From contig CAWGPZ010000014.1 of NCBI GenBank assembly GCA_963824605.1, positions 11,263 to 75,262 of the forward strand: a stretch of 64,000 nt of DNA, given 5' to 3'. Both the position numbers and the translations under genes were made by a program. Under the pieces are notes generated by a model. It was not told the DNA's origin, did no database searches, and saw nothing but the letters and a program-made list of their open reading frames with translations. Source of the DNA: an uncultured Actinomycetota bacterium (lineage in GTDB: Bacteria; Actinomycetota; Actinomycetes; JAHEKZ01). Positions within the stretch are counted from its first letter, which is position 1. Every line of letters begins with the position of its first letter. Of this stretch, positions 1 through 64,000 are shown in pieces.

Positions 1-557
1 CCGCTGCGCTGGTGGCCGCCGCCGCAGACGCCACCGAAGTGCTGCTGCTGCCCAACGACGACGACCATCTGGCGGTTGCCGACGCTGCGGCCGGTGAGCT
101 GCGGGCGAGGGGAGCCCACGTCGCGGTGCTGCGGACCCACGCGGTGGTTCAAGGCTTGGCGGCGGTCGCCGTGCACGATCGGCACAGCCCGTTCACCGAC
201 GATGTCGTGGCCATGTCGGCGGCGGCCGCGGCCACTCGGTTCGGGGGGTTGTCCATCGCCGAGCGTGAGGCCATGACGTCGGCCGGTATCTGCCATCCGG
301 GCGAGACGCTCGGTGTCGTCGAAGGCGACATCGTCGTCCTCGGTGACGATGCAGTGGAGGTCGCCTCGGCCGTTGTCGACCGGATGCTCGCGGCAGGGGG
401 CGAGCTGGTCACGCTGGTCTGCGGCGACGATCCCTTTCCCGGACGGCCCGTCGCTGACGCCGTGCGCCGTCATCTGCACAGCACCCGCCTCGACGTCGAG
501 GTCGTCGTCTACGACGGCGGTCAGCCGCACTATCCGCTGCTCATCGGCGTGGAGTGA
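1..557 (+). CDS. DAK2-domain protein (YloV family), C-terminal part; 5-prime end lies outside the window
   Basis: Open frame from the window edge to TGA at 555-557. Synteny: a yloV-like gene normally precedes recG in actinobacteria. High GC3. Confidence 0.6.
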   Translation, partial: AALVAAAADATEVLLLPNDDDHLAVADAAAGELRARGAHVAVLRTHAVVQGLAAVAVHDRHSPFTDDVVAMSAAAAATRFGGLSIAEREAMTSAGICHPGETLGVVEGDIVVLGDDAVEVASAVVDRMLAAGGELVTLVCGDDPFPGRPVADAVRRHLHSTRLDVEVVVYDGGQPHYPLLIGVE

Positions 558-573
558 CCCCGATGTCGAGTGA

Positions 574-2832
574 ATGGCGCGCCCGATGATGGACCGGCAG
601 GGGGCGGCCACCTGGTGGGACCAACCCCTGCGAAACGTGGTCGGTGGAGCAACGGCCAAAGCCTTGGCCGCGATGGGCCTCCAGACCGTCGGTGACCTGC
701 TGAATCACCTGCCTCGGCGCTACGGCGAGCACGGCGAGCTCTCTGACATCGGGCACCTGCAGGTCGGCGAGCAGGCGACCGTGCTCGCCGAGGTGTCCGA
801 GGTCTCGGTGAGGCGCATGCGTCAGCGAAAGGGAACGATCGTTGAGGTGGTCGTCACCGACGGACGCCACCGCCTGTCCTTGACCTTCTTCAACCAGCCA
901 TGGCGTGAGCGACAGCTGCAGAAGGGCATGCGAGGGCTCTTTGCGGGCACGGTCGACTCCCGAGCCGGCCGCCGGCAGCTCACCCACCCCGAGTACGTGA
1001 TCTTCGGGACGAGCGAGTCTGCGGACGTCGACCGAGCGTCGTCGATCGACGAGGGAGACGCCGACCTCGATCGAGACCTGCAGGTGATGCAGGAGTTCAC
1101 CGACTTCCTGATCCCGATCTACCCGGCTACCGCATCCCTGCCGACCTGGCGCATTCAGAAGGCGGTACAGGTCCTGCTCGACACCATGCCTGAGCTGCCT
1201 GAGGTCACGCCTGGCTCGATCGCGTCCCGCGAGGGCCTGATGAGTCGGACCGAGGCGTACCGCACCCTGCACCGGCCGCGATCGGTCGAGGAGGTGAAGA
1301 GCGCCCGACGCAGGCTTGCGTTCGACGAGGCCCTCGTGCTGCAGACGGTTCTTGCCAGACGGCGTGCGGCGCTCGCCGCCAGCGACTCCACCCCGCGCGT
1401 TGCCACCGATGGAGGGCTGCTGGCGGCGTTCGACCGGCGCTTGCCGTTCGAGCTCACGACAGGTCAACGCGAGGTGACGGCTGACATCACAGCGGACCTG
1501 GCGCGGTCGCACCCGATGCACCGACTCCTCCAGGGCGAAGTCGGATCTGGAAAGACGGTCGTGGCCCTGCGTGCCATGGTGACCGTCGTCGACGCGGGGG
1601 GCCAAGCAGCCCTGCTGGCGCCTACCGAGGTGCTGGCCGCGCAGCACTACCGAACGATGACAGCGATGCTGGGTCCGCTGGGCGACGGTGGCCTCCTTGG
1701 GTCCCCGCCCGAGGCCACCAGGGTGCGGCTCTTGACGGGCAGCCAGCCGACGGCCGCGCGACGTGCCGGCCTGCTCGATATCGCCTCTGGGGAAGCCGGG
1801 ATCGTGGTCGGTACCCATGCGTTGCTGCAAGAGCACGTCGACTTCTTCGACCTGGGGCTGGTGGTCGTCGACGAGCAGCACCGTTTCGGGGTCGAACAAC
1901 GTGAGGCGCTGAGGGCGAAGGCCGCGACCCCGCCGCATGTTCTCGTCATGACGGCGACCCCGATCCCGCGCACTGTGGCGATGACGATCTTCGGCGACCT
2001 CGACGTCTCCACCCTGACTGAGCTGCCGCAGGGGCGACAGGCGATCAGCACGCACGTCGTCAACGCGGTTGACCGACCCCACCATCTCGAGCGGGCGTGG
2101 CAGCGCATCACCGAAGAGGTGGAGGTCGGACGTCAGGCCTACGTCGTCTGCCCGCGGATCGGTGACGATCTCGATGTCGTCCCCGCCGGTGACGCCGACG
2201 GTGACGGTGACGGGGGGGCCGAGCTGCACTCGGTGGTGTCCCTCGCCCGCCAGCTCGCCGACGGTCCGCTCTCCGAGTGCAGGGTGGGAGTGCTGCACGG
2301 ACAGCTGCCGGGGGAGGCCAAGGACTCGGTCATGTCGAGCTTCACCGCAGGAGAGCTGGATGTCTTGGTCGCCACCACGGTGATCGAGGTCGGTGTCGAC
2401 GTGCCGAACGCGAGTGTCATGGTGGTGATGGACGCCGATCGGTTCGGCGTCTCGCAGCTGCACCAGATCCGGGGGCGGGTCGGGCGCGGTGACGTGCCGG
2501 GGCTGTGTCTGCTGGTCACCGGCCTTCCGGCTGACAGCCCAGCGCGGGCCAGGCTTGATGCCGTCGCCGCCACGACCGACGGGTTCGAGCTGTCGCGGAT
2601 CGACCTCGAGCAGCGCCGGGAAGGTGACGTTCTGGGGTCGGCACAATCTGGTGTGCGGTCGAGTCTGAAGGTGCTCCGTGCCGTGTCCGACGAGCAGTTG
2701 ATCATGGTCGCGCGTACAGACGCGGTGGCGCTGGTCGAGGCCGACCCAGAGCTGCTCAACCACCCTGATCTGGAGGCTGCGGTGAGCATCCTTGAGTCCG
2801 ATGAGCAGGCCGAGTACCTGGAGAAGTCCTGA
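574..2832 (+). CDS. recG: ATP-dependent DNA helicase RecG
   Basis: 752 aa. Walker A GEVGSGKT, DEQH box (VVVDEQHRFG), helicase C-terminal motifs. Conserved position. Confidence 0.95.
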   Translation: MARPMMDRQGAATWWDQPLRNVVGGATAKALAAMGLQTVGDLLNHLPRRYGEHGELSDIGHLQVGEQATVLAEVSEVSVRRMRQRKGTIVEVVVTDGRHRLSLTFFNQPWRERQLQKGMRGLFAGTVDSRAGRRQLTHPEYVIFGTSESADVDRASSIDEGDADLDRDLQVMQEFTDFLIPIYPATASLPTWRIQKAVQVLLDTMPELPEVTPGSIASREGLMSRTEAYRTLHRPRSVEEVKSARRRLAFDEALVLQTVLARRRAALAASDSTPRVATDGGLLAAFDRRLPFELTTGQREVTADITADLARSHPMHRLLQGEVGSGKTVVALRAMVTVVDAGGQAALLAPTEVLAAQHYRTMTAMLGPLGDGGLLGSPPEATRVRLLTGSQPTAARRAGLLDIASGEAGIVVGTHALLQEHVDFFDLGLVVVDEQHRFGVEQREALRAKAATPPHVLVMTATPIPRTVAMTIFGDLDVSTLTELPQGRQAISTHVVNAVDRPHHLERAWQRITEEVEVGRQAYVVCPRIGDDLDVVPAGDADGDGDGGAELHSVVSLARQLADGPLSECRVGVLHGQLPGEAKDSVMSSFTAGELDVLVATTVIEVGVDVPNASVMVVMDADRFGVSQLHQIRGRVGRGDVPGLCLLVTGLPADSPARARLDAVAATTDGFELSRIDLEQRREGDVLGSAQSGVRSSLKVLRAVSDEQLIMVARTDAVALVEADPELLNHPDLEAAVSILESDEQAEYLEKS

Positions 2833-2840
2833 CCAGGATC

Positions 2841-3470
2841 GTGGCCGGACGCGCGAGGGGTCGACGTCTACGGGTCCCGGCATCCGGCACCCGCCCCACG
2901 TCCGACCGGGCGCGTGAGGCGGTCTTCTCCAGTCTGGAGTCGCTACGGGGTGGTTTCACCGACTCCGTGGTGCTCGACCTCTACGCAGGTTCGGGGGCGT
3001 TGGGTCTTGAGGCGCTGTCCCGCGGAGCGTCACACGTCGACCTCGTCGAATCCGATCGCGAAGCCGCACAGGTGATCAAGGCCAACGCGGCCGCAGTTCT
3101 CTCCACCGACGCCGGGGGGTCCCCATCCTGGACCGCCCACTGCGAAGTGCACGCCGTCAGCGTGGAGCGATGGCTCACCGCAGCCAGACGGGGGAACGAC
3201 ACGGCTGCGGTGAGGTATGACGTGGTCTTCTGCGACCCGCCCTACGCGACGTCTGCCGAGGAGGTCCGCGAGGGGTTGGTGGCGCTGCTCGCGGGTGGTC
3301 GGCTCGCCGACGACGCGCTGGTGGTCGTCGAGCGGGCGAGACGCGACCTGCCATGGTCCTGGCCATCGGGGCTGGTCGCCATCAAGGACCGCGGCTACGG
3401 AGAAGCACACCTCTGGATCGGCGGCGTTGAGGTCGGTGCCGCCCCCACTGCCGGGGGCGACCCCCAGTGA
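2841..3470 (+). CDS. rsmD: 16S rRNA (guanine966-N2)-methyltransferase RsmD
   Basis: GTG start. SAM-binding motif LDLYAGSGALGLEALSRGA and DPPY motif. Confidence 0.88.
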   Translation: MAGRARGRRLRVPASGTRPTSDRAREAVFSSLESLRGGFTDSVVLDLYAGSGALGLEALSRGASHVDLVESDREAAQVIKANAAAVLSTDAGGSPSWTAHCEVHAVSVERWLTAARRGNDTAAVRYDVVFCDPPYATSAEEVREGLVALLAGGRLADDALVVVERARRDLPWSWPSGLVAIKDRGYGEAHLWIGGVEVGAAPTAGGDPQ

Positions 3471-3482
3471 TAGCGTCGCGCC

Positions 3483-3974
3483 GTGCTGAGCGTCGTATGC
3501 CCTGGCTCGTTCGACCCGGTCACCAACGGCCACGTCGACATCATCGAGCGGGCCTCCAAGTTGGCTGACCGCGTCTACGTCGGGGTCATGGTCAACCAGA
3601 ACAAGCAAGGGCTCTTCCCGGTCGAGCGCCGCATCGAACTGCTCGCAGAGTCGATACCCCACCTCGACAACGTGTCGATCGAGACCTTCTCAGGGCTGCT
3701 GGTCGACTACTGCCAAGCCAGAGAGGCCCGGGCCATCGTCAAAGGGCTTCGCGCGGTGGGCGACTTCGACTACGAGCTGCAGATGGCCCAGATGAACCAT
3801 CGGCTGACGGGGGTTGACACGCTCTTCGTGGCGACCAACCCGCTGTACTCGTTCCTGTCGTCGAGCCTGATCAAGGAGGTCGCCGCCTTCGGGGGTGACA
3901 TCACTGGGCTCGTGCCACCCCCGGTGCTCGGGCCCCTGGTCGAAGCCCTCACGTCGGCCGAGCACTCCCCATGA
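3483..3974 (+). CDS. coaD: phosphopantetheine adenylyltransferase
   Basis: N-terminus CPGSFDPVTNGHVDII. 163 aa. Confidence 0.95.
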   Translation: MLSVVCPGSFDPVTNGHVDIIERASKLADRVYVGVMVNQNKQGLFPVERRIELLAESIPHLDNVSIETFSGLLVDYCQAREARAIVKGLRAVGDFDYELQMAQMNHRLTGVDTLFVATNPLYSFLSSSLIKEVAAFGGDITGLVPPPVLGPLVEALTSAEHSP

Positions 3975-4083
3975 CCACCTGCGGGACGCCACCGTCAAAC
4001 ACCCACCTGCGTGAGCCGAGCGCGATGAGCCCGCCTGTCCCGCCCCGTCCCGGCCGGGCCCCTATCGATCCCCAGGAGGTCAC

Positions 4084-4608
4084 GTGGAGATCCACGACAA
4101 GCTCGACGAGCTGAGTGAGGTGCTCGAGAGCGCGCGGGCGGTGCCGATGTCGGCCTCGTGCATGGTGAACCGCGAAGACCTTCTGGCGCGCCTCGATGTC
4201 ATCCGCGGTCAGCTGCCGGCCGACCTGGCGCGGGCGGACAGCCTGCTGGCCGATGCCGAAAGCGTGATCGCCACCGCCCACCGCCAGGGCGACGAGATCA
4301 TCGCGGGAGCACACGACGAGAAGATGCGACTCGTTGCGGAGACCGAGGTGATGGCACAGGCCGAACGCGAGGCCGGGCGCATCGTCGCCGCCGCCCAGAC
4401 CGAGGCAGAACGCGTCCAGCGCGAGATCGACGACTACATCGACGCCAAGCTCGCCAACTTCGAGCTCGTACTCACCAAGACCCTCGAGGCGGTAGCCCGC
4501 GGACGCGACAAGATCGCCGGTCGTCGCGCCGTCGAGGAGCTGTCCGGCATCGCCTTGCCGGACTTCGACGAGGATCAGCCGGACGACGACACCGAGGTCG
4601 AACGCTGA
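4084..4608 (+). CDS. coiled-coil protein, probably SepIVA/DivIVA-like (occupies the position of M. tuberculosis Rv2927c)
   Basis: GTG start preceded by AGGAGG. Predicted coiled coil. Position between coaD and the DUF177 gene is conserved in actinobacteria. Confidence 0.5.
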   Translation: MEIHDKLDELSEVLESARAVPMSASCMVNREDLLARLDVIRGQLPADLARADSLLADAESVIATAHRQGDEIIAGAHDEKMRLVAETEVMAQAEREAGRIVAAAQTEAERVQREIDDYIDAKLANFELVLTKTLEAVARGRDKIAGRRAVEELSGIALPDFDEDQPDDDTEVER

Positions 4609-4764
4609 GGGAGGTCGCCGTCCTGCTCCGGTTTTGGGTCGATCCACCTGCTCGGCTACGCTGGTCAACGGTCTCGTCCCTGAGGCTGTAGTCCAGACTG
4701 CCCAAGGTCATACCCAGCCTTGCCGTCGGCGAGGTCAGTGGTGTGCGCCAGGAGAACACCGAAC

Positions 4765-5328
4765 GTGTCTCGGCTCGATCCACGCGACCCGCTGGTGCTC
4801 GACACCCATGCGGTGGCGAGACGCCCCGGGACGATGGCCGAGGTCGAGCGCACGGTGCCGGCACCGGATGGACTCGGCACGGACGTGGTCGGTGTCTCTT
4901 CGGGCGCTCCGGTTGAGTTGCAGCTGCGACTTGAGTCGGTGGTCGAAGGGGTGCTGGTGTCCGGCGTCTGTCGGGCACGGGCGAGTGGTGAATGCGTACG
5001 GTGCCTGGACCCGGTCAACATCGACCTGGTGCTCGACCTGCAGGAGCTCTTCGCCTACCCCGACGCCGCCGCGGCCGACGCGGAGGAGATCGCGCAGGTG
5101 GAAGACGAGCTCGTCGACTTCCAGCCGGTGCTGCGGGATGCCGTGGTGCTCGCCTTGCCCCTGCAACCGGTGTGCCAGGACGGCTGTCTCGGACTCTGCG
5201 CCACGTGTGGCGCACGGCTGAACGACGACCCGGATCATCAGCACGACCAGATCGACCCGAGATGGGCCGCCCTGGGAGACCTGCAGACGCAGGACTCGAA
5301 CGCACGAGACGCGCCCAACGCGTCCTAA
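4765..5328 (+). CDS. yceD: DUF177 / YceD-family protein
   Basis: GTG start with AGGAGA upstream. CxxC...CxxC metal-binding pairs. Immediately upstream of rpmF, as is universal for this family. Confidence 0.85.
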
Positions 5329-5344
5329 AGGAAAGGGCATTGCC

Positions 5345-5518
5345 GTGGCCGTCCCGAAGCGGAAGACGTCGCGCTCCAACACCCGTTCGCGCCGGGCCAA
5401 CTGGAAAGCCAGTCGCCCCACCATCGTCACCTGCGACCGTTGCAGTGAGCCCAAGTTGCCGCACGTCGCGTGCCCAACGTGTGGCACCTACAACAAGCGA
5501 CAGGTCACTGCCGTCTGA
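5345..5518 (+). CDS. rpmF: 50S ribosomal protein L32
   Basis: 57 aa: [21 protein letters not shown]...[12 protein letters not shown]. Not in the ORF track because it is under 60 aa. Confidence 0.9.
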
Positions 5519-5531
5519 CCGGTCCGACCTC

Positions 5532-6293
5532 GTGACCGCTGACGACGCCGGAGCAGATCCGCACCCCCTGCTCGCGGCGATGCACGTCGATGTTGCTCCG
5601 GCCATGCTCGAGCTGTCGTTGACGCACCGCTCGTATGCCTACGAGAACGGTGGCCTGCCGACCAACGAGCGACTTGAGTTCCTCGGCGACTCGGTGCTGG
5701 GGCTGGTGGTGACCGAGACGCTCTACCGCGTTCACCCCGATGTGCCGGAAGGGCAGCTGGCCAAGCTGCGCTCGGCTGTCGTCAACATGCGGGCGCTGGC
5801 CGAGGTGGCGCGCTCGCTGGGCCTCGGCGAGTACCTGAAGCTGGGCAAGGGCGAAGAAGCGACCGGCGGTCGCGACAAGGCGTCGATCCTGGCTGACGGG
5901 CTCGAGGCGCTCATCGGGGCTGTCTACGTGGACAAGGGCATCGAGGTGGCGACGCAGGTGGTTCATCACCTTTTCGACCCAATCCTCGAGGCAGCGCCCC
6001 ACCTCGGTGCCGGACTCGACTGGAAGACCAGCCTGCAAGAGCTCACGGCCTCGCTGGATCTCGGCGTCCCCGAGTACCGCATCGACGAGTCCGGCCCCGA
6101 CCATGCCAAGTCGTTCGTGGCCACCGTGGTGCTCCGCGACGGTGCCCACGGCACCGGCCGGGGCAACTCCAAGAAGGAGGCCGAGCAACAAGCGGCAGCT
6201 GTCACCTGGGAGTCGCTCGCTGCGCACGCGGCCACATCCGGCGATCAGGACGCGGCGTCGAGCCCGTCCCAAGCATCTGACCCCAGCGTCTAG
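5532..6293 (+). CDS. rnc: ribonuclease III
   Basis: RNase III signature [12 protein letters not shown]. dsRBD at the C-terminus. GTG start chosen after the rpmF stop; the ORF track extends the frame upstream artifactually. Confidence 0.92.
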
Positions 6294-6311
6294 CTCCGGT
6301 GTCAGACTCCG

Positions 6312-7202
6312 GTGCCTGAGCTCCCTGAGGTAGAGACCGTCCGTGAGGGGCTGGCCCGCCATCTCGTGGGGCGGACGCTGCTCAGCGCGACCGCACACCA
6401 CCCGCGGGTCGCCAGGCGTCACCTGCTCGGCAGTCGCGACCTCTGCGAACGGCTGACGGGGTGTCGATGCCTCAGCGTCGAGCGCCGCGGCAAGTACCTG
6501 TGGATTCCACTGGAGCAGGGTGATGAGGCCCTGATCGCCCATCTCGGCATGAGCGGTCAGTTCCGCGTCACCGACCAGACGATGCGTAGCCACCCCCACT
6601 TGCGGTTCGATGCCCAGCTCGACGACGGCCAGTGGCTCTCCTTTCTCGATCAGCGCACCTTCGGGGGTCTGGCGTGGGACCACCTCGCACCGGCCCCCGA
6701 CGGGCGGCTGTTGCCCGCGTCGCTCGTGCACATCGCCGCAGATCCGTTCGAGAGGGGCTACGACGTCGACGAGGTCGTCGTGCGGGTCCGGCGCCGGCAT
6801 TCGGAGATCAAGCGGGTGCTCCTCGACCAGACAGTTGTCTCCGGGATCGGGAACATCTATGCGGACGAGTCCCTCTGGCGAGCGCGGGTTCACCCCGCTC
6901 GCTCCGCGCACCAGCTGCCGCCGAAGGTGGCGCGCTCGGTCCTGGTCCAGGCGCAGCTGGTGATGGCCGAGGCACTTGAGCAGGGTGGTACGTCCTTCGA
7001 CTCCCTCTACGTGAACGTGAACGGCGAGAGCGGCTACTTCGAGCGCTCCCTCGCCGTCTACGGGCGCGAGGGTGAGCCCTGCGAACGGTGTGGAGCGCCG
7101 ATCCGGCGCCTCCAGTTCATGAATCGCTCGTCGTTCGTGTGTCAGCGCTGCCAACGGCCGCCCCGCGCGGGTGCGGGGCGCCGGAGTGAGCCGATCGGGT
7201 GA
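6312..7202 (+). CDS. mutM: formamidopyrimidine-DNA glycosylase
   Basis: N-terminal PELPEVE catalytic Pro. C-terminal zinc finger CxxC..CxxC. Confidence 0.92.
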   Translation: MPELPEVETVREGLARHLVGRTLLSATAHHPRVARRHLLGSRDLCERLTGCRCLSVERRGKYLWIPLEQGDEALIAHLGMSGQFRVTDQTMRSHPHLRFDAQLDDGQWLSFLDQRTFGGLAWDHLAPAPDGRLLPASLVHIAADPFERGYDVDEVVVRVRRRHSEIKRVLLDQTVVSGIGNIYADESLWRARVHPARSAHQLPPKVARSVLVQAQLVMAEALEQGGTSFDSLYVNVNGESGYFERSLAVYGREGEPCERCGAPIRRLQFMNRSSFVCQRCQRPPRAGAGRRSEPIG

Positions 7203-7341
7203 TCGAACCCCCTGGTCTGCCGCTGAGATCGTGACCTCTTCTTGACCTTCCTGATACCGGAGTGTCACCCTGAGGTATCTGCGGCTGGCGGCCATCGCCG
7301 CTGCCCGACCAGCGAAGATCCCGAGGAAGGGGCCTCCACTC

Positions 7342-7563
7342 ATGGCGAAGGCGATTCTTGGCCACATTGGCGGTCCCGACCCGCGACTTCTCGCCGAGGT
7401 GGCGCGCCTGCGCCGCCGCGTGAGCGACCTGCAGTCCGAGGTCGAGCGTCTGACGGCTGAGAACGAGGCATTGCTTCCCGAGACGATCGGTGAGTCGCTG
7501 GCCGACGAGATCATCACCCTGGATGCCGCATCCCCCGACCGGTCGGCGCCGGCGCTCGCCTGA
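7342..7563 (+). CDS. hypothetical small coiled-coil protein
   Basis: 73 aa. About 80% GC3 (coding-like). No recognisable domain. Confidence 0.4.
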   Translation: MAKAILGHIGGPDPRLLAEVARLRRRVSDLQSEVERLTAENEALLPETIGESLADEIITLDAASPDRSAPALA

Positions 7564-7653
7564 CCGCCGATTTCCCCCGGATCGACACCTCTCGCTCTGC
7601 GCGTCCCCTGCGAGACCGCTGTCGCGGCTCGGTAGGCTGCTCCCGTTGCTTGG

Positions 7654-7705
7654 CCCGTGCTAGCTGTTCGACCGTGCTGTTCGCTTGACCCGTGCTGACC
7701 GGTGA
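7654..7705. repeat. three consecutive degenerate 17-18-bp direct repeats (cccgtgctagctgttcga / ccgtgctgttcgcttga / cccgtgctgaccggtga) in the 275-bp region upstream of smc
   Basis: Read directly. Core CCGTGCT(N5-8)TGA is repeated with 17-18-bp periodicity. Confidence 0.6.
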
Positions 7706-7838
7706 GGATTTCCCCACTCTGACCGGTCGTTGCCGATTCGGTGCAGGCCGGATCGGTCCGTCCACCCCTTGCGAGGGGAGGGCCCGCAGTTCGTGGGGCT
7801 CCTCGCCGCCAGGGCCGCCACCGCAGGAGTAGCCCCCG

Positions 7839-10800
7839 GTGTACCTCAAGACCCTCACGCTTCGCGGCTTCAAGTCGTTCGCGTCGTCCACCACGTTGCG
7901 GTTTGAGCCCGGCATCACCTGCGTCGTGGGGCCGAACGGGTCGGGCAAGTCCAATGTGGTCGACGCGCTCTCATGGGTCATGGGAGAGCAGGGGGCCAAG
8001 TCGCTGCGTGGCGGCAAGATGGAAGACGTCATCTTCGCCGGCACCTCGGGCCGCCCCCCGCTCGGTCGCGCCGAGGTGGTGCTCACCATCGACAACACCG
8101 ATGGCGCCCTGCCGATCGACTACACCGAGGTGACCATTTCGCGGACGATGTTCCGCAACGGGGGCTCTGAGTACGCCATCAACGGCGAGCCCTGCCGCCT
8201 GCTCGACGTCCAAGAGCTGCTCTCCGACTCGGGCATCGGCCGCGAGATGCATGTCATCGTCGGCCAGGGGCAGCTCGACAGCGTGTTGTCGGCGACGCCA
8301 GAAGATCGTCGAGGATTCATTGAAGAGGCTGCTGGTGTCCTCAAACACCGCAAGCGCAAGGAGAAGGCCCTCCGAAAGCTCGATGCCATGGAGGCCAACC
8401 TGGTTCGTCTCACCGACCTGACCTCCGAGCTGCGCCGGCAGCTGAAGCCCCTGGGCCGGCAGGCGGAGGTGGCGCGACGCGCAAGCGTGGTCCAGGCGGA
8501 CGTTCGTGACGCCCGGCTCCGCATCTTGGCCGACGACCTCACCGGGTATCGGGTCGCTCTCGAGCAAGAGGTGGCCGACGAGAACGCCCTCCTCAAGCTG
8601 CGCGCAGAGGCCGAAGCGGCCCTCGCGACGTCCCAGCAGCGCGAGATCGAGCTCGAATCTGCGGTCGCGGCGACGCTGCCGGCGCTGACCGACGCGCAGG
8701 AGACCTGGTTCCGCCTCTCTGGCCTGCGCGACCGGTTCAGGGGTCTGGCGTCTCTGGCGACCGAGCGGGTCCGATTCGCCGCCGACGTCCCGACGCACCG
8801 CACGTCGGGACGCGAGCCGGAGGACATGGAGCGCGAGGCCGTACAGATTCGCGAGCAAGAAGGGGCGCTGGAGTCGACGGTCCAGCGCGACCGCGTGACA
8901 CTTGCGGCCGCGGAGCAGGAGCGTCTCGAGGCAGAGCAGGCGCTTGCTGGTGAGGAGGCCCAGGTCGCCGGCCAGCTTCGTGCGATCGCCGATCGGCGCG
9001 AAGGCATGGCGCGACTGGCCGGAAAGGTGGCAGCCGCGAGGACCACCGTTGACGCGTCGGCCTCCGAGCAGGAGCGGCTCGCGGCGACCTTGGCCGAGGC
9101 TGAGGAGCGAGCGCGAGCCGCGCACGATGAGTTCGCGAGCGTTGAGTCACAGATCGCCGGTCTGGACGAGGGGGAGGTCGACCTCGACGCCGAGTTCGAG
9201 TCGGCGTCACAGTCGTTGGCCCAGGCACGCGAGCGAGTGGCGGCCCTCCGTGAAGAGGAACGAAGCGCTGAGCAGGAGCGTGCGGCGCTGATGGCGCGCG
9301 TCGAGGCGTTGAACATCGGGCTCGACCGCAAAGACGGCTCGTCCGCACTGTTGGCCGCGTCCGACGACCTGTCAGGGCTGCTGGGTTCGGTGGCGGCGAT
9401 CCTCACGATCGAACCTGGCGCTGAGGCGGCGATCGGTGCAGCGCTCGGGGTGGCAGCTGACGCCGTGGCCGTGAGCTCGGTCGACTCGGCCGTCGATGCT
9501 CTGGCGCTCCTCAAGCGAGAGGACGGCGGCCGCGCCGGGATCGTGGTCGGGGGTGGCCAGGCCTATGGATCCTCGGAGTGGCCGGTCCTACCTGCGTATG
9601 CCACGTATGCGATCGATCTGGTCCAGGCCCCCGAACAGGTACGCCCCGCACTTCGGCATCTGCTCGAGCAGGTCGCCGTCGTTGATGGCGTCGATGAGGC
9701 CCGCACACTGATTGCGGACATCCCGACGGTCACTGCCGTTACTCGCGACGGCGATCTGATCGGGGCGTCTTTCGTCCAGGGCGGCTCATCGCGCATGCCA
9801 AGCCTCCTGGAGGTTCAGGCGGCCGTCGACGAGGCGAACGAACAGCTGGTGGCGACCACTCACCGTTGTGAGCGCCTGCGTTTCGCGTTGACGCAGAGCA
9901 CCGATGCCGAGCTCGAGGCGCAGCAGCAGGTCGATGGTGCGCTGGTCAGGTTGCACGAGTCAGATGCCCGGCTCTCGGCCGTTGCCGAGAAGCTCGGACA
10001 GCTCGGTTCGGTCGCGCGCAACGCCGCAGCCGAAGCGGCGCGCGTGCAGGCCGCCATCGACTCGGCGAAGGAGCGGCACGGGGCGGCTTCGACCGCGCTC
10101 GTCGAGCTGCAGGAGCGTCTCGACTCGGCTGAGCGGGCCCCAGACGTCGGCGAGCCCGATCTCACCGCCCGCAACCAGCTGGCGCAGGACGTGGTCGCCG
10201 CCCGTGAGGCCGAGACCGAGGCGAGACTGGCGGTGCGGACGGGCGAGGAACGCGCGCGGGCACTGCACGGTCGCGCCGACCAGCTCGACCGAGCCGCAGC
10301 CGAAGAGCGAACCGCCCGCGAGGAGGCGAGGGCACTCGCTGAGCGCGCGGCCCGTGAAGCCGAAGTCGCCCGTGCGGTCTTGCGGGCCTGCGACATCGTC
10401 GCGAGCCGCCTCGACCGATCGTTGCAGCTGGCCACGGACGCCAGGGCCGCCGCCGAGAACCGTCGCACGGTGCTCGAGGCCGAGCTTCTCGACGTACGTG
10501 CGCGGACCCGGTCGATCTCTGGCGACCTCGATCAGCTCACCGACTCCGTGCACCGCGATGAAGTGGCCCGTACCGAACAGCGGCTGCGTATCGAGCAGAT
10601 CGAGGCGCGGGCCATGGAGGAGTTCGGAGTCGACGTCGAGGCGCTCATCGCTGAGTACGGTCCCGATCAGCTCGTTCCGCCACCTCTGTTGGCTCCGGAT
10701 GAAGAAGAGACAGACCCTCCGAGGCAACCGATTCCCTACGTCCGCACCGAGCAGGAGAAGCGGCTGAGGGCCGCCGAGCGCAACCTCGCGGTTCTGGGCA

Positions 10801-11402
10801 AGGTCAACCCGCTCGCTCTCGAGGAGTTCTCGGCCATGGAGGAGCGGCACCAGTTCCTCACCGAGCAGCTGGAAGACCTCAAGAAGACCAAGCGTGACCT
10901 GCTCGACATCATCCGCGAGGTCGACCATCGGGTGGAGCAGGTCTTCACCGAGGCCTACCACGACGTCGCTCGCGAGTTCGTCGACGTGTTCGCCCGGCTC
11001 TTCCCCGGTGGTGAAGGTCGGCTGGTCCTGACCGACCCCTCCGACATGCTGGCCACGGGCGTCGACATCGAGGCACGCCCCCCTGGCAAGAAGGTCAAGC
11101 GACTCTCCTTGCTGTCAGGTGGCGAGCGTTCGCTCACGGCCGTCGCGTTCTTGATCGCGCTCTTCAAGGCTCGGCCCAGCCCCTTCTACGTCCTGGACGA
11201 GGTCGAGGCCGCGCTCGACGACACCAACCTCGGTCGGCTGCTCGACATCTATGAGGAGCTGCGTGAGAACAGCCAGCTCATCGTCATCACGCACCAGAAG
11301 CGCACGATGGAGGTGGCCGACGCCCTGTACGGCGTCTCCATGCGCGGAGACGGTGTGAGCGCGGTCATCAGCCAGCGTCTGCGCGAGGCCGAGTCGGCCT
11401 GA
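7839..11402 (+). CDS. smc: chromosome segregation protein SMC
   Basis: 1187 aa. N-terminal Walker A GPNGSGKSN, long coiled coils, hinge, C-terminal LSGGE signature and Walker B. Confidence 0.97.
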   Translation: MYLKTLTLRGFKSFASSTTLRFEPGITCVVGPNGSGKSNVVDALSWVMGEQGAKSLRGGKMEDVIFAGTSGRPPLGRAEVVLTIDNTDGALPIDYTEVTISRTMFRNGGSEYAINGEPCRLLDVQELLSDSGIGREMHVIVGQGQLDSVLSATPEDRRGFIEEAAGVLKHRKRKEKALRKLDAMEANLVRLTDLTSELRRQLKPLGRQAEVARRASVVQADVRDARLRILADDLTGYRVALEQEVADENALLKLRAEAEAALATSQQREIELESAVAATLPALTDAQETWFRLSGLRDRFRGLASLATERVRFAADVPTHRTSGREPEDMEREAVQIREQEGALESTVQRDRVTLAAAEQERLEAEQALAGEEAQVAGQLRAIADRREGMARLAGKVAAARTTVDASASEQERLAATLAEAEERARAAHDEFASVESQIAGLDEGEVDLDAEFESASQSLAQARERVAALREEERSAEQERAALMARVEALNIGLDRKDGSSALLAASDDLSGLLGSVAAILTIEPGAEAAIGAALGVAADAVAVSSVDSAVDALALLKREDGGRAGIVVGGGQAYGSSEWPVLPAYATYAIDLVQAPEQVRPALRHLLEQVAVVDGVDEARTLIADIPTVTAVTRDGDLIGASFVQGGSSRMPSLLEVQAAVDEANEQLVATTHRCERLRFALTQSTDAELEAQQQVDGALVRLHESDARLSAVAEKLGQLGSVARNAAAEAARVQAAIDSAKERHGAASTALVELQERLDSAERAPDVGEPDLTARNQLAQDVVAAREAETEARLAVRTGEERARALHGRADQLDRAAAEERTAREEARALAERAAREAEVARAVLRACDIVASRLDRSLQLATDARAAAENRRTVLEAELLDVRARTRSISGDLDQLTDSVHRDEVARTEQRLRIEQIEARAMEEFGVDVEALIAEYGPDQLVPPPLLAPDEEETDPPRQPIPYVRTEQEKRLRAAERNLAVLGKVNPLALEEFSAMEERHQFLTEQLEDLKKTKRDLLDIIREVDHRVEQVFTEAYHDVAREFVDVFARLFPGGEGRLVLTDPSDMLATGVDIEARPPGKKVKRLSLLSGGERSLTAVAFLIALFKARPSPFYVLDEVEAALDDTNLGRLLDIYEELRENSQLIVITHQKRTMEVADALYGVSMRGDGVSAVISQRLREAESA

Positions 11403-11423
11403 CGCGTGGCACGCGCAGAGCCT

Positions 11424-11480
11424 CCCAGCCGATGACTCCCAGCCCAGTGATCCCCAGCCCAGTGATCCCCAGCCGATGAC
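11424..11480. repeat. short tandem duplication: cccagccgatgac ... (ccagcccagtgatcc)x2 ... cccagccgatgac, around the start of the 11476 membrane-protein gene
   Basis: Read directly. The 15-bp unit is present twice in tandem, flanked by a 13-bp direct repeat. Confidence 0.6.
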
Positions 11481-11838
11481 CCAGTCGGGGCGCCTGACGT
11501 TCCTTACCTTCGTCACCGTTGCCATCGGTCTGTTCGCCGGCTTCGTGCTGGCCCTGATGGCTGCACTGGCGGTGCGCGACTCGTCGGGAGACCTCGGAGC
11601 CGTCGGCTACCTCGCCGCGTCACTACCCGGTCTCGTCGCCGCCGGCGGGTGGGCTGTCGTCAACCAGGCAGCAACCGGCCGGAAGCTCCTGGGCATCGCC
11701 GCGGTCTTCTTCGGATCGTCGGCGGCCCTGATCTTCTTGGCGCAGTTCGGCCCGATAGGGCTGGTGCTGGCCATGGGTGTGTCCGGTGGGTTCGGGGTGG
11801 CGGCTCGTCGGCTGCTCGATCCGCTGCCGGACGCCTGA
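11476..11838 (+). CDS. hypothetical membrane protein (3-4 TM helices)
   Basis: 120 aa, hydrophobic helices. Its start region is embedded in a short tandem repeat (see the 11424-11480 repeat feature). Confidence 0.5.
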   Translation: MTQSGRLTFLTFVTVAIGLFAGFVLALMAALAVRDSSGDLGAVGYLAASLPGLVAAGGWAVVNQAATGRKLLGIAAVFFGSSAALIFLAQFGPIGLVLAMGVSGGFGVAARRLLDPLPDA

Positions 11839-11981
11839 TCCGGCGTGCAGCCGCGAGGCACTCCGGTCCCAGCGCCGCGGTTGGGCTTGCTCAAGAGCCC
11901 GCCCACGCTCCTGCCCAGGTTCACCCTCCCCGGTCAGCACACCCCGGACCGGCGTCCGCGATGCTCTGAGAGAATCCGCAG

Positions 11982-13139
11982 GTGAATGCCATTGAGTGGA
12001 TCGCGGTCATCGCTGCCGTGCTTGTCGTCGTCTTCGGTCTCGGACTCCTGGCGTTTCGTGGCGGTCGCGGCCGCGCAGCGCCCCGGGATGTCACTGGGCG
12101 TCGAGACGAGCACATCCCTGGAGTCGGCGATGACGCTGCGCCGCCACGAGACACTCCCAAGCGCACCATCGCGACCGTGCCGCTCCCGGACGCACCCGCC
12201 GCAGGTGGCGGAACCCCCACGCTTGATCGCCCAGCGCCCGTTGCCGGACGCATGGGTCGGCTTCGTGAGCGGCTTGCCCGCTCAGGGGCGCTCGGCCAGG
12301 GGATCGTCTCGCTGCTGTCGCGCTCTGGCATCGATGACGCGACATGGGAAGAGATCGAGGACTCACTGATCGCCGCCGACATGGGTGTGGCCGTAGCCGC
12401 CCAGGTGGTCGAAGACCTGCGCACAGCCATGGCCGCGCAACCAGGCGCTGCTCCCCGCGACCTCTTGCGTGCCGAGTTGCTGGCGCTGGTGAACCCCGGG
12501 CTCGACCGCAGCCTGGCCGTCGAGGTGCCCGGACGCCCGGCGGTCGTTCTCGTCGTCGGCGTCAACGGCACGGGCAAGACGACGACAACGGGAAAGCTTG
12601 CTCGCGTCCTCGTAGCAGAGGATCGCGATGTCGTACTCGGTGCAGCCGACACCTTCCGGGCGGCGGCCGCCGATCAGCTGCAGACCTGGGGCGACCGCGT
12701 GGGCGTGCCGGTCGTGCGCGGCCCCGAGGGGGGAGACCCGGCGAGCGTGGGGTTCGAAGCGGTCAGAACGGCGATCGAGACCGAGGCCGACGTGCTGTTG
12801 GTCGACACGGCCGGACGCCTGCACACCAAGACCGGTCTGATGGACGAGCTCGGCAAGGTGAAGCGCGTGATCGAGAAGCAGGCACCGGTCGACGAGGTGC
12901 TGCTCGTCCTCGATGCCACGACAGGGCAGAACGGGATGGCACAGGCCAAGGTGTTCGCCGAGGTTGTCGACGTGACAGGGGTGGTGCTCACCAAGCTCGA
13001 TGGCACTGCCAAGGGCGGGATCGTCGCATCGGTGCAGCGTGAGCTGGGTGTTCCCGTGAAACTCGTCGGTCTTGGTGAAGGCCCAGATGACCTTGCGCCG
13101 TTCGACGCTGAGGTGTTCGTCGACGCGCTGCTGGGATAG
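11982..13139 (+). CDS. ftsY: signal recognition particle receptor FtsY
   Basis: N-terminal TM segment, then SRP-GTPase domain with GVNGTGKTTT and DTAGR motifs. Confidence 0.95.
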   Translation: MNAIEWIAVIAAVLVVVFGLGLLAFRGGRGRAAPRDVTGRRDEHIPGVGDDAAPPRDTPKRTIATVPLPDAPAAGGGTPTLDRPAPVAGRMGRLRERLARSGALGQGIVSLLSRSGIDDATWEEIEDSLIAADMGVAVAAQVVEDLRTAMAAQPGAAPRDLLRAELLALVNPGLDRSLAVEVPGRPAVVLVVGVNGTGKTTTTGKLARVLVAEDRDVVLGAADTFRAAAADQLQTWGDRVGVPVVRGPEGGDPASVGFEAVRTAIETEADVLLVDTAGRLHTKTGLMDELGKVKRVIEKQAPVDEVLLVLDATTGQNGMAQAKVFAEVVDVTGVVLTKLDGTAKGGIVASVQRELGVPVKLVGLGEGPDDLAPFDAEVFVDALLG

Positions 13140-13248
13140 CAGCGCTGGACAAGCCCTCGTTCACGGACCGCGGGGGATGCTGACGAGTGACTGACCGCGA
13201 GGCCCCACGAAGGTCACAGCAGCCGGCGACCCACCCCCTGAGCCCTGT

Positions 13249-14540
13249 CTAGCGATCGGGGACTTCAATCTGCCAACCGCCCTCATGCACCAGACGGTGG
13301 TGGAACCGGCAGAGGAGAACCGCGTTGTCGACGTCGGTTGCGCCGCCCGCCGACCAGGGATGCACGTGGTGGGCGTCGGTGTGTGCTGGAGGGTCGTGTG
13401 CAGTTGGGGAAGCGACAGCCGCCATCGCGGAGCGCCAGCAGTCGCCGTTGGTGCGACGAGAAGGGCCGCTGGCTGCGCCCAAGCCCCATGGGGATCCCGT
13501 GAACGTCGAGCAGCACCGGGTTGATCTGCGCGTCGCAGGCGATGCGTGCGACGCCCACCGGGTGCAGCGGAGTGGCGCCGCCGGGAGTTTGTGGCAGCCA
13601 CGCGGTGCCTGGTAGCGTGGGAAAGCGGGAGCCTGACGCTAGTGGCGTCACCACTCGCTTCACCGGGCCCTCCGGCTATCAAGACCTGCAGGTGCGGCCG
13701 CTCGCCGCCGACCATCGGCAGCAGCCGGTGGTCGCAGGCCGTCCTGACGATGTCGGTGAGACCGTCGGCGCGGCGCTGGGCCGCACTCCTCGCGTCCCCT
13801 GGCCCCATCGGGACGAGGAACGGCTCGAGCGCGGCGTTGAGAAGGGCCGCTGACTCTGCGTCGAGCAGCCCGTCGACCGACGTCATGCCGTCCAGGAGGG
13901 GCGCCAGGGTCAGATGACGGCGCTCGAACTGCCGCTCGCAGTCGGCCAGCGTTCCATCGGGGTCGGCGACCAGTCGAAGGTGCTTTCCCGCGGTTCGCAC
14001 ATCAGCGACTGGCGCGGTCACCGCCAGGTCAGTCAGCAGGGCGACGGCTTCCGCCTGTCGACCGGCTGGGATGAATCGGACCGCTCGGTCGATGCTGCGC
14101 AGGTGGTCGAAGGTGATGCCGCCGCTGCGGAGGTGACCGACGGGCGCCGCAAGAACGTCGCGAGAGCGTCGGGCGATCCTGACCCGTTCACTGGCATCGC
14201 CGGGGGCCAGGCCGACCGCTCCTCGCAGCCAGCTCGCCGTGCTCGCGGCTCCGTGCAGCGTCTCTCCGTCACCTGCGGCATCGAAGTTGGCGACGGCGGT
14301 GAGCATCGCGGCATCGACGGCGTCGCGGAGCTGCTGCAGCCCGGCGACCCAGGCGGCTCGCTCGTCGGGGGAGGTGGCCGCCATCGTGCCTTCGACTTCT
14401 CGGTCGGTCCAGCCCCGCACGCTCCTCAAGCGCAGCAGCGAGCGGCGCGGGAAGCGAAGCGGGCCGGTACATGCGGAGAACCTCTCGACGGCTACGGATC
14501 TGATGGCGGCGGTGAGATCTCGTCGTGTCATCGGGTTCAT
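13249..14540 (-). pseudogene. HNH endonuclease of the DUF222 / REP13E12 family, disrupted by two frameshifts
   Basis: The DUF222-like N-terminal region (ANFDAAG...AASTASWLRGA) is in the frame of the 689-aa ORF. The HNH core ARIACDAQINPVLLD...RDGGCRFPNCTRP is in a second frame (ORF 13283-13663). The motif HHVHPWSAGGATDVDNAVLLCRFHHRLVHEGGW is in a third frame (ORF 13249-13482). Shifts lie near 13580 and near 13393. Confidence 0.75.
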
Positions 14541-14652
14541 CGCAGTGGGCTGTCCGCCTGAGTGATTCGACCCTAGAGGAGGCCACTGACAACGACGGCC
14601 GGTTCGTGAACAGTTACCCTCGACAGGTCGATCCCCGTCACGAAGGTAGCCA

Positions 14653-16185
14653 GTGTTCACCACGCTCCAGGACCGCCTGACCGCCACGTTCAAGAACCTC
14701 CGCGGCAAGGGCAAGCTCTCCGACGCCGATATCGACGCCACCCTGCGCGAGATCCGGGTGGCGCTGCTCGAGGCCGACGTCGCGCTCCCCGTTGTCAAGG
14801 AGTTCGTGGCGTCGGTGCGCGAGCGCGCCAAGGGCGCTGAGGTCTCGCAGGCGCTCAATCCCGCGCAGCAGATCGTCAAGATCGTCAACGAAGAGCTCGT
14901 GGGCATCCTCGGTGGCGAGACGCGGCGGATCCGGTTCGCCAAGACCCCGCCCACCGTCATCATGCTGGCTGGTCTGCAAGGCGCGGGAAAGACAACGCTT
15001 GCCGGAAAGCTCGCCCTGTGGCTGAAGAGCCAGGGACACCAGCCCGTTCTGGTCGCGGCCGATCTGCAGCGACCCAATGCGGTGCAGCAGCTGCAGGTGG
15101 TGGGTGAACGCGCGGGGGTTGCGGTCTTCGCCCCAGAGCCGGGCAGCGGAGTCGGCGATCCAGTTCGGGTCTCGCGAGACGCCATCACGTTTGCGAACGA
15201 CAAGCAGCACGACGTCGTCGTCGTCGACACCGCAGGCCGGCTCGGTGTCGACGAAGAGATGATGCAGCAGGCACGTCAGATCCGCGACGCCGTGAGCCCG
15301 GACGAGGTGCTCTTCGTCCTGGACGCCATGGTCGGCCAGGACGCGCTGGCCACGGCCCAGGCGTTCCTCGACGGCGTCGGTTTCGACGGGGTGGTTCTCA
15401 CCAAGCTCGACGGTGACGCCCGCGGTGGTGCAGCCCTTTCGGTGCGTGGCGTGACCGGCAAGCCGATCATGTTCGCCAGCAACGGCGAGAAGCTCGACGA
15501 GTTCGACGTCTTCCACCCCGAGCGGATGGCGTCCCGCATCCTCGACATGGGCGACATGCTCACCCTGATCGAGCAGGCCGAGAAGGTCTTCGAGCGCGAT
15601 CAGGCCGAAGAGATGGCCGCCAAGCTCGCGTCGGGCACCAACTTCACGCTCGAAGACTTCCTCGCACAGCTTCAGGCCGTGCAGAAGATGGGCTCGATCG
15701 GCAAGCTGCTCGGCATGCTCCCGGGCATGAGCGAGCACAAGGAGGCGATCAACAACCTCGACGACAGCGAGTTCGACCGCATCCGGGCGGTCATCCAGTC
15801 GATGACGCCGGGCGAGCGGGCTGACGTCAAGGTGCTGAACGCTTCGCGGCGGCAGCGGATCGCGTCCGGGTCAGGCACGCAGGTCAGTGACGTGAATCAG
15901 CTCGTCAACCGCTTCCTCGAAGCCCGCAAGATGATGAGTCAGATGGCCAAGGGCGGAGGCATCCCCGGGATGCCGGCGATTCCTGGGATGCCGGGGGGCG
16001 GAGCCGGCGGAGGGCGTCCGAAGAAGGGCAAGAAGGGCGCCAAGGGCAAGAAGGGCAAGGTGAGCGGAAACCCCGCCAAGCGTGCCCAGCAGGCGGCCGC
16101 CAAAGAGGCGGGGCAGACCGAGAGCACCCCGGCCGACACGCTGACCGAGCTTCCCGATGCCTTCAACGACCTGCTCGGCCGCTGA
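14653..16185 (+). CDS. ffh: signal recognition particle protein Ffh (SRP54)
   Basis: GLQGAGKTT and DTAGR GTPase motifs. Methionine-rich M-domain and Gly/Lys-rich C-terminal tail. Confidence 0.97.
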   Translation: MFTTLQDRLTATFKNLRGKGKLSDADIDATLREIRVALLEADVALPVVKEFVASVRERAKGAEVSQALNPAQQIVKIVNEELVGILGGETRRIRFAKTPPTVIMLAGLQGAGKTTLAGKLALWLKSQGHQPVLVAADLQRPNAVQQLQVVGERAGVAVFAPEPGSGVGDPVRVSRDAITFANDKQHDVVVVDTAGRLGVDEEMMQQARQIRDAVSPDEVLFVLDAMVGQDALATAQAFLDGVGFDGVVLTKLDGDARGGAALSVRGVTGKPIMFASNGEKLDEFDVFHPERMASRILDMGDMLTLIEQAEKVFERDQAEEMAAKLASGTNFTLEDFLAQLQAVQKMGSIGKLLGMLPGMSEHKEAINNLDDSEFDRIRAVIQSMTPGERADVKVLNASRRQRIASGSGTQVSDVNQLVNRFLEARKMMSQMAKGGGIPGMPAIPGMPGGGAGGGRPKKGKKGAKGKKGKVSGNPAKRAQQAAAKEAGQTESTPADTLTELPDAFNDLLGR

Positions 16186-16351
16186 GGCGGTTTGGGATGC
16201 CGGGCTCCCCTCTGGCAGACTGACGGGCTGAACCCGACGGGCTGGCGGCCCTCTCACCGCTCAGCGCCGACGAGTCCGTTTGTACTGACGCTCGACAACC
16301 CCACGTCGTGAGGCAGTGCATGTCCCACCAGAACCAGGAGTTCTCGCCACT

Positions 16352-16939
16352 GTGGCCGTCAAGATCAAGCTCAAGCGCATCGGCAAGATGCACCAACCGC
16401 ACTACCGCATCGTCATCGCCGACGCCCGCACAGCGCGTGGCGGCCGGGCGATCGAGGAGATCGGTCAGTACCACCCGATCGAGAACCCGTCGCGGATCCA
16501 GGTCGACTCCGAGCGCGTGCAGTACTGGCTCGGCGTCGGCGCCCAGCCGACCGAAGCTGTCGCGGCCATTCTCCGGGTGACCGGCGACTGGCAGTCCTTC
16601 AAGGGTGAGCCCGCGCCTCCCGCGATGCTGGTGGCTGAGGTCAAGGCCGACAAGAAGTCGGTCTTCGAGGCTGCGGCCAAGGAGTCGGCCGGCATCGACG
16701 AGAAGCCAGCCACGACGCCGAAGGCCAAGAAGAAGGCGGCCCCCAAGGCGGACGAGAAGGCAGAGCCCAAGGCTGCGGACAAGGCTGACGAGAAGGCGGC
16801 CCCCAAGGCGGACGAGAAGCCTGAGCCCGCGGCCGACGCGCCCGCCAGTGCTGACGCCGCCCCCGCGGCTCCGGCCGCTGACGCTGCCGCTTCAGACGAC
16901 GCCGGCAAGGACGCTCCCGAGAGTCCGGCAGACGCATGA
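16352..16939 (+). CDS. rpsP: 30S ribosomal protein S16 with long Ala/Lys/Pro-rich C-terminal extension
   Basis: [21 protein letters not shown]...IEEIGQYHP from a GTG start. About 100-aa AKP-rich tail built on a 27-bp DNA repeat. Confidence 0.9.
16733..16819. repeat. 27-bp direct repeat (aaggcggcccccaaggcggacgagaag) recurring with 60-bp period inside the rpsP tail
   Basis: Exact copies at 16733-16759 and 16793-16819. Confidence 0.7.
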
Positions 16940-17178
16940 TCGAGCAGGCCCTGGACCACTTGGTGCGAGGCATCGTCGACAACCCGGACGACGTCCAGGT
17001 GAGGTTGCGCGAGCAGCGTCGTGGTGGACGCCTCTACGAGGTCAGGGTGCATCCCGACGACCTCGGTCGGGTCATCGGTCGGGGCGGACGTACCGCGTCA
17101 TCGGTGCGAACGGTCGCCGATGCGCTGGCGAAGCGGCGCGTACGTGTCGACTTCATGGACTCAGCGGGATCCCGCTGA
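16936..17178 (+). CDS. KH-domain RNA-binding protein (Rv2908c/YlqC-like)
   Basis: 80 aa. [16 protein letters not shown] loop. ATGA overlap with the rpsP stop. Conserved partner of rpsP-rimM. Confidence 0.85.
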
Positions 17179-17223
17179 CCTTGCGCACCTTGCTGAACGC
17201 GTTGACCCGAAGGAACTGAGCGC

Positions 17224-17739
17224 GTGCAGGTCGTCGTCGGTCGGATCGGACGCCCCCACGGCGTCCGCGGTGATGTGACCGTTGAGCCACGCACCGACGA
17301 GCCGGATCAGCGGCTTGCGCAGGGGGCTGTGCTCGCCACCGACAGCAGGACACATCCGACTCTCACGGTCGAGACGAGTCGGTGGCACAGCGGACGGTTG
17401 TTGCTGCACTTCGAAGAGGTGACTGGCCGCAACGAGGCGGAAACGCTCCGCGGCACGTTGCTCTCGGTCGACGTCGATCCGCAGGAGCGTCCGGCTGACT
17501 CCGATGAGTTCTACGATCATCAGCTGGTTGGCCTGTCGGTCGTCCTGCTGGACGGTTCGCCGATCGGTGTCGTCAGCGAGGTCGTGCACGGCGCGCAGGA
17601 TCTGCTGGTCGTCGCGCGGCCGAAGGGTGGCACCGCCATGATTCCCTTCGTGACGGCCATCGTTCCCGAGGTCGATGTCGATGCGGGACGTGTAGTCGTC
17701 GATCCGCCGGCGGGGCTCCTCGACCTGACAGGCGAATGA
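17224..17739 (+). CDS. rimM: ribosome maturation factor RimM
   Basis: [14 protein letters not shown]-terminal motif. PRC-barrel C-terminus. Confidence 0.9.
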
Positions 17740-18542
17740 TCGACATGCATCTCGACGTCGTCACCATCTTTCCTGGCTACTTCGACGTCCTCGACCTTTC
17801 CCTGCTGGGCAAGGCGCAGCGGGACGGCGTCCTGGACGTGGCCGTCCATGATCTGCGCGACTACACGCACGACCGCCACCGCACGGTCGACGACACCCCC
17901 TATGGCGGCGGGCCAGGGATGCTCATGAAGCCCGAACCGTGGGGTGCCGCGCTGGATCACATCCGCGACACGCGCGCCGACGCTGATCCGCTGCTGCTGA
18001 TCCCCACTCCTGCAGGAGTTCCCTTCTCTCACGAGATGGCCCTGTCGCTGGCCGATGAACCGTGGCTGGTGCTGGCGTGCGGCAGGTACGAAGGAATCGA
18101 CGCACGAGTGGGTGAGGACGCGGCGTCCCGCTTCAGGGTGCGCGAGGTGTCGCTGGGCGACTACGTCCTCAACGGGGGAGAGGTCGCGGCACTGGCCATC
18201 ATCGAGTCCGTGGGACGCCTGCTGCCGGGGGTCGTGGGCAACGACGACTCACTCACTGAGGAGTCCCATGTGGCCGGGCTCCTGGAAGGCCCCGCCTATA
18301 CCAAGCCGGCGTCGTGGCGAGGACGTGACGTACCCCCAGTGCTGCTCTCGGGGCATCACGAGGTCATCGCCAGGGCTCGACGTGATGCCTCGCTGCGGCG
18401 GACTGCCGAGGTGCGGCCCGACCTGATCACCGACCTCGACCCTGCACAGCTCGACGAGCACGACCTCGCCACCCTCGCTGAGATCGGCTGGACCCCTGTC
18501 GACGGTCGATTTCAGGCGATCCCTTCGTCTGTGGCAGACTAG
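17736..18542 (+). CDS. trmD: tRNA (guanine37-N1)-methyltransferase TrmD
   Basis: [10 protein letters not shown] and YGGGPGM SPOUT motifs. Start overlaps the rimM stop. Confidence 0.93.
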
Positions 18543-18675
18543 GCAGGCCGTTCGTCGCGTGTCGTTCCTGCCACAGGGGGCACCGCGCGCCGTAGGCATT
18601 CATCCCGTGATGCGCACGGCTGCCCGCCGTCGCTGACCCACGCTCGGCTGACCTGTGGCAGCCGCAGGAGAACCC

Positions 18676-19035
18676 ATGCACACGCTCGACGCGCTTGATG
18701 CCGACTCACTCCGTGACGACGTCCCCGACTTCCGGCCCGGAGACACTCTCAAGGTTCATGTCCGCGTCATTGAAGGAAACAAGAGCCGCGTGCAGCTCTT
18801 CCAGGGTGTCGTCATCCGGCGATCTGGTGGTGGGGTTCGCGAGACGTTCACCGTGCGCAAGGTGAGCTACGGCGTCGGCGTCGAGCGTACCTTTCCCGTT
18901 CACTCGCCGGTGATTGAGGAGATCGAGGTCGTCACCCGCGGTGCAGTCCGCCGCGCCAAGCTCTACTACCTGCGCGACCTCCGGGGCAAGGCCGCCAAGA
19001 TCAAGGAGCGCCGCGAGACCTCGTCGGCCAAGTGA
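18676..19035 (+). CDS. rplS: 50S ribosomal protein L19
   Basis: ATG with [32 protein letters not shown]. The ORF track adds 7 upstream codons. Confidence 0.93.
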
Positions 19036-19803
19036 CGGCCCACGCCGCAAAGCCTCCCGCAGCTGCGGATGAGTCCGCATCGGTGAGTGAGAAGCGCCCG
19101 TCCTCCTTCTGGCGCGAGCTGCCCGTCCTGGTCGTGATCGCGCTCGTCCTGGCCTTCTCTGCTCAAGACCTTTCTGATCCAGGCCTTCTTCATCCCTTCG
19201 GGGTCGATGGAGAACACGTTGCAGGTGGGCGACCGGGTGATGGTCAACAAGTTGGCCTACACCCTGGGCGACATCGAACGCGGCGATGTCATCGTCTTCA
19301 ACGGCGTCGATTCGTGGGATCCCGAGATCGAGGTGGCCGACGCCGGCAACCCGTTCTCGCAGGCCCTGCGGTCAGTCGCAGGGGCGTTCGGTTTCGCCAG
19401 TGCCAGCGAGAAGGACTACATCAAGCGCGTCATAGGACTCCCCGGAGATCGGGTCAAGTGCTGCGACAAAGAGGGCCGGATCACGGTCAACGGTGTCCCG
19501 ATCGACGAGCCCTACATCTTCAAGGGCAACAAGCCGTCGAATGACCCGTTCGACATCCGCGTTCCCGATGGGCGCCTCTGGGTGATGGGTGATCACCGTG
19601 CGGCCTCATCGGACTCGCGGGCGCACATCGGCGACCCCGGTGGTGGTGCGATACCGGTCGACAGCGTCGTGGGGCGGGCCTTCGTCATCATCTGGCCCTT
19701 CACAGACACAGGGTTCCTGACACGACCCGACACCATCGACAACGACGCCATCGACGCGGCGCAGTCGAACGATTCACTCGAGAAGGAATCAAGTACGAAG
19801 TAG
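19032..19803 (+). pseudogene. lepB: signal peptidase I, copy 1, disrupted by a +1 frameshift at about 19158-19161
   Basis: TM anchor RELPVLVVIALVLAFS is in frame 0. The next frame then reads LKTFLIQAFFIPSGSMENTL (catalytic Ser box), with GDHRAASSDSR further on. An intact reading needs removal of one base in gccttctctgctcaag. Confidence 0.75.
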
Positions 19804-19824
19804 TGGAGCCCTGGGCTCTAGGGT

Positions 19825-20556
19825 GTGCATGGTCCCATCGCTGGGACGCACTTGGGAGAGCTGATGACGCAGTCCGGAACTCACGGCGGACCTACCAGCC
19901 GGCGTGGCACGCATTGGCTCGTCGAGCTCGTTCTGGTCGTCGTCGTGGCGCTGGCAGTCTCGGCCTTCGTGCGCGCCTTCGTCGCGCAGGCCTACTACAT
20001 TCCGTCCGGCTCCATGGAGCAGACCCTGCAGGAGAACGACTGGATTGTGGTCAGCAAGCTCAGCACCCGGTTCGGTGTCGTCGACCGCGGAGATGTGGTC
20101 GTCTTCGCCGACCCCGGGACATGGTTGCCGGACGCGCAAGCGTCGACCAATCCCGTGCGTCGCACGCTCGAGTTCGTGGGGGTCGCGCCGAACTCCGCCG
20201 AAGGCGACCTCGTCAAGCGTGTCATCGGTATCGGCGGCGACACCGTCTCGTGCTGCGATCCGCAGGGGCGGGTCAGAGTCAATGACGTCCCTATCGATGA
20301 GCCGTATCTGTTTCCGGGAGACAAGCCCGGCGACGCTCCCTTGGGGTGCTCGGGTGAGTTCGAGATCGCAGTACCGGCCGGCTCGCTATGGGTCATGGGT
20401 GACCACCGGGCCGTCTCTGAGGACTCCCGTTGCCAGAAGGAGCTGCAGAAGTTCGTGCCCCTCGACAAGGTGCAAGGGCGCACTGTCGCCGTGATCTGGC
20501 CGAGCGACAACTGGGCGATGGTGGGCGGCAGGTCCTCCTTCGATGATGTGTCGTGA
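19825..20556 (+). CDS. lepB: signal peptidase I, copy 2 (intact)
   Basis: IPSGSMEQTL, VVSKL, GDHRAVSEDSR boxes. Alternative ATG start at 19864. Confidence 0.9.
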   Translation: MHGPIAGTHLGELMTQSGTHGGPTSRRGTHWLVELVLVVVVALAVSAFVRAFVAQAYYIPSGSMEQTLQENDWIVVSKLSTRFGVVDRGDVVVFADPGTWLPDAQASTNPVRRTLEFVGVAPNSAEGDLVKRVIGIGGDTVSCCDPQGRVRVNDVPIDEPYLFPGDKPGDAPLGCSGEFEIAVPAGSLWVMGDHRAVSEDSRCQKELQKFVPLDKVQGRTVAVIWPSDNWAMVGGRSSFDDVS

Positions 20557-20577
20557 GCGACCCACTGGCTGATTAGG

Positions 20578-21078
20578 GTGACGAGTGTGGCTCCAGTCCG
20601 TCGATCGTCAGCTCGCATGGTGATCGTTGACGCCGAAGACCGCGTGCTCCTGCTCCGGGGCGGTGATCCGCAACGGCCCGGCCCCGCGGTATGGCACACG
20701 CCAGGGGGCGGTATCGACCCGGGAGAGGCACCACAGCACGCCGCCCTACGTGAACTTGCCGAAGAGGTCGGCCTTGAGCTGGACGTGACCGGGCCGCTGG
20801 TGTGGACGAGGAGGTTCGAGTTCTCGTTCGACGGGGTCTGGTACGACCAGGACGAGGTCTTCTACTTCACACGCGTTGACGAGCACGAGGTCGACAGCTC
20901 TCGTCACACCCCCCTGGAGCGGCGCTACCTGTCGGGTCACCGCTGGTTCTCGGTGACCGACCTGGAGAGCTTCGACGAGCTCGTCGCGCCTCCCGACCTC
21001 GCCGAGCAGCTGAGTCGGCTCCTTCGCGACGGTCCACCGGCCCTGCCGGTCGAGGTGGGCCCGGCGGTCATGCCATGA
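20578..21078 (+). CDS. NUDIX hydrolase
   Basis: NUDIX box GGGIDPGEAPQHAALRELAEEVG. Start uncertain (possibly ATG at 20617). Confidence 0.8.
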   Translation: MTSVAPVRRSSARMVIVDAEDRVLLLRGGDPQRPGPAVWHTPGGGIDPGEAPQHAALRELAEEVGLELDVTGPLVWTRRFEFSFDGVWYDQDEVFYFTRVDEHEVDSSRHTPLERRYLSGHRWFSVTDLESFDELVAPPDLAEQLSRLLRDGPPALPVEVGPAVMP

Positions 21079-21802
21079 CCCGCCCTCGTCCATCGCTCCG
21101 TCGTGAGAAGTCACTTCTGCGTGAGGACGGTCGCTTTCTGGCCGGCTGTGACGAGGTCGGACGCGGAGCACTTGCAGGACCGGTCTCGGTGGGCATGGTG
21201 GTCGTCGATGCCGCTGCGGGACGAGTGCCGCCAGGACTCGCCGACAGCAAGCTGCTGTCTGCGAGTCGCCGCGAGGAGCTGGTACCGGTGATCCATCGGT
21301 GGTGCCGTGCGAGCGCGGTAGGGCACGCCTCGCCTCAGGAGGTCGATGACTGGGGTCTGACCCAGGCGCTCCGGCTTGCTGGGCTGCGTGCCCTCGGAGC
21401 ACTCGACATCGCGCCGGACATCGTGCTGTTGGACGGATCGTTCGACTGGCTGACGCCACCGTCGGATGAGGTGACCCAGACGATCAGGGTCTGTGGCAGC
21501 TCGAACCTGGCGATTGTCCCGCCACTCCGCCGTATCCGGTCCTCGACGTGCCGCCGATCGTCACTCACGTCAAGGCTGACATGTCGTGCGCCTCGGTGGC
21601 CGCCGCCAGTGTGCTGGCCAAGACGACGCGCGATGCCATGATGACTGAGCTTGCCGCCACTCACCCACACTTCGGATGGCACGAGAACAAGGGGTACGCG
21701 TCCGATCAGCACCGCGACCAGATCCGCGCCCATGGCCCCTGTGAGCACCACCGTCGCAGCTGGCGACTCGGTGTCGCGCAAACCCCTGCGGACAGCAGCT
21801 GA
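21075..21802 (+). pseudogene. rnhB: ribonuclease HII, with a frameshift between about 21480 and 21550
   Basis: N-terminal part GCDEVGRGALAGPV...DSKLLS is in the frame of ORF 21075-21641. C-terminal part VKADMSCASVAAASVLAKTTRD...GWHENKGY is in the frame of ORF 21548-21802. Confidence 0.8.
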
Positions 21803-21854
21803 CCGAAGGCGCCCGCTCTAGCCAGGTGAATGGATCGGTGCCAAGATCGCCGTC

Positions 21855-22226
21855 ATGGCTCCCATCGGAAAGCTGGCGTGGACCGCTATCGACTGCCGCG
21901 ACCCGCGGACTCTGGCCGAGTTCTACTCGGCGATCACCGGGTGGCCCATCGGCGAGGGCTCTGACGACGAGTGGGTCACGCTCGAAAGCGGTGGCGGCCC
22001 CACGTTGGGCTTTCAACGCGTCGACAACTACCAGCCTCCGCAGTGGCCCGGTCAAGAGCACCCGCAGCAGGAGCATCTCGACTTCGACGTCGACGATCTC
22101 GACGTAGGGGAGGCGGCCGTTCTGCGGATCGGGGCTCGCAAGCACGAGACGCAGCCGGGAACCGACTTTCGCGTCTTCCTCGATCCCGAGGACCACCCGT
22201 TCTGCCTGATCAACGAGGGAAACTAG
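21855..22226 (+). CDS. VOC (glyoxalase/bleomycin-resistance fold) family protein
   Basis: 123 aa. Typical VOC length and pattern (LAWTAIDCRDP...FLDPEDHPFCL). Confidence 0.65.
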   Translation: MAPIGKLAWTAIDCRDPRTLAEFYSAITGWPIGEGSDDEWVTLESGGGPTLGFQRVDNYQPPQWPGQEHPQQEHLDFDVDDLDVGEAAVLRIGARKHETQPGTDFRVFLDPEDHPFCLINEGN

Positions 22227-22845
22227 GCGCGCTGCTTCGCGCGTACCCCTCGAACGCTTCGACGACCTCCGCCGACTTCCGACGAGCCCCCGTCTGGAGG
22301 TACTCCATTGCCCGAAGTGCGCCGTCGTGAGCGTCGCTGCTCGAGCCGGCTACTGCGTCCTCGACAACACGACAGAAGTAGTCGTGCTGGTGTGCGTCGA
22401 CGAAGGTGTAGTGCACGCACACATCGGTGTGACCGCCGATCAAGATGAGCGTCTGGGCACGAAGTCCTTTGAGCAAGATCTCGAACTCGGTGCCGAAGAA
22501 GCACGAGTAGCGACGCTTGCGAATGACGTAGTCGTCGGGGCGGACACCGAGGGCCTTCGCGATGTCGGTGCCGACGTCACCTTCGAGAAGGTGAACATCC
22601 TCTGCGCCGTCCAGCTCGCGGCCGAAGTCGACGAGGTCGCGGCGATGGGCCTCCTGGAAGAAGACGACAGGAATGCCGCACTCACGAGCCTTGGCGATCA
22701 GGGCAGGCGCTTGGTCCATCGCCTTCTGGTAGCCGGGCATGAACGGGATGGCCGACTCTTCGCCGTCCACTGAGTCGCCGCCCTGAATGTCGATCACGAC
22801 CAGTACTGGCCGGCCTTCGATGAGTTCACGGTGAGTCGTGCTCAT
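22210..22845 (-). CDS. isochorismatase-family cysteine hydrolase
   Basis: Start MSTTHRELIEGRPVLVVIDIQ at minus-strand ATG 22845 with GGAGGAA RBS. Conserved Cys in GGHTDVCVHYT. The ORF track extends 69 codons upstream artifactually. Confidence 0.8.
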   Translation of the reverse strand: MSTTHRELIEGRPVLVVIDIQGGDSVDGEESAIPFMPGYQKAMDQAPALIAKARECGIPVVFFQEAHRRDLVDFGRELDGAEDVHLLEGDVGTDIAKALGVRPDDYVIRKRRYSCFFGTEFEILLKGLRAQTLILIGGHTDVCVHYTFVDAHQHDYFCRVVEDAVAGSSSDAHDGALRAMEYLQTGARRKSAEVVEAFEGYARSSAPSFPR

Positions 22846-23280
22846 GCCATTCCTCCAGGTGAAAAGGGTGCGACGCAGGTGCGAACAAGGACGGGTTGGC
22901 AGTCCACCGGCCAGCGGGCGAGACGGCCACGCGAATGACTGCGGTTTCGGTCGGAGAGGGAACGGCCACAACGACTCCTTGGGCGTCGTCGTGCAGGGCC
23001 GGGTACGGCGCGTCTCGTCCGGAGCTACCTCGATGATGGCAACTGAGAACACAGTAGCGGCTCAGGGTCGGGTTGAGCATCAGCGATGCTCCGGCGCACG
23101 TGAGTGCCGTTTGGCAGACGTCCCACGTGTGGTCACGACATGGCTTCGTCGCCGGCAGACGTAGAGGCTGTGCGTGCCGGACACCTCGATGTCCACAGGT
23201 GGCCGAATAGGCGCGTTCTCCCCAGGTTGAGTGCTGCCGGCATCGTGTCGCGACCGTGACGTCCACCCTCCTGCCAGGAG

Positions 23281-23646
23281 GTGGTGCCGATGCGCGCCAA
23301 GGACGTGCGGGGCCGACTCGGGGAAGACCTTGCAGCTGCGCACCTGATCGCAGAAGGACTGATTGTGCTCGATCGAAACTGGCGGTGCGAGGTCGGAGAG
23401 ATCGACATCGTGGCCAGGGACGGCGATGCCCTGGTGATCTGTGAGGTCAAGACCCGCAGCAGCCGACGCTTCGGAAGCCCGCTCGAGGCCGTGACCCCGG
23501 CGAAGGCCGCCCGGCTGAGGCGTTTGGCGGCCTGCTGGGTGCGGGCGCACGACGTGCGTCCACAGCAGATCCGGATCGACCTGGTCGGCATCGTCCTCGG
23601 TCGGGAAGTGCCGGAGATCGAGCATGTGCGAGGGGCGGTCGGGTGA
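23281..23646 (+). CDS. yraN: YraN-family (UPF0102) endonuclease
   Basis: [21 protein letters not shown] motif. Conserved upstream partner of comM/dprA. Confidence 0.85.
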
Positions 23647-25172
23647 GTACGGCGAGCGCGTACACCGTCACGTTGACCGGAGTCCAGGGCACCGTCGTGC
23701 GCGTCGAAGTCGATGCCAGCCCCGGCGTGCCAGGGCTGACCTTGGTGGGCCTTCCCGATCCTGCCGTTCGGGAGGCGCGTGATCGGGTGCGGGCAGCCAT
23801 CACCAACAGCGGAGGCGAATGGAAGGCGTGCAAGGTCACCGCCAGCCTGTCGCCCGCGTCCGTGCGCAAGCGGGGAAGCGGCATGGACCTGGCCCTTGCC
23901 TGCGCCTGCCTGGCAGCGTTCGACGCGGTTCCCACGGCCGCCACGGAGCAGTGGGTGCTGATCGCCGAACTGGGACTCGATGGCGCTGTACGTCCGGTCC
24001 ACGGGGTGCTGCCCATGGTGCTGGCAGCAGTCGATGCAGGACGCCGCCGCCTTGTGGTGGCCGAGTCGTCCGGAGGAGAGGCTGCCCTCGTGCCCGGGGC
24101 TGAGGTGGCGATCGCCGCCACGCTCGGCGAAGTGGTCGGCGTGCTGCGAGGAGACCATGATCCGCGCTGGGCCGACGCGATCACCCCCGATATCACGCCT
24201 CCCGACGGGCCCGATCTTCGTGACGTGCACGGACAGGCCACCCCCCGCCTGGCCGTCGAGGTCGCCGCTGCCGGCGGTCACCACCTGCTTCTGCACGGTT
24301 CTCCAGGCGCCGGCAAGAGTCTGCTGGCTGAGCGGCTGCCCACGTTGCTTCCGCCGCTCACCGACCGGCAGGTGCTCGAGGTGACGGCGGTTCACTCGGT
24401 GGCCGGAGCACTACGACCTGAACGCCCCATGGTGGTGCGACCACCTTTTCAGGCTCCTCATCACACGGCGTCGGCGGCAGCCCTGGTCGGCGGAGGAGTG
24501 GGGGTTGCCCGTCCCGGCGCGGTCAGCCTGGCCCACCGGGGAGTTCTCTTCCTCGACGAGGCCCCTGAGTTCAACCGAGTGGTGCTCGACACCTTGCGGC
24601 AGCCCATGGAGCGAGGCCAGATCGAACTCGCCAGAGGCGATGCCACGGTCACATATCCGGCGCGCTTTCAACTGGTCCTGGCAGCCAATCCATGTCCGTG
24701 TGGTCGAGGTGGCGGACGTGCCCTCGACTGCGTCTGCACCCCTGACCAGAAACGGCGCTATGCCGCGAAGCTGAGCGGACCACTCCTCGACCGCGTCGAC
24801 CTCCAGGTACCGGTGCTGCCGATCACGAAGGCCGAGCTGGTGGAGGGCCTAGGCGGCGAGTCGAGTGCCGCCGTCCGCGAGCGGGTCCTGCTGGCCCGAG
24901 AGCGCGCACGTCACCGATTCGCCGAACATCCGTGGTCGACGAATGCCGAGGTGCCGAGCGACGTATTGCGGTCGACGCACCGCCTACAGAAGGCCGGGCG
25001 CGACCTCGTCTTCGATGAGGTGGGGCGAGGCCGACTGACGGCGCGAGGGGTCGATCGCGTGTTCCGGGTGGCCTGGACACTGGCCGATCTCGGTGGCGTC
25101 GATCAGCCAGGGGCAGCCGAGGTATCGGCGGCGGTCGTGCTTCGCGGCGGAGGTCTGCCATGGGCGACCTGA
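23643..25172 (+). CDS. comM: Mg-chelatase-like AAA+ ATPase ComM/YifB
   Basis: Lon-like N-domain, Walker A GSPGAGKS, Walker B LFLDE, C-terminal Mg-chelatase C domain. Confidence 0.92.
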
Positions 25173-26293
25173 GTGACGAGCGTGCGGCGCGGATGCGGCT
25201 GTCACAGCTTGCCGAGCCGGGTGACGAGCGGCTCGGACACGCGCTGGAGGCGAGTTCGGCGTCTTCGATCCTGGCCCGGATCGAGGGTGGTGATCGGACT
25301 CTGCCGGGCGTGGAGCACTACCGGTCGCGGCTGGGAGTTTCCCCGGTGGCCCTGTTCGACGCGTGGGCTGAGCGAGGGGGCCGCTACCTGATCCCCGGTG
25401 ACGGTGAGTGGCCGACGCAGCTTGCGGCGCTGGGGCCGTCCGCACCGTGGGGGCTCTTCGTCGTGGGGGCTGAGCTGCGGGTGGCGGCCGTGCGATCAGT
25501 GGCCGTCGTGGGGGCGAGAGCCGCTACTCAGTACGGACTGCACGTCGCCAGCGACCTCGCCACCGACCTCGCCGGCCGCGGCTGGGCGGTGGTGTCCGGC
25601 GGCGCCTACGGCATCGATGCAGCCGCGCACCGAGGTGCCCTGGCTGCAGAGGGGACGACCATCGCCGCTCTGGCGTTCGGGGTCGACGTCGCCTATCCCC
25701 GGGGTCACGCCTCTCTCTTCGAGCGGATCCGAGAGGAAGGCGGCGTTCTGCTCTCAGAGTTTCCGCCAGGCGCCACTCCGACGAAACCGCGCTTTCTGAC
25801 ACGCAATCGCATCATCGCGGCGCTCACCAGAGGCACGGTCGTGGTCGAAGCCGCCTACCGATCCGGTGCGCTGAACACCGCGGCTGTCGCACGGCGACTG
25901 GGACGCCCCGTTCTTGTCGTACCCGGACCGGTCACGTCAGCGCTGTCGGTCGGCTGTCACCGCCTGGCGCGCGGTGACGACCCGGCCCGCATCGTGACCG
26001 ATGCGTCGGAGGTCATCGAGGAGGTAGGGCTGATCGGCGAGCTCGCTCCCACCCAGGAGCCGCTGCTCCGGGTACGCGACGCACTCGATCCCACGTCACT
26101 TCGCGTCCTTGAGGCAATGCCCAGCGAGTCAGCGATCGCTGTGGGTGATCTGTCGGTTGCGGCAGGCATCGACGCGGGGGCTACGGGGGGAGCGCTGCTC
26201 CGCATGGTCGCGACCGGGCTGGTCCGCGAGGCAGCCGACGGATTCGTCCGAGTTCCTGGTGCCGCGGACACGGTGGTTCGACGGTCCCCGTGA
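25160..26293 (+). CDS. dprA: DNA processing protein DprA
   Basis: Rossmann-like DprA core VVSGGAYGIDAAAHRGAL. Winged-helix C-terminus. Confidence 0.9.
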   Translation: MGDLSDERAARMRLSQLAEPGDERLGHALEASSASSILARIEGGDRTLPGVEHYRSRLGVSPVALFDAWAERGGRYLIPGDGEWPTQLAALGPSAPWGLFVVGAELRVAAVRSVAVVGARAATQYGLHVASDLATDLAGRGWAVVSGGAYGIDAAAHRGALAAEGTTIAALAFGVDVAYPRGHASLFERIREEGGVLLSEFPPGATPTKPRFLTRNRIIAALTRGTVVVEAAYRSGALNTAAVARRLGRPVLVVPGPVTSALSVGCHRLARGDDPARIVTDASEVIEEVGLIGELAPTQEPLLRVRDALDPTSLRVLEAMPSESAIAVGDLSVAAGIDAGATGGALLRMVATGLVREAADGFVRVPGAADTVVRRSP

Positions 26294-26347
26294 GCTGGTG
26301 CGGCGCGGGGGCTTGCCTCTCCGGCTCCACTCGCGCACGGTGGAGCG

Positions 26348-27307
26348 ATGTCCGACCAACCCGACGCCGCGCAGCCACTGCCGCCCGACGTGCTCTCCGA
26401 CGACTTGGCGTCAGGGTTGGCGGCGTTCGACCGGCACCTGCGGTCGGAGCGGGGGCTGTCGCCGCGTTCGGTGCGCGCGTATCTCGCCGACGTCACGGGT
26501 CTCCTCGAGCATGTGCAGAGACGTGGGCGCAGCACGATCAGCGAGATCGACCTCGCAGATCTGCGGAGCTGGCTGGCGCTGCAGCAGACCACGGGGCGAG
26601 CCCGCAGCACGATCGCGCGCAAGGCGTCAGCGGCGCGCACCTTCACCCGCTGGGCTGAGCGAAGTGGGCGGGCGGGACGAGATGCAGCGGCGCGGCTGGC
26701 TCGGCCGAAGGCCCACCGGACGCTTCCTCAGGTCCTTGGTGCGGGTCAGGTGACCAATCTCCTCGACGGAGCGCTTGCGCGCGCTCAGAGCGACCCAGAC
26801 CCGGTCGCCCTTCGAGACGTTGCCATCTTGGAGCTGCTCTACGCCACCGGCATCCGGGTGAGCGAGCTGTGCGGGCTCGACGTCGACGACGTCGACGACG
26901 CGAGACGAACCGTTCGGGTCTTCGGCAAGGGGGCCAAGGAGCGCACGGTGCCCTTCGGGGCTCCGGCGGAGAAGGCACTCGATGCCTGGCGATCAGGGCC
27001 ACGGGCGACGCTGGTGCGCGCCGATAGCGGGCCGGCTTTGTTTCTCGGGCGGAGGGGGCGTCGGATCGACCAGCGCGCGGTTCGTACCCTTGTGCACGAG
27101 CACCTGGCAACGGTCGAGAACGCACCCGATCTCGGTCCGCATGGACTGCGGCACACCGCAGCCACGCACCTGCTCGAGGGCGGCGCCGATCTGCGCTCCG
27201 TTCAAGAACTGCTGGGGCACGCTACGCTCGCGACCACCCAGATTTACACTCATGTCTCTGTTGACCGACTGAAGAGGGCGTATGACCAAGCGCACCCCCG
27301 CGCCTGA
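26348..27307 (+). CDS. xerC: site-specific tyrosine recombinase XerC
   Basis: Catalytic R..HxxR..Y: [38 protein letters not shown]. Confidence 0.92.
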
Positions 27308-27575
27308 ACCGGACGCGTCGGCGTCCAGGACGTCCTCGAAGCGGTCGACCGGGGCGAAGAGCGCCGACAAGCCGGCCGCCAAGCGCAACGCGTCCAAGAA
27401 GGCGGCCGTGAAGAAGACCACGCCCAAGGAGCCGACGGCCAAGCGAGCCGCGTCCAAGAAGGCGGTGGCCAAGAAGAGCTCAACCACGAAGAGTGCTGTT
27501 GCCGCAGAGGCGCCGTCCTCGGCACAGCGGCCTCCAGCTGCCAGGATCTCCAAGGCCGCCGCGGCCGGGCCGCCG
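27282..27575 (+). CDS. Lys/Ala-rich basic segment (histone-tail-like). Probably the N-terminal extension of the downstream sigma factor, joined through a frameshift.
   Basis: ATG with [23 protein letters not shown] / [13 protein letters not shown] from a 60-bp tandem repeat. Codon usage is good in this frame up to about 27570 and then collapses (AGA/AGG). The sigma-factor frame becomes coding-like from about 27575. Confidence 0.35.
27378..27497. repeat. two diverged 60-bp tandem units encoding [13 protein letters not shown] / [13 protein letters not shown]
   Basis: gccaagcgcaacgcgtccaagaaggcggccgtgaagaag versus gccaagcgagccgcgtccaagaaggcggtggccaagaag, 60 bp apart. Confidence 0.65.
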
Positions 27576-27601
27576 CTGAGAAGGCCCGCGAGGAAGGCAC
27601 G

Positions 27602-28408
27602 TTGGACGCCGACGCCCTTGAGGCCCTCGACGAGGTCGTGGCAGCAGAGGAAGCCCTGCAGCAGCTGTGGCGAGACTTCAAGGACACCGGTGAGCAGAGC
27701 CTTCGCGAGCGGTTGATCCTGCACTACTCACCCCTGGTGAAGTACGTCGCCGGCCGCGTGGGTGTGGGGCTGCCACCCAACATCGAACAGGCCGATCTCG
27801 TGTCGTACGGCATCTTCGGCCTGATCGACGCCATCGAGAAGTTCGACCTCGAGCGCGCCATCAAGTTCGAGACCTACGCCATCAGTCGTATCCGCGGGGC
27901 CATCATCGATGAGCTGCGCTCGATCGACTGGATCCCGCGCTCGGTGCGCTACAAGGCACGAGAGGTGGAGCGGGCATACGCGGCGCTTGAGGCCAAGCTG
28001 CATCGCACGCCCACCGAGCCCGAGGTGGCCGACGAGATGGGGATCACGCTCGACGAGCTGCACACCATCTTCAGTCGCGTGTCGTTCGTCAACGTGGTCG
28101 CGCTTGACGAGCTGCTCAATGTGGGTGGCGAGAAGGGCGACAAGCTCAGCCTGGTCGACACCCTGGAAGACACCAAGGCCGAAGACCCTGTTGCGGCTTT
28201 CGAGTCAGAAGAGACCAAGTACCTGCTGGCCAAGGCGATCAACCACCTCCCTGAGCGCGAAAAGATCGTCGTCACTCTCTACTACTACGAGGGGCTCACT
28301 CTGGCTGAGATCGGTCAGGTACTGGGAGTCACCGAGAGTCGCATCTGTCAGATGCACACCAAGGCCGTCCTGCAGCTACGCGGTCGCCTCGCCGACGCAC
28401 CGGACTAG
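27602..28408 (+). CDS. FliA/WhiG-family (sigma-28-type) RNA polymerase sigma factor
   Basis: Region 2 [16 protein letters not shown]. Region 4 [19 protein letters not shown]. Position matches whiG in Streptomyces. True start uncertain; the frame is open back to 27308. Confidence 0.88.
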
Positions 28409-28509
28409 GTCTTCCCGCGGGCTGCGTGGCGGTGGTCTCATCCGCTGTGCCTGCCCTGGCTGTGGAAGTCACCCCGCTCGGCGCCACGCCAGGTGTCACC
28501 GTCGGCTCA

Positions 28510-29032
28510 TCACGGTTCGGCCGGGAGCAGCACCACCCGTCCGCGCATCAGGGCGAGTGGATCGATGTAGGTGTCGTGGTGGCGAGCGCCCCAGTGCAGG
28601 CACGGACCGGCGGGGCAGTGCGGCTCGGTGGCCAGACGTCCGATGAGGTCTGCCGAGTCGACGAGGTCGCCGACCTCAACCCGAGGTCTGACGGGCAGGT
28701 AGGTGGTGCGCACATCGCCCTCGTGAGCGATCACGACGACGGAGCGGCCGGCCACCCGCCCGGCGAACTGCACCCGTCCGGGCAGCGCCGAGCGGACGGG
28801 CTGGCCCGGCCAAGCCGACGAGATCGACCCCACGGTGACCGGGGCCGTACTGTTCAGGTGCCTCGAAGCCCCGTTCCACCCGCGGAGGCTGAACGGGCCA
28901 GGTGGCTCTGAGCTGATCGGCGACGCCTGGGCCCGGAGCCGGCGGCACGACCGAACTGCGAGGGCTGAACGGGGCGGCGAGCACGGTGGAGGTTGCGACA
29001 GCTGCCAGGAGTCCGAGGACGAGAACCTTCAT
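28510..29032 (-). pseudogene. M23-family (LytM-domain) metallopeptidase, with a frameshift at about 28812-28822
   Basis: Signal peptide MKVLVLGLLAAVATS and HRGVDL (HxxxD) are in the frame of ORF 28676-29083. WPGQPVRS...FAGRVAGRSVVVIAHEGD...CLHWGARHHDTYIDPL (HxH) is in the frame of ORF 28510-28833. Confidence 0.75.
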
Positions 29033-29361
29033 GACAGCGATGGTCGGGCTCTGGGGTCGGACGCCGATCGCCGGCGCGACCATCGGTGGACAAGGGTCAC
29101 GCCCGGTCCCTGTGGACGAGCCCCAGGCCGGATTAGGAACGTCCGGGGTCGGCCCGTAGACTGCCCCTCAGCACCCTGCTTGCAGGGTGACTTCGCATGT
29201 CCGTCCCGCCCGGCCCGTTCTTCGGGTCCGGGGGTTGGCCACTCGGTCCGACCCGATCTCACGATCGGTGCGGCAGGCCGCGACAGGCATCAGGGTTCGC
29301 GACGCCGTCGCGGGCACAGAACCGAGTACCGCGCGTCAGCGTGGGTAAGGAGAGTACGGCT

Positions 29362-30279
29362 ATGGCCGTCGTCACCATGAGGCAGTTGCTCGAAAGTGGA
29401 GTCCACTTCGGGCACCAGACTCGCCGTTGGAACCCGAAGATGAAGCGCTTCATCTTCACCGAGCGCAACGGCATCTACATCATCGACCTGCAGCAGTCGC
29501 TGGCCTTCATCGACCGCGCCTACGAGTTCGTCAAAGAGACGGTGGCGCACGGCGGAACCGTCATGTTCGTGGGCACCAAGAAGCAGGGCCAAGAAGCCAT
29601 TGCCGAGCAGGCCACTCGCGTGGGCATGCCCTACGTCAACCACCGCTGGCTCGGCGGAATGCTCACCAACTTCCAGACGGTTCACAAGCGGCTGCAGCGC
29701 CTCAAGGAGCTCGAAGAGATCAACTTCGATGTCGTCGCCGGTTCGGGTCTCACGAAGAAGGAACTCCTCGTGCTGAACCGCGAGAGGGTCAAGCTCGCAC
29801 GCACCCTTGGCGGTATCCGTGACATGGCGAAGATCCCAAGCGCGCTCTGGGTGATCGACACCAACAAGGAGTCGATCGCCGTCGACGAAGCCAAGAAGCT
29901 GGGAATTCCCGTGGTGGCCATCCTCGACAGCAACTGTGACCCCGACGACGTCGACTACCCGATCCCGGGCAACGATGACGCGATTCGATCGGTCGCTCTG
30001 CTCACGCGCGTCATTGCCGACGCCGTTGCTGACGGTCTGGTCTCGCGCGCCGGTGCAGCAGCTGGGGACGACAAGCCAGAAGCTGCCGAACCCGGTGCCG
30101 ACGAGCCGTTGCCCGAGTGGGAGCGCGAGCTGCTGAGTGGCGACGTTGCCACCCCGGCCGCCGATGCCCCCACCGAGCAGAAGCCCGCCCAGGCCGAGGC
30201 CCCCGCAGAGGCAGCGGCACCAGCTGAGGCCCCCGCAGAGGCGGCGGCACCGGCCGAGGCCCCCGCCGAACAAGCCTGA
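29362..30279 (+). CDS. rpsB: 30S ribosomal protein S2 with acidic Ala/Glu/Pro-rich C-terminal tail
   Basis: ATG with [25 protein letters not shown]. The ORF track adds 55 codons upstream. Confidence 0.95.
30195..30275. repeat. 30-bp tandem repeat (gaggcccccgcagaggcRgcggcaccRgcY), 2.7 copies, encoding the [10 protein letters not shown] tail of S2
   Basis: Read directly. Confidence 0.7.
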
Positions 30280-30325
30280 CCAGAGGCTCGACCCCAGCAC
30301 GCCGATCCACGAGAGAAGGAACCCC

Positions 30326-31144
30326 ATGGCGAACGTCTCCGCCGCTGACGTCAAGCGCCTCCGCGAGGCCACCGGCGCCGGCATGATGGATAGCAAGAAG
30401 GCCCTGGAAGAGGCCGATGGCGACTTCGACAAGGCGGTCGAGGTGCTCCGTATCAAGGGTGCCAAGAGCCTGGGCAAACGCGCTGAGCGCACGGCGGCCA
30501 ATGGACTGGTGGCATCGACCGACGGCGCGCTCATCGAGCTCAACTGTGAGACCGACTTCGTGGCCAAGAACGACCAGTTCCAGCAGCTCGGTGCTGACAT
30601 CGCCGCGGTTGCTGCTGCCACGAAGGCTCAGTCCAGCGAAGAACTTGCCGCGGCGTCACTGGCCGACGGTCAGACCGTCCAGCAAGCGGTCGATGCACTG
30701 GCGACGGTGATCGGCGAGAAGCTGGTGCTGGGCCGTGTCGCAGTGTTCGAGGGCGCGACCACGGTCTACCTGCACAAGCGCGCCAGCGACCTGCCTCCCT
30801 CGGTGGGCGTGTTGGTGGCCTTCGACGGTGACGACGCCGATGCCGCTCGAGGCGCCGCCATGCAGGTCGCCGCCATGCGTCCGCAGTACGTGAGCCGCGA
30901 TGAGATCCCGGCTGACGTCGTCGAGAACGAGCGTCGTATCGCCGAGGCGACCGCTCGTGAGGAAGGAAAGCCCGAGGCGGCACTTCCGAAGATCACCGAG
31001 GGGCGGGTCACCGGCTTCTACAAGCAGGTCGTCCTCCTCGAGCAGCCGAGCGTGCAGGATCAGAAGAAGACAGTCCAGCAGGTTCTCACCGATGCCGGCG
31101 TCACGCTGACTCGCTTCGCCCGCTTCGAGGTGGGCCAGGTCTGA
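30326..31144 (+). CDS. tsf: elongation factor Ts
   Basis: ATG with [28 protein letters not shown]. Confidence 0.95.
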
Positions 31145-31192
31145 CTTCTCGCCCTTGAGCCCGACAACGCCGAACCGAGCAAGGAGCCGTCG

Positions 31193-31942
31193 ATGAGTCA
31201 GGAACATCCAGCCCCGACTCCGGAGGTCGAGGGCTACCAGCGTGTCCTGCTCAAGCTCTCCGGTGAGGCGTTCGCCGGCGATGGCGGCCTTGGCGTCGAT
31301 CCTGACGTGGTGGCAGCAATCGCCCGACAGATCTCAGACGTCGTGGGCACCGGCGCCCAGGTGGCCGTGGTGATCGGTGGCGGCAACTACTTCCGTGGCG
31401 CCGAGCTCTCCCAGCGCGGCATGGACCGATCCCGCGCTGACTACATGGGGATGCTCGGCACCGTCATGAACTGTCTGGCGCTCCAGGACTTCCTCGAGAA
31501 GCGTGGAGTCGAGACCCGCGTCCAGACGGCAATCACGATGGGTCAGGTGGCCGAACCGTACGTACCCAGGCGAGCAATCCGCCACCTCGAGAAAGGCCGG
31601 GTCGTGATCTTCGGGGCTGGCCTCGGTGCGCCGTACTTCTCCACGGACACGACGGCAGCACAGCGGGCGCTGGAGGTCTCGGCTGAAGTGGTGCTCATGG
31701 CCAAGAGTGTCGACGGTGTCTACGACGCCGATCCGAAGACGCATGCCGATGCGGTGCGTTATGAGCGGCTCAGCTTCGACGAGGCTCTGGCGCGTGAGCT
31801 GAAGGTCGCCGACGCGACGGCGTTCAGCCTCTGTCGAGACAACGCACTGCCCATCATCGTGTTCAACCTCCTTGAGGAGGGCAACATCGCTCGTGCCGTT
31901 CGAGGTGAGAAGATCGGGACGCTTGTGGCGCAGGACATCTGA
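31193..31942 (+). CDS. pyrH: UMP kinase
   Basis: [10 protein letters not shown]...[11 protein letters not shown]. Confidence 0.95.
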
Positions 31943-31959
31943 GGAGAAGGTGGAAGTCG

Positions 31960-32517
31960 ATGATCGCTGAGACCATGCATGAGGCCGAGGAGAAGATGGC
32001 CAAAGCCGTTGCGGTGGCGAAAGAGGACTTCTCGTCCATCCGCACCGGACGCGCCAACCCCGCCATGTTCAACAAGATCCTGGCCGACTACTACGGCACA
32101 CCGACGCCGGTCAACCAGCTCGCCTCATTTCATTCACCCGAGCCGAGCCAGATGATCGTGACTCCCTACGACAAGGGTGCGCTCGCCGCCATCGAGAAGG
32201 CGATCCGCGACTCAGATCTGGGAGTGAACCCGGTCGATGACGGAGCGATCATTCGCATCTCGTTTCCTCCCTTGACCGAGGAACGGCGCAAGGAGTTCAT
32301 CAAGGTCGCCAAGCACAAGGCAGAAGATGCGCGGGTAGCCACGCGAAACGTTCGCCGTCACGCCAAGGATCACTTGGACAAGCTCCAGAAGGACGGCGAG
32401 GTCGGCGAGGACGACGTACGTCGTGCCGAGAAGCAGCTCGATGACATGACGCACAAGTTCACCGGCCAAGTCGACGACCTGCTCAAGCACAAGGAAGCTG
32501 AGCTTCTCGAGGTCTGA
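31960..32517 (+). CDS. frr: ribosome recycling factor
   Basis: 185 aa. Typical Frr sequence [12 protein letters not shown]. Confidence 0.95.
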
Positions 32518-33383
32518 TGACAGATCCGTCGGCGTCGCCGGAGGGGGCGGTTGACGCCCCTGCGGCGGAGAAGAAGCGGAAGGCCGGGCGAAACGTTCCG
32601 GTGGCCACGGCTGTGGGCGCCTCGATGGCGGCCCTGGTGCTGGTCACGCTCTACACGGCCACCTGGCTCTTCGTCGCTCTCGTCGCGATCGCGGTCATGG
32701 TGGCCGTCTACGAGGTGTGCGTGGTACTTGCGGGGCGGGGCATCGATGTGCCTGTGGTGCCTCTGATGGTGGGTGGGGCCGTGATGGTGGTGGCCGCCTA
32801 TGCCGACGGAACCGATGCGTTGACGGTGGCGATGGTGCTCACTGTCGTCGCCATGGCTGCGGCCCGACTCGCCGGGGCCGCGAACGACCGCGTCGGACGG
32901 GACATGGTCGTTGGGGCCTTCGTCGCGGTCTACGTGCCGCTGCTAGCGGCCGCAGCGGTGCTCATGGCGGACGCCGACGACGGCGCTGATCGCGTGGTCG
33001 TGTTCATCTTGGCCGTTGTCCTCAGTGACACCGGAGGGTTCGCCGCCGGCGTCCGGTTCGGTCGACACCCGATGGCGCCCTCGGTGAGCCCGAAGAAGTC
33101 ATGGGAAGGCCTCGCGGGCTCACTGGTGGCAGCAACGGTCGGGTCGGCCATCGCCGTTCCGCTGCTGCTGGGTGCCACCTGGTGGCAAGGGGTGCTCGTC
33201 GGCCTCGTTGCGGTGGCCACCGCCAGCGCCGGCGATCTGGCTGAGTCACTGCTCAAGCGCGACCTCGGCGTCAAGGATATGGGCAGGCTGCTCCCAGAGC
33301 ACGGCGGGATCATGGACCGTCTCGACTCGCTGCTTCCCACGGCTCCCGTCATGGCCCTGGTCCTGGCAGCCATTGCGGGGTGA
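32517..33383 (+). CDS. cdsA: phosphatidate cytidylyltransferase
   Basis: Multi-TM protein. C-terminal CTP-transferase motif SLLKRDLGVKDMGRLLPEHGGIMDRLDS. Confidence 0.88.
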   Translation: MTDPSASPEGAVDAPAAEKKRKAGRNVPVATAVGASMAALVLVTLYTATWLFVALVAIAVMVAVYEVCVVLAGRGIDVPVVPLMVGGAVMVVAAYADGTDALTVAMVLTVVAMAAARLAGAANDRVGRDMVVGAFVAVYVPLLAAAAVLMADADDGADRVVVFILAVVLSDTGGFAAGVRFGRHPMAPSVSPKKSWEGLAGSLVAATVGSAIAVPLLLGATWWQGVLVGLVAVATASAGDLAESLLKRDLGVKDMGRLLPEHGGIMDRLDSLLPTAPVMALVLAAIAG

Positions 33384-33393
33384 GAGAGCCCCG

Positions 33394-34050
33394 ATGGTGG
33401 ATGATGACGGCATGACTTTGGCAGCGAAGGCGCCCGACGAGCGTCGTCGACGGATTCTCGCTGCCGCGATCGCGGTGCTGCGCGATCGCGGTTTCTCGGG
33501 CACGCGGGTGGCCGACATCGCCGAGACGGCCGGCACGAGTCCGGCTTTGGTCCTGTACCACTTCAGCAGTCTCGCTGACGTCCTTGTTGCCGCGCTCGAA
33601 TCGGTCGAGGACGACTACTACGCGCAGCTGGCCGCCTTCAACGACTCCGAGCCGATCGACCGGCTGGTTCGTATGGCCCTTCTGTCGACCGAAAGTGGCC
33701 CAGCCTTCGGTGACTGGAAGCTCTGGCTCGAGGTCTGGGTGAGGGGCCTCCACGACGAGCGGATCGATGAACTGCGGCGAGCTTCTGACGAACGTGGGCG
33801 CGAAGCGGTCCTGGAGGTCGTTGCCGCCGGCGTTGCGTCGGGCGAGTTCACCGTCGAAGACCCGGCTCGCACGACGCTTCGCCTCACCAGCCTGATGGAC
33901 GGACTGGCCGTCCAAGCAGTACTTGGCGGCTCCGGTCTCACACCGGAGGGCTTGGCCGGTGAGTGGCTGACCGGAGTTGCCTGCGAGCTTGGGCTCGATC
34001 CACGCCAACTCGTCGAGCGAGCAAGGGCGGCTGTTGCCAATGGCTCCTGA
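33394..34050 (+). CDS. TetR-family transcriptional regulator
   Basis: HTH: [40 protein letters not shown]. The ORF track extends upstream artifactually. Confidence 0.8.
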
Positions 34051-34066
34051 ACCGGGCCAGCTCACG

Positions 34067-35158
34067 ATGATCGCGCCTCGTCGAGGTAAACCGCCTCGCC
34101 ATCTCGCCGATCTCGACATGGCCGCCCGCCGTGAATGGGTCCGCGAGCTGGGCTACCCGCCCTTCCGAGCCGACCAGCTGTCGCGTCACTACTTCGAGCG
34201 CTTGGTGAACCGCGCCGATGACATGACGGACCTGCCTTCCTCCGGTCGCGGCGAGCTCGTCGGCACCGTTTTTCCCGAGCTTCTGACCCCTGTGCGCAGT
34301 CTGTCCTGCGACGACGGAGCAACGGTGAAGAACGTCGTGCGGCTCTTCGACGGGGCCATGGTCGAAAGCGTTCTCATGCGCTATCCCGGACGCACCACCA
34401 TGTGTGTCTCCTCGCAGGCAGGCTGCGGCATGAACTGCCCGTTCTGTGCGACGGGCCAGGCCGGATTGACCAGGAACATGTCGACGGCGGAGATCGTCGA
34501 ACAGGTGGTTGCTGGCGCCCGCATGCTGGCAGCCGGCGAGGTGGCCGGCGGCGCCGGCCGGGTGTCGAACGTCGTCTTCATGGGGATGGGTGAACCCCTG
34601 GCCAACTATCGATCGGTCATGGATGCAGTTCGGCGCATCACCGAGCCGACGCCCGCCGGGCTCGGCATCTCTGCTCGGTCGGTGACGGTGTCGACGGTCG
34701 GGTTGGTTCCAGCGATGGAACGTTTGACCGGCGAGGGCATACCAGTGACGCTGGCGCTGTCACTGCACGCGCCCGACGACGACCTCCGCAACACGCTCGT
34801 CCCGCTGAACACGCGGTACTCCGTCGACGAAGTGTTGGCCGCAGCATGGTCGTACGCCGACGTCACCGGGCGCCGGGTCTCGATCGAGTACGCGTTGATT
34901 CGCGACATCAATGACCAGCGCTGGCGCGCCCACCTGCTGGGTTCGATGCTCAAGAACCGACTCGTGCACGTCAACGTGATCCCGTTGAACCCCACTCCCG
35001 GATCGAAGTGGACGGCATCGACGCCCGAGGCCGAGCGCACGTTCGTGCGGACGCTCGAAGATCATGGAGTCGCGGTAACGGTTCGCGACACCCGCGGACG
35101 CGAGATCGACGGGGCGTGCGGACAGCTGGCCACTTCCACGGTGGCCGAGGAGGCCAGC
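34067..35158 (+). CDS. rlmN: 23S rRNA (adenine2503-C2)-methyltransferase RlmN (radical SAM). No in-frame stop before the downstream channel gene.
   Basis: CxxxCxxC: [13 protein letters not shown]-terminal GACGQL motif. The frame continues without a stop into the next feature; the end coordinate is the last codon before that gene's ATG. Confidence 0.82.
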
Positions 35159-35727
35159 ATGAGTGAGTCGCAGCAACAGCGGCAGCATCAGCCGGCGCGG
35201 CCGGCCCAGGCAGCCGATGCCCGAACTGTCGTGGCCTCTCTCGCGCGCACTGCGCTGGCAGTTGCCGCACTGCTCTTCGTGTACTTTCTCCTGCCCCTCA
35301 CCGACCGCGACAACGTCCCGGTCGGTGTTGCGGTCGTGGTGGTGGGCATGTCGGTGTTTGGGGCCATCTTTGTTCGGCAGCTTCGACAGATCCGAAAGGC
35401 GGAGTTCCCCGTGCTCAGGGCGGTCGAGGCGATCGCGCTGGTGGCGACCCTGTTCGTGGTCGTGATGGCGAGCGTCCACTACGGCATCGCCGAGACCACG
35501 CCGATTCCTACAGCGAGGTGATGAGTCGTCTTGACGCCCTGTACTTCACCGTCACCACTCTTGCCACGGTCGGCTTCGGCGACATCACGCCGACCTCGGA
35601 CGTCGCGCGGGCGGTGACCACCGTCCAGATGGTCATGGGCGTCGTGCTTCTGGGTGTCGGCGTGCGCCTCCTGGTGAGCGTCGCCCAGAAAGCAGCTGAG
35701 GAGCGCCGCGGCTCCGGAGGCCAGTAG
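35159..35727 (+). pseudogene. K+-channel-like membrane protein (TVGFGD selectivity filter). N-terminal TM part is in-frame with rlmN; the pore/C-terminal part is shifted by one frame.
   Basis: TM helices ([47 protein letters not shown]) are in rlmN's frame up to a TGA at 35516-35518. The pore helix plus filter SRLDALYFTVTTLATVGFGDITP and a further TM are in another frame (ORF 35518-35727). Junction near 35480-35515. Confidence 0.55.
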
Positions 35728-35780
35728 CCCGTCCGGCATAGAGAATTGGATACAATCTCCACTTCTACTCTGGAGGTGTG

Positions 35781-36917
35781 ATGCCGGGCGCTCTCGACGG
35801 GGTGGTGATTGCCGACTTCAGCCGAGTGCTGGCTGGCCCCTACGCCACCATGCTCTTGGCCGACCTGGGCGCGGAGGTGGTCAAGGTCGAGCGCCCGGGT
35901 GTCGGCGACGACACCCGCGCATGGGGTCCACCCTGGCGGGGCGAGCAGTCCACCTACTTCTCCTCGGTCAACCGCAACAAGGACTCGGTGGTCGTCGACC
36001 TGGCGACCGATTCCGGCCGGCGGCAGGCCCGCGAGCTGGCAGCCCGCTCAGACGTTCTCGTCGAGAACTTCAAGCCAGGGGCGTTCGAGCGACTGGGCCT
36101 GGGGTTCGACGACCTCGCTGTGGTGAACCCCGGTCTTGTGTACTGCTCCATCACCGGCTTCGGGACTGAGGGCGGCGCCGAGCTGCCTGGCTACGACTTG
36201 TTGGTGCAGGCTGTGGGAGGCCTGATGAGCGTGACGGGGACCTCACCGGATGAACCGACCAAGGTGGGCGTCGCCCTGGTCGACGTGATCACCGGGCTCC
36301 ACGCCACGGTCGGCATCTTGGCGGCCCTCCACGAACGGGCATCGAGCGGGCGTGGCCAGCGCGTCGAGGTGAACCTCCTGTCGTCGCTGCTGTCAGGCAT
36401 GGTGAACCAGTCGGCCGGGTTCGTCGGCGCCGGTTTCGTGCCGCAGATCATGGGCAACCGGCATCCCAGCATCGCTCCCTATGAGTCGTATCCCACCGCC
36501 GATGCACCACTGGTCATCGCGGTCGGCAACGATCGCCAGTTCCGTGCCTGCGCGACTGTGCTGGGGTGTCCCGAGTGGGCAGACGACCCGCGGTTTGCGA
36601 CGAACCCAAGCCGGGTGCAGCACCGCGGAGAGCTCTACGACGTGATGTGTGAGCGTCTTGCGTCGGCCGGGGCCGAACACTGGTTCGAGCGGCTGTCGAG
36701 CGTGGGGGTTCCGGCCGGGCCGATCAACGACATGGCCGGAGCTTTCGCCCTTGCCGAGCGACTGGGGCTGGCCCCCGTCGCCGAGGTCGACGGGGTGCCA
36801 ACTGTCGCCAACCCGATTCGCTTGGGGCGGACGCCGATCAGCTACCGCTCAGCGCCACCAGAACTCGGCGTCAGCACGTCCGATCGGCTGTCGGCCGTCA
36901 TCAAGGAACGACCATGA
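35781..36917 (+). CDS. CoA-transferase family III (CaiB/BaiF) protein
   Basis: VIADFSRVLAGPYATMLLADLGAEVVKVE N-terminus. Catalytic Asp region LVDVITG. Confidence 0.85.
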   Translation: MPGALDGVVIADFSRVLAGPYATMLLADLGAEVVKVERPGVGDDTRAWGPPWRGEQSTYFSSVNRNKDSVVVDLATDSGRRQARELAARSDVLVENFKPGAFERLGLGFDDLAVVNPGLVYCSITGFGTEGGAELPGYDLLVQAVGGLMSVTGTSPDEPTKVGVALVDVITGLHATVGILAALHERASSGRGQRVEVNLLSSLLSGMVNQSAGFVGAGFVPQIMGNRHPSIAPYESYPTADAPLVIAVGNDRQFRACATVLGCPEWADDPRFATNPSRVQHRGELYDVMCERLASAGAEHWFERLSSVGVPAGPINDMAGAFALAERLGLAPVAEVDGVPTVANPIRLGRTPISYRSAPPELGVSTSDRLSAVIKERP

Positions 36918-37642
36918 CACGGCCGGGCTTCCGCCGCCCCCCCACCGCTCAGGAGGCGGTGTTGGGCGAACTGCGGCTGGCAATCGTCAGCGGCGAGCTT
37001 CGCCCGGGCGAACAGGTGCTGCAGGACGCCCTCGCCGAACGTTTTGGGGTCTCCCGGGTACCGCTCCGTGAGGCACTGAAGATCCTGGAGGGTGAGGGCC
37101 AGGTGATCTATCGGCCCCACCGCGGGTACTTCGTGGCTGAGCTCGACCTCAACGACCTTCGCGAGGTGTACAGGATCCGCGACCTGCTGGAGTCCGAGGC
37201 GGTGCGGGTGGCAGTTCCGCAGATCACCTCCGACGAGATGTCAGCCTTGGCCGTGGCCCTGGAAGACGTGGAGAAGGCATCGGCCGCCGACGACCTCGTC
37301 GGCATGGCCGCGGCCAACCGGCGATTCCACTTCGGTCTCATCGAAGCAGCGCGGATGCCCAGACTCCTGCGGCTGGTCAGGGTGCTCTGGGACGCCACCG
37401 ACGTCTACCGGTCGCTGTACTACGCCGAGGGTGCTCATCGCGAGGCCGTGCATGACGAGCATCGCCAGACACTGGACGCGGTGCGGCTCGGTGACGCCGA
37501 TCGCGCGGTGGCTCTGCTCCGCCATCACCGGGAGCGAGCCGTGGCCACCCTCGAGCGGGTCCTCCCCGGTCCGTCGGCGGGCGGGCCGGACGTTGGTCCG
37601 GCGTCTCGCAGGCGCTCTGCTGACGCTCGCTGTCAGCGGTAG
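36914..37642 (+). CDS. GntR-family transcriptional regulator (FCD type)
   Basis: HTH ELRLAIVSGELRPGEQVLQDALAERFGVSRVPLREAL. FCD C-terminal domain. Confidence 0.85.
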   Translation: MTRPGFRRPPTAQEAVLGELRLAIVSGELRPGEQVLQDALAERFGVSRVPLREALKILEGEGQVIYRPHRGYFVAELDLNDLREVYRIRDLLESEAVRVAVPQITSDEMSALAVALEDVEKASAADDLVGMAAANRRFHFGLIEAARMPRLLRLVRVLWDATDVYRSLYYAEGAHREAVHDEHRQTLDAVRLGDADRAVALLRHHRERAVATLERVLPGPSAGGPDVGPASRRRSADARCQR

Positions 37643-38799
37643 GCGGCAAGCCCTGTCACGGCCTGGCCCACCACGAGCGTGTGGATCTCCTCGGTGCCTT
37701 CGTAGGTCAGAACCGACTCGAGGTTGTTGGCGTGGCGCATGATCGGGTACTCGAGGGTGATGCCGTTGGCACCGAGGATCGTGCGCGACTCACGGGCGAT
37801 CGCCATGGCTTCGCGGACGTTGTTCAGTTTGCCCACTGACACCATCTCTGGCGTGATCGTCCCGGCGTCCTTGAGGCGACCGAGGTGCAAGGCCAGGAGG
37901 AAGGCCTTGTCGAGCTCGACGGTCATGTCAGCGAGCTTCTTCTGAGTGAGCTGGAAGCCAGCGATCGGCTTGCCGAACTGTTCCCGGTTGATCGAGTAGT
38001 CGATGGCGGTCTCGAGGCAGTCGCGCGCCGCGCCGACCACGCCGAAGACGATGCCGAAGCGGGCCTCGGACAGGCACGAGAGCGGTCCCTTGAGGCCAGA
38101 CACCTCGGGCAGGACGGCGGAGTCGGGGAGACGAACGTTCTCGAGGACCAGTTCGCTCGTGATCGATGCGCGCAGGCTGAGCTTGCTCTTGATCACAGGT
38201 GCGCTGAATCCGGGGGAGTCTGTCGGCACCACGAATCCGCGAATGCCCTCGTCAGTTTGTGCCCACACCACGGCGACGTCGGCGACAGCGCCGTTGGTGA
38301 TCCACATCTTGGTGCCGTTGAGGACCCAGTCGGTGCCGTCCCGCTTGGCGGAGGTGCGCATGCCGGAGGGGTTGGATCCGAAGTCGGGCTCGGTCAGCCC
38401 GAAGCAGCCGATCTTCTCGCCCGATGCCATTCCCGGGAGCCATTCCTGCTTCTGCTCTTCGCTGCCCCACTTCCACAGGGCGAACATCGCCAACGATCCC
38501 TGCACGCTCACCAGGGAGCGGATGCCGGAGTCGACGGCCTCGAGCTCGAGGCAGGCCAGCCCGTACGCCACTGCGCTCGTGCCCGAGCACCCGTACCCGT
38601 CGAGATGCATGCCCAGCACCCCCAGGTCGCCGAGCTCGCGGGCGAGCTCGCGAGCGGGGATGGTGCCTGACTCGAACCACTCAGCGATGTGGGGTCGCAA
38701 GCGGTCAGCGCCGAAGGTGTGAACGGTGTCGCGAATCGCTCTCTCCTCGTCATCGAGGAGGGTGTCGGTGGCGATCAGGTCGAGCGGGCGAACCGGCAT
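37633..38799 (-). CDS. acyl-CoA dehydrogenase (glutaryl-CoA dehydrogenase-like)
   Basis: 388 aa. ACAD N/M/C domains. Catalytic region YEGTEEIHTLVVGQAVTG. Confidence 0.9.
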   Translation of the reverse strand: MPVRPLDLIATDTLLDDEERAIRDTVHTFGADRLRPHIAEWFESGTIPARELARELGDLGVLGMHLDGYGCSGTSAVAYGLACLELEAVDSGIRSLVSVQGSLAMFALWKWGSEEQKQEWLPGMASGEKIGCFGLTEPDFGSNPSGMRTSAKRDGTDWVLNGTKMWITNGAVADVAVVWAQTDEGIRGFVVPTDSPGFSAPVIKSKLSLRASITSELVLENVRLPDSAVLPEVSGLKGPLSCLSEARFGIVFGVVGAARDCLETAIDYSINREQFGKPIAGFQLTQKKLADMTVELDKAFLLALHLGRLKDAGTITPEMVSVGKLNNVREAMAIARESRTILGANGITLEYPIMRHANNLESVLTYEGTEEIHTLVVGQAVTGLAAYR

Positions 38800-38881
38800 G
38801 CGGGCTCCAGGGGGATCCAGGGCGGGTCAAGGATTGGATCCAATATACCACCGGCTGCTGGCGGCCCAACGGCCCCGACCA

Positions 38882-39286
38882 CTACTCGGCGATCACGTAG
38901 AGCTTCCGCACCGTCTCGAGGATGTCCCAGCGCCCCGACCAGCCCTTGGGAAGTGTCAACACATCACCGGCCGCCAGCTCGACCGACGAACCGTCGCCGT
39001 CGGTGAGCCGAGCCCGTCCGGCCAGGATCTGCACGGTCTCATGATCGGGTCGGTTGTCGATCGCCCAGCCGCCGGGGGTGCACTCCCAGACGCCCACCTG
39101 AATCCCGTTGCCCTCGAAGAAGATCCGACCGCTCATCCGCGGCTCACCGCTGTCGGCTCCTGCTCGCGGACCCCAGTCGTCGAGCTCGGCAGTGAGCTCG
39201 GACTGGGTGTTGGCGGTCAGCGGGGGTGTAGTCACGGGTGTTTCCTCTCGGGACATGTGTCGCGGGGTTCGCGCTTGCTCCATCAT
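38882..39286 (-). CDS. cupin-domain protein (DUF861-like)
   Basis: 134 aa. Cupin beta-barrel signature. Start uncertain (alternative at 39256). Confidence 0.6.
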   Translation of the reverse strand: MMEQARTPRHMSREETPVTTPPLTANTQSELTAELDDWGPRAGADSGEPRMSGRIFFEGNGIQVGVWECTPGGWAIDNRPDHETVQILAGRARLTDGDGSSVELAAGDVLTLPKGWSGRWDILETVRKLYVIAE

Positions 39287-39399
39287 GGACTCTCGCGCAC
39301 TGGCGCGTCACGAGTCCCGGCTTTCGCCCCAGTGCCATGATGCCGCGTGATGACCTGCCTGAAGACGTGAGTCGGCTGGCCGACGCAGGAGGAGTTCTG

Positions 39400-40713
39400 A
39401 TGACAGACCGCCCGTTGACCGTTCTCTTCCTTCCCGAGTCGGCATATGGCCCGACCGGCAACTGCATCGGCATCGGTGATGTCCTGCTGCGTCGTGGACA
39501 TCGAGTGGTGTTCGCGGCCGAGGCGAGCTGGAAGGGAAAGCTGGAGCCCTTGGGTTTCGTGGAGGATCTCGTCGATCTCGCACCGCCCCCTGACGGCGGC
39601 GACGACTCAGATCCCGGCGCCTTCTGGAAGGAGTTCATCCGAGACACGTCGCCGGAGTTCCGCAAGCCGACTGTCGAGCAGCTCGAGACCTTCATCGCGC
39701 CAACATTTCAGGCGTTGATCGACGGTGCGAAGTACTGCGAGCCCCACCTGCGTGAGATCGTCGCGCGCCAGCAGCCGGATGTCATCGTTGAGGACAACGT
39801 GGTGATCTTCCCGGCGCTCACGACTGCTGACGCAGCGTTCGTGCGGATCGTCAGCTGCAACCCCCTTGAAGTCAGAGGTTCGGATGTTGCGCCGACCTTT
39901 TCCGGGTTGGCTGCCGACGACCGCAGCGAATGGCAGGCATTCCGTGCCGAGTACGAGCGGACGCATCACCAGATGTGGAGCGACTTCAACGACTTCGTCG
40001 TGTCGTGCGGCGCCGACCCTCTTCCGTACCTCGATTTCATGCCGGCTTCCACGCACGCCAACCTCTACGTGTTTCCAGAGGAGGCGGACTATGTCGATCG
40101 CCGGCCGCTCGACGACACCTGGCACCGGGTCGACTCGTCGGTGCGTTCGACAGACGACCCCTTCGAGCTTCCCGCTGCCCTGGCAGAACGCCCTGATGGT
40201 TCTGCGCTTGTCTACCTTTCCCTGGGCTCGCTCGGCAGCGCCGACGTCGACCTGATGAAGCGCCTGATCGATGTTCTTGGTCACACACCTCACCGGTTCA
40301 TCGTGAGCAAGGGGCCGCAGCATGCTGAGTACGAGTTGGCGTCGAACATGTGGGGTGCTGAGTTCTTGCCGCAGACGTCACTCATGCCGCTGGTCGATCT
40401 GGTCATCACCCACGGAGGCAACAACACCACGACTGAGGCGCTGCACTTCGGCAAGCCGATGGTGCTGCTGCCGCTCTTCTGGGATCAGTACGACAACGCC
40501 CAGCGCATGGATGAACGTGGCTTTGGGCGACGACTGCGTACCTATGAGTTCACCGCCGACGAGTTGACGGGTGCAGTCGACGGCCTCTTGGCCGATACCG
40601 ATCTGCGTTCTCGTATGGACGCCATGGGGTCAGCCATCCGGGCCCGTCGCGGCAAGGAGCGAGCTGCGGACGTCATTGAGCGAGTGGCGCAGAAGCATCG
40701 TGCCGGCAGTTGA
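39400..40713 (+). CDS. GT1-family glycosyltransferase (MGT / UDP-glycosyltransferase-like)
   Basis: ATG with AGGAGGAG RBS. C-terminal nucleotide-sugar motif HGGNNTTTEALHFGKPMVLLPLFWDQYDNA. Confidence 0.8.
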   Translation: MTDRPLTVLFLPESAYGPTGNCIGIGDVLLRRGHRVVFAAEASWKGKLEPLGFVEDLVDLAPPPDGGDDSDPGAFWKEFIRDTSPEFRKPTVEQLETFIAPTFQALIDGAKYCEPHLREIVARQQPDVIVEDNVVIFPALTTADAAFVRIVSCNPLEVRGSDVAPTFSGLAADDRSEWQAFRAEYERTHHQMWSDFNDFVVSCGADPLPYLDFMPASTHANLYVFPEEADYVDRRPLDDTWHRVDSSVRSTDDPFELPAALAERPDGSALVYLSLGSLGSADVDLMKRLIDVLGHTPHRFIVSKGPQHAEYELASNMWGAEFLPQTSLMPLVDLVITHGGNNTTTEALHFGKPMVLLPLFWDQYDNAQRMDERGFGRRLRTYEFTADELTGAVDGLLADTDLRSRMDAMGSAIRARRGKERAADVIERVAQKHRAGS

Positions 40714-42052
40714 GGGGCCGGGGCTCGATCGGCTGACCGAACAGGCAGCAGCCGTCGATCCGCACCTGTTGCTGCCCGACCTCCATCAGCGCGAAGGAAC
40801 GCCGGTGGAGGGGACGCTCTCGTTGGCGGCGGTGACAGAGCTCGCACCCGGTCGATGGCTGGGTGTCTTCCGTGCCGGCGATGGTGACTGTCTGGCTGCA
40901 CCTTTCGGTCTCGACGAGGGAAGGCCGACTCGCGCTCGGCCAGGTGATGGCGCAGCGCAGGCACTCATCGAGCAGCTGAGGTCTGGCCACCCAGAACTGT
41001 CGAACGGCTTCCGTCTCACGTCGTTCGTCGGCGAGGACTCGCCTGCCCCTGCTCGATGGGCCGGCGGGGCCCTTGAGCGCCCGATGCTGGTCGATCAGAC
41101 GCACGAGTCAGTGGTGGTCGGCGACCGGGCCGTCGTGAAGTGGGCGGTGCGGGCCGAGCCGACACCGGCGCCCGTCCTCATCGCGCACCTCCGCGCCGCC
41201 GGCTTCAAGGAGATGCCCGAGCCATGGGGGTTCGTGACCTGGGCCGACGGCTCCGATGAGCTGTTGGTGGCGTCGGTAGTGCAGTACCTGCCCGGTGCCA
41301 CGGATGGGTGGACCTGGGCGGTGGCAGACGCTGCCGATTTCGCGGTACGAGGCGCCGGCCTTGAGTCGGCGGCCTCCAACCTGTCCGCGGTGGGGCCGGT
41401 GGTGGCCGACATGCACGTGGCGATGGCGACGTCTACCTCCGTCATCGGGTCTCCCGAGTCGATCGCCGACCACGGTGAGCTTCTGGAGTGGCGCGACCTC
41501 GCGCTGGGACTGCTCAGAGAGGCGATCGGTTCTGTCGACGGTCCCGAGGGCGCCCGTCTGGCCGCCCTCGGCCCGACGATCGTCGAGGCGATCCAAGGGC
41601 TGGGAGCCGTTGACGAGACCACGACCATTCCGGTTCACGGTGACCTACATGTCGGCCAGGTGCTGCGCTGGGACGGTGGGTTTGCGCTGGGCGACTTCGA
41701 CGGAAATCCGGTCCTTCCGGTGACCACACGGTTGTCGGCACAACCGGCGGCACGCGACGTGGCCGGGATGATGCAGTCCATCGATCACGTGGGGCGCGTC
41801 GTGCTGCGCAGGGTTGAGGGTGCCGACCCCGATGGCCTTCGCGAATGGATCACCGTCGCCCAGCAGCGTTTTCTGGACAGCTACCGCGAGCGTCTCAGCG
41901 AGTGCGGCAGGGAGGCGCTGTTCGATGATCGCCTCATGCTCGCTTTTCAGGCAGAGCAGGAGTGCCGCGAGTTCCTCTACGCCGTGCGACATCTCCCGCG
42001 CTGGCGGTACGTTCCTGACCAGGCGCTACAGGCGCTCTTCGGTCACGGGTGA
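40700..42052 (+). CDS. maltokinase-family (Mak/Pep2-like, APH fold) sugar kinase; candidate glucosamine kinase
   Basis: Catalytic loop VHGDLHVGQVLRW and DFDGNP (Mg-binding). About 450 aa. GTG start overlaps the glycosyltransferase gene's stop by 14 nt. Confidence 0.7.
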   Translation: MPAVEGPGLDRLTEQAAAVDPHLLLPDLHQREGTPVEGTLSLAAVTELAPGRWLGVFRAGDGDCLAAPFGLDEGRPTRARPGDGAAQALIEQLRSGHPELSNGFRLTSFVGEDSPAPARWAGGALERPMLVDQTHESVVVGDRAVVKWAVRAEPTPAPVLIAHLRAAGFKEMPEPWGFVTWADGSDELLVASVVQYLPGATDGWTWAVADAADFAVRGAGLESAASNLSAVGPVVADMHVAMATSTSVIGSPESIADHGELLEWRDLALGLLREAIGSVDGPEGARLAALGPTIVEAIQGLGAVDETTTIPVHGDLHVGQVLRWDGGFALGDFDGNPVLPVTTRLSAQPAARDVAGMMQSIDHVGRVVLRRVEGADPDGLREWITVAQQRFLDSYRERLSECGREALFDDRLMLAFQAEQECREFLYAVRHLPRWRYVPDQALQALFGHG

Positions 42053-42083
42053 CCCGTGGTTGACCACCAGCCCAAGGAGAACC

Positions 42084-43046
42084 GTGGATCCCAGTCTTTT
42101 CGCCGCTGATCTCGAGCAGCGGCCGTCTGCCCTGCGAGACCTGCGGCGCGTCCTGGTGACCGATGATGCCTGGTCGGCGCTTCCTGACGACGTGGGGCAG
42201 GTCTTGTTCCTTGGTATGGGGTCATCGATGTTTGCGGCCGCCGTTGCGGCGGCTCGGTTGCGCGCGATGGGCGTTGACGCCGTGGCGGAGCTGGCTTCCT
42301 CGGAGTTGCTCCCGCCGCCCGGTCCCGAGCGGCTGGTGGTCGCCATCTCGGCGTCCGGAGGCTCACAGGAGACTCAGGACGCCGTGATGCGGTATGCCGG
42401 TCAGTCACCGGTCACCCTGATCACCAACCGGGATCACTCCCCGCTCGCTGAGCTGGCGGACTCGACGGTGCTGATGCATGCCGGAGAGGAGCGGGGAGGC
42501 GTGTCGTGTCGCTCGTACACCCATACCCAGGTGCTCTTGCTGGCGCTGGAAGCGGCTCTTACCGGCGTCGACCGTGACCTAGAAGGATTGCTCAGCAACG
42601 CCGCAGATGCGGCAGAGGACCTCTTCGGCCGGCGTGATGACTGGCTTCCACGGGCTGTCGAGTGCCTGGCCGGCCCTGACCTGACGGCGGTGGTGGCTCC
42701 CTTCCGCAGACTCGGCAACGCACAGCAGTCAGCCTTGATGCTGCGCGAGGGCCCGCGACGCTCAGCCATCGCGAGTGAGACCGGTGAGTGGAGCCATGTC
42801 GATGTCTATCTCACGAAGACCAGCGACTACCGCATGCTTCTGCTGCCGGGAAGCCGGTACGAGGGCGAGCTGTTGCGTTGGACGCGTGAGCGGGACGCGA
42901 CGGTCGTGTGCGCCGGTCAGGAGATCGACGGAATCGCCCAGTCGATCCGCTACCGACACGACGACGACGACGCCGTCAAGTTCCTTACCGAGCTTCTCGT
43001 CGCTGAACAAGTGGCCGCGCAGGTGTGGGCTCGTTCGGCGACCTGA
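42084..43046 (+). CDS. SIS-domain sugar-phosphate isomerase/deaminase-like protein
   Basis: GTG with AAGGAGAA RBS. SIS motifs LGMGSSMFAA and VAISASGGSQET. Confidence 0.75.
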   Translation: MDPSLFAADLEQRPSALRDLRRVLVTDDAWSALPDDVGQVLFLGMGSSMFAAAVAAARLRAMGVDAVAELASSELLPPPGPERLVVAISASGGSQETQDAVMRYAGQSPVTLITNRDHSPLAELADSTVLMHAGEERGGVSCRSYTHTQVLLLALEAALTGVDRDLEGLLSNAADAAEDLFGRRDDWLPRAVECLAGPDLTAVVAPFRRLGNAQQSALMLREGPRRSAIASETGEWSHVDVYLTKTSDYRMLLLPGSRYEGELLRWTRERDATVVCAGQEIDGIAQSIRYRHDDDDAVKFLTELLVAEQVAAQVWARSAT

Positions 43047-43071
43047 GCGGTCTGCAAGTGGTCACGAATGG

Positions 43072-43749
43072 TCACGAGGGTTCAGGGCGTCGCCACTTCT
43101 TGACGTAGCCAGGAACGGGATAGGGCTCAACGAGGTCCGGCGCATCTATAGGTTCACCGAACGCCTCACGAAGTGGGACGACACCGGCCCAGATCGGCCG
43201 TGGGACATCGTCGTCCTCGTCCTCCGGCGGCCCGTCGGCCACCTTCACCGACATCTCCGTGAGGTCGAGAGCGAGCACCAAGGTGGCGGCGAGCTCCTTC
43301 TTGTTCGGGTGACGCGCCTCGCTCCAACGACCGGGCAGAAGGTGCTCGGTGATGACCTCAAGCGCGTGATCCTTCTCGGCGCCCTCCAGGACGTGGCACG
43401 TGCCCAGAACCATGACGCCGCGGTACTGCATCGACGACTCGAAGGTCGATCGGGCCAGGACCATGCCGTCGAGCAGCGTGACGGTCAGGCACGTGGCCTG
43501 GCCGTCGGCCAGCCCACGGAAGAGCCGACTACCGGTAGATCCGTGGAAGAGCACACGGTCGCCATCGCGCGCGTACCCCACCGGCACGACGTACGGCTGG
43601 CCGGTGGGGTCGGCGACCGACACGTGAGCAACAAAGCCGGCATCCAGAATCGCGTATCCGGTGGCGCGATCGTTGACCGTCTTCTCGGCGAGGCGGCGCA
43701 CGGTGGTGCGATCGGTGGATCCGGGCGCAGGCAGTTGAGCGCTGGTCAT
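43072..43749 (-). CDS. pyridoxamine 5-prime-phosphate oxidase-family (FMN-binding split-barrel) protein
   Basis: 225 aa. PNPOx-like fold pattern. Confidence 0.7.
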   Translation of the reverse strand: MTSAQLPAPGSTDRTTVRRLAEKTVNDRATGYAILDAGFVAHVSVADPTGQPYVVPVGYARDGDRVLFHGSTGSRLFRGLADGQATCLTVTLLDGMVLARSTFESSMQYRGVMVLGTCHVLEGAEKDHALEVITEHLLPGRWSEARHPNKKELAATLVLALDLTEMSVKVADGPPEDEDDDVPRPIWAGVVPLREAFGEPIDAPDLVEPYPVPGYVKKWRRPEPS

Positions 43750-43835
43750 GGTGTCCTTACGGGCTCGGGGTCAAGACGCTGATCGGATGGGGCGTGCCCT
43801 CCGTGTGCGGCGAGCGACGCCAGTGTGATGGCGAA

Positions 43836-43865
43836 GGGGTCCGTCGCCGACCGGCCACGGACCCC
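43836..43865. terminator. GC-rich hairpin (GGGGTCCGT-12 nt-ACGGACCCC) downstream of the minus-strand aminotransferase gene
   Basis: 9-bp perfect stem. Lies between the convergent ends of the upstream and downstream genes. Confidence 0.4.
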
Positions 43866-43885
43866 TTCGGTCACGTCAGTGGGCC

Positions 43886-45283
43886 CTACAGGATCGACCA
43901 GGCCTCGGTGAGTACCGATCGAAGCGTCGACTCGATCTGGTCGAACTCCGGCTGACCGATGATCAGCGGGGGAGCGAGCTGGATGACGGGGTCTCCGCGG
44001 TCGTCGGCCCGGCAGTAGAGCCCGGCGTCGAAGAGTGCCTTCGACAAGAAACCACGGAGGAGCCGTTCGGCCTCGTCGTCGTTGAAGGTCTCCTTGGTCT
44101 TCTTGTCCTTGACCAGCTCGATGCCGTAGAAGTACCCGTCGCCTCGGACGTCACCGACGATGGGCAGGTCGGTGAGCTTCTCGAGCGTCGAGCGGAATGC
44201 GCCTTCGTTGGCCTGGACGTGCTCGTTGATGCCTTCACGCTCGAAGATGTCGAGGTTGGCCAACGCCACCGCTGTCGCGACGGGGTGGCCACCCCAGGTG
44301 TAGCCGTGGGCGAAGTACTCCTGGCCGTGGCGGAACGGCTCGAAGAGCCGGTCGCTCACGATCATGGCGCCCAGCGGCGCGTAGCCGGAGGTCAGCCCCT
44401 TGGCTGAGGTGATGATGTCGGGAGTGACGCCGTACCGCTTGGTGGCGAAGTAGTCGCCGATGCGGCCGTAGGCACAGATCGTCTCGTCGGCGACGAACAG
44501 CACGTCGTACTCGTCGCAGATCTCGCGCACCCGCTCGAGGTAGCCAGGGGGCGGCGGGAAGCACCCGCCGGAGTTCTGGACCGGCTCCAGGAACACGGCC
44601 GCAACGGTGTCGGGGCCTTCGAACTCGATCGCCTCAGCGATTCGGTTGGCGGCCCACTGGCCGAACGCGTTGAGGTCGTCGCCGTGCTCGGTGGCGCGGT
44701 AGAAGTTGGTGTTGGGCACCTTGATGCCCGTCGGTACGAGCGGCTCGAAGTACTTCTTGGCGTCCGGAATTCCGGTGATGGACAGGGCGCCCTGCGGGGT
44801 GCCGTGGTACGCAACATTCCGGCTGATGACCTTGTGCTTCATGGGCTTGCCGGTCAACTTGAAGAACTGCTTGGCCAGCTTCCAGGCGCTCTCGACGGCC
44901 TCGCCGCCGCCGGAGGTGAAGAAGACCCGGTTCAGATCACCCGGGGCGAGCTCGGCCAGACGGTCGGCCAGCTCGATCGCGGGCGGATGCGCGTACGACC
45001 AGAGCGGGAAGAACGCCAGCTCCGATGCCTGCTTGGCCATGACCTCGGCCAGCTCGGTGCGACCGTGACCGACCTGGACGGTGAAGAGTCCGGCGAGGCC
45101 ATCGAGATACTTGTTCCCTTGGTCGTCCCAGATGTAGGCACCCTCGCCCCTGGTGATGACAGGAACGTGACCGCCCTCTTCGTAGGTCGAGTGGCGCGTG
45201 AAGTGCATCCACAGATGGTCGCGCGCGTTCTCGGCGAGACGGTCGTCGCCGGGCTCGTTGACGTATTGCGGTGATGTGCTCAT
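43886..45283 (-). CDS. class III (omega) aminotransferase, putrescine/GABA aminotransferase-like
   Basis: 465 aa. PLP lysine region ITSAKGLTSGYAPLG. DETICAYGRIG motif. Confidence 0.9.
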   Translation of the reverse strand: MSTSPQYVNEPGDDRLAENARDHLWMHFTRHSTYEEGGHVPVITRGEGAYIWDDQGNKYLDGLAGLFTVQVGHGRTELAEVMAKQASELAFFPLWSYAHPPAIELADRLAELAPGDLNRVFFTSGGGEAVESAWKLAKQFFKLTGKPMKHKVISRNVAYHGTPQGALSITGIPDAKKYFEPLVPTGIKVPNTNFYRATEHGDDLNAFGQWAANRIAEAIEFEGPDTVAAVFLEPVQNSGGCFPPPPGYLERVREICDEYDVLFVADETICAYGRIGDYFATKRYGVTPDIITSAKGLTSGYAPLGAMIVSDRLFEPFRHGQEYFAHGYTWGGHPVATAVALANLDIFEREGINEHVQANEGAFRSTLEKLTDLPIVGDVRGDGYFYGIELVKDKKTKETFNDDEAERLLRGFLSKALFDAGLYCRADDRGDPVIQLAPPLIIGQPEFDQIESTLRSVLTEAWSIL

Positions 45284-45765
45284 CGGGTTCCCCAGGAGTA
45301 GATCTGTTTACGGAGCTTGAGGTAGACGAAGCTCTCGGTGTGCCGGACACCGGGGATCGCCCGGATCTGGCGGTTGATGACGTCGAGCAGGTGGTCATCG
45401 TCTTCACAGACGACCTCGACAAGGATGTCGTAGGCGCCGGCTGTGATGACGACGTAGTCAACTTCGGTCATGGCCGCAAGTGCGTCAGCGACGTCTTCCA
45501 TGTCACCTTCGACCCGAACACCGATCATGGCCGCCCGGGTGAATCCCACGGAGAGCGGATCAGTGACGGCCACGATCTGCATGACGCCGGTCTCCTGGAG
45601 CCGCTGCACGCGTTGACGCACCGCAGCTTCGGAGAGACCGACCGCCTTGCCGATCGCTGAGTATGGTCGCCGGCCGTCCTCCTGGAGCTGCTCGATAATC
45701 GCCTTCGACACATCGTCGAGGGCGACACCGTTGCTGCGCTCTGAGACGCGGTCGCGACTGACCAT
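45280..45765 (-). CDS. Lrp/AsnC-family transcriptional regulator
   Basis: N-terminal HTH IIEQLQEDGRRPYSAIGKAVGLSEAAVRQRV. RAM domain. Confidence 0.88.
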   Translation of the reverse strand: MVSRDRVSERSNGVALDDVSKAIIEQLQEDGRRPYSAIGKAVGLSEAAVRQRVQRLQETGVMQIVAVTDPLSVGFTRAAMIGVRVEGDMEDVADALAAMTEVDYVVITAGAYDILVEVVCEDDDHLLDVINRQIRAIPGVRHTESFVYLKLRKQIYSWGTR

Positions 45766-45998
45766 TCGCGCATCCTGTCGTCGATTGCCGCCAAAGGCAA
45801 GCGATTCCGTCGACAGATGGTGGCTTTGCGACGAAATCAGTAAGTGAACCGGGTGAAGTCTGTCGTTTTCGGCCGTCGACGGCTAGGGTGGTGAGGACGG
45901 GCCGTGCGTGGGCCGAGCACCTCCGAACCCGCGCTCAGCGACCCGTCAGACGACCTGCCACACCCATCTGTTTGTCCCGCCCCCATCGAGGAGAGCAC

Positions 45999-47441
45999 GT
46001 GAGCGACCGCGTCATCCGCAACTTCATCAACGGTGAGTCCGTCGATTCCGCTGACGGCCAGATGATGGACCTCATCAACCCGACGACCGGAGAGGTCTTC
46101 GCCCAAGCAGCGAAGAGCTCAGCCGAGGACATCGACCGTGCCTTCGCGGCCGCGTCCACCGCGTTCGAGACCTGGAAGGAGAGCACGCCTTCCGAACGAT
46201 CACTGGCATTGCTGAAGCTGGCAGACGCCATCGAGGCAAACGCAGACGAGCTGATCGCTCTCGAGAGCGAGAACACCGGCAAGCCGCTGGCTCTCACAGC
46301 CAGCGAAGAGATCCCTCCGATGGTCGATCAGCTTCGCTTCTTCGCGGGGGCAGCCCGCAACCTCGAAGGACGGTCCGCCGGCGAGTACATGGCCGGCCAC
46401 ACCTCGATGATCCGCCGCGAGCCGGTGGGAGTCGTCGGCCAGGTGTCGCCGTGGAACTACCCGATGATGATGGCGGTGTGGAAGTTCGCGCCCGCAATCG
46501 CGGCGGGGTGCACGACGGTGCTGAAGCCGTCTGACACGACCCCGGCAACGACGGTCCGCATGGCTGAGCTCGCGGCCGAGTACCTGCCCCCCGGTGTGTT
46601 CAACGTCGTGACCGGTGACCGCGACACGGGTCGGGCGCTCGTCGACCACCAGACGCCCCGTCTCATCTCGATCACGGGATCGACGCGCGCCGGTATGCAG
46701 ATCGCGGAGTCGGCGAGCAAGGACCTCAAGCGTCTCCACCTGGAACTCGGCGGCAAGGCACCCGTCATCGTCTTCGACGACGCCGACATCGCGGCTGCTG
46801 CTGAGGCGATCGCTGTGGCCGGATACTTCAACGCCGGCCAGGACTGCACCGCGGCAACGCGAGTTCTGGCGGCTCCCGGTGTCTACGACGACTTCGTCGC
46901 GGCGCTCACCGAGCAGGCGCTCAACACGGCCACCACGTACGAGAACGGTCCCGGTGACGAGGACGCCATGGTTCCGCCGGTCAACAACGTCAACCAGTTC
47001 GACCGGGTGCTGGGCTTCTTCGACCGCCTTCCCGACCACGCGCGGGTCACCGCTGGTGGCGAGAAGATCGGCGACAGAGGGTACTTCGTGAAGCCAAGCG
47101 TCATCGCCGATGTCACCCAGAACGACGAGGTCATCCAGAGCGAGATCTTCGGTCCGGTCATCACGGTTCAGAAGTTCTCCGACGAGGCCGAGGCGCTGCG
47201 CTACGGCAACGGCGTCGACTACGGGCTCGCCTCCAGCGTGTGGACCAAGGACTTCGGTCGTGCCATGCGCATGGCGAAGTCGCTCGACTTCGGCTGCGTG
47301 TGGATCAACACCCACATCCCGTTGGTGGCCGAGATGCCGCACGGTGGTTTCAAGCACTCCGGGTACGGCAAGGACCTGTCGATGTACGGCTTCGACGACT
47401 ACACCCGGATCAAGCACGTCATGGCGAACATCGAAAGCTGA
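45999..47441 (+). CDS. NAD-dependent aldehyde dehydrogenase (aminobutyraldehyde dehydrogenase-like)
   Basis: GTG with GAGGAGAG RBS. ELGGKAP and catalytic Cys GQDCTAATR. Confidence 0.9.
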   Translation: MSDRVIRNFINGESVDSADGQMMDLINPTTGEVFAQAAKSSAEDIDRAFAAASTAFETWKESTPSERSLALLKLADAIEANADELIALESENTGKPLALTASEEIPPMVDQLRFFAGAARNLEGRSAGEYMAGHTSMIRREPVGVVGQVSPWNYPMMMAVWKFAPAIAAGCTTVLKPSDTTPATTVRMAELAAEYLPPGVFNVVTGDRDTGRALVDHQTPRLISITGSTRAGMQIAESASKDLKRLHLELGGKAPVIVFDDADIAAAAEAIAVAGYFNAGQDCTAATRVLAAPGVYDDFVAALTEQALNTATTYENGPGDEDAMVPPVNNVNQFDRVLGFFDRLPDHARVTAGGEKIGDRGYFVKPSVIADVTQNDEVIQSEIFGPVITVQKFSDEAEALRYGNGVDYGLASSVWTKDFGRAMRMAKSLDFGCVWINTHIPLVAEMPHGGFKHSGYGKDLSMYGFDDYTRIKHVMANIES

Positions 47442-47443
47442 TC

Positions 47444-47474
47444 GCAGACGGCAGACAGCAGACAGCAGACGGAC
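47444..47474. repeat. heptanucleotide microsatellite (GCAGACR)x4
   Basis: gcagacg gcagaca gcagaca gcagacg, read directly, immediately after the aldehyde dehydrogenase stop. Confidence 0.6.
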
Positions 47475-47500
47475 GGCGGTGGGCCATGGGGCCCGCCGCC
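47475..47500. terminator. bidirectional terminator-like hairpin ggcggtgggcc-atgg-ggcccgccgcc between convergent aldehyde dehydrogenase (+) and PucR regulator (-) genes, followed by a T-containing tract
   Basis: 10-11-bp stem with one mismatch and a 4-nt loop. Confidence 0.45.
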
Positions 47501-47534
47501 GTCCTTGCTTTCCCGGTCCGGCCGTGACTGGTGG

Positions 47535-49301
47535 TCAGCTGGGGGAGCGGACAGCGTGAAGGGCCGCGACGGCGACGTGCAGGGTGAGGCAGGTCGAGAC
47601 GTTGTCGAGGTCGACGCCAAGGATCTCCTCGATGGCTCTGAGCCGCTCGTAGAAGGCAGGGCGCGACAACCCGAAGGTCGACGCCGCCTCTGACTTGTTG
47701 CGCCCGGCGTCCAGGTAGTGGCCGAGCGCTCCGAAGAGATCGGTCCCGTGCTCCTCGTCGTGGGCCAACAGCGGGCCGAGCTCGCGCTCCACGAAGGTCT
47801 GCAGCCGTTCGTCGCGTCGCAGGAGGTGCAGCAGCCCCGTCAGGCCGACATCGGCGAGCCGGTGGAAGGGCCGAGCGGCGCCGCCTCCCGCCACGTCAGC
47901 CACCTGGGCGGCCTCCAGGAAGGACCGGCGCACCTCCAGGACGTCGACGACCGTGGATCCTGCGGCGACGACGACGAGCTCTTCCTCGGCCTCGACGGCC
48001 GCGCGTGAGACCCGCGACGAGATGGTGTCGAGGGCTTGGTCGACAGTGGCTCGGTCGGTGACGGCCAGCAGCAGTCCGATCGTGGCGTCGTCGAGCACGC
48101 CCACCAGCCCGAGCGCGCGCGTCCCTTTGAGCGCGTCAGCTGTGGACTCCGCGAGCCGCGTGAGCCGGGCCTGATCGGCCACTGCTCCCGGTGATGTCGG
48201 CGTCGGACGGAGAACGACACCGACAAGGGCTTTGTCATCGAGGGCAACGCCGAGGCTTCGAGCACGGAGCCTGATCTCGTGGGATGGGAGGTTCTGATCG
48301 ACGATGGCGCTCAGCAGTGTTCGATGGGACTGCCTCTCGAGTGACCCGTGCTCGCGTTCGATGAGTCTGCCCAGAGCCAGGGCGGCTGCGGCGCGTTCGG
48401 CCAGGACGAGGTCCCGTGGCGTCGAGGTGCGTCCGAGCGCGAGCACGAGCCGACCCCAGTCGGTTCCGCGCGCGCCCACGGTTGCCACCACCCAGCCGCT
48501 GGCGGGGTCAGCTGTCGAGCGTCCGCGGGAGACAAGGGACCGAGAGCGCGACTCCCATCTGTCGAGCAGCGCCTCGGCCGACACGCCTGCGGGATCGAAG
48601 GCGAGTACCTGGTGGCTGAGGTTCTCGAACACCACGGGTGCGTTCGCCATGCGGGCCGTCTGCCGAACGATGGCTTCGGGCCCTGCCCCCTCCATCGACA
48701 GCTCGGTGAAGGTCCGATGGACCTCATCGGAGACCCGGAGCTCGGAGAGCTGGGCGTCGACGATGAGGGCGTGCACCGACTCGGTGACCTGGACGAAAGG
48801 AGTCTCGCGCCGGAGCTCGATCACCGGAAGGCCCAGCTCGTCGGCCGCGGAGACCAGGCTCGCAGGAAGCTCGGTCGCGAAGCGTCTGCCGAGCTCGACG
48901 ATGAGACCCGCAACACCCGCTTCCGCGAGATCGTGAGCGAAAGCGACGAGGCGGTCGGCGTCATCGGGGAAGGCCAGACCGGTCGAGAGCAGCAGCTCGC
49001 CTCCGCGAAGCATGGGGGCGATATCGGGGAGCTCGGCGACGTGGGTCCAGCGCACCGTCCGGCCCAGGCCCGCTGCGCCGGCAACCACGCGCGGGCGTCC
49101 CTTTCGGATCGTCTCGAGCTCGAGCACCTGGGTCACTGTCGGATACACGCTGGGAACCGTCGCACGGGTGTTGACATCGTGTAAAGCGAGGGCATCCGGG
49201 TGCTGTGCTTCCTGATCCGTCGTTCGGGACCGGAGAAGCATCACGATTTCGTCGCGAATCACACGCAGGACGACGGATTCGCTTGTGCACAGCTCACTCA
49301 T
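47535..49301 (-). CDS. PucR/CdaR-family transcriptional regulator
   Basis: N-terminal purine-catabolism-regulator-like domain PRVVAGAAGLGRTVRWTHVAELPDIA. C-terminal PucR HTH FGLSRPAFYERLRAIEEILGVDL. Start codon uncertain. Confidence 0.85.
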   Translation of the reverse strand: MSELCTSESVVLRVIRDEIVMLLRSRTTDQEAQHPDALALHDVNTRATVPSVYPTVTQVLELETIRKGRPRVVAGAAGLGRTVRWTHVAELPDIAPMLRGGELLLSTGLAFPDDADRLVAFAHDLAEAGVAGLIVELGRRFATELPASLVSAADELGLPVIELRRETPFVQVTESVHALIVDAQLSELRVSDEVHRTFTELSMEGAGPEAIVRQTARMANAPVVFENLSHQVLAFDPAGVSAEALLDRWESRSRSLVSRGRSTADPASGWVVATVGARGTDWGRLVLALGRTSTPRDLVLAERAAAALALGRLIEREHGSLERQSHRTLLSAIVDQNLPSHEIRLRARSLGVALDDKALVGVVLRPTPTSPGAVADQARLTRLAESTADALKGTRALGLVGVLDDATIGLLLAVTDRATVDQALDTISSRVSRAAVEAEEELVVVAAGSTVVDVLEVRRSFLEAAQVADVAGGGAARPFHRLADVGLTGLLHLLRRDERLQTFVERELGPLLAHDEEHGTDLFGALGHYLDAGRNKSEAASTFGLSRPAFYERLRAIEEILGVDLDNVSTCLTLHVAVAALHAVRSPS

Positions 49302-49521
49302 CTGCCAAGATCGGCGTCCACCAGCCAGTCAGGCCTCAGACGAGCCTTTCGGGATCCGGAACCCACCGGGTCGACGGGCGCGAGTCGCCGGCTGGCGGGT
49401 AGCGTGGCCTACCAGGCGCGGTGCCGCGTGGCGGAGGGGTCACCATCCGTGCCCGGTGTCGCGTGCGGCACCACCGCATTTCTGGAGTCCGATCTGCACC
49501 AGGCGACACGAGGAGGATGCG

Positions 49522-51009
49522 ATGACCATCGCCAGTCACTTCATCGGCGGCAAGGCTGTCGAGAGCTCGGGCGGAGAGACCGACGACGTCATCGATCCCA
49601 GCAATGGCCAGACGATTCAGCAGGTCACCCTCGCCACACCGGACGACGTGGATACCGCCGTGGCGGCTGCGGCAGCGGCGTTCCCCGAGTGGTCGGGTGC
49701 GACCCCTGGCGCCCGTTCTGACGCCATTGCGGCATTCGCTCGCGTCCTCGACTCGCAGGCCACCGAGCTTGCCGAGCTCGAAAGCCGACAGGCGGGCAAG
49801 CCGATTCGGTTGGCCACTGAGTTCGACGTGCCGGGTACCGTCGACAACGCGGCGTTCTTCTCCGGTGCGGCGCGCAATCTCGAGGGACGTGCGGCCGGCG
49901 AGTACAGCGGCGATCACACCTCGATCGTCCGCCGCGAAGCAATCGGCGTGGTCGGTTCGATCGCTCCCTGGAACTATCCCCTGCAGATGGCGGCTTGGAA
50001 GGTCCTGCCCGCCATTGCGGCCGGCAACACCATCGTTCTGAAACCAGCCGAGATGACTCCTCTCACCTCGGTCATGTTCGCCCAGGCGGCGCACGAGGCC
50101 GGAATTCCTGCAGGCGTCATCAACGTCATCACCGGTCGTGGGTCGGTGGCCGGCCATCACCTGATCGCCCACCCGGATGTGTCGATGGTGTCGTTCACCG
50201 GGTCCACCCCGGTCGGGCAGAAGGTCATGCAGACCGCGTCCGGCACGGTCAAGCGTGTCCACCTCGAGCTGGGCGGCAAGGCCCCCTTCCTGGTCTTCGA
50301 CGATGCCGACCTCGACGCGGCGATCCAGGGCGCGGTCGCCGGCTCGCTGATCAACTCCGGGCAGGACTGCACGGCCGCAACGCGGGCCTACGTCCAGCGC
50401 CCGCTGTACGAAGCCTTTGTCCAAGGAGTCGCCGAGCTCATGTCGCAGGTCGTGCTCGGGCCGACCGCTGACCCGGCAACAGACCAGGGGCCGTTGATCT
50501 CCCGCCGCCAGCAGGAGAGTGTGGCCGGCTACGTCGAGCGGGCCAGAGGCTATGGCGCCAAGATCGTCACCGGGGGAAAGATTCCCGGCGGAGCGCTCGC
50601 CGACGGTTCGTACTACGAGCCCACGCTGGTCGTTGATGCGGCACAGGACTCCGAGATCGTGCAGGAAGAGCTCTTCGGCCCGGTCCTGGTGGTGCTGCCG
50701 TTCGACGACGACGACGAGGGTCTGCGCCTGGCCAATGACACGCCGTTCGGGCTTGCCGCATCGGTATGGACCCGCGACGTGTTCCGGTCGCTTCGGGCCA
50801 CGAGTGAGATCCGATCGGGATGCGTGTGGGTCAACGACCACATCCCGATCCTCAGTGAGATGCCCCATGGTGGCTACAAGCAGTCTGGCTTCGGCAAGGA
50901 CATGAGCCAGTACTCGTTCGACGAGTACACCAACGTGAAGCACGTCATGTACGACCGCACCGCGGTCGTACGCAAAGACTGGCACCGGACGATCTTCGGG
51001 TCACGGTGA
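49522..51009 (+). CDS. NAD-dependent aldehyde dehydrogenase (succinate-semialdehyde / aminoaldehyde dehydrogenase-like)
   Basis: ATG with GAGGAGGA RBS. ELGGKAP and GQDCTAATR motifs. The ORF track adds 79 codons upstream. Confidence 0.9.
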   Translation: MTIASHFIGGKAVESSGGETDDVIDPSNGQTIQQVTLATPDDVDTAVAAAAAAFPEWSGATPGARSDAIAAFARVLDSQATELAELESRQAGKPIRLATEFDVPGTVDNAAFFSGAARNLEGRAAGEYSGDHTSIVRREAIGVVGSIAPWNYPLQMAAWKVLPAIAAGNTIVLKPAEMTPLTSVMFAQAAHEAGIPAGVINVITGRGSVAGHHLIAHPDVSMVSFTGSTPVGQKVMQTASGTVKRVHLELGGKAPFLVFDDADLDAAIQGAVAGSLINSGQDCTAATRAYVQRPLYEAFVQGVAELMSQVVLGPTADPATDQGPLISRRQQESVAGYVERARGYGAKIVTGGKIPGGALADGSYYEPTLVVDAAQDSEIVQEELFGPVLVVLPFDDDDEGLRLANDTPFGLAASVWTRDVFRSLRATSEIRSGCVWVNDHIPILSEMPHGGYKQSGFGKDMSQYSFDEYTNVKHVMYDRTAVVRKDWHRTIFGSR

Positions 51010-51064
51010 CCGGCGAATCGAGGGGATTCGCGTTCATCCCAACCATCGCGGAGGACATACCAGC

Positions 51065-52264
51065 ATGACTGACCTGAACCCATTCACCAGCCCGGTTTCG
51101 GGCGTTCGCCCAACGGGACTCTCCCGTCGTGGCTTCCTCCGCGGGGTCGGTGCCACTGGCGCAGCCGCCGCGGGCGCAAGTCTGCTGGCTGCCTGCGGTA
51201 GCGACGACGACAGCGGCAGCGGCGGCTCGTCGGGCAACGACGAGCAGATCCTCAACTTCGCCAACTGGCCGCTGTACATCGACACCAAGAGGGTCGACGG
51301 CCAGAAGACCTACCCGACGCTGACTGCCTTCGAGTCTGAGTCCGGCATCGAGGTGAACTACTCCGAACCGGTCAACGACAACGAAGAGTACTTCGCCAAG
51401 ATTCGCCCCATCCTGGCCGCTGACAAGGATGTCGGTGTCGACGCGTTCGTGCTGACCGACTGGATGGCCTCCAAGCTGATCAACCTCACCTGGCTGGAGA
51501 AGCTCGACAAGACGAACATCCCGAACTTCGACAACCTCACGTCCACGTTGAAGTCGCCGACCTTCGACCCCAACCGCGACTACTCGCTGCCTTGGCAGTC
51601 CGGTGTCACGGGCATCGCCTACGACGCGAGCAAGACCGACAAGGTCTCGACCATGACCGAGCTCTTCACCCGCTCCGACCTCAGCGGCCAGGTCACCGCG
51701 CTGAAAGAGATGCGCGACACCATGGGTTTGATCCTGCTCGACCAGGGCAACAACCCCGCTGACTTCACCGAGGAGGAGTGGGCGTCGGCGATCGCGTCGT
51801 TGACAGCTGCGGTCGACAGCAACCAGATCCGTCAGTTCACCGGCAACAACTACGCCCAGTTGTTGGCGCAGGGCACGATCAAGGCCTGCGTGGCGTGGTC
51901 CGGAGACATCATTCAGCTCCAGTTCGACAACCCGAACATCGAGTTCGTCATCCCGGACGGTGGCGGCATGCTCTGGTCGGACAACATGCTGATTCCGAAC
52001 AACGCACAGCACAAGGCGAACGCCGAGGAGTGGATGAACTACTACTACGACCCGGCCGTAGCCGCCGAGCTCGCCGCCTGGGTGAACTACATCTGCCCGG
52101 TCGACGGTGCCCAGGACGAGATGGCGAAGATCGATCCCAAGCTGGCCGAGAACCCGCTCATCTTCCCGAGCCAGGACGACTACGCCCAGTTGTCCATCTT
52201 CCGGGCGCTGACCGACGACGAAGAAACGCAGTTCGCGGCCGAGTACCAGCAAATCACAGTCTGA
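51065..52264 (+). CDS. potD: spermidine/putrescine ABC transporter substrate-binding lipoprotein
   Basis: Tat-like signal plus lipobox (RRGFLRGVGATGAAAAGASLLAACGS). PotD/PotF-family body. Confidence 0.9.
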   Translation: MTDLNPFTSPVSGVRPTGLSRRGFLRGVGATGAAAAGASLLAACGSDDDSGSGGSSGNDEQILNFANWPLYIDTKRVDGQKTYPTLTAFESESGIEVNYSEPVNDNEEYFAKIRPILAADKDVGVDAFVLTDWMASKLINLTWLEKLDKTNIPNFDNLTSTLKSPTFDPNRDYSLPWQSGVTGIAYDASKTDKVSTMTELFTRSDLSGQVTALKEMRDTMGLILLDQGNNPADFTEEEWASAIASLTAAVDSNQIRQFTGNNYAQLLAQGTIKACVAWSGDIIQLQFDNPNIEFVIPDGGGMLWSDNMLIPNNAQHKANAEEWMNYYYDPAVAAELAAWVNYICPVDGAQDEMAKIDPKLAENPLIFPSQDDYAQLSIFRALTDDEETQFAAEYQQITV

Positions 52265-52405
52265 CCGTAGGTCTTTCTTTTCGGGTGCGCCCTTGCCACA
52301 CTGAGCCGTTGGCCTTCGGGCCAGAGGCCAGATCGCGAGGGCGCACCCGACAGACTGTCCTAGCCCTCGACCCCCATCTCCCACGACTGCGATGAATCAG
52401 GACCG

Positions 52406-53572
52406 ATGAGCGAACAGACGATTCCCACCGAGACCCCCGCCGCTGCGACCGCGGGAGGAGCCGACCTCCACATCGTCGATGTGACCAAGCGGTTTGGCAG
52501 CTTCAAGGCCGTCGACGACCTGACCCTGACGATCCCGTCAGGGTCGTTCTTTGCCTTGCTCGGCCCGTCCGGGTGCGGCAAGACCACCACCCTTCGTATG
52601 GTGGCCGGCCTCGAGGAGCCCAGCGAAGGGCGCATCGTGATCGGCGCAGAGGACGTCACGCACAAGAAGCCCTACAAGCGGCCGGTCAACACCGTCTTCC
52701 AGTCGTATGCGCTCTTCCCCCACCTCGACATCTTCGAGAACGTGGCGTTCGGCCTCCGTCGGTCAGGAAGCAAGGATGTCCGCAACGAGGTCGAGGCCAT
52801 GCTCGAGCTCGTCGAGCTCTCGACGTATGCGCGTCGCAAGCCGACCCAGCTCTCAGGTGGTCAGCAACAGCGCGTCGCGGTCGCACGCGCCCTGATCAAC
52901 AAGCCGGAGGTGCTTCTGCTCGACGAACCCTTGGGCGCGCTCGACCTCAAGCTCCGCCGTCAGATGCAGATCGAGCTCAAGCGCATCCAGACCGACGTGG
53001 GCATCACCTTCGTGCACGTCACCCACGACCAAGAAGAAGCCATGACGATGGCCGACACCATCGCGGTCATGAACGCCGGTCGCGTTGAGCAGATGGGCGC
53101 TCCCATCGACCTCTACGAACACCCCGTGACCACGTTCGTGGCGAACTTCCTGGGCCAGTCCAACCTCATCAAGGGCCAGCTCACGGGCAAAGCCGGGGGC
53201 GACACCATGCTTGAGGTCCACGGTCAACGAATGGCGATGCCCACTGCTCGCGTTCACACCGACCGCGACGAGGTCTGGGTAGGCGTGCGACCCGAGAAGA
53301 TGCAGATCAGCCGTGCCGGCACCTCCGTCGAAGGCGAGAACGCCATGACCGGAGTTGTCACCGATGCGAGCTACATCGGGGTCTCCACCCAGTACCTCGT
53401 GGCCCTGCCATGGGGTCAGGAAGTGTCGATCTTCTCCCAGAACCTCTCGACCGAAGGCCCGTTGAGCGCCGGCGACGACGTCGTCCTGCACTGGAATCCT
53501 GCTCACACCTTTGCCCTTGACTCCACGCAGGACGCCGCCGCAGGGGCCGAGAAGGTCGAGGGCGACGAGTGA
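52406..53572 (+). CDS. potA: spermidine/putrescine ABC transporter ATP-binding protein
   Basis: Walker A GPSGCGKTT, signature LSGGQQQRVAVARAL, Walker B LLLDEP. TOBE C-terminus. Confidence 0.93.
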   Translation: MSEQTIPTETPAAATAGGADLHIVDVTKRFGSFKAVDDLTLTIPSGSFFALLGPSGCGKTTTLRMVAGLEEPSEGRIVIGAEDVTHKKPYKRPVNTVFQSYALFPHLDIFENVAFGLRRSGSKDVRNEVEAMLELVELSTYARRKPTQLSGGQQQRVAVARALINKPEVLLLDEPLGALDLKLRRQMQIELKRIQTDVGITFVHVTHDQEEAMTMADTIAVMNAGRVEQMGAPIDLYEHPVTTFVANFLGQSNLIKGQLTGKAGGDTMLEVHGQRMAMPTARVHTDRDEVWVGVRPEKMQISRAGTSVEGENAMTGVVTDASYIGVSTQYLVALPWGQEVSIFSQNLSTEGPLSAGDDVVLHWNPAHTFALDSTQDAAAGAEKVEGDE

Positions 53573-54561
53573 GCGCCGCACCAGCACCGGGGGCCGCCTC
53601 CGCGGCTCCAGCCGATGACGTCGCCCGGTCGGTCGGCACCAAGGCGTGGACTCCGTACGCACTTCTGACGCCGGGCATGCTGTGGTTGGCCATCTTCTTC
53701 CTGGTGCCGACCGTGATGCTCGTGAAGATGTCGCTGTCGTCCGGCACCGCCTTCTCCGGTGACGGGTCATTCACCTTCGACTGGCAGTTCTCGAACTACT
53801 CCGATGCGTGGAACCAGTACGTCATCGACTCACCGATCTTCCAGAAGTCGCTGGTCTATGCGCTGATCGCCACGGTACTGACCCTCGTCATCGCCTACCC
53901 GCTCGCGTACACGATCGCCTTCAAAGCCGGCCGCTGGAAGAACTTCCTGTTGGTGCTCGTGATTGCCCCGTTCTTCACCAGCTTCCTGCTGCGCACCAAC
54001 GCCTGGCAGACGATCCTGGTCGACTCCGGACCTGTGGTGACGTTCATGGAGAACACCGGCATGCTGTCGTTCTTGCACGCGATCAACACCCCTGACTCCT
54101 GGCCCAGCTGGGCGCAGCTCTTTCCGGATGGGCTCACAGGTGAGAACCGAGTGCTGGCCACCCCCCTCGCCGTCATCATTGGTCTGGCCTACAACTTCCT
54201 TCCCTTCATGACGCTGCCGCTCTACGCCAGTCTGGAGCGCATTGACTTCCGACTGATCGAGGCGGCCACCGACCTGTACTCGTCGGCGTTGACTGCCTTC
54301 CGCAAGGTCACGTTCCCTCTCTCGCTGCCGGGTGTCGTTGCCGGAACCCTGCTCACCTTCATCCCGGCGGCAGGCGATCCGGTGAACGCTGCGTTGCTGG
54401 GGTCGGCGAACGATGCCCTGATGGGTAACGCGATCGATTCACAGTTCAAGGCGACGGGCAACTACCCGCTCGCCGCCGCACTGTCGGCCATGCTCATGTT
54501 TGTGATCGTGGTGATGGTCGCGCTCTACGTCCGACGCGCCGGAACTGAGGAGCTCGTCTGA
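53569..54561 (+). CDS. potB: spermidine/putrescine ABC transporter permease
   Basis: 6 TM helices. EAA-like loop region. Overlapping start/stop with neighbouring genes. Confidence 0.9.
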   Translation: MSAAPAPGAASAAPADDVARSVGTKAWTPYALLTPGMLWLAIFFLVPTVMLVKMSLSSGTAFSGDGSFTFDWQFSNYSDAWNQYVIDSPIFQKSLVYALIATVLTLVIAYPLAYTIAFKAGRWKNFLLVLVIAPFFTSFLLRTNAWQTILVDSGPVVTFMENTGMLSFLHAINTPDSWPSWAQLFPDGLTGENRVLATPLAVIIGLAYNFLPFMTLPLYASLERIDFRLIEAATDLYSSALTAFRKVTFPLSLPGVVAGTLLTFIPAAGDPVNAALLGSANDALMGNAIDSQFKATGNYPLAAALSAMLMFVIVVMVALYVRRAGTEELV

Positions 54562-55436
54562 TGTCAGTCCAGACCATTGACCAACGTCGTGAGGAAGCTC
54601 TCGCCGCTTTGCCTCCGCACCGCGAACCTGGCATGGCGACGCGCACAGGCAGATGGCTACGACTGCACCTCGTCCAGTTCTTTGCAGCCTTCGCCCTGTT
54701 GTTCATGTTCATCCCCGTCTTCGTCGTGGTTGCCTTCTCCTTCAACAACCCGTTGGGCAAGTTCAACTACACCTGGAACGAGTTCTCCACCAAGGCGTGG
54801 ACTCAGGTGTGGTCCGACGCCGAGATCACCGGGTCGTTGACCCTCAGCATTCAGATCGCCCTGCTGAGCACCGCAGTCGCGACCGTCCTGGGTACACTCA
54901 TCGCCTTCGCGATCGGGCGTCACAGGTTCCGTGGACGTACCGGGATCAACCTGCTCATCTTCATGCCGATGGCCACTCCTGAGGTCGTCATGGGGTCGTC
55001 GCTGCTGACCCTGTTCGTGGCCGCGCAGCTCGAGGGCAGTCTGGGGTTCGGCACGATCACCGTGGCCCACATCATGTTCAGCATCAGCTTCGTCGTGGTC
55101 ACGGTGAAGGCTCGGGTGGCGGGGCTCGACCCCCGCCTCGAACAGGCCGCCATGGACCTGTACGCCGACGAGAAGACGACGTTCCGCAAGGTGACGTTCC
55201 CCCTCGTGCTCCCTGGGATCATCGCGGCCGCCATGCTCGCCTTCTCGCTCTCCTTCGACGACTTCGTCATCACGAACTTCACGAGTGGGCAGACCGTCAC
55301 GTTCCCCATGTACGTGTGGGGTGCGGCCGGCCGAGGCATCCCGCCGGAGGCGAACGTGGTGGGGGCGATCATGTTCGCGATCGCGCTCGTCGTGGTGCTG
55401 ATTCCTGAAATCCTCAAGCGGGTGCGCAAGGACTAG
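54561..55436 (+). CDS. potC: spermidine/putrescine ABC transporter permease
   Basis: 6 TM helices. Conserved loop EQAAMDLYADEKTTFRKVTFPL. Confidence 0.9.
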   Translation: MSVQTIDQRREEALAALPPHREPGMATRTGRWLRLHLVQFFAAFALLFMFIPVFVVVAFSFNNPLGKFNYTWNEFSTKAWTQVWSDAEITGSLTLSIQIALLSTAVATVLGTLIAFAIGRHRFRGRTGINLLIFMPMATPEVVMGSSLLTLFVAAQLEGSLGFGTITVAHIMFSISFVVVTVKARVAGLDPRLEQAAMDLYADEKTTFRKVTFPLVLPGIIAAAMLAFSLSFDDFVITNFTSGQTVTFPMYVWGAAGRGIPPEANVVGAIMFAIALVVVLIPEILKRVRKD

Positions 55437-55514
55437 GGCTCGTCCGCTGGTTGGGCCTGGGGTCGGAGTGCGCCACCCCAGGGTGTCGTCCATACTCTTC
55501 GTCGAGGTGAGAAC

Positions 55515-56941
55515 GTGTCCGGTGTCCTGTCCGAGGTACCCGTAAGCCCTGCGAGCATTCGCGAATCGTTGCGCGACGCTGAGCCGGCGTCATATTGGCT
55601 TGATGACCCGGGCGCTCCTGAGCCACGCCCACAGCTGGTCGAGCACCTGCGCTGTGACCTGCTGGTGGTCGGCGGCGGCTTCACCGGGCTGTGGACGGCT
55701 CTGCTGGCCAAGGAGGAAGACCCCTCGCTCGATGTGGTGCTCGTCGAGGGGGAGCGCCTCGGGTGGGCAGCGACCGGACGCAACGGTGGATTCGTGGCCT
55801 CGAGTCTTACCCATGGTCTCCCCAACGGCGTCGACCGGTTCGCCGACGAGATGCCTGCGTTGTTGCGGCTGGGCGACGAGAATCTCGACGGCATCGAGAA
55901 GGCGATCGCCCGCTATGGCATCGACGCCCAGTGGGAGCGGAACGGCGAGCTCACTGCCGCCTACGAGCAGTGGCAGGTCGACGAGCTGGGTCACTATGTC
56001 GAGCAGGGCAAGGAGTACGGCGTCGACATCGAGCTGTGGAGCGCCGACCGCATGCGGGCCGAGGTCAACTCGCCGACCTACCTCGGTGGGCTGCATGAGC
56101 CCGAGGGAACCGCCCTGGTGAACCCCGCGCGCCTGGCGTGGGGGCTGGCAGCGGCGGCCGAGAGTCTGGGCGTGCGGATCTTCGAGCGGAGCAAGGTGGT
56201 CGGCCTCGACGATGAGGACGGCCAGATGGTGGCCACGACGGGGTACGGCCAGGTACGCGCACCGAAGGTCGCCCTAGCCACCAACATCTTTCCCAACCTG
56301 GTCAAGCGAGCTCGGCCGTACGTGATCCCGGTGTGGGACTACGTCCTCATGACCGAGCCGCTGAGCGCCGAACAGCTCGCCTCGATCGGATGGCAGAACC
56401 GTCAAGGAATCGGCGACGCCGGCAATCAGTTTCACTACTACCGGCTCAGCGCCGACAACCGAATCCTCTGGGGCGGCTACGACGCCATCTATCACTACGG
56501 CAACGGGCTGAGCGAAGAGCTCGCGCAGCGCCCTGAGTCCTTCGTCACGCTCGCCGGGCACTTCTTCACGACGTTCCCACAGCTGGAGGGCATCCGGTTC
56601 AGCCACACCTGGGGCGGCGCGATCGACACGTCGACCCGCTTCTGTGCTCTCTGGGGGCAGGCGTACAGCGGGAAGGTGTCGTACGTGCTCGGGTACACAG
56701 GTCTCGGGGTAGGCGCGACTCGCTTCGGTGCCCAGGTCATGCTGGACCACCTGCACGGTCGCCGCACCGAGCGCACGGAGCTGGCAATGGTCCGCAAGAA
56801 GCCGATCCCGTTCCCCCCGAGCCGATCAAGTCGGCCGGCATCCAGCTCACCCGCTGGTCCATCAGTCGGGCTGACCAGGAGGGGAAGCGCAACGCCTGGT
56901 TGCGGACTCTGGATCGACTGGGGCTCGGCTTCGACTCGTGA
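55515..56941 (+). pseudogene. FAD-dependent oxidoreductase (DAO family, gamma-glutamylputrescine/aminoaldehyde oxidase-like) with a -1 frameshift in a C6 homopolymer at 56813-56818
   Basis: GTG with GAGGTGA RBS. FAD motif DLLVVGGGFTGLWTAL. After ttcccccc the annotated frame gives a junk tail. The -1 frame gives the family-typical C-terminus PPEPIKSAGIQLTRWSISRADQEGKRNAWLRTLDRLGLGFDS, ending at TGA 56939-56941. Confidence 0.8.
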
Positions 56942-57077
56942 TTGACAGGTTGTAAGGGCTAGCGACCTTTGCATTACATCTTGCAGGTTGTTCTTGACGC
57001 CTCAAGCAGCAAGACTGGACGGGTGCCGCGACCGAGATCTCGGTCGGTCCCCCCGTCCCGCTGTGAGAGGCCCATTC

Positions 57078-58571
57078 ATGAGCAAGCACGTGACCCACTG
57101 GATCGATGGCAAGGCCTTCGGCGGCGTTGCCGACCGCCAGGGCGACATCTACGACCCTGCCACCGGACAGGTCACCGGCAAGGTCGACTTCGCCGATGTC
57201 AGCCTCGTCGATGAGGCTGTTGCTGCCGCCAACGCCGCGTTCCACGAGTGGCGGCACGCCTCGCTCACCAAGCGCAGCCAGGTGCTGTTCAAGTTCCGCG
57301 AGCTGCTGAACGCGCGCAAGGGTGAGATCGCCGAGCTGATCACCGCTGAGCACGGCAAGGTGCTCTCCGACGCTCTGGGCGAGGTCACCCGAGGTCAAGA
57401 GGTCGTGGAGTTCGCCTGCGGGATTCCCCACCTGCTGAAGGGCGGATTCTCCGAGAGCGTGTCCACGCGGGTCGACGTGTACTCCATCCGTCAGCCGCTC
57501 GGGGTCGTGGGCATCATCTCGCCCTTCAACTTCCCGGCCATGGTGCCGATGTGGTTCTTCCCGATCGCCATCGCAGCCGGCAACGCGGTCATCGTGAAGC
57601 CGAGTGAGAAGGACCCGTCAGTTGCCAACTTCCTGGCCGAGCTCTGGGCCGAGGCTGGTCTGCCGGCAGGGGTGTTCAACGTCGTGCACGGCGACAAGGT
57701 CGCCGTCGACCGCCTCCTCGACCACCCCGACGTCAAGGCTGTCTCGTTCGTGGGTTCGACGCCGATTGCCCGGTACGTCTACGAGACGGGCACCAAGAAC
57801 GGGAAGCGAGTTCAGGCTCTCGGCGGCGCCAAGAACCACATGCTGGTGCTGCCGGACGCCGACCTCGATCTCGCCGCTGACCAGGCGATCAACGCCGGGT
57901 TCGGATCTGCCGGCGAACGGTGCATGGCCATCTCGGCGCTGATCGCGGTCGACAGCGTGGCCGATGAGCTGGTGGCGAAGATCAGCGAACGTATCGCCAC
58001 CCTCCGCACGGGCGACGGACGTCGCGGGTCCGACATGGGCCCGCTGGTCACCGGGCAGCACCGCGACAAGGTCGTCGGCTATGTCGCTGCCGGCGTCGAC
58101 GAAGGCGCGACGTTGGTCGTCGACGGGCGCGATGTCGAACCAGACGGTGACGCCGGTGGTTTCTGGCTCGGGCCGACACTCTTCGACAACGTCACCCCCG
58201 ACATGAGCATCTACACCGACGAGATCTTCGGCCCGGTGCTCTCGGTCCTCCGAGTTCACTCCTATGACGAGGGCCTGAAGCTGATCAATGACCACCCGTA
58301 CGGCAACGGCACGGCCATCTTCACCAACGATGGCGGTGCCGCTCGTCGCTTCCAGAACGAGGTCGAGGTCGGCATGGTGGGCATCAACGTGCCCATCCCC
58401 GTCCCCATGGCGTACTACTCGTTCGGTGGGTGGAAGAACTCGCTCTTCGGCGACACGCACGCTCACGGACAGGAGGGCGTGCACTTCTACACCCGGGGCA
58501 AGGTCGTGACCAGCAGGTGGCTCGATCCGAGCCACGGCGGGATCAACCTCGGTTTCCCGCAGAACGCCTAG
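57078..58571 (+). CDS. mmsA: CoA-acylating methylmalonate/malonate-semialdehyde dehydrogenase
   Basis: Family-specific catalytic region GFGSAGERCMAISA. ALGGAKNHMLV. 497 aa. Confidence 0.88.
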   Translation: MSKHVTHWIDGKAFGGVADRQGDIYDPATGQVTGKVDFADVSLVDEAVAAANAAFHEWRHASLTKRSQVLFKFRELLNARKGEIAELITAEHGKVLSDALGEVTRGQEVVEFACGIPHLLKGGFSESVSTRVDVYSIRQPLGVVGIISPFNFPAMVPMWFFPIAIAAGNAVIVKPSEKDPSVANFLAELWAEAGLPAGVFNVVHGDKVAVDRLLDHPDVKAVSFVGSTPIARYVYETGTKNGKRVQALGGAKNHMLVLPDADLDLAADQAINAGFGSAGERCMAISALIAVDSVADELVAKISERIATLRTGDGRRGSDMGPLVTGQHRDKVVGYVAAGVDEGATLVVDGRDVEPDGDAGGFWLGPTLFDNVTPDMSIYTDEIFGPVLSVLRVHSYDEGLKLINDHPYGNGTAIFTNDGGAARRFQNEVEVGMVGINVPIPVPMAYYSFGGWKNSLFGDTHAHGQEGVHFYTRGKVVTSRWLDPSHGGINLGFPQNA

Positions 58572-58580
58572 GAGCTGTCT

Positions 58581-58622
58581 GACGTCGAGAGTCCCGGGCA
58601 GGCCCCGGGGGCTCTCGACGTC
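58581..58622. terminator. strong inverted repeat GACGTCGAGAG...CTCTCGACGTC with nested cccgggcaggccccggg, 10 bp after the mmsA stop
   Basis: 11-bp perfect outer stem plus inner palindrome. Typical high-GC intrinsic-terminator-like structure without a U-tract. Confidence 0.5.
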
Positions 58623-58682
58623 GGCCGCGTCACTCGCCTGGCGGATTTCCACCTCGACAGCGCCCCCTCATGATGGAGCATC

Positions 58683-59219
58683 ATGAATGGCCGTTCAGGA
58701 AACTCGGGGAGTCGTGACGTCATCGGCGTCATTCTCGCGCTTCGCCAGGCCCTGCGAGAGACGCCGACCCAGCAGTGTCCAGAGGTGGCGGCCGAGTACC
58801 TGTGCGAGCTCTTCGACGGATCGATGGCGGCCATCAATCTCATGGACTACGGGCGTTCGCGCTTCCGCACGATCGCCAACGTGGGCAAGCTGGTGGGGGC
58901 GGAGCGGCGATCACCGGATGGGGAAACCTACGCCTTTGCTGACTTCCCGTACACCACTCAGCACCTGGCGCGGGGTGCTGCCTACCGGTCTGCGCTGGAC
59001 GATCCTGCGTGCCCGACCGAGTACCGAGAGATGTTGTCGGCCGACCGCAGGACGGGGTGCCTTGGAGCACCGATCCGGGCGAATGGAAACCCGCTCGGCG
59101 AGCTCTGGGTGGCACGTGACAACGATCAGCCCTTCACCGACGTCGAGGAGGACCTCGCGGTTGCATGCGGGGCCACACTGGCGCGTTTCTGCCGTACGCA
59201 GTTGTCGGTGGCCAGCTGA
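58683..59219 (+). CDS. stand-alone GAF-domain protein
   Basis: 178 aa. GAF-like pattern (ANVGKLVGAERRSPDGETYAFADFPYT...GAPIRANGNPLGELWVAR). Confidence 0.65.
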   Translation: MNGRSGNSGSRDVIGVILALRQALRETPTQQCPEVAAEYLCELFDGSMAAINLMDYGRSRFRTIANVGKLVGAERRSPDGETYAFADFPYTTQHLARGAAYRSALDDPACPTEYREMLSADRRTGCLGAPIRANGNPLGELWVARDNDQPFTDVEEDLAVACGATLARFCRTQLSVAS

Positions 59220-59296
59220 CGGATCCGCAGTCCTCCCCGTGTTCGGTCCACCACCGATGGCTCCCGGTCGGGTACAGCCCCCGATAGGGTGCGAGC

Positions 59297-60337
59297 ATGA
59301 CCCGCTACGGCCCGATGTTCGGCCCAGACATCACGTTTCTCGGCGTTCCTGCCTGCGACCTCGACACCCCTGACACGTACGCGGACGCCGACGTCGTCAT
59401 CGTCGGTGCGCCCTTTGACGGCGGCACCAGTCATCGTCCGGGTACCCGCTTCGGGCCCATGGCGATGCGGTCGACCGACTACCTGCCGCACGATGGGCTC
59501 CGTCCACATATGGCGATGCGCGTCGAGGCCCTCGCCGAGGATCTTCGGGTGGTCGACGCGGGTGACCTCGAGGTCTACTCAGGCGACGTGGTGCGCAGCT
59601 GCCAGATCATCGAGGACGCCGTGGCGCAGATCGCGGAGGCAGGCAAGATCCCGCTCGTGCTTGGCGGCGATCACACTGTCACCTGGCCCGACGTCACCGG
59701 CGTGGCCCGCTCGGCGGGCTTCGGCCGGGTCTCGATCATCCACTTCGACGCCCACGCAGACACGGGGGACATCGAGTTCGGATCTCTCTACGGGCATGGC
59801 CAGCCGATGCGACGTCTGATCGAGTCGGGAGCGGCGCGCGGCGACCGGTTCCTCCAGCTCGGACTGCGCGGCTACTGGCCCGAACCGGAGACGCTTGACT
59901 GGATGGCCGACCAGAACATGCGCTCGTTCCACATGAGCGAGATCGTCGCCAAGGGGCTCGACCAAGTGCTGGATGAGGCTTTTGTCATCGCCACCGATGA
60001 CTGCGACGGCATCTTCTTGTCGGTCGACATCGATGTCTGTGATCCCGGGCACGCCCCCGGCACAGGCACCCCCGAGCCTGGGGGCCTGACGGCGCGTCAG
60101 CTGCTCGATGCGGTGTCTCGGATCTGCTACGAGGTGCCGGTCGTCGGCATCGACGTCGTCGAGGTCTCGCCGCCCTACGACCACGCCGAGATCACTGCGT
60201 ATCTCGGCAACCGCGTGGTTCTTGAGGCCTTGTCAGGTATCGCGCGACGCCGCAAGGACGGCGGCCAGGTGGTCTGGGACCGCGCGACGCCGCTGCTTGA
60301 GGGACGAGGCACGCAGCAGCCTCCCCATTCGGCGTAG
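59297..60337 (+). CDS. speB: agmatinase / ureohydrolase (arginase family)
   Basis: Mn-binding motifs IHFDAHADT, GGDHTVT, SVDIDVCDP. Confidence 0.85.
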   Translation: MTRYGPMFGPDITFLGVPACDLDTPDTYADADVVIVGAPFDGGTSHRPGTRFGPMAMRSTDYLPHDGLRPHMAMRVEALAEDLRVVDAGDLEVYSGDVVRSCQIIEDAVAQIAEAGKIPLVLGGDHTVTWPDVTGVARSAGFGRVSIIHFDAHADTGDIEFGSLYGHGQPMRRLIESGAARGDRFLQLGLRGYWPEPETLDWMADQNMRSFHMSEIVAKGLDQVLDEAFVIATDDCDGIFLSVDIDVCDPGHAPGTGTPEPGGLTARQLLDAVSRICYEVPVVGIDVVEVSPPYDHAEITAYLGNRVVLEALSGIARRRKDGGQVVWDRATPLLEGRGTQQPPHSA

Positions 60338-60430
60338 TTCGACCTGCCTAGGTCGAGGCTCTGACCTGCAGCTATCGCTCAGAGTAGTCATCGTGACACT
60401 TTGTGCTCACCCATTTGGCGGTCTCGCGAA

Positions 60431-60466
60431 GCCCCCCTGCTGGGCGACAACAGTACGCAGGGGGGC
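60431..60466. terminator. hairpin GCCCCCCTGC-16 nt-GCAGGGGGGC between speB and the small-peptide operon
   Basis: 10-bp perfect stem, followed by tgagttctcag. Confidence 0.45.
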
Positions 60467-60515
60467 TGAGTTCTCAGTTCCCTGCTCGTCGCGACTGTTG
60501 TGGGGAAGGGGAGCG

Positions 60516-60623
60516 ATGAACAAGGTGTCCAAGGAACTGATTGTGCGTGGTAGCGCTGCTGCTGCGGGCCTCATGGTCTTGGTTTCGGTGGTCGGTGCCG
60601 GAACCAAGTGGATGGGTCACTAG
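60516..60623 (+). CDS. small single-TM membrane peptide (35 aa): MNKVSKELIVRGSAAAAGLMVLVSVVGAGTKWMGH
   Basis: ATG with GGGGAAGGGGAG RBS. Paralogue of the next ORF: 14/32 identical residues and a shared C-terminal SVVGAGxKW motif. Confidence 0.5.
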   Translation: MNKVSKELIVRGSAAAAGLMVLVSVVGAGTKWMGH

Positions 60624-60635
60624 GGGGCGAGTCAC

Positions 60636-60740
60636 ATGGATGAGTTCAAAGCACGCGTGATCGTCTCAGTGCTGGGGAGCGCCGCCACTGTGGTGACGCT
60701 TGCCTCTGTCGTCGGAGCCGGGAAGAAGTGGGCTCGCTGA
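60636..60740 (+). CDS. small single-TM membrane peptide (34 aa): MDEFKARVIVSVLGSAATVVTLASVVGAGKKWAR
   Basis: ATG 9 nt after a GGGGGCGA RBS-like run. The six-codon SVVGAG block is identical in protein to the upstream paralogue but differs at 5 synonymous sites, indicating purifying selection on the protein. Its 3-prime end overlaps the GGDEF-EAL start. Confidence 0.5.
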   Translation: MDEFKARVIVSVLGSAATVVTLASVVGAGKKWAR

Positions 60741-62881
60741 CATCAGCGGATGGGGGAGCTGCCGAACGCTCGGTGGCTCCCCCTCCTCGTCGTCCCCCCT
60801 GGGCCCTGTCGGCCTACATCTGGACCGTGATTGTCGTTGCCGCGGTGTTCCTCGGGTCGTCGCTCGTGCTCTCCCCCATCCTCGACTCGCTCAACCGTGA
60901 GGCGTGGACCGGCGACTATCCCTCTCAGGGCCTCGTTCTCACTCTGCTCGTCATCGCCGTCATCGTCGGTGAGCTACGCCCAGTGCCCGTGCCTCGCGGA
61001 GGGGACGTCGCCGACATGATCACGCTCTCGACGACCTTCGTGTTGGCGTTGGCGATCGTGGGTCCCGTCAGCCTTGCGCTGATGGCCCAGGGAATCGCGG
61101 TCCTCGTCGACGACGCGATCTCGCGGCGTTCGCCGCTGAAGATCGCCTTCAACGTGAGTCAGTACATCGTCACCGTCTTCCTGGCACATACCGCCTTTTC
61201 CCTTATCGTTGGTGAGCCCGTCTTCGGTCCCTACGCGGTTCTGGAGCCCAGCGGCTCAGGGGTCTTCGGCGTCACCCCCATTCTTGCCGCGATCGCTGCC
61301 GCAGTCGTCTTCCTGGTGATGAACCAGTGGCTCGTCTCGGCCGTCGTGGCGCTGGACAGCGGGGAGCGCATCGGACCCATCTTCGTCCAAGACCTCCGCT
61401 TCCAGGCGATGACCGCCGGCGTGCTGGCCGTGATGGCTCCGGTTGCCGCCTTGATCGTGCAGACGCAACCGTTGATGCTCCCGATGCTGATCGCGCCTGT
61501 CGCCGCCGTTCACAACAGCGCACGGCTTGCCGTGGCGATGGGCCGCCAGGCCAGCCACGACGCGCTGACGGGTCTGGCCAACCGCGAGCTCTTCCGAGAT
61601 CGCTCGGTCCGCGCTCTGGAGGACTCGCAGCGCGCAAGCCAGTCATTGGCCATCATGATGATCGACCTCGACCACTTCAAGGAGATCAACGACACGCTGG
61701 GTCACCAGGTGGGCGACGAGTTGATCTGCGAGGTGGCATACCGACTGGAAGAGGCGCGTCCGGAGGGAGCCACGGTCGCGCGGCTGGGCGGAGACGAGTT
61801 CGCCGTGCTCCTGCCGGACATCCCGGATCTGTCGGTCGCCGAGGACGTGGCGACCTACCTGCTGTCGGTGCTGGGCAAACCGTTCTCTGTCGGCGGTGTC
61901 CGGCTGGTGGTGCAGGCGAGCCTGGGTATCGCACTGTCACCCGACCACGGCGACGACGTCCACACACTCATGCGCCGATCGGACATCGCCCTCTACGAGG
62001 CCAAACGTGAACGGGCACGGTTCTGCGCATACTCCAACGAGGACGAGGAGGCGCACACGCCGCAACGGCTGACGATCCTCACCGACTTGCGGTCGGCGGT
62101 CGAGGACGACCAGCTCTTCCTCGTCTACCAACCCAAGATCGACGTGGCCAGCGGTGAGGTGCTGGGCGTGGAGGCTCTGGTCAGGTGGAACCACCCGACC
62201 CGAGGAATCCAGTACCCCGACTCCTTCATCCCGTTGGCGGAGAACACCGGATTGATCTCGCCCATCACCTTCTTCGTCGTCGAGCGGGCCCTGCGCCAGA
62301 TTCGGACGTGGCAGGAAAGCGGTGTCGACCTCTCGGTGGCCGTGAATCTCTCGGCGCGGCACCTCACCGACATGAGCTTGCCCGACCGCATCGCCGTGGC
62401 GCTGGAGCGTTGGGGCGTAGCACCGTCACGACTGGTGATCGAGGTCACCGAGAACAGCATCATGACCGACCCCAAGCGCGCCTCGGTGGTCCTCCAGCAG
62501 CTGCGACGCATTGGTGTCGACGTCTCGATCGACGACTACGGCACAGGGCATGCTTCGCTCAACTACCTCAAGCAGTTCGACATCGACGAACTCAAGATCG
62601 ACCGCTCGTTCATCATGAACCTCGATGTGGAGTCCAGCGACGCCATCATCGTCGCCTCGACTGTTGAGCTCGGCCACAACCTCGGGCTACGAATCGTTGC
62701 CGAGGGTGTCGAAGACGGCGCTACCCTCACCTGGCTGGAGGGTCTGGGGTGTGACGTCGCACAGGGCTACCACATCGGGCGACCGATGACGCCCGAAGCC
62801 GTCCTTGAGGTTGTCGCGGAGGGTCGAGTCGGCGAGCCGCGTCCGACGCCGTCAGCGCTCCGTCTGGTGGGAAGACCCTGA
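60728..62881 (+). CDS. membrane-anchored diguanylate cyclase/phosphodiesterase (GGDEF-EAL) with N-terminal multi-TM sensor domain
   Basis: About 7 predicted TM helices. GGDEF: RLGGDEFAV with I-site-like RxxD upstream. EAL domain: EALVRW, DDYGTG, ELKIDRSF. Both domains appear catalytically intact. Confidence 0.92.
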   Translation: MGSLTSADGGAAERSVAPPPRRPPWALSAYIWTVIVVAAVFLGSSLVLSPILDSLNREAWTGDYPSQGLVLTLLVIAVIVGELRPVPVPRGGDVADMITLSTTFVLALAIVGPVSLALMAQGIAVLVDDAISRRSPLKIAFNVSQYIVTVFLAHTAFSLIVGEPVFGPYAVLEPSGSGVFGVTPILAAIAAAVVFLVMNQWLVSAVVALDSGERIGPIFVQDLRFQAMTAGVLAVMAPVAALIVQTQPLMLPMLIAPVAAVHNSARLAVAMGRQASHDALTGLANRELFRDRSVRALEDSQRASQSLAIMMIDLDHFKEINDTLGHQVGDELICEVAYRLEEARPEGATVARLGGDEFAVLLPDIPDLSVAEDVATYLLSVLGKPFSVGGVRLVVQASLGIALSPDHGDDVHTLMRRSDIALYEAKRERARFCAYSNEDEEAHTPQRLTILTDLRSAVEDDQLFLVYQPKIDVASGEVLGVEALVRWNHPTRGIQYPDSFIPLAENTGLISPITFFVVERALRQIRTWQESGVDLSVAVNLSARHLTDMSLPDRIAVALERWGVAPSRLVIEVTENSIMTDPKRASVVLQQLRRIGVDVSIDDYGTGHASLNYLKQFDIDELKIDRSFIMNLDVESSDAIIVASTVELGHNLGLRIVAEGVEDGATLTWLEGLGCDVAQGYHIGRPMTPEAVLEVVAEGRVGEPRPTPSALRLVGRP

Positions 62882-63609
62882 TGCTCGTTCTCGTGCTCTG
62901 CATCCTTGCCATGCTGTCGCCGAAGCTCTTCGGCGGATCGATGACGCGTCTCGCCCACGTCCGCTTCCGCGGAATCTGGATCCTGCTGGTGGCACTCGTG
63001 GCCCAGATCCTGATCATCGAGATCTTTCCTGGGGCCGATCGCACGCTCTTGGAAGCGGTGCACATGGCCACCTACGTTGCTGCCGGCCTCTTCGTCGCTC
63101 TCAACTGGCGGGTCCCCGGTCTGCTCGTGATCGCTGCCGGTGGTGCCATGAACGGCATCACGATCGCCCTCAACGGCGGCCAGCTCCCTGCCGCCGCGCC
63201 AGCCCTGAAGATGGCGGGCATCGACGTGGACAAGGGAGAGTTCATCAACTCGGGCTACATCGAGGACCCTGTGCTGCCGCTCTTGGGTGACATCTTCGTG
63301 TGGCCACAACCTTTCCCGCTCGCCAACGTCTTCAGCGTCGGAGATGTACTGGTGGTGGTCGGGGTGTTCTACGGTGCCAACAAGATCGCCGGCTCGCGCC
63401 TGGTCAAGACCGCTTGGCGGCGACCCGACGAGGACGTGCTCGAGGCCAGAGACGATGAGGCGGCTGCCCTGGGCGCAACCGCCCCGTCCACCCCGACGGA
63501 CGCGGATCATCCGGTGGTCGAGCCAGTGCGGCGTCGTCGACACGCGGCAGCGCGGCGTACAGCACTCGAATCCGCTAGCTCGCCGACCTCTCACCGGCAG
63601 GGAGTGTGA
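62881..63609 (+). CDS. hypothetical polytopic membrane protein, translationally coupled to the GGDEF-EAL gene (ATGA overlap)
   Basis: 242 aa. About 5 hydrophobic helices in the first 180 aa, then a charged Arg-rich tail. No recognisable catalytic motif. Confidence 0.6.
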   Translation: MLVLVLCILAMLSPKLFGGSMTRLAHVRFRGIWILLVALVAQILIIEIFPGADRTLLEAVHMATYVAAGLFVALNWRVPGLLVIAAGGAMNGITIALNGGQLPAAAPALKMAGIDVDKGEFINSGYIEDPVLPLLGDIFVWPQPFPLANVFSVGDVLVVVGVFYGANKIAGSRLVKTAWRRPDEDVLEARDDEAAALGATAPSTPTDADHPVVEPVRRRRHAAARRTALESASSPTSHRQGV

Positions 63610-63776
63610 CGCGAAGGCACGCATGACCACGGAGTCGGTTCGGCGTGTGAGCACTCGAGCAGACCCACGACCGTGCCGGCAACGACCACCGGTATGTCGA
63701 TCATCGTCGTCCCTTCGGGGATCATCCAGGAGCTCTCGGCGGCGTCGGCAGCGACGTGATCGAGATCGACCGTCAT
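63591..63776 (-). CDS. hypothetical small protein (61 aa)
   Basis: Minus-strand ATG at 63776 with a weak GGAG upstream. No domain recognised. Confidence 0.25.
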   Translation of the reverse strand: MTVDLDHVAADAAESSWMIPEGTTMIDIPVVVAGTVVGLLECSHAEPTPWSCVPSRHTPCR

Positions 63777-63961
63777 GATCTCGAGGGTCTCCGGCAACGC
63801 CTGGTGGCTGCGCACACCTCGGACGAGACGCACCGCCACGGGAGGGCCGAAACGGTCACCGGCGGCGATCGCCCAGCACCTGCATGGCCAGAACCGTACG
63901 CCGGTTAGGGGTGGACCGGTCGAATCAGCGGACAAGAACCAGGCGGTCCGCCTCAGGCGAC

Positions 63962-64000
63962 TAGGAGATCGAGGCGAACGCCTTGTCGAGCACGCCGAGT
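63962..64000 (-). CDS. 3-prime end of a minus-strand CDS that continues beyond the window (C-terminus ...LGVLDKAFASIS)
   Basis: 12 of 12 codons end in G/C. Ends at a TAG whose complement is 63962-63964. Confidence 0.4.

Follow-up and report, generated by a model that had tools for sequence, protein, structure and literature searches.

Methylation motifs, such as the Dcm site CCWGG, can cause base-calling errors in Nanopore consensus sequences. For Nanopore bins with less than about 40-fold coverage, polishing with short reads was reported to be needed, owing to frameshift errors (PMC9262707). Microflora Danica MAGs are Nanopore-only and were generated by Flye assembly with one round of Medaka polishing (PMC12313526).

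The window analysed here, a 64-kb stretch of DNA from an uncultured high-GC actinobacterium, contains eight otherwise conserved genes with a total of ten single-base indels that break the reading frame. Judged from sequence comparison, these breaks are very probably uncorrected single-base errors in the consensus of a metagenome assembled from long reads (probably Nanopore only). A first-pass annotation of the same DNA had offered assembly artefacts and a lineage accumulating pseudogenes without choosing between them. The private nature of the lesions, their dependence on assembly type and the absence of relaxed selection favour the former and speak against the latter.

Frame breaks in the window

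Junctions were located by tblastn against the window, using intact orthologues from 98%-identical contigs as queries, and a Pfam profile search was run on the window's own ORF fragments. These approaches took the place of a GC3 frame plot, which at 67% GC was too noisy to locate junctions. Both indicated that one family runs on across two frames at the broken genes, and all the frame disruptions claimed in the first-pass annotation were found to exist, 0-40 nt from the coordinates given there. The affected features are as follows:

13164..14306, minus strand: DUF222-HNH endonuclease gene; insertions at 13618 (+T), 13391 (+G) and 13255/6 (+1)
19084..19800, plus strand: signal peptidase I copy 1 (lepB1); +C at 19159, separating the transmembrane helix from the catalytic domain
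21075..21796, plus strand: RNase HII (rnhB); one-base deletion, -C of GGTCGACC, at 21472/3
27282..28405, plus strand: WhiG/FliA-family sigma factor whose N-terminal extension is rich in Lys and Ala; -1 at 27566, cutting the extension off the sigma domains
28512..29083, minus strand: M23 peptidase; one-base insertion at 28815-28818
34040..35158, plus strand: rlmN; T of the TAG stop missing at 35155/6
35159..35724, plus strand: Ion_trans_2 K+ channel gene; -G at 35502
55515..56938, plus strand: FAD-dependent oxidoreductase (DAO family); -T at 56818/9, right after a C6 run at 56813-56818
28488 and near 19806, 38819, 38856, 60502 and 63792: intergenic single-base indels private to the window (six by count), resembling the coding lesions in kind

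Approximately 50 neighbouring genes are without damage. Full-length genes include smc, ffh, recG, ftsY, trmD, tsf, pyrH, frr, cdsA and about 40 others, and the earlier statement that the long genes smc, recG and ffh are intact agrees with the tblastn comparison. Of 57 genes, 49 are full length and about 14% of the window genes are affected. Each of the ten coding lesions is a 1-nt indel, and no nonsense substitution, larger deletion or insertion-sequence insertion was found among them. Nine of the ten lie between 13 and 36 kb of the window. By our own estimate (about P = 0.001), a uniform error rate would rarely give so uneven a distribution, which counts against an artefact and calls for a local cause, for instance a drop in coverage or a mixture of strains.

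Individual broken genes

The DUF222-HNH gene had been described as carrying two shifts; its disruption was evident from both the relatives and the Pfam matches, and the number of insertions proved to be three. Together they sum to +3, the third restoring the frame at the 3' end, and the fragments match in three frames (DUF222 model 30-235, then 251-306, then HNH 14-42). The gene is a single ORF of 380-414 aa in the three relatives that cover it, all of which are long-read or MAG contigs, and none of the three has the additional G at 13391.

In lepB1, the additional C is missing from all 11 relatives, as expected if the first copy of lepB is broken as previously proposed. The intact orthologue has 239 aa and matches TIGR02227 over positions 4-161 of 162, the second lepB1 ORF of the window matches Peptidase_S26 33-168, and the protein past the shift is 98.6% identical to that of the relatives. 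The break noted in rnhB was also recovered: residues 1-133 were found in frame 3 and residues 134-241 in frame 2, the RNase_HII model was matched at 1-107 and then 125-197, and the base lost from the window is present in 13/13 relatives.

The sigma-factor and M23 peptidase breaks were both real, with the correction that the order in which the genes had been named did not follow the coordinates: the site at about 27570 is the sigma junction, at its N-terminal part as proposed, and 28815 belongs to the peptidase. Residues 1-103 of the sigma factor (WhiG match NF004935, E = 1.4e-129) lie in frame 3 and residues 96-375 in frame 2, the latter with 100% identity; at this junction, five of five relatives differ by -1 mod 3. 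The inserted base in the M23 peptidase gene is likewise absent in 5/5 relatives (190 aa), and the window's second ORF retains Peptidase_M23 positions 11-96.

A missing stop plus a shift had been suspected in the rlmN/K+ channel region, and both were located. The end of rlmN reads GGCCTAGCATGAG in the relatives vs GGCCAGCATGAG in the window, and the T of the stop is kept in 6/7 relatives, the odd one being contig_90669, which is divergent at this site. RlmN has 372 aa in the relatives; because the stop-codon T is missing, rlmN of the window is read through in frame into the K+ channel gene, giving a fused ORF of 514 aa. Residues 1-115 of the channel lie in frame 2 and residues 116-189 in frame 1, and the G at 35502 is present in 6/6 relatives.

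For the FAD oxidoreductase, the shift had been placed within the C6 run. The location was right; the tract has its proper length, and it is the following T that is lost. Four of five relatives have TTCCCCCCTGAG and an intact frame (475 aa), and the remaining one, contig_90669, has C5T by a separate one-base loss. Two long-read contigs each losing one base differently at this C6T site looks like a context-dependent base-calling error.

Comparison with relatives of the same population

The comparison of orthologous loci that the first-pass annotation had called for revealed that the breaks are private to the window's assembly at every junction. Same-population contigs (96-99.8% identical) from 5-13 independent assemblies, or three relatives in the case of DUF222-HNH, have an intact frame at each junction, with proportions ranging from 3/3 to 13/13 except for the rlmN stop (6/7) and the FAD oxidoreductase (4/5). 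The protein downstream of each shift is 95-100% identical to that of the relatives. As the breaks are private to one assembly and consist of 1-nt indels, they point to consensus errors and not to decaying genes.

Private frameshifting indels were also counted in the compared coding sequence of other contigs. The window has 10 in 39 kb, contig_90669 has 19 in 39 kb, the CALOFY MAG has 8 in 39 kb and contig_7167 has 4 in 28 kb, vs 0 in 135 kb for 28 short-read contigs (MEGAHIT, SPAdes, JGI). The excess in the window over the short-read contigs is far beyond chance, which bears out the initial impression of an unusual frameshift density. The four long contigs, window included, thus have 4-19 private frameshifts each, in genes that differ between contigs: the breaks of contig_7167 hit rimM and lepB2, both intact in the window, and those of contig_90669 hit pyrH, dprA, the sigma factor and an acyl-CoA dehydrogenase. 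Some of the genes broken in the other noisy contigs are presumably essential or near-essential. Frameshift density tracks assembly type, not lineage. L020, the nearest species representative in GTDB (92% nucleotide identity), was used solely as an outgroup and was excluded from these rates, since five "private" indels in its xerC look partly compensating.

Sequencing technology and sequence context

One of the contigs, ERZ25039600 contig_45642, and the Microflora Danica MAG MFD09779.bin.3.245 are one and the same record. The two Flye-style "contig_N" assemblies (19 and 4 frameshifts) are linked to the Nanopore-only Microflora Danica data through the accession series, the basis for ERZ25039603 and ERZ25039514 being neighbouring accession numbers and contig naming. 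A literature search for the CALOFY MAG (GCA_942492725, CALOFY01), ERZ25039603, ERZ25039514 and MFD09779 returned no match. An exact search with the window's 717-aa GGDEF-EAL protein likewise retrieved no record. The short-read contigs of this population do not exceed 12.7 kb; since the window measures 64 kb or more, we infer that it comes from a long-read assembly.

Uncorrected indels of the long-read or homopolymer type had been proposed. The uncorrected indels stand; the homopolymer type does not, as only 3/15 window-private indels touch a run of at least 4 bases, and one of the 126 runs of at least 5 bases in the window is affected. The lesions resemble consensus errors that arise from low coverage or mixed strains, and are mostly not homopolymer errors. 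No slippery motif shared by the ten coding sites was found. A further observation is that 3/15 window-private indels (27566, 38819 and 63792) delete a base within a CCWGG site (post hoc binomial test, P about 0.009, with small numbers). No sign of CCWGG methylation was found in the window's organism, and methylation error is recorded here as a note only, since it concerns 3 of 15 sites and was considered post hoc.

Under the favoured reading of consensus errors, low coverage or mixed strains may have led assembly and polishing to add or drop single bases, and we infer that one of these was the cause. Such errors would split ORFs, remove the rlmN stop and leave gene calls fused or shortened, the true genes of the organism being intact with nothing biological at work.

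Selection and alternative explanations

The pN/pS ratio is 0.16 for the broken genes (0.12 without the mobile-type DUF222-HNH) vs 0.08 for intact genes, and third codon positions hold 71% of the differences in the broken genes. The broken genes are still under purifying selection, and no relaxation with dN/dS toward 1 was observed, with limited power for very recent events. A very recent true frameshift would not be expected to show relaxed selection either, which counts against this argument for artefacts. Moreover, to our knowledge there is no strictly essential single-copy gene among the eight genes hit in the window; we estimate the probability of this under random hits at about 0.04-0.07, and it also counts against an artefact.

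REP13E12-group relatives of DUF222-HNH genes are often degenerate. A mixture, in which most breaks are assembly errors and one or two are real, would concern, for example, the DUF222-HNH gene or the redundant lepB copy 1; we consider it very unlikely. The DUF222-HNH gene has the highest pN/pS among the broken genes (0.36), has its three lesions inside 360 nt, and is covered by only three relatives, each a long-read or MAG contig. On the other hand, it is unbroken in each of them, and its insertions, which cancel out without opening any stop-free alternative product, look more like a patch of poor consensus. The complete agreement of the 11 relatives on lepB1 and the conservation of its protein beyond the shift argue against a real loss there. 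That some lesions are real and recent, either because the C6T site is hypermutable and was struck separately in two strains or because loss of redundant genes (lepB1, rnhB, the HNH element) is setting in, is likewise improbable to a high degree.

Genuine strain-specific pseudogenes would mean early genome decay, with about 14% of the genes recently hit by true frameshifts; this is extremely unlikely. The hit genes are, on general knowledge, dispensable or redundant (a second lepB, rnhB, a WhiG-type sigma factor, a peptidase, a channel, an oxidoreductase and a mobile-type HNH gene), and their lesions are concentrated at 13-36 kb, both of which would suit such decay. However, no lesion is common to any of the 3-13 relatives, whose identity reaches 99.4%, and three other Flye-style or MAG contigs behave alike with other genes hit, pyrH and rimM among them, at a rate that drops to zero in short-read contigs. 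Decay also fits poorly with the low pN/pS and with a lesion spectrum of ten 1-nt indels, mostly outside slippage-prone repeats, that lacks nonsense changes, deletions and insertion sequences.

Recoding at programmed ribosomal frameshift sites, or phase variation with the oxidoreductase C6 as an on/off contingency locus, was rejected as close to negligible: the window and contig_90669 did each drop a base at C6T independently, but every protein is a single ORF in the relatives, so that a frameshift is unnecessary, the ten sites have no slippery motif in common, contingency tracts are usually longer than six bases, the tract is C6 in the window and four relatives alike with the loss falling on the adjoining T, and C5 occurs solely in contig_90669, which itself has 19 other private frameshifts.

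Implications and comparison with known systems

The finding is a matter of quality control only. Until this contig and its sister long-read MAGs are polished, no biological meaning should be given to their gene calls, pseudogene counts and protein lengths, nor to fusion proteins such as RlmN-K+ channel. Even without the reads, such errors can be polarised and corrected by means of short-read contigs that public metagenomes offer for the same population.

The window resembles reductive evolution, as known from Mycobacterium leprae and recently host-restricted symbionts, in having many frame-broken conserved genes within a normal, syntenic gene order. It differs in that its lesions are unshared with close relatives and come without nonsense changes, deletions, insertion-sequence expansion or relaxed selection, and in that other long-read contigs repeat the pattern with different genes affected. 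With Nanopore methylation-motif errors it shares the three indels within CCWGG; the 12 other sites are without the motif. Compared with the indel errors described for Nanopore-only assemblies (Sereika et al. 2022, PMC9262707; IDEEL test), the lesions lie mostly outside homopolymers and are thus less like the classic R9.4.1 homopolymer under-call. In other respects the likeness is close: single-base indels split or fuse conserved gene calls, about 86% of the window genes (49/57) are full length, and the breaks are absent from the short-read assemblies of the population and differ between its long-read assemblies.

Disrupted genes and exact lesions

The window (67% GC) is an actinobacterial chromosome segment with a conserved gene order, running from recG-rsmD-coaD and rnc-fpg-smc-ftsY through ffh-rpsP-rimM-trmD-rplS-lepB-lepB-rnhB, dprA-xerC-whiG and rpsB-tsf-pyrH-frr-cdsA-rlmN to genes of polyamine and aldehyde catabolism. 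By using exact-protein look-ups (Ffh, Frr, PotC, RplS, a glyoxalase and a KH protein), numerous contigs from the window's population were found (96-99.8% identity), and their intact orthologues, which span the NCBIfam family models end to end, were translated and used as tblastn queries against the window. Approximately 50 window genes aligned end to end in a single frame at 98-100% identity, including smc, ffh, ftsY, trmD, tsf, pyrH, frr, cdsA and the aldehyde dehydrogenases, in agreement with the first-pass annotation that long genes such as smc and ffh are intact. Eight genes were disrupted: DUF222-HNH, lepB copy 1 (the first of two signal peptidase I genes), rnhB, a WhiG-family sigma factor, an M23 peptidase, an Ion_trans_2 K+ channel and a FAD oxidoreductase are split by frameshifts, and rlmN lacks its stop codon. 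The same splits could be detected without relatives by Pfam searches of the window's own fragments, with model positions running on from frame to frame (DUF222 30-235, then 251-306, then HNH 14-42 in DUF222-HNH; RNase_HII 1-107, then 125-197 in rnhB; S26 33-168 in lepB copy 1; M23 11-96 in the peptidase). Exact lesion positions were read from the DNA alignment.

Coding lesions of the window, with same-population relatives that are intact at the junction
13618, +T, DUF222-HNH
13391, +G, DUF222-HNH; 3/3
13255/6, +1, DUF222-HNH
19159, +C, lepB copy 1; 11/11
21472, -C, rnhB; 13/13
27566, -1, sigma factor; 5/5
28815-28818, +1, M23 peptidase; 5/5
35155, -T, rlmN stop codon; 6/7
35502, -G, K+ channel; 6/6
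56818/9, -T, FAD oxidoreductase; 4/5

The disruptions are thus confirmed, and the positions first proposed were correct to 0-40 nt. DUF222-HNH carries three shifts rather than the two initially noticed, and the sigma factor and peptidase are both broken but in the opposite order (~27570 is the sigma factor, 28815 the peptidase). The FAD oxidoreductase is indeed broken at its C6 run (56813-56818), not within it: the run has the right length and the following T is lost. At 35155, TAG C ATG becomes AGC ATG, so that rlmN reads on in frame into the channel gene.

Distribution of lesions among assemblies

The window stands alone at every junction in comparison with its same-population relatives; at the FAD oxidoreductase site, a short-read contig 99.4% identical to the window has the frame intact. 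Loci were grouped by assembly, and frameshifting indels private to one assembly were counted at positions covered by at least three relatives.

Private coding frameshifts by assembly (coding sequence compared)
Window: 10 (39 kb)
contig_90669 (ERZ25039514): 19 (39 kb)
CALOFY MAG (GCA_942492725.1): 8 (39 kb)
contig_7167 (ERZ25039603): 4 (28 kb)
28 short-read contigs (MEGAHIT k141, SPAdes NODE, JGI): 0 (135 kb)

The noisy contigs differ in which genes are broken. In contig_7167 these are rimM and lepB copy 2, neither of which is broken in the window, and the public contig_90669 (loci L004, L013, L102 and L122), which is much noisier than the window, has pyrH, dprA, the sigma factor and an acyl-CoA dehydrogenase among the targets of its 19 frameshifts. 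Some genes broken in the noisy long contigs are presumably essential, and decay of long contigs only, each in its own genes including such ones, is not credible. Insertions predominate among the private indels of contig_90669, and deletions make up approximately half of those in the window, suggesting different error profiles. Short-read contigs of the window's population reach at most 12.7 kb, and from the window's length we infer a long-read assembly.

Lesion type and sequence context

Each of the ten coding lesions is an indel of 1 nt; nonsense substitutions, larger deletions and mobile-element insertions are absent. Since runs of at least four bases adjoin only 3 of the 15 window-private indels, and only one long run is affected (the window has 126 runs of at least five bases, 19 of at least six), most of the errors do not belong to the homopolymer type; they resemble consensus noise from low coverage or mixed strains. 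Of the "long-read or homopolymer type" indels first suspected, uncorrected assembly indels are retained, mostly not of the homopolymer kind. The base lost from the C6T site is a C in contig_90669 and the T in the window, two distinct one-base losses in one awkward context. Three window-private single-base deletions (27566, 38819 and 63792; 3/15, post hoc P ~0.009) lie in CCWGG sites, a hint of methylation-related base-calling error that serves as a lead only.

Selection on the disrupted genes

The window was aligned codon by codon to intact orthologues. The disrupted genes have a pN/pS of 0.163 (~0.12 without the mobile-type DUF222-HNH), 103 of their 145 differences fall at third codon positions, and segments 3' of each shift retain 95-100% protein identity to relatives; hence, these measures give no sign of relaxed constraint. 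Intact genes have a pN/pS of 0.08, with the intact PucR, GntR, GGDEF-EAL and Cupin genes equal to or above the disrupted set. This test supports an artefact but is not decisive alone, as a very recent event would give the same picture.

Other differences between the window and its relatives

Between the aldehyde dehydrogenase and a GAF-domain gene, the window (58550-58600) is missing an 817-nt segment that relatives have (relatives' loci L012 14007-14823 and L013 ~14005-14833). The segment encodes a 172-aa ORF that is Cys-rich and lipoprotein-like and has no Pfam match, and a direct repeat of ~20 nt from the dehydrogenase 3' end, TTCCCGCAGAAYGCMTARGA, flanks it; the difference resembles either a collapse in assembly or a real indel polymorphism between direct repeats. 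The 15-nt tandem repeat CAGCCCAGTGATCCC, which separates smc from a 120-aa ORF (window 11430-11475; L001, a contig_7167 locus, 6210-6285), is longer by two copies (30 nt) in contig_7167 than in the window. The same contig has an additional 539 nt with a 56-aa ORF between ftsY and DUF222-HNH (L001 7953-8492; window 13143), absent from the window and, judged by gene spacing, from the CALOFY MAG and contig_90669. The C-terminal Pro/Ala/Glu-rich repeat of ribosomal protein S2 (window 30140-30200) varies by +/-30 nt among strains, a real length polymorphism, since the reading frame is preserved and both variants occur among short-read contigs. The tandem signal peptidase I genes (window 19084-20556; 239/256 aa and 230/236/243 aa) are both kept in all relatives, and two long-read contigs are each broken in a different copy (the window in copy 1, contig_7167 in copy 2).

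Origin of the frame breaks and implications

The first-pass annotation had left two explanations side by side, uncorrected assembly indels and a lineage accumulating pseudogenes. Lineage-wide pseudogenisation is unsupported, because the breaks are private to the window, their density tracks assembly technology (none in 135 kb of short-read sequence) and relaxed constraint is not seen. Judged from these sequence comparisons, the breaks are very probably uncorrected assembly indels, a reading that is strongly supported, and they are not a biological feature. Nine of the ten coding frameshifts fall within 13-36 kb (23 kb), whereas 36-64 kb holds one and 1-13 kb holds none. Such clustering requires something local to this region, and a dip in coverage or mixed strains in the assembly graph may be responsible. 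To our knowledge, none of the eight broken genes is strictly essential, which under random hits has a P of ~0.04-0.07 by our own estimate. Given this, the clustering and the inferred long-read origin, there is a slight chance that one or two lesions are real, with DUF222-HNH as the most likely candidate. Broken or fused genes of this contig should not be interpreted biologically, and such errors can be polarised against publicly available short-read contigs from the same population.

The nearest GTDB species representative is MFD09779.bin.3.245, an uncultured Actinomycetota MAG from Microflora Danica (~92% nucleotide identity), and the nearest cultured genus is Kineococcus (TrmD identity ~65%). 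Because ERZ25039600 contig_45642 and the Microflora Danica MAG contig CAVPLY010000011.1 are one record, adjacent ERZ accessions whose contigs are named in the same Flye style very probably belong to Microflora Danica as well. Its MAGs are Nanopore-only Flye assemblies with one round of Medaka polishing (PMC12313526), and the same group has reported that Nanopore bins below ~40-fold coverage still need short-read polishing, with indels leading to frameshifted gene calls (PMC9262707).
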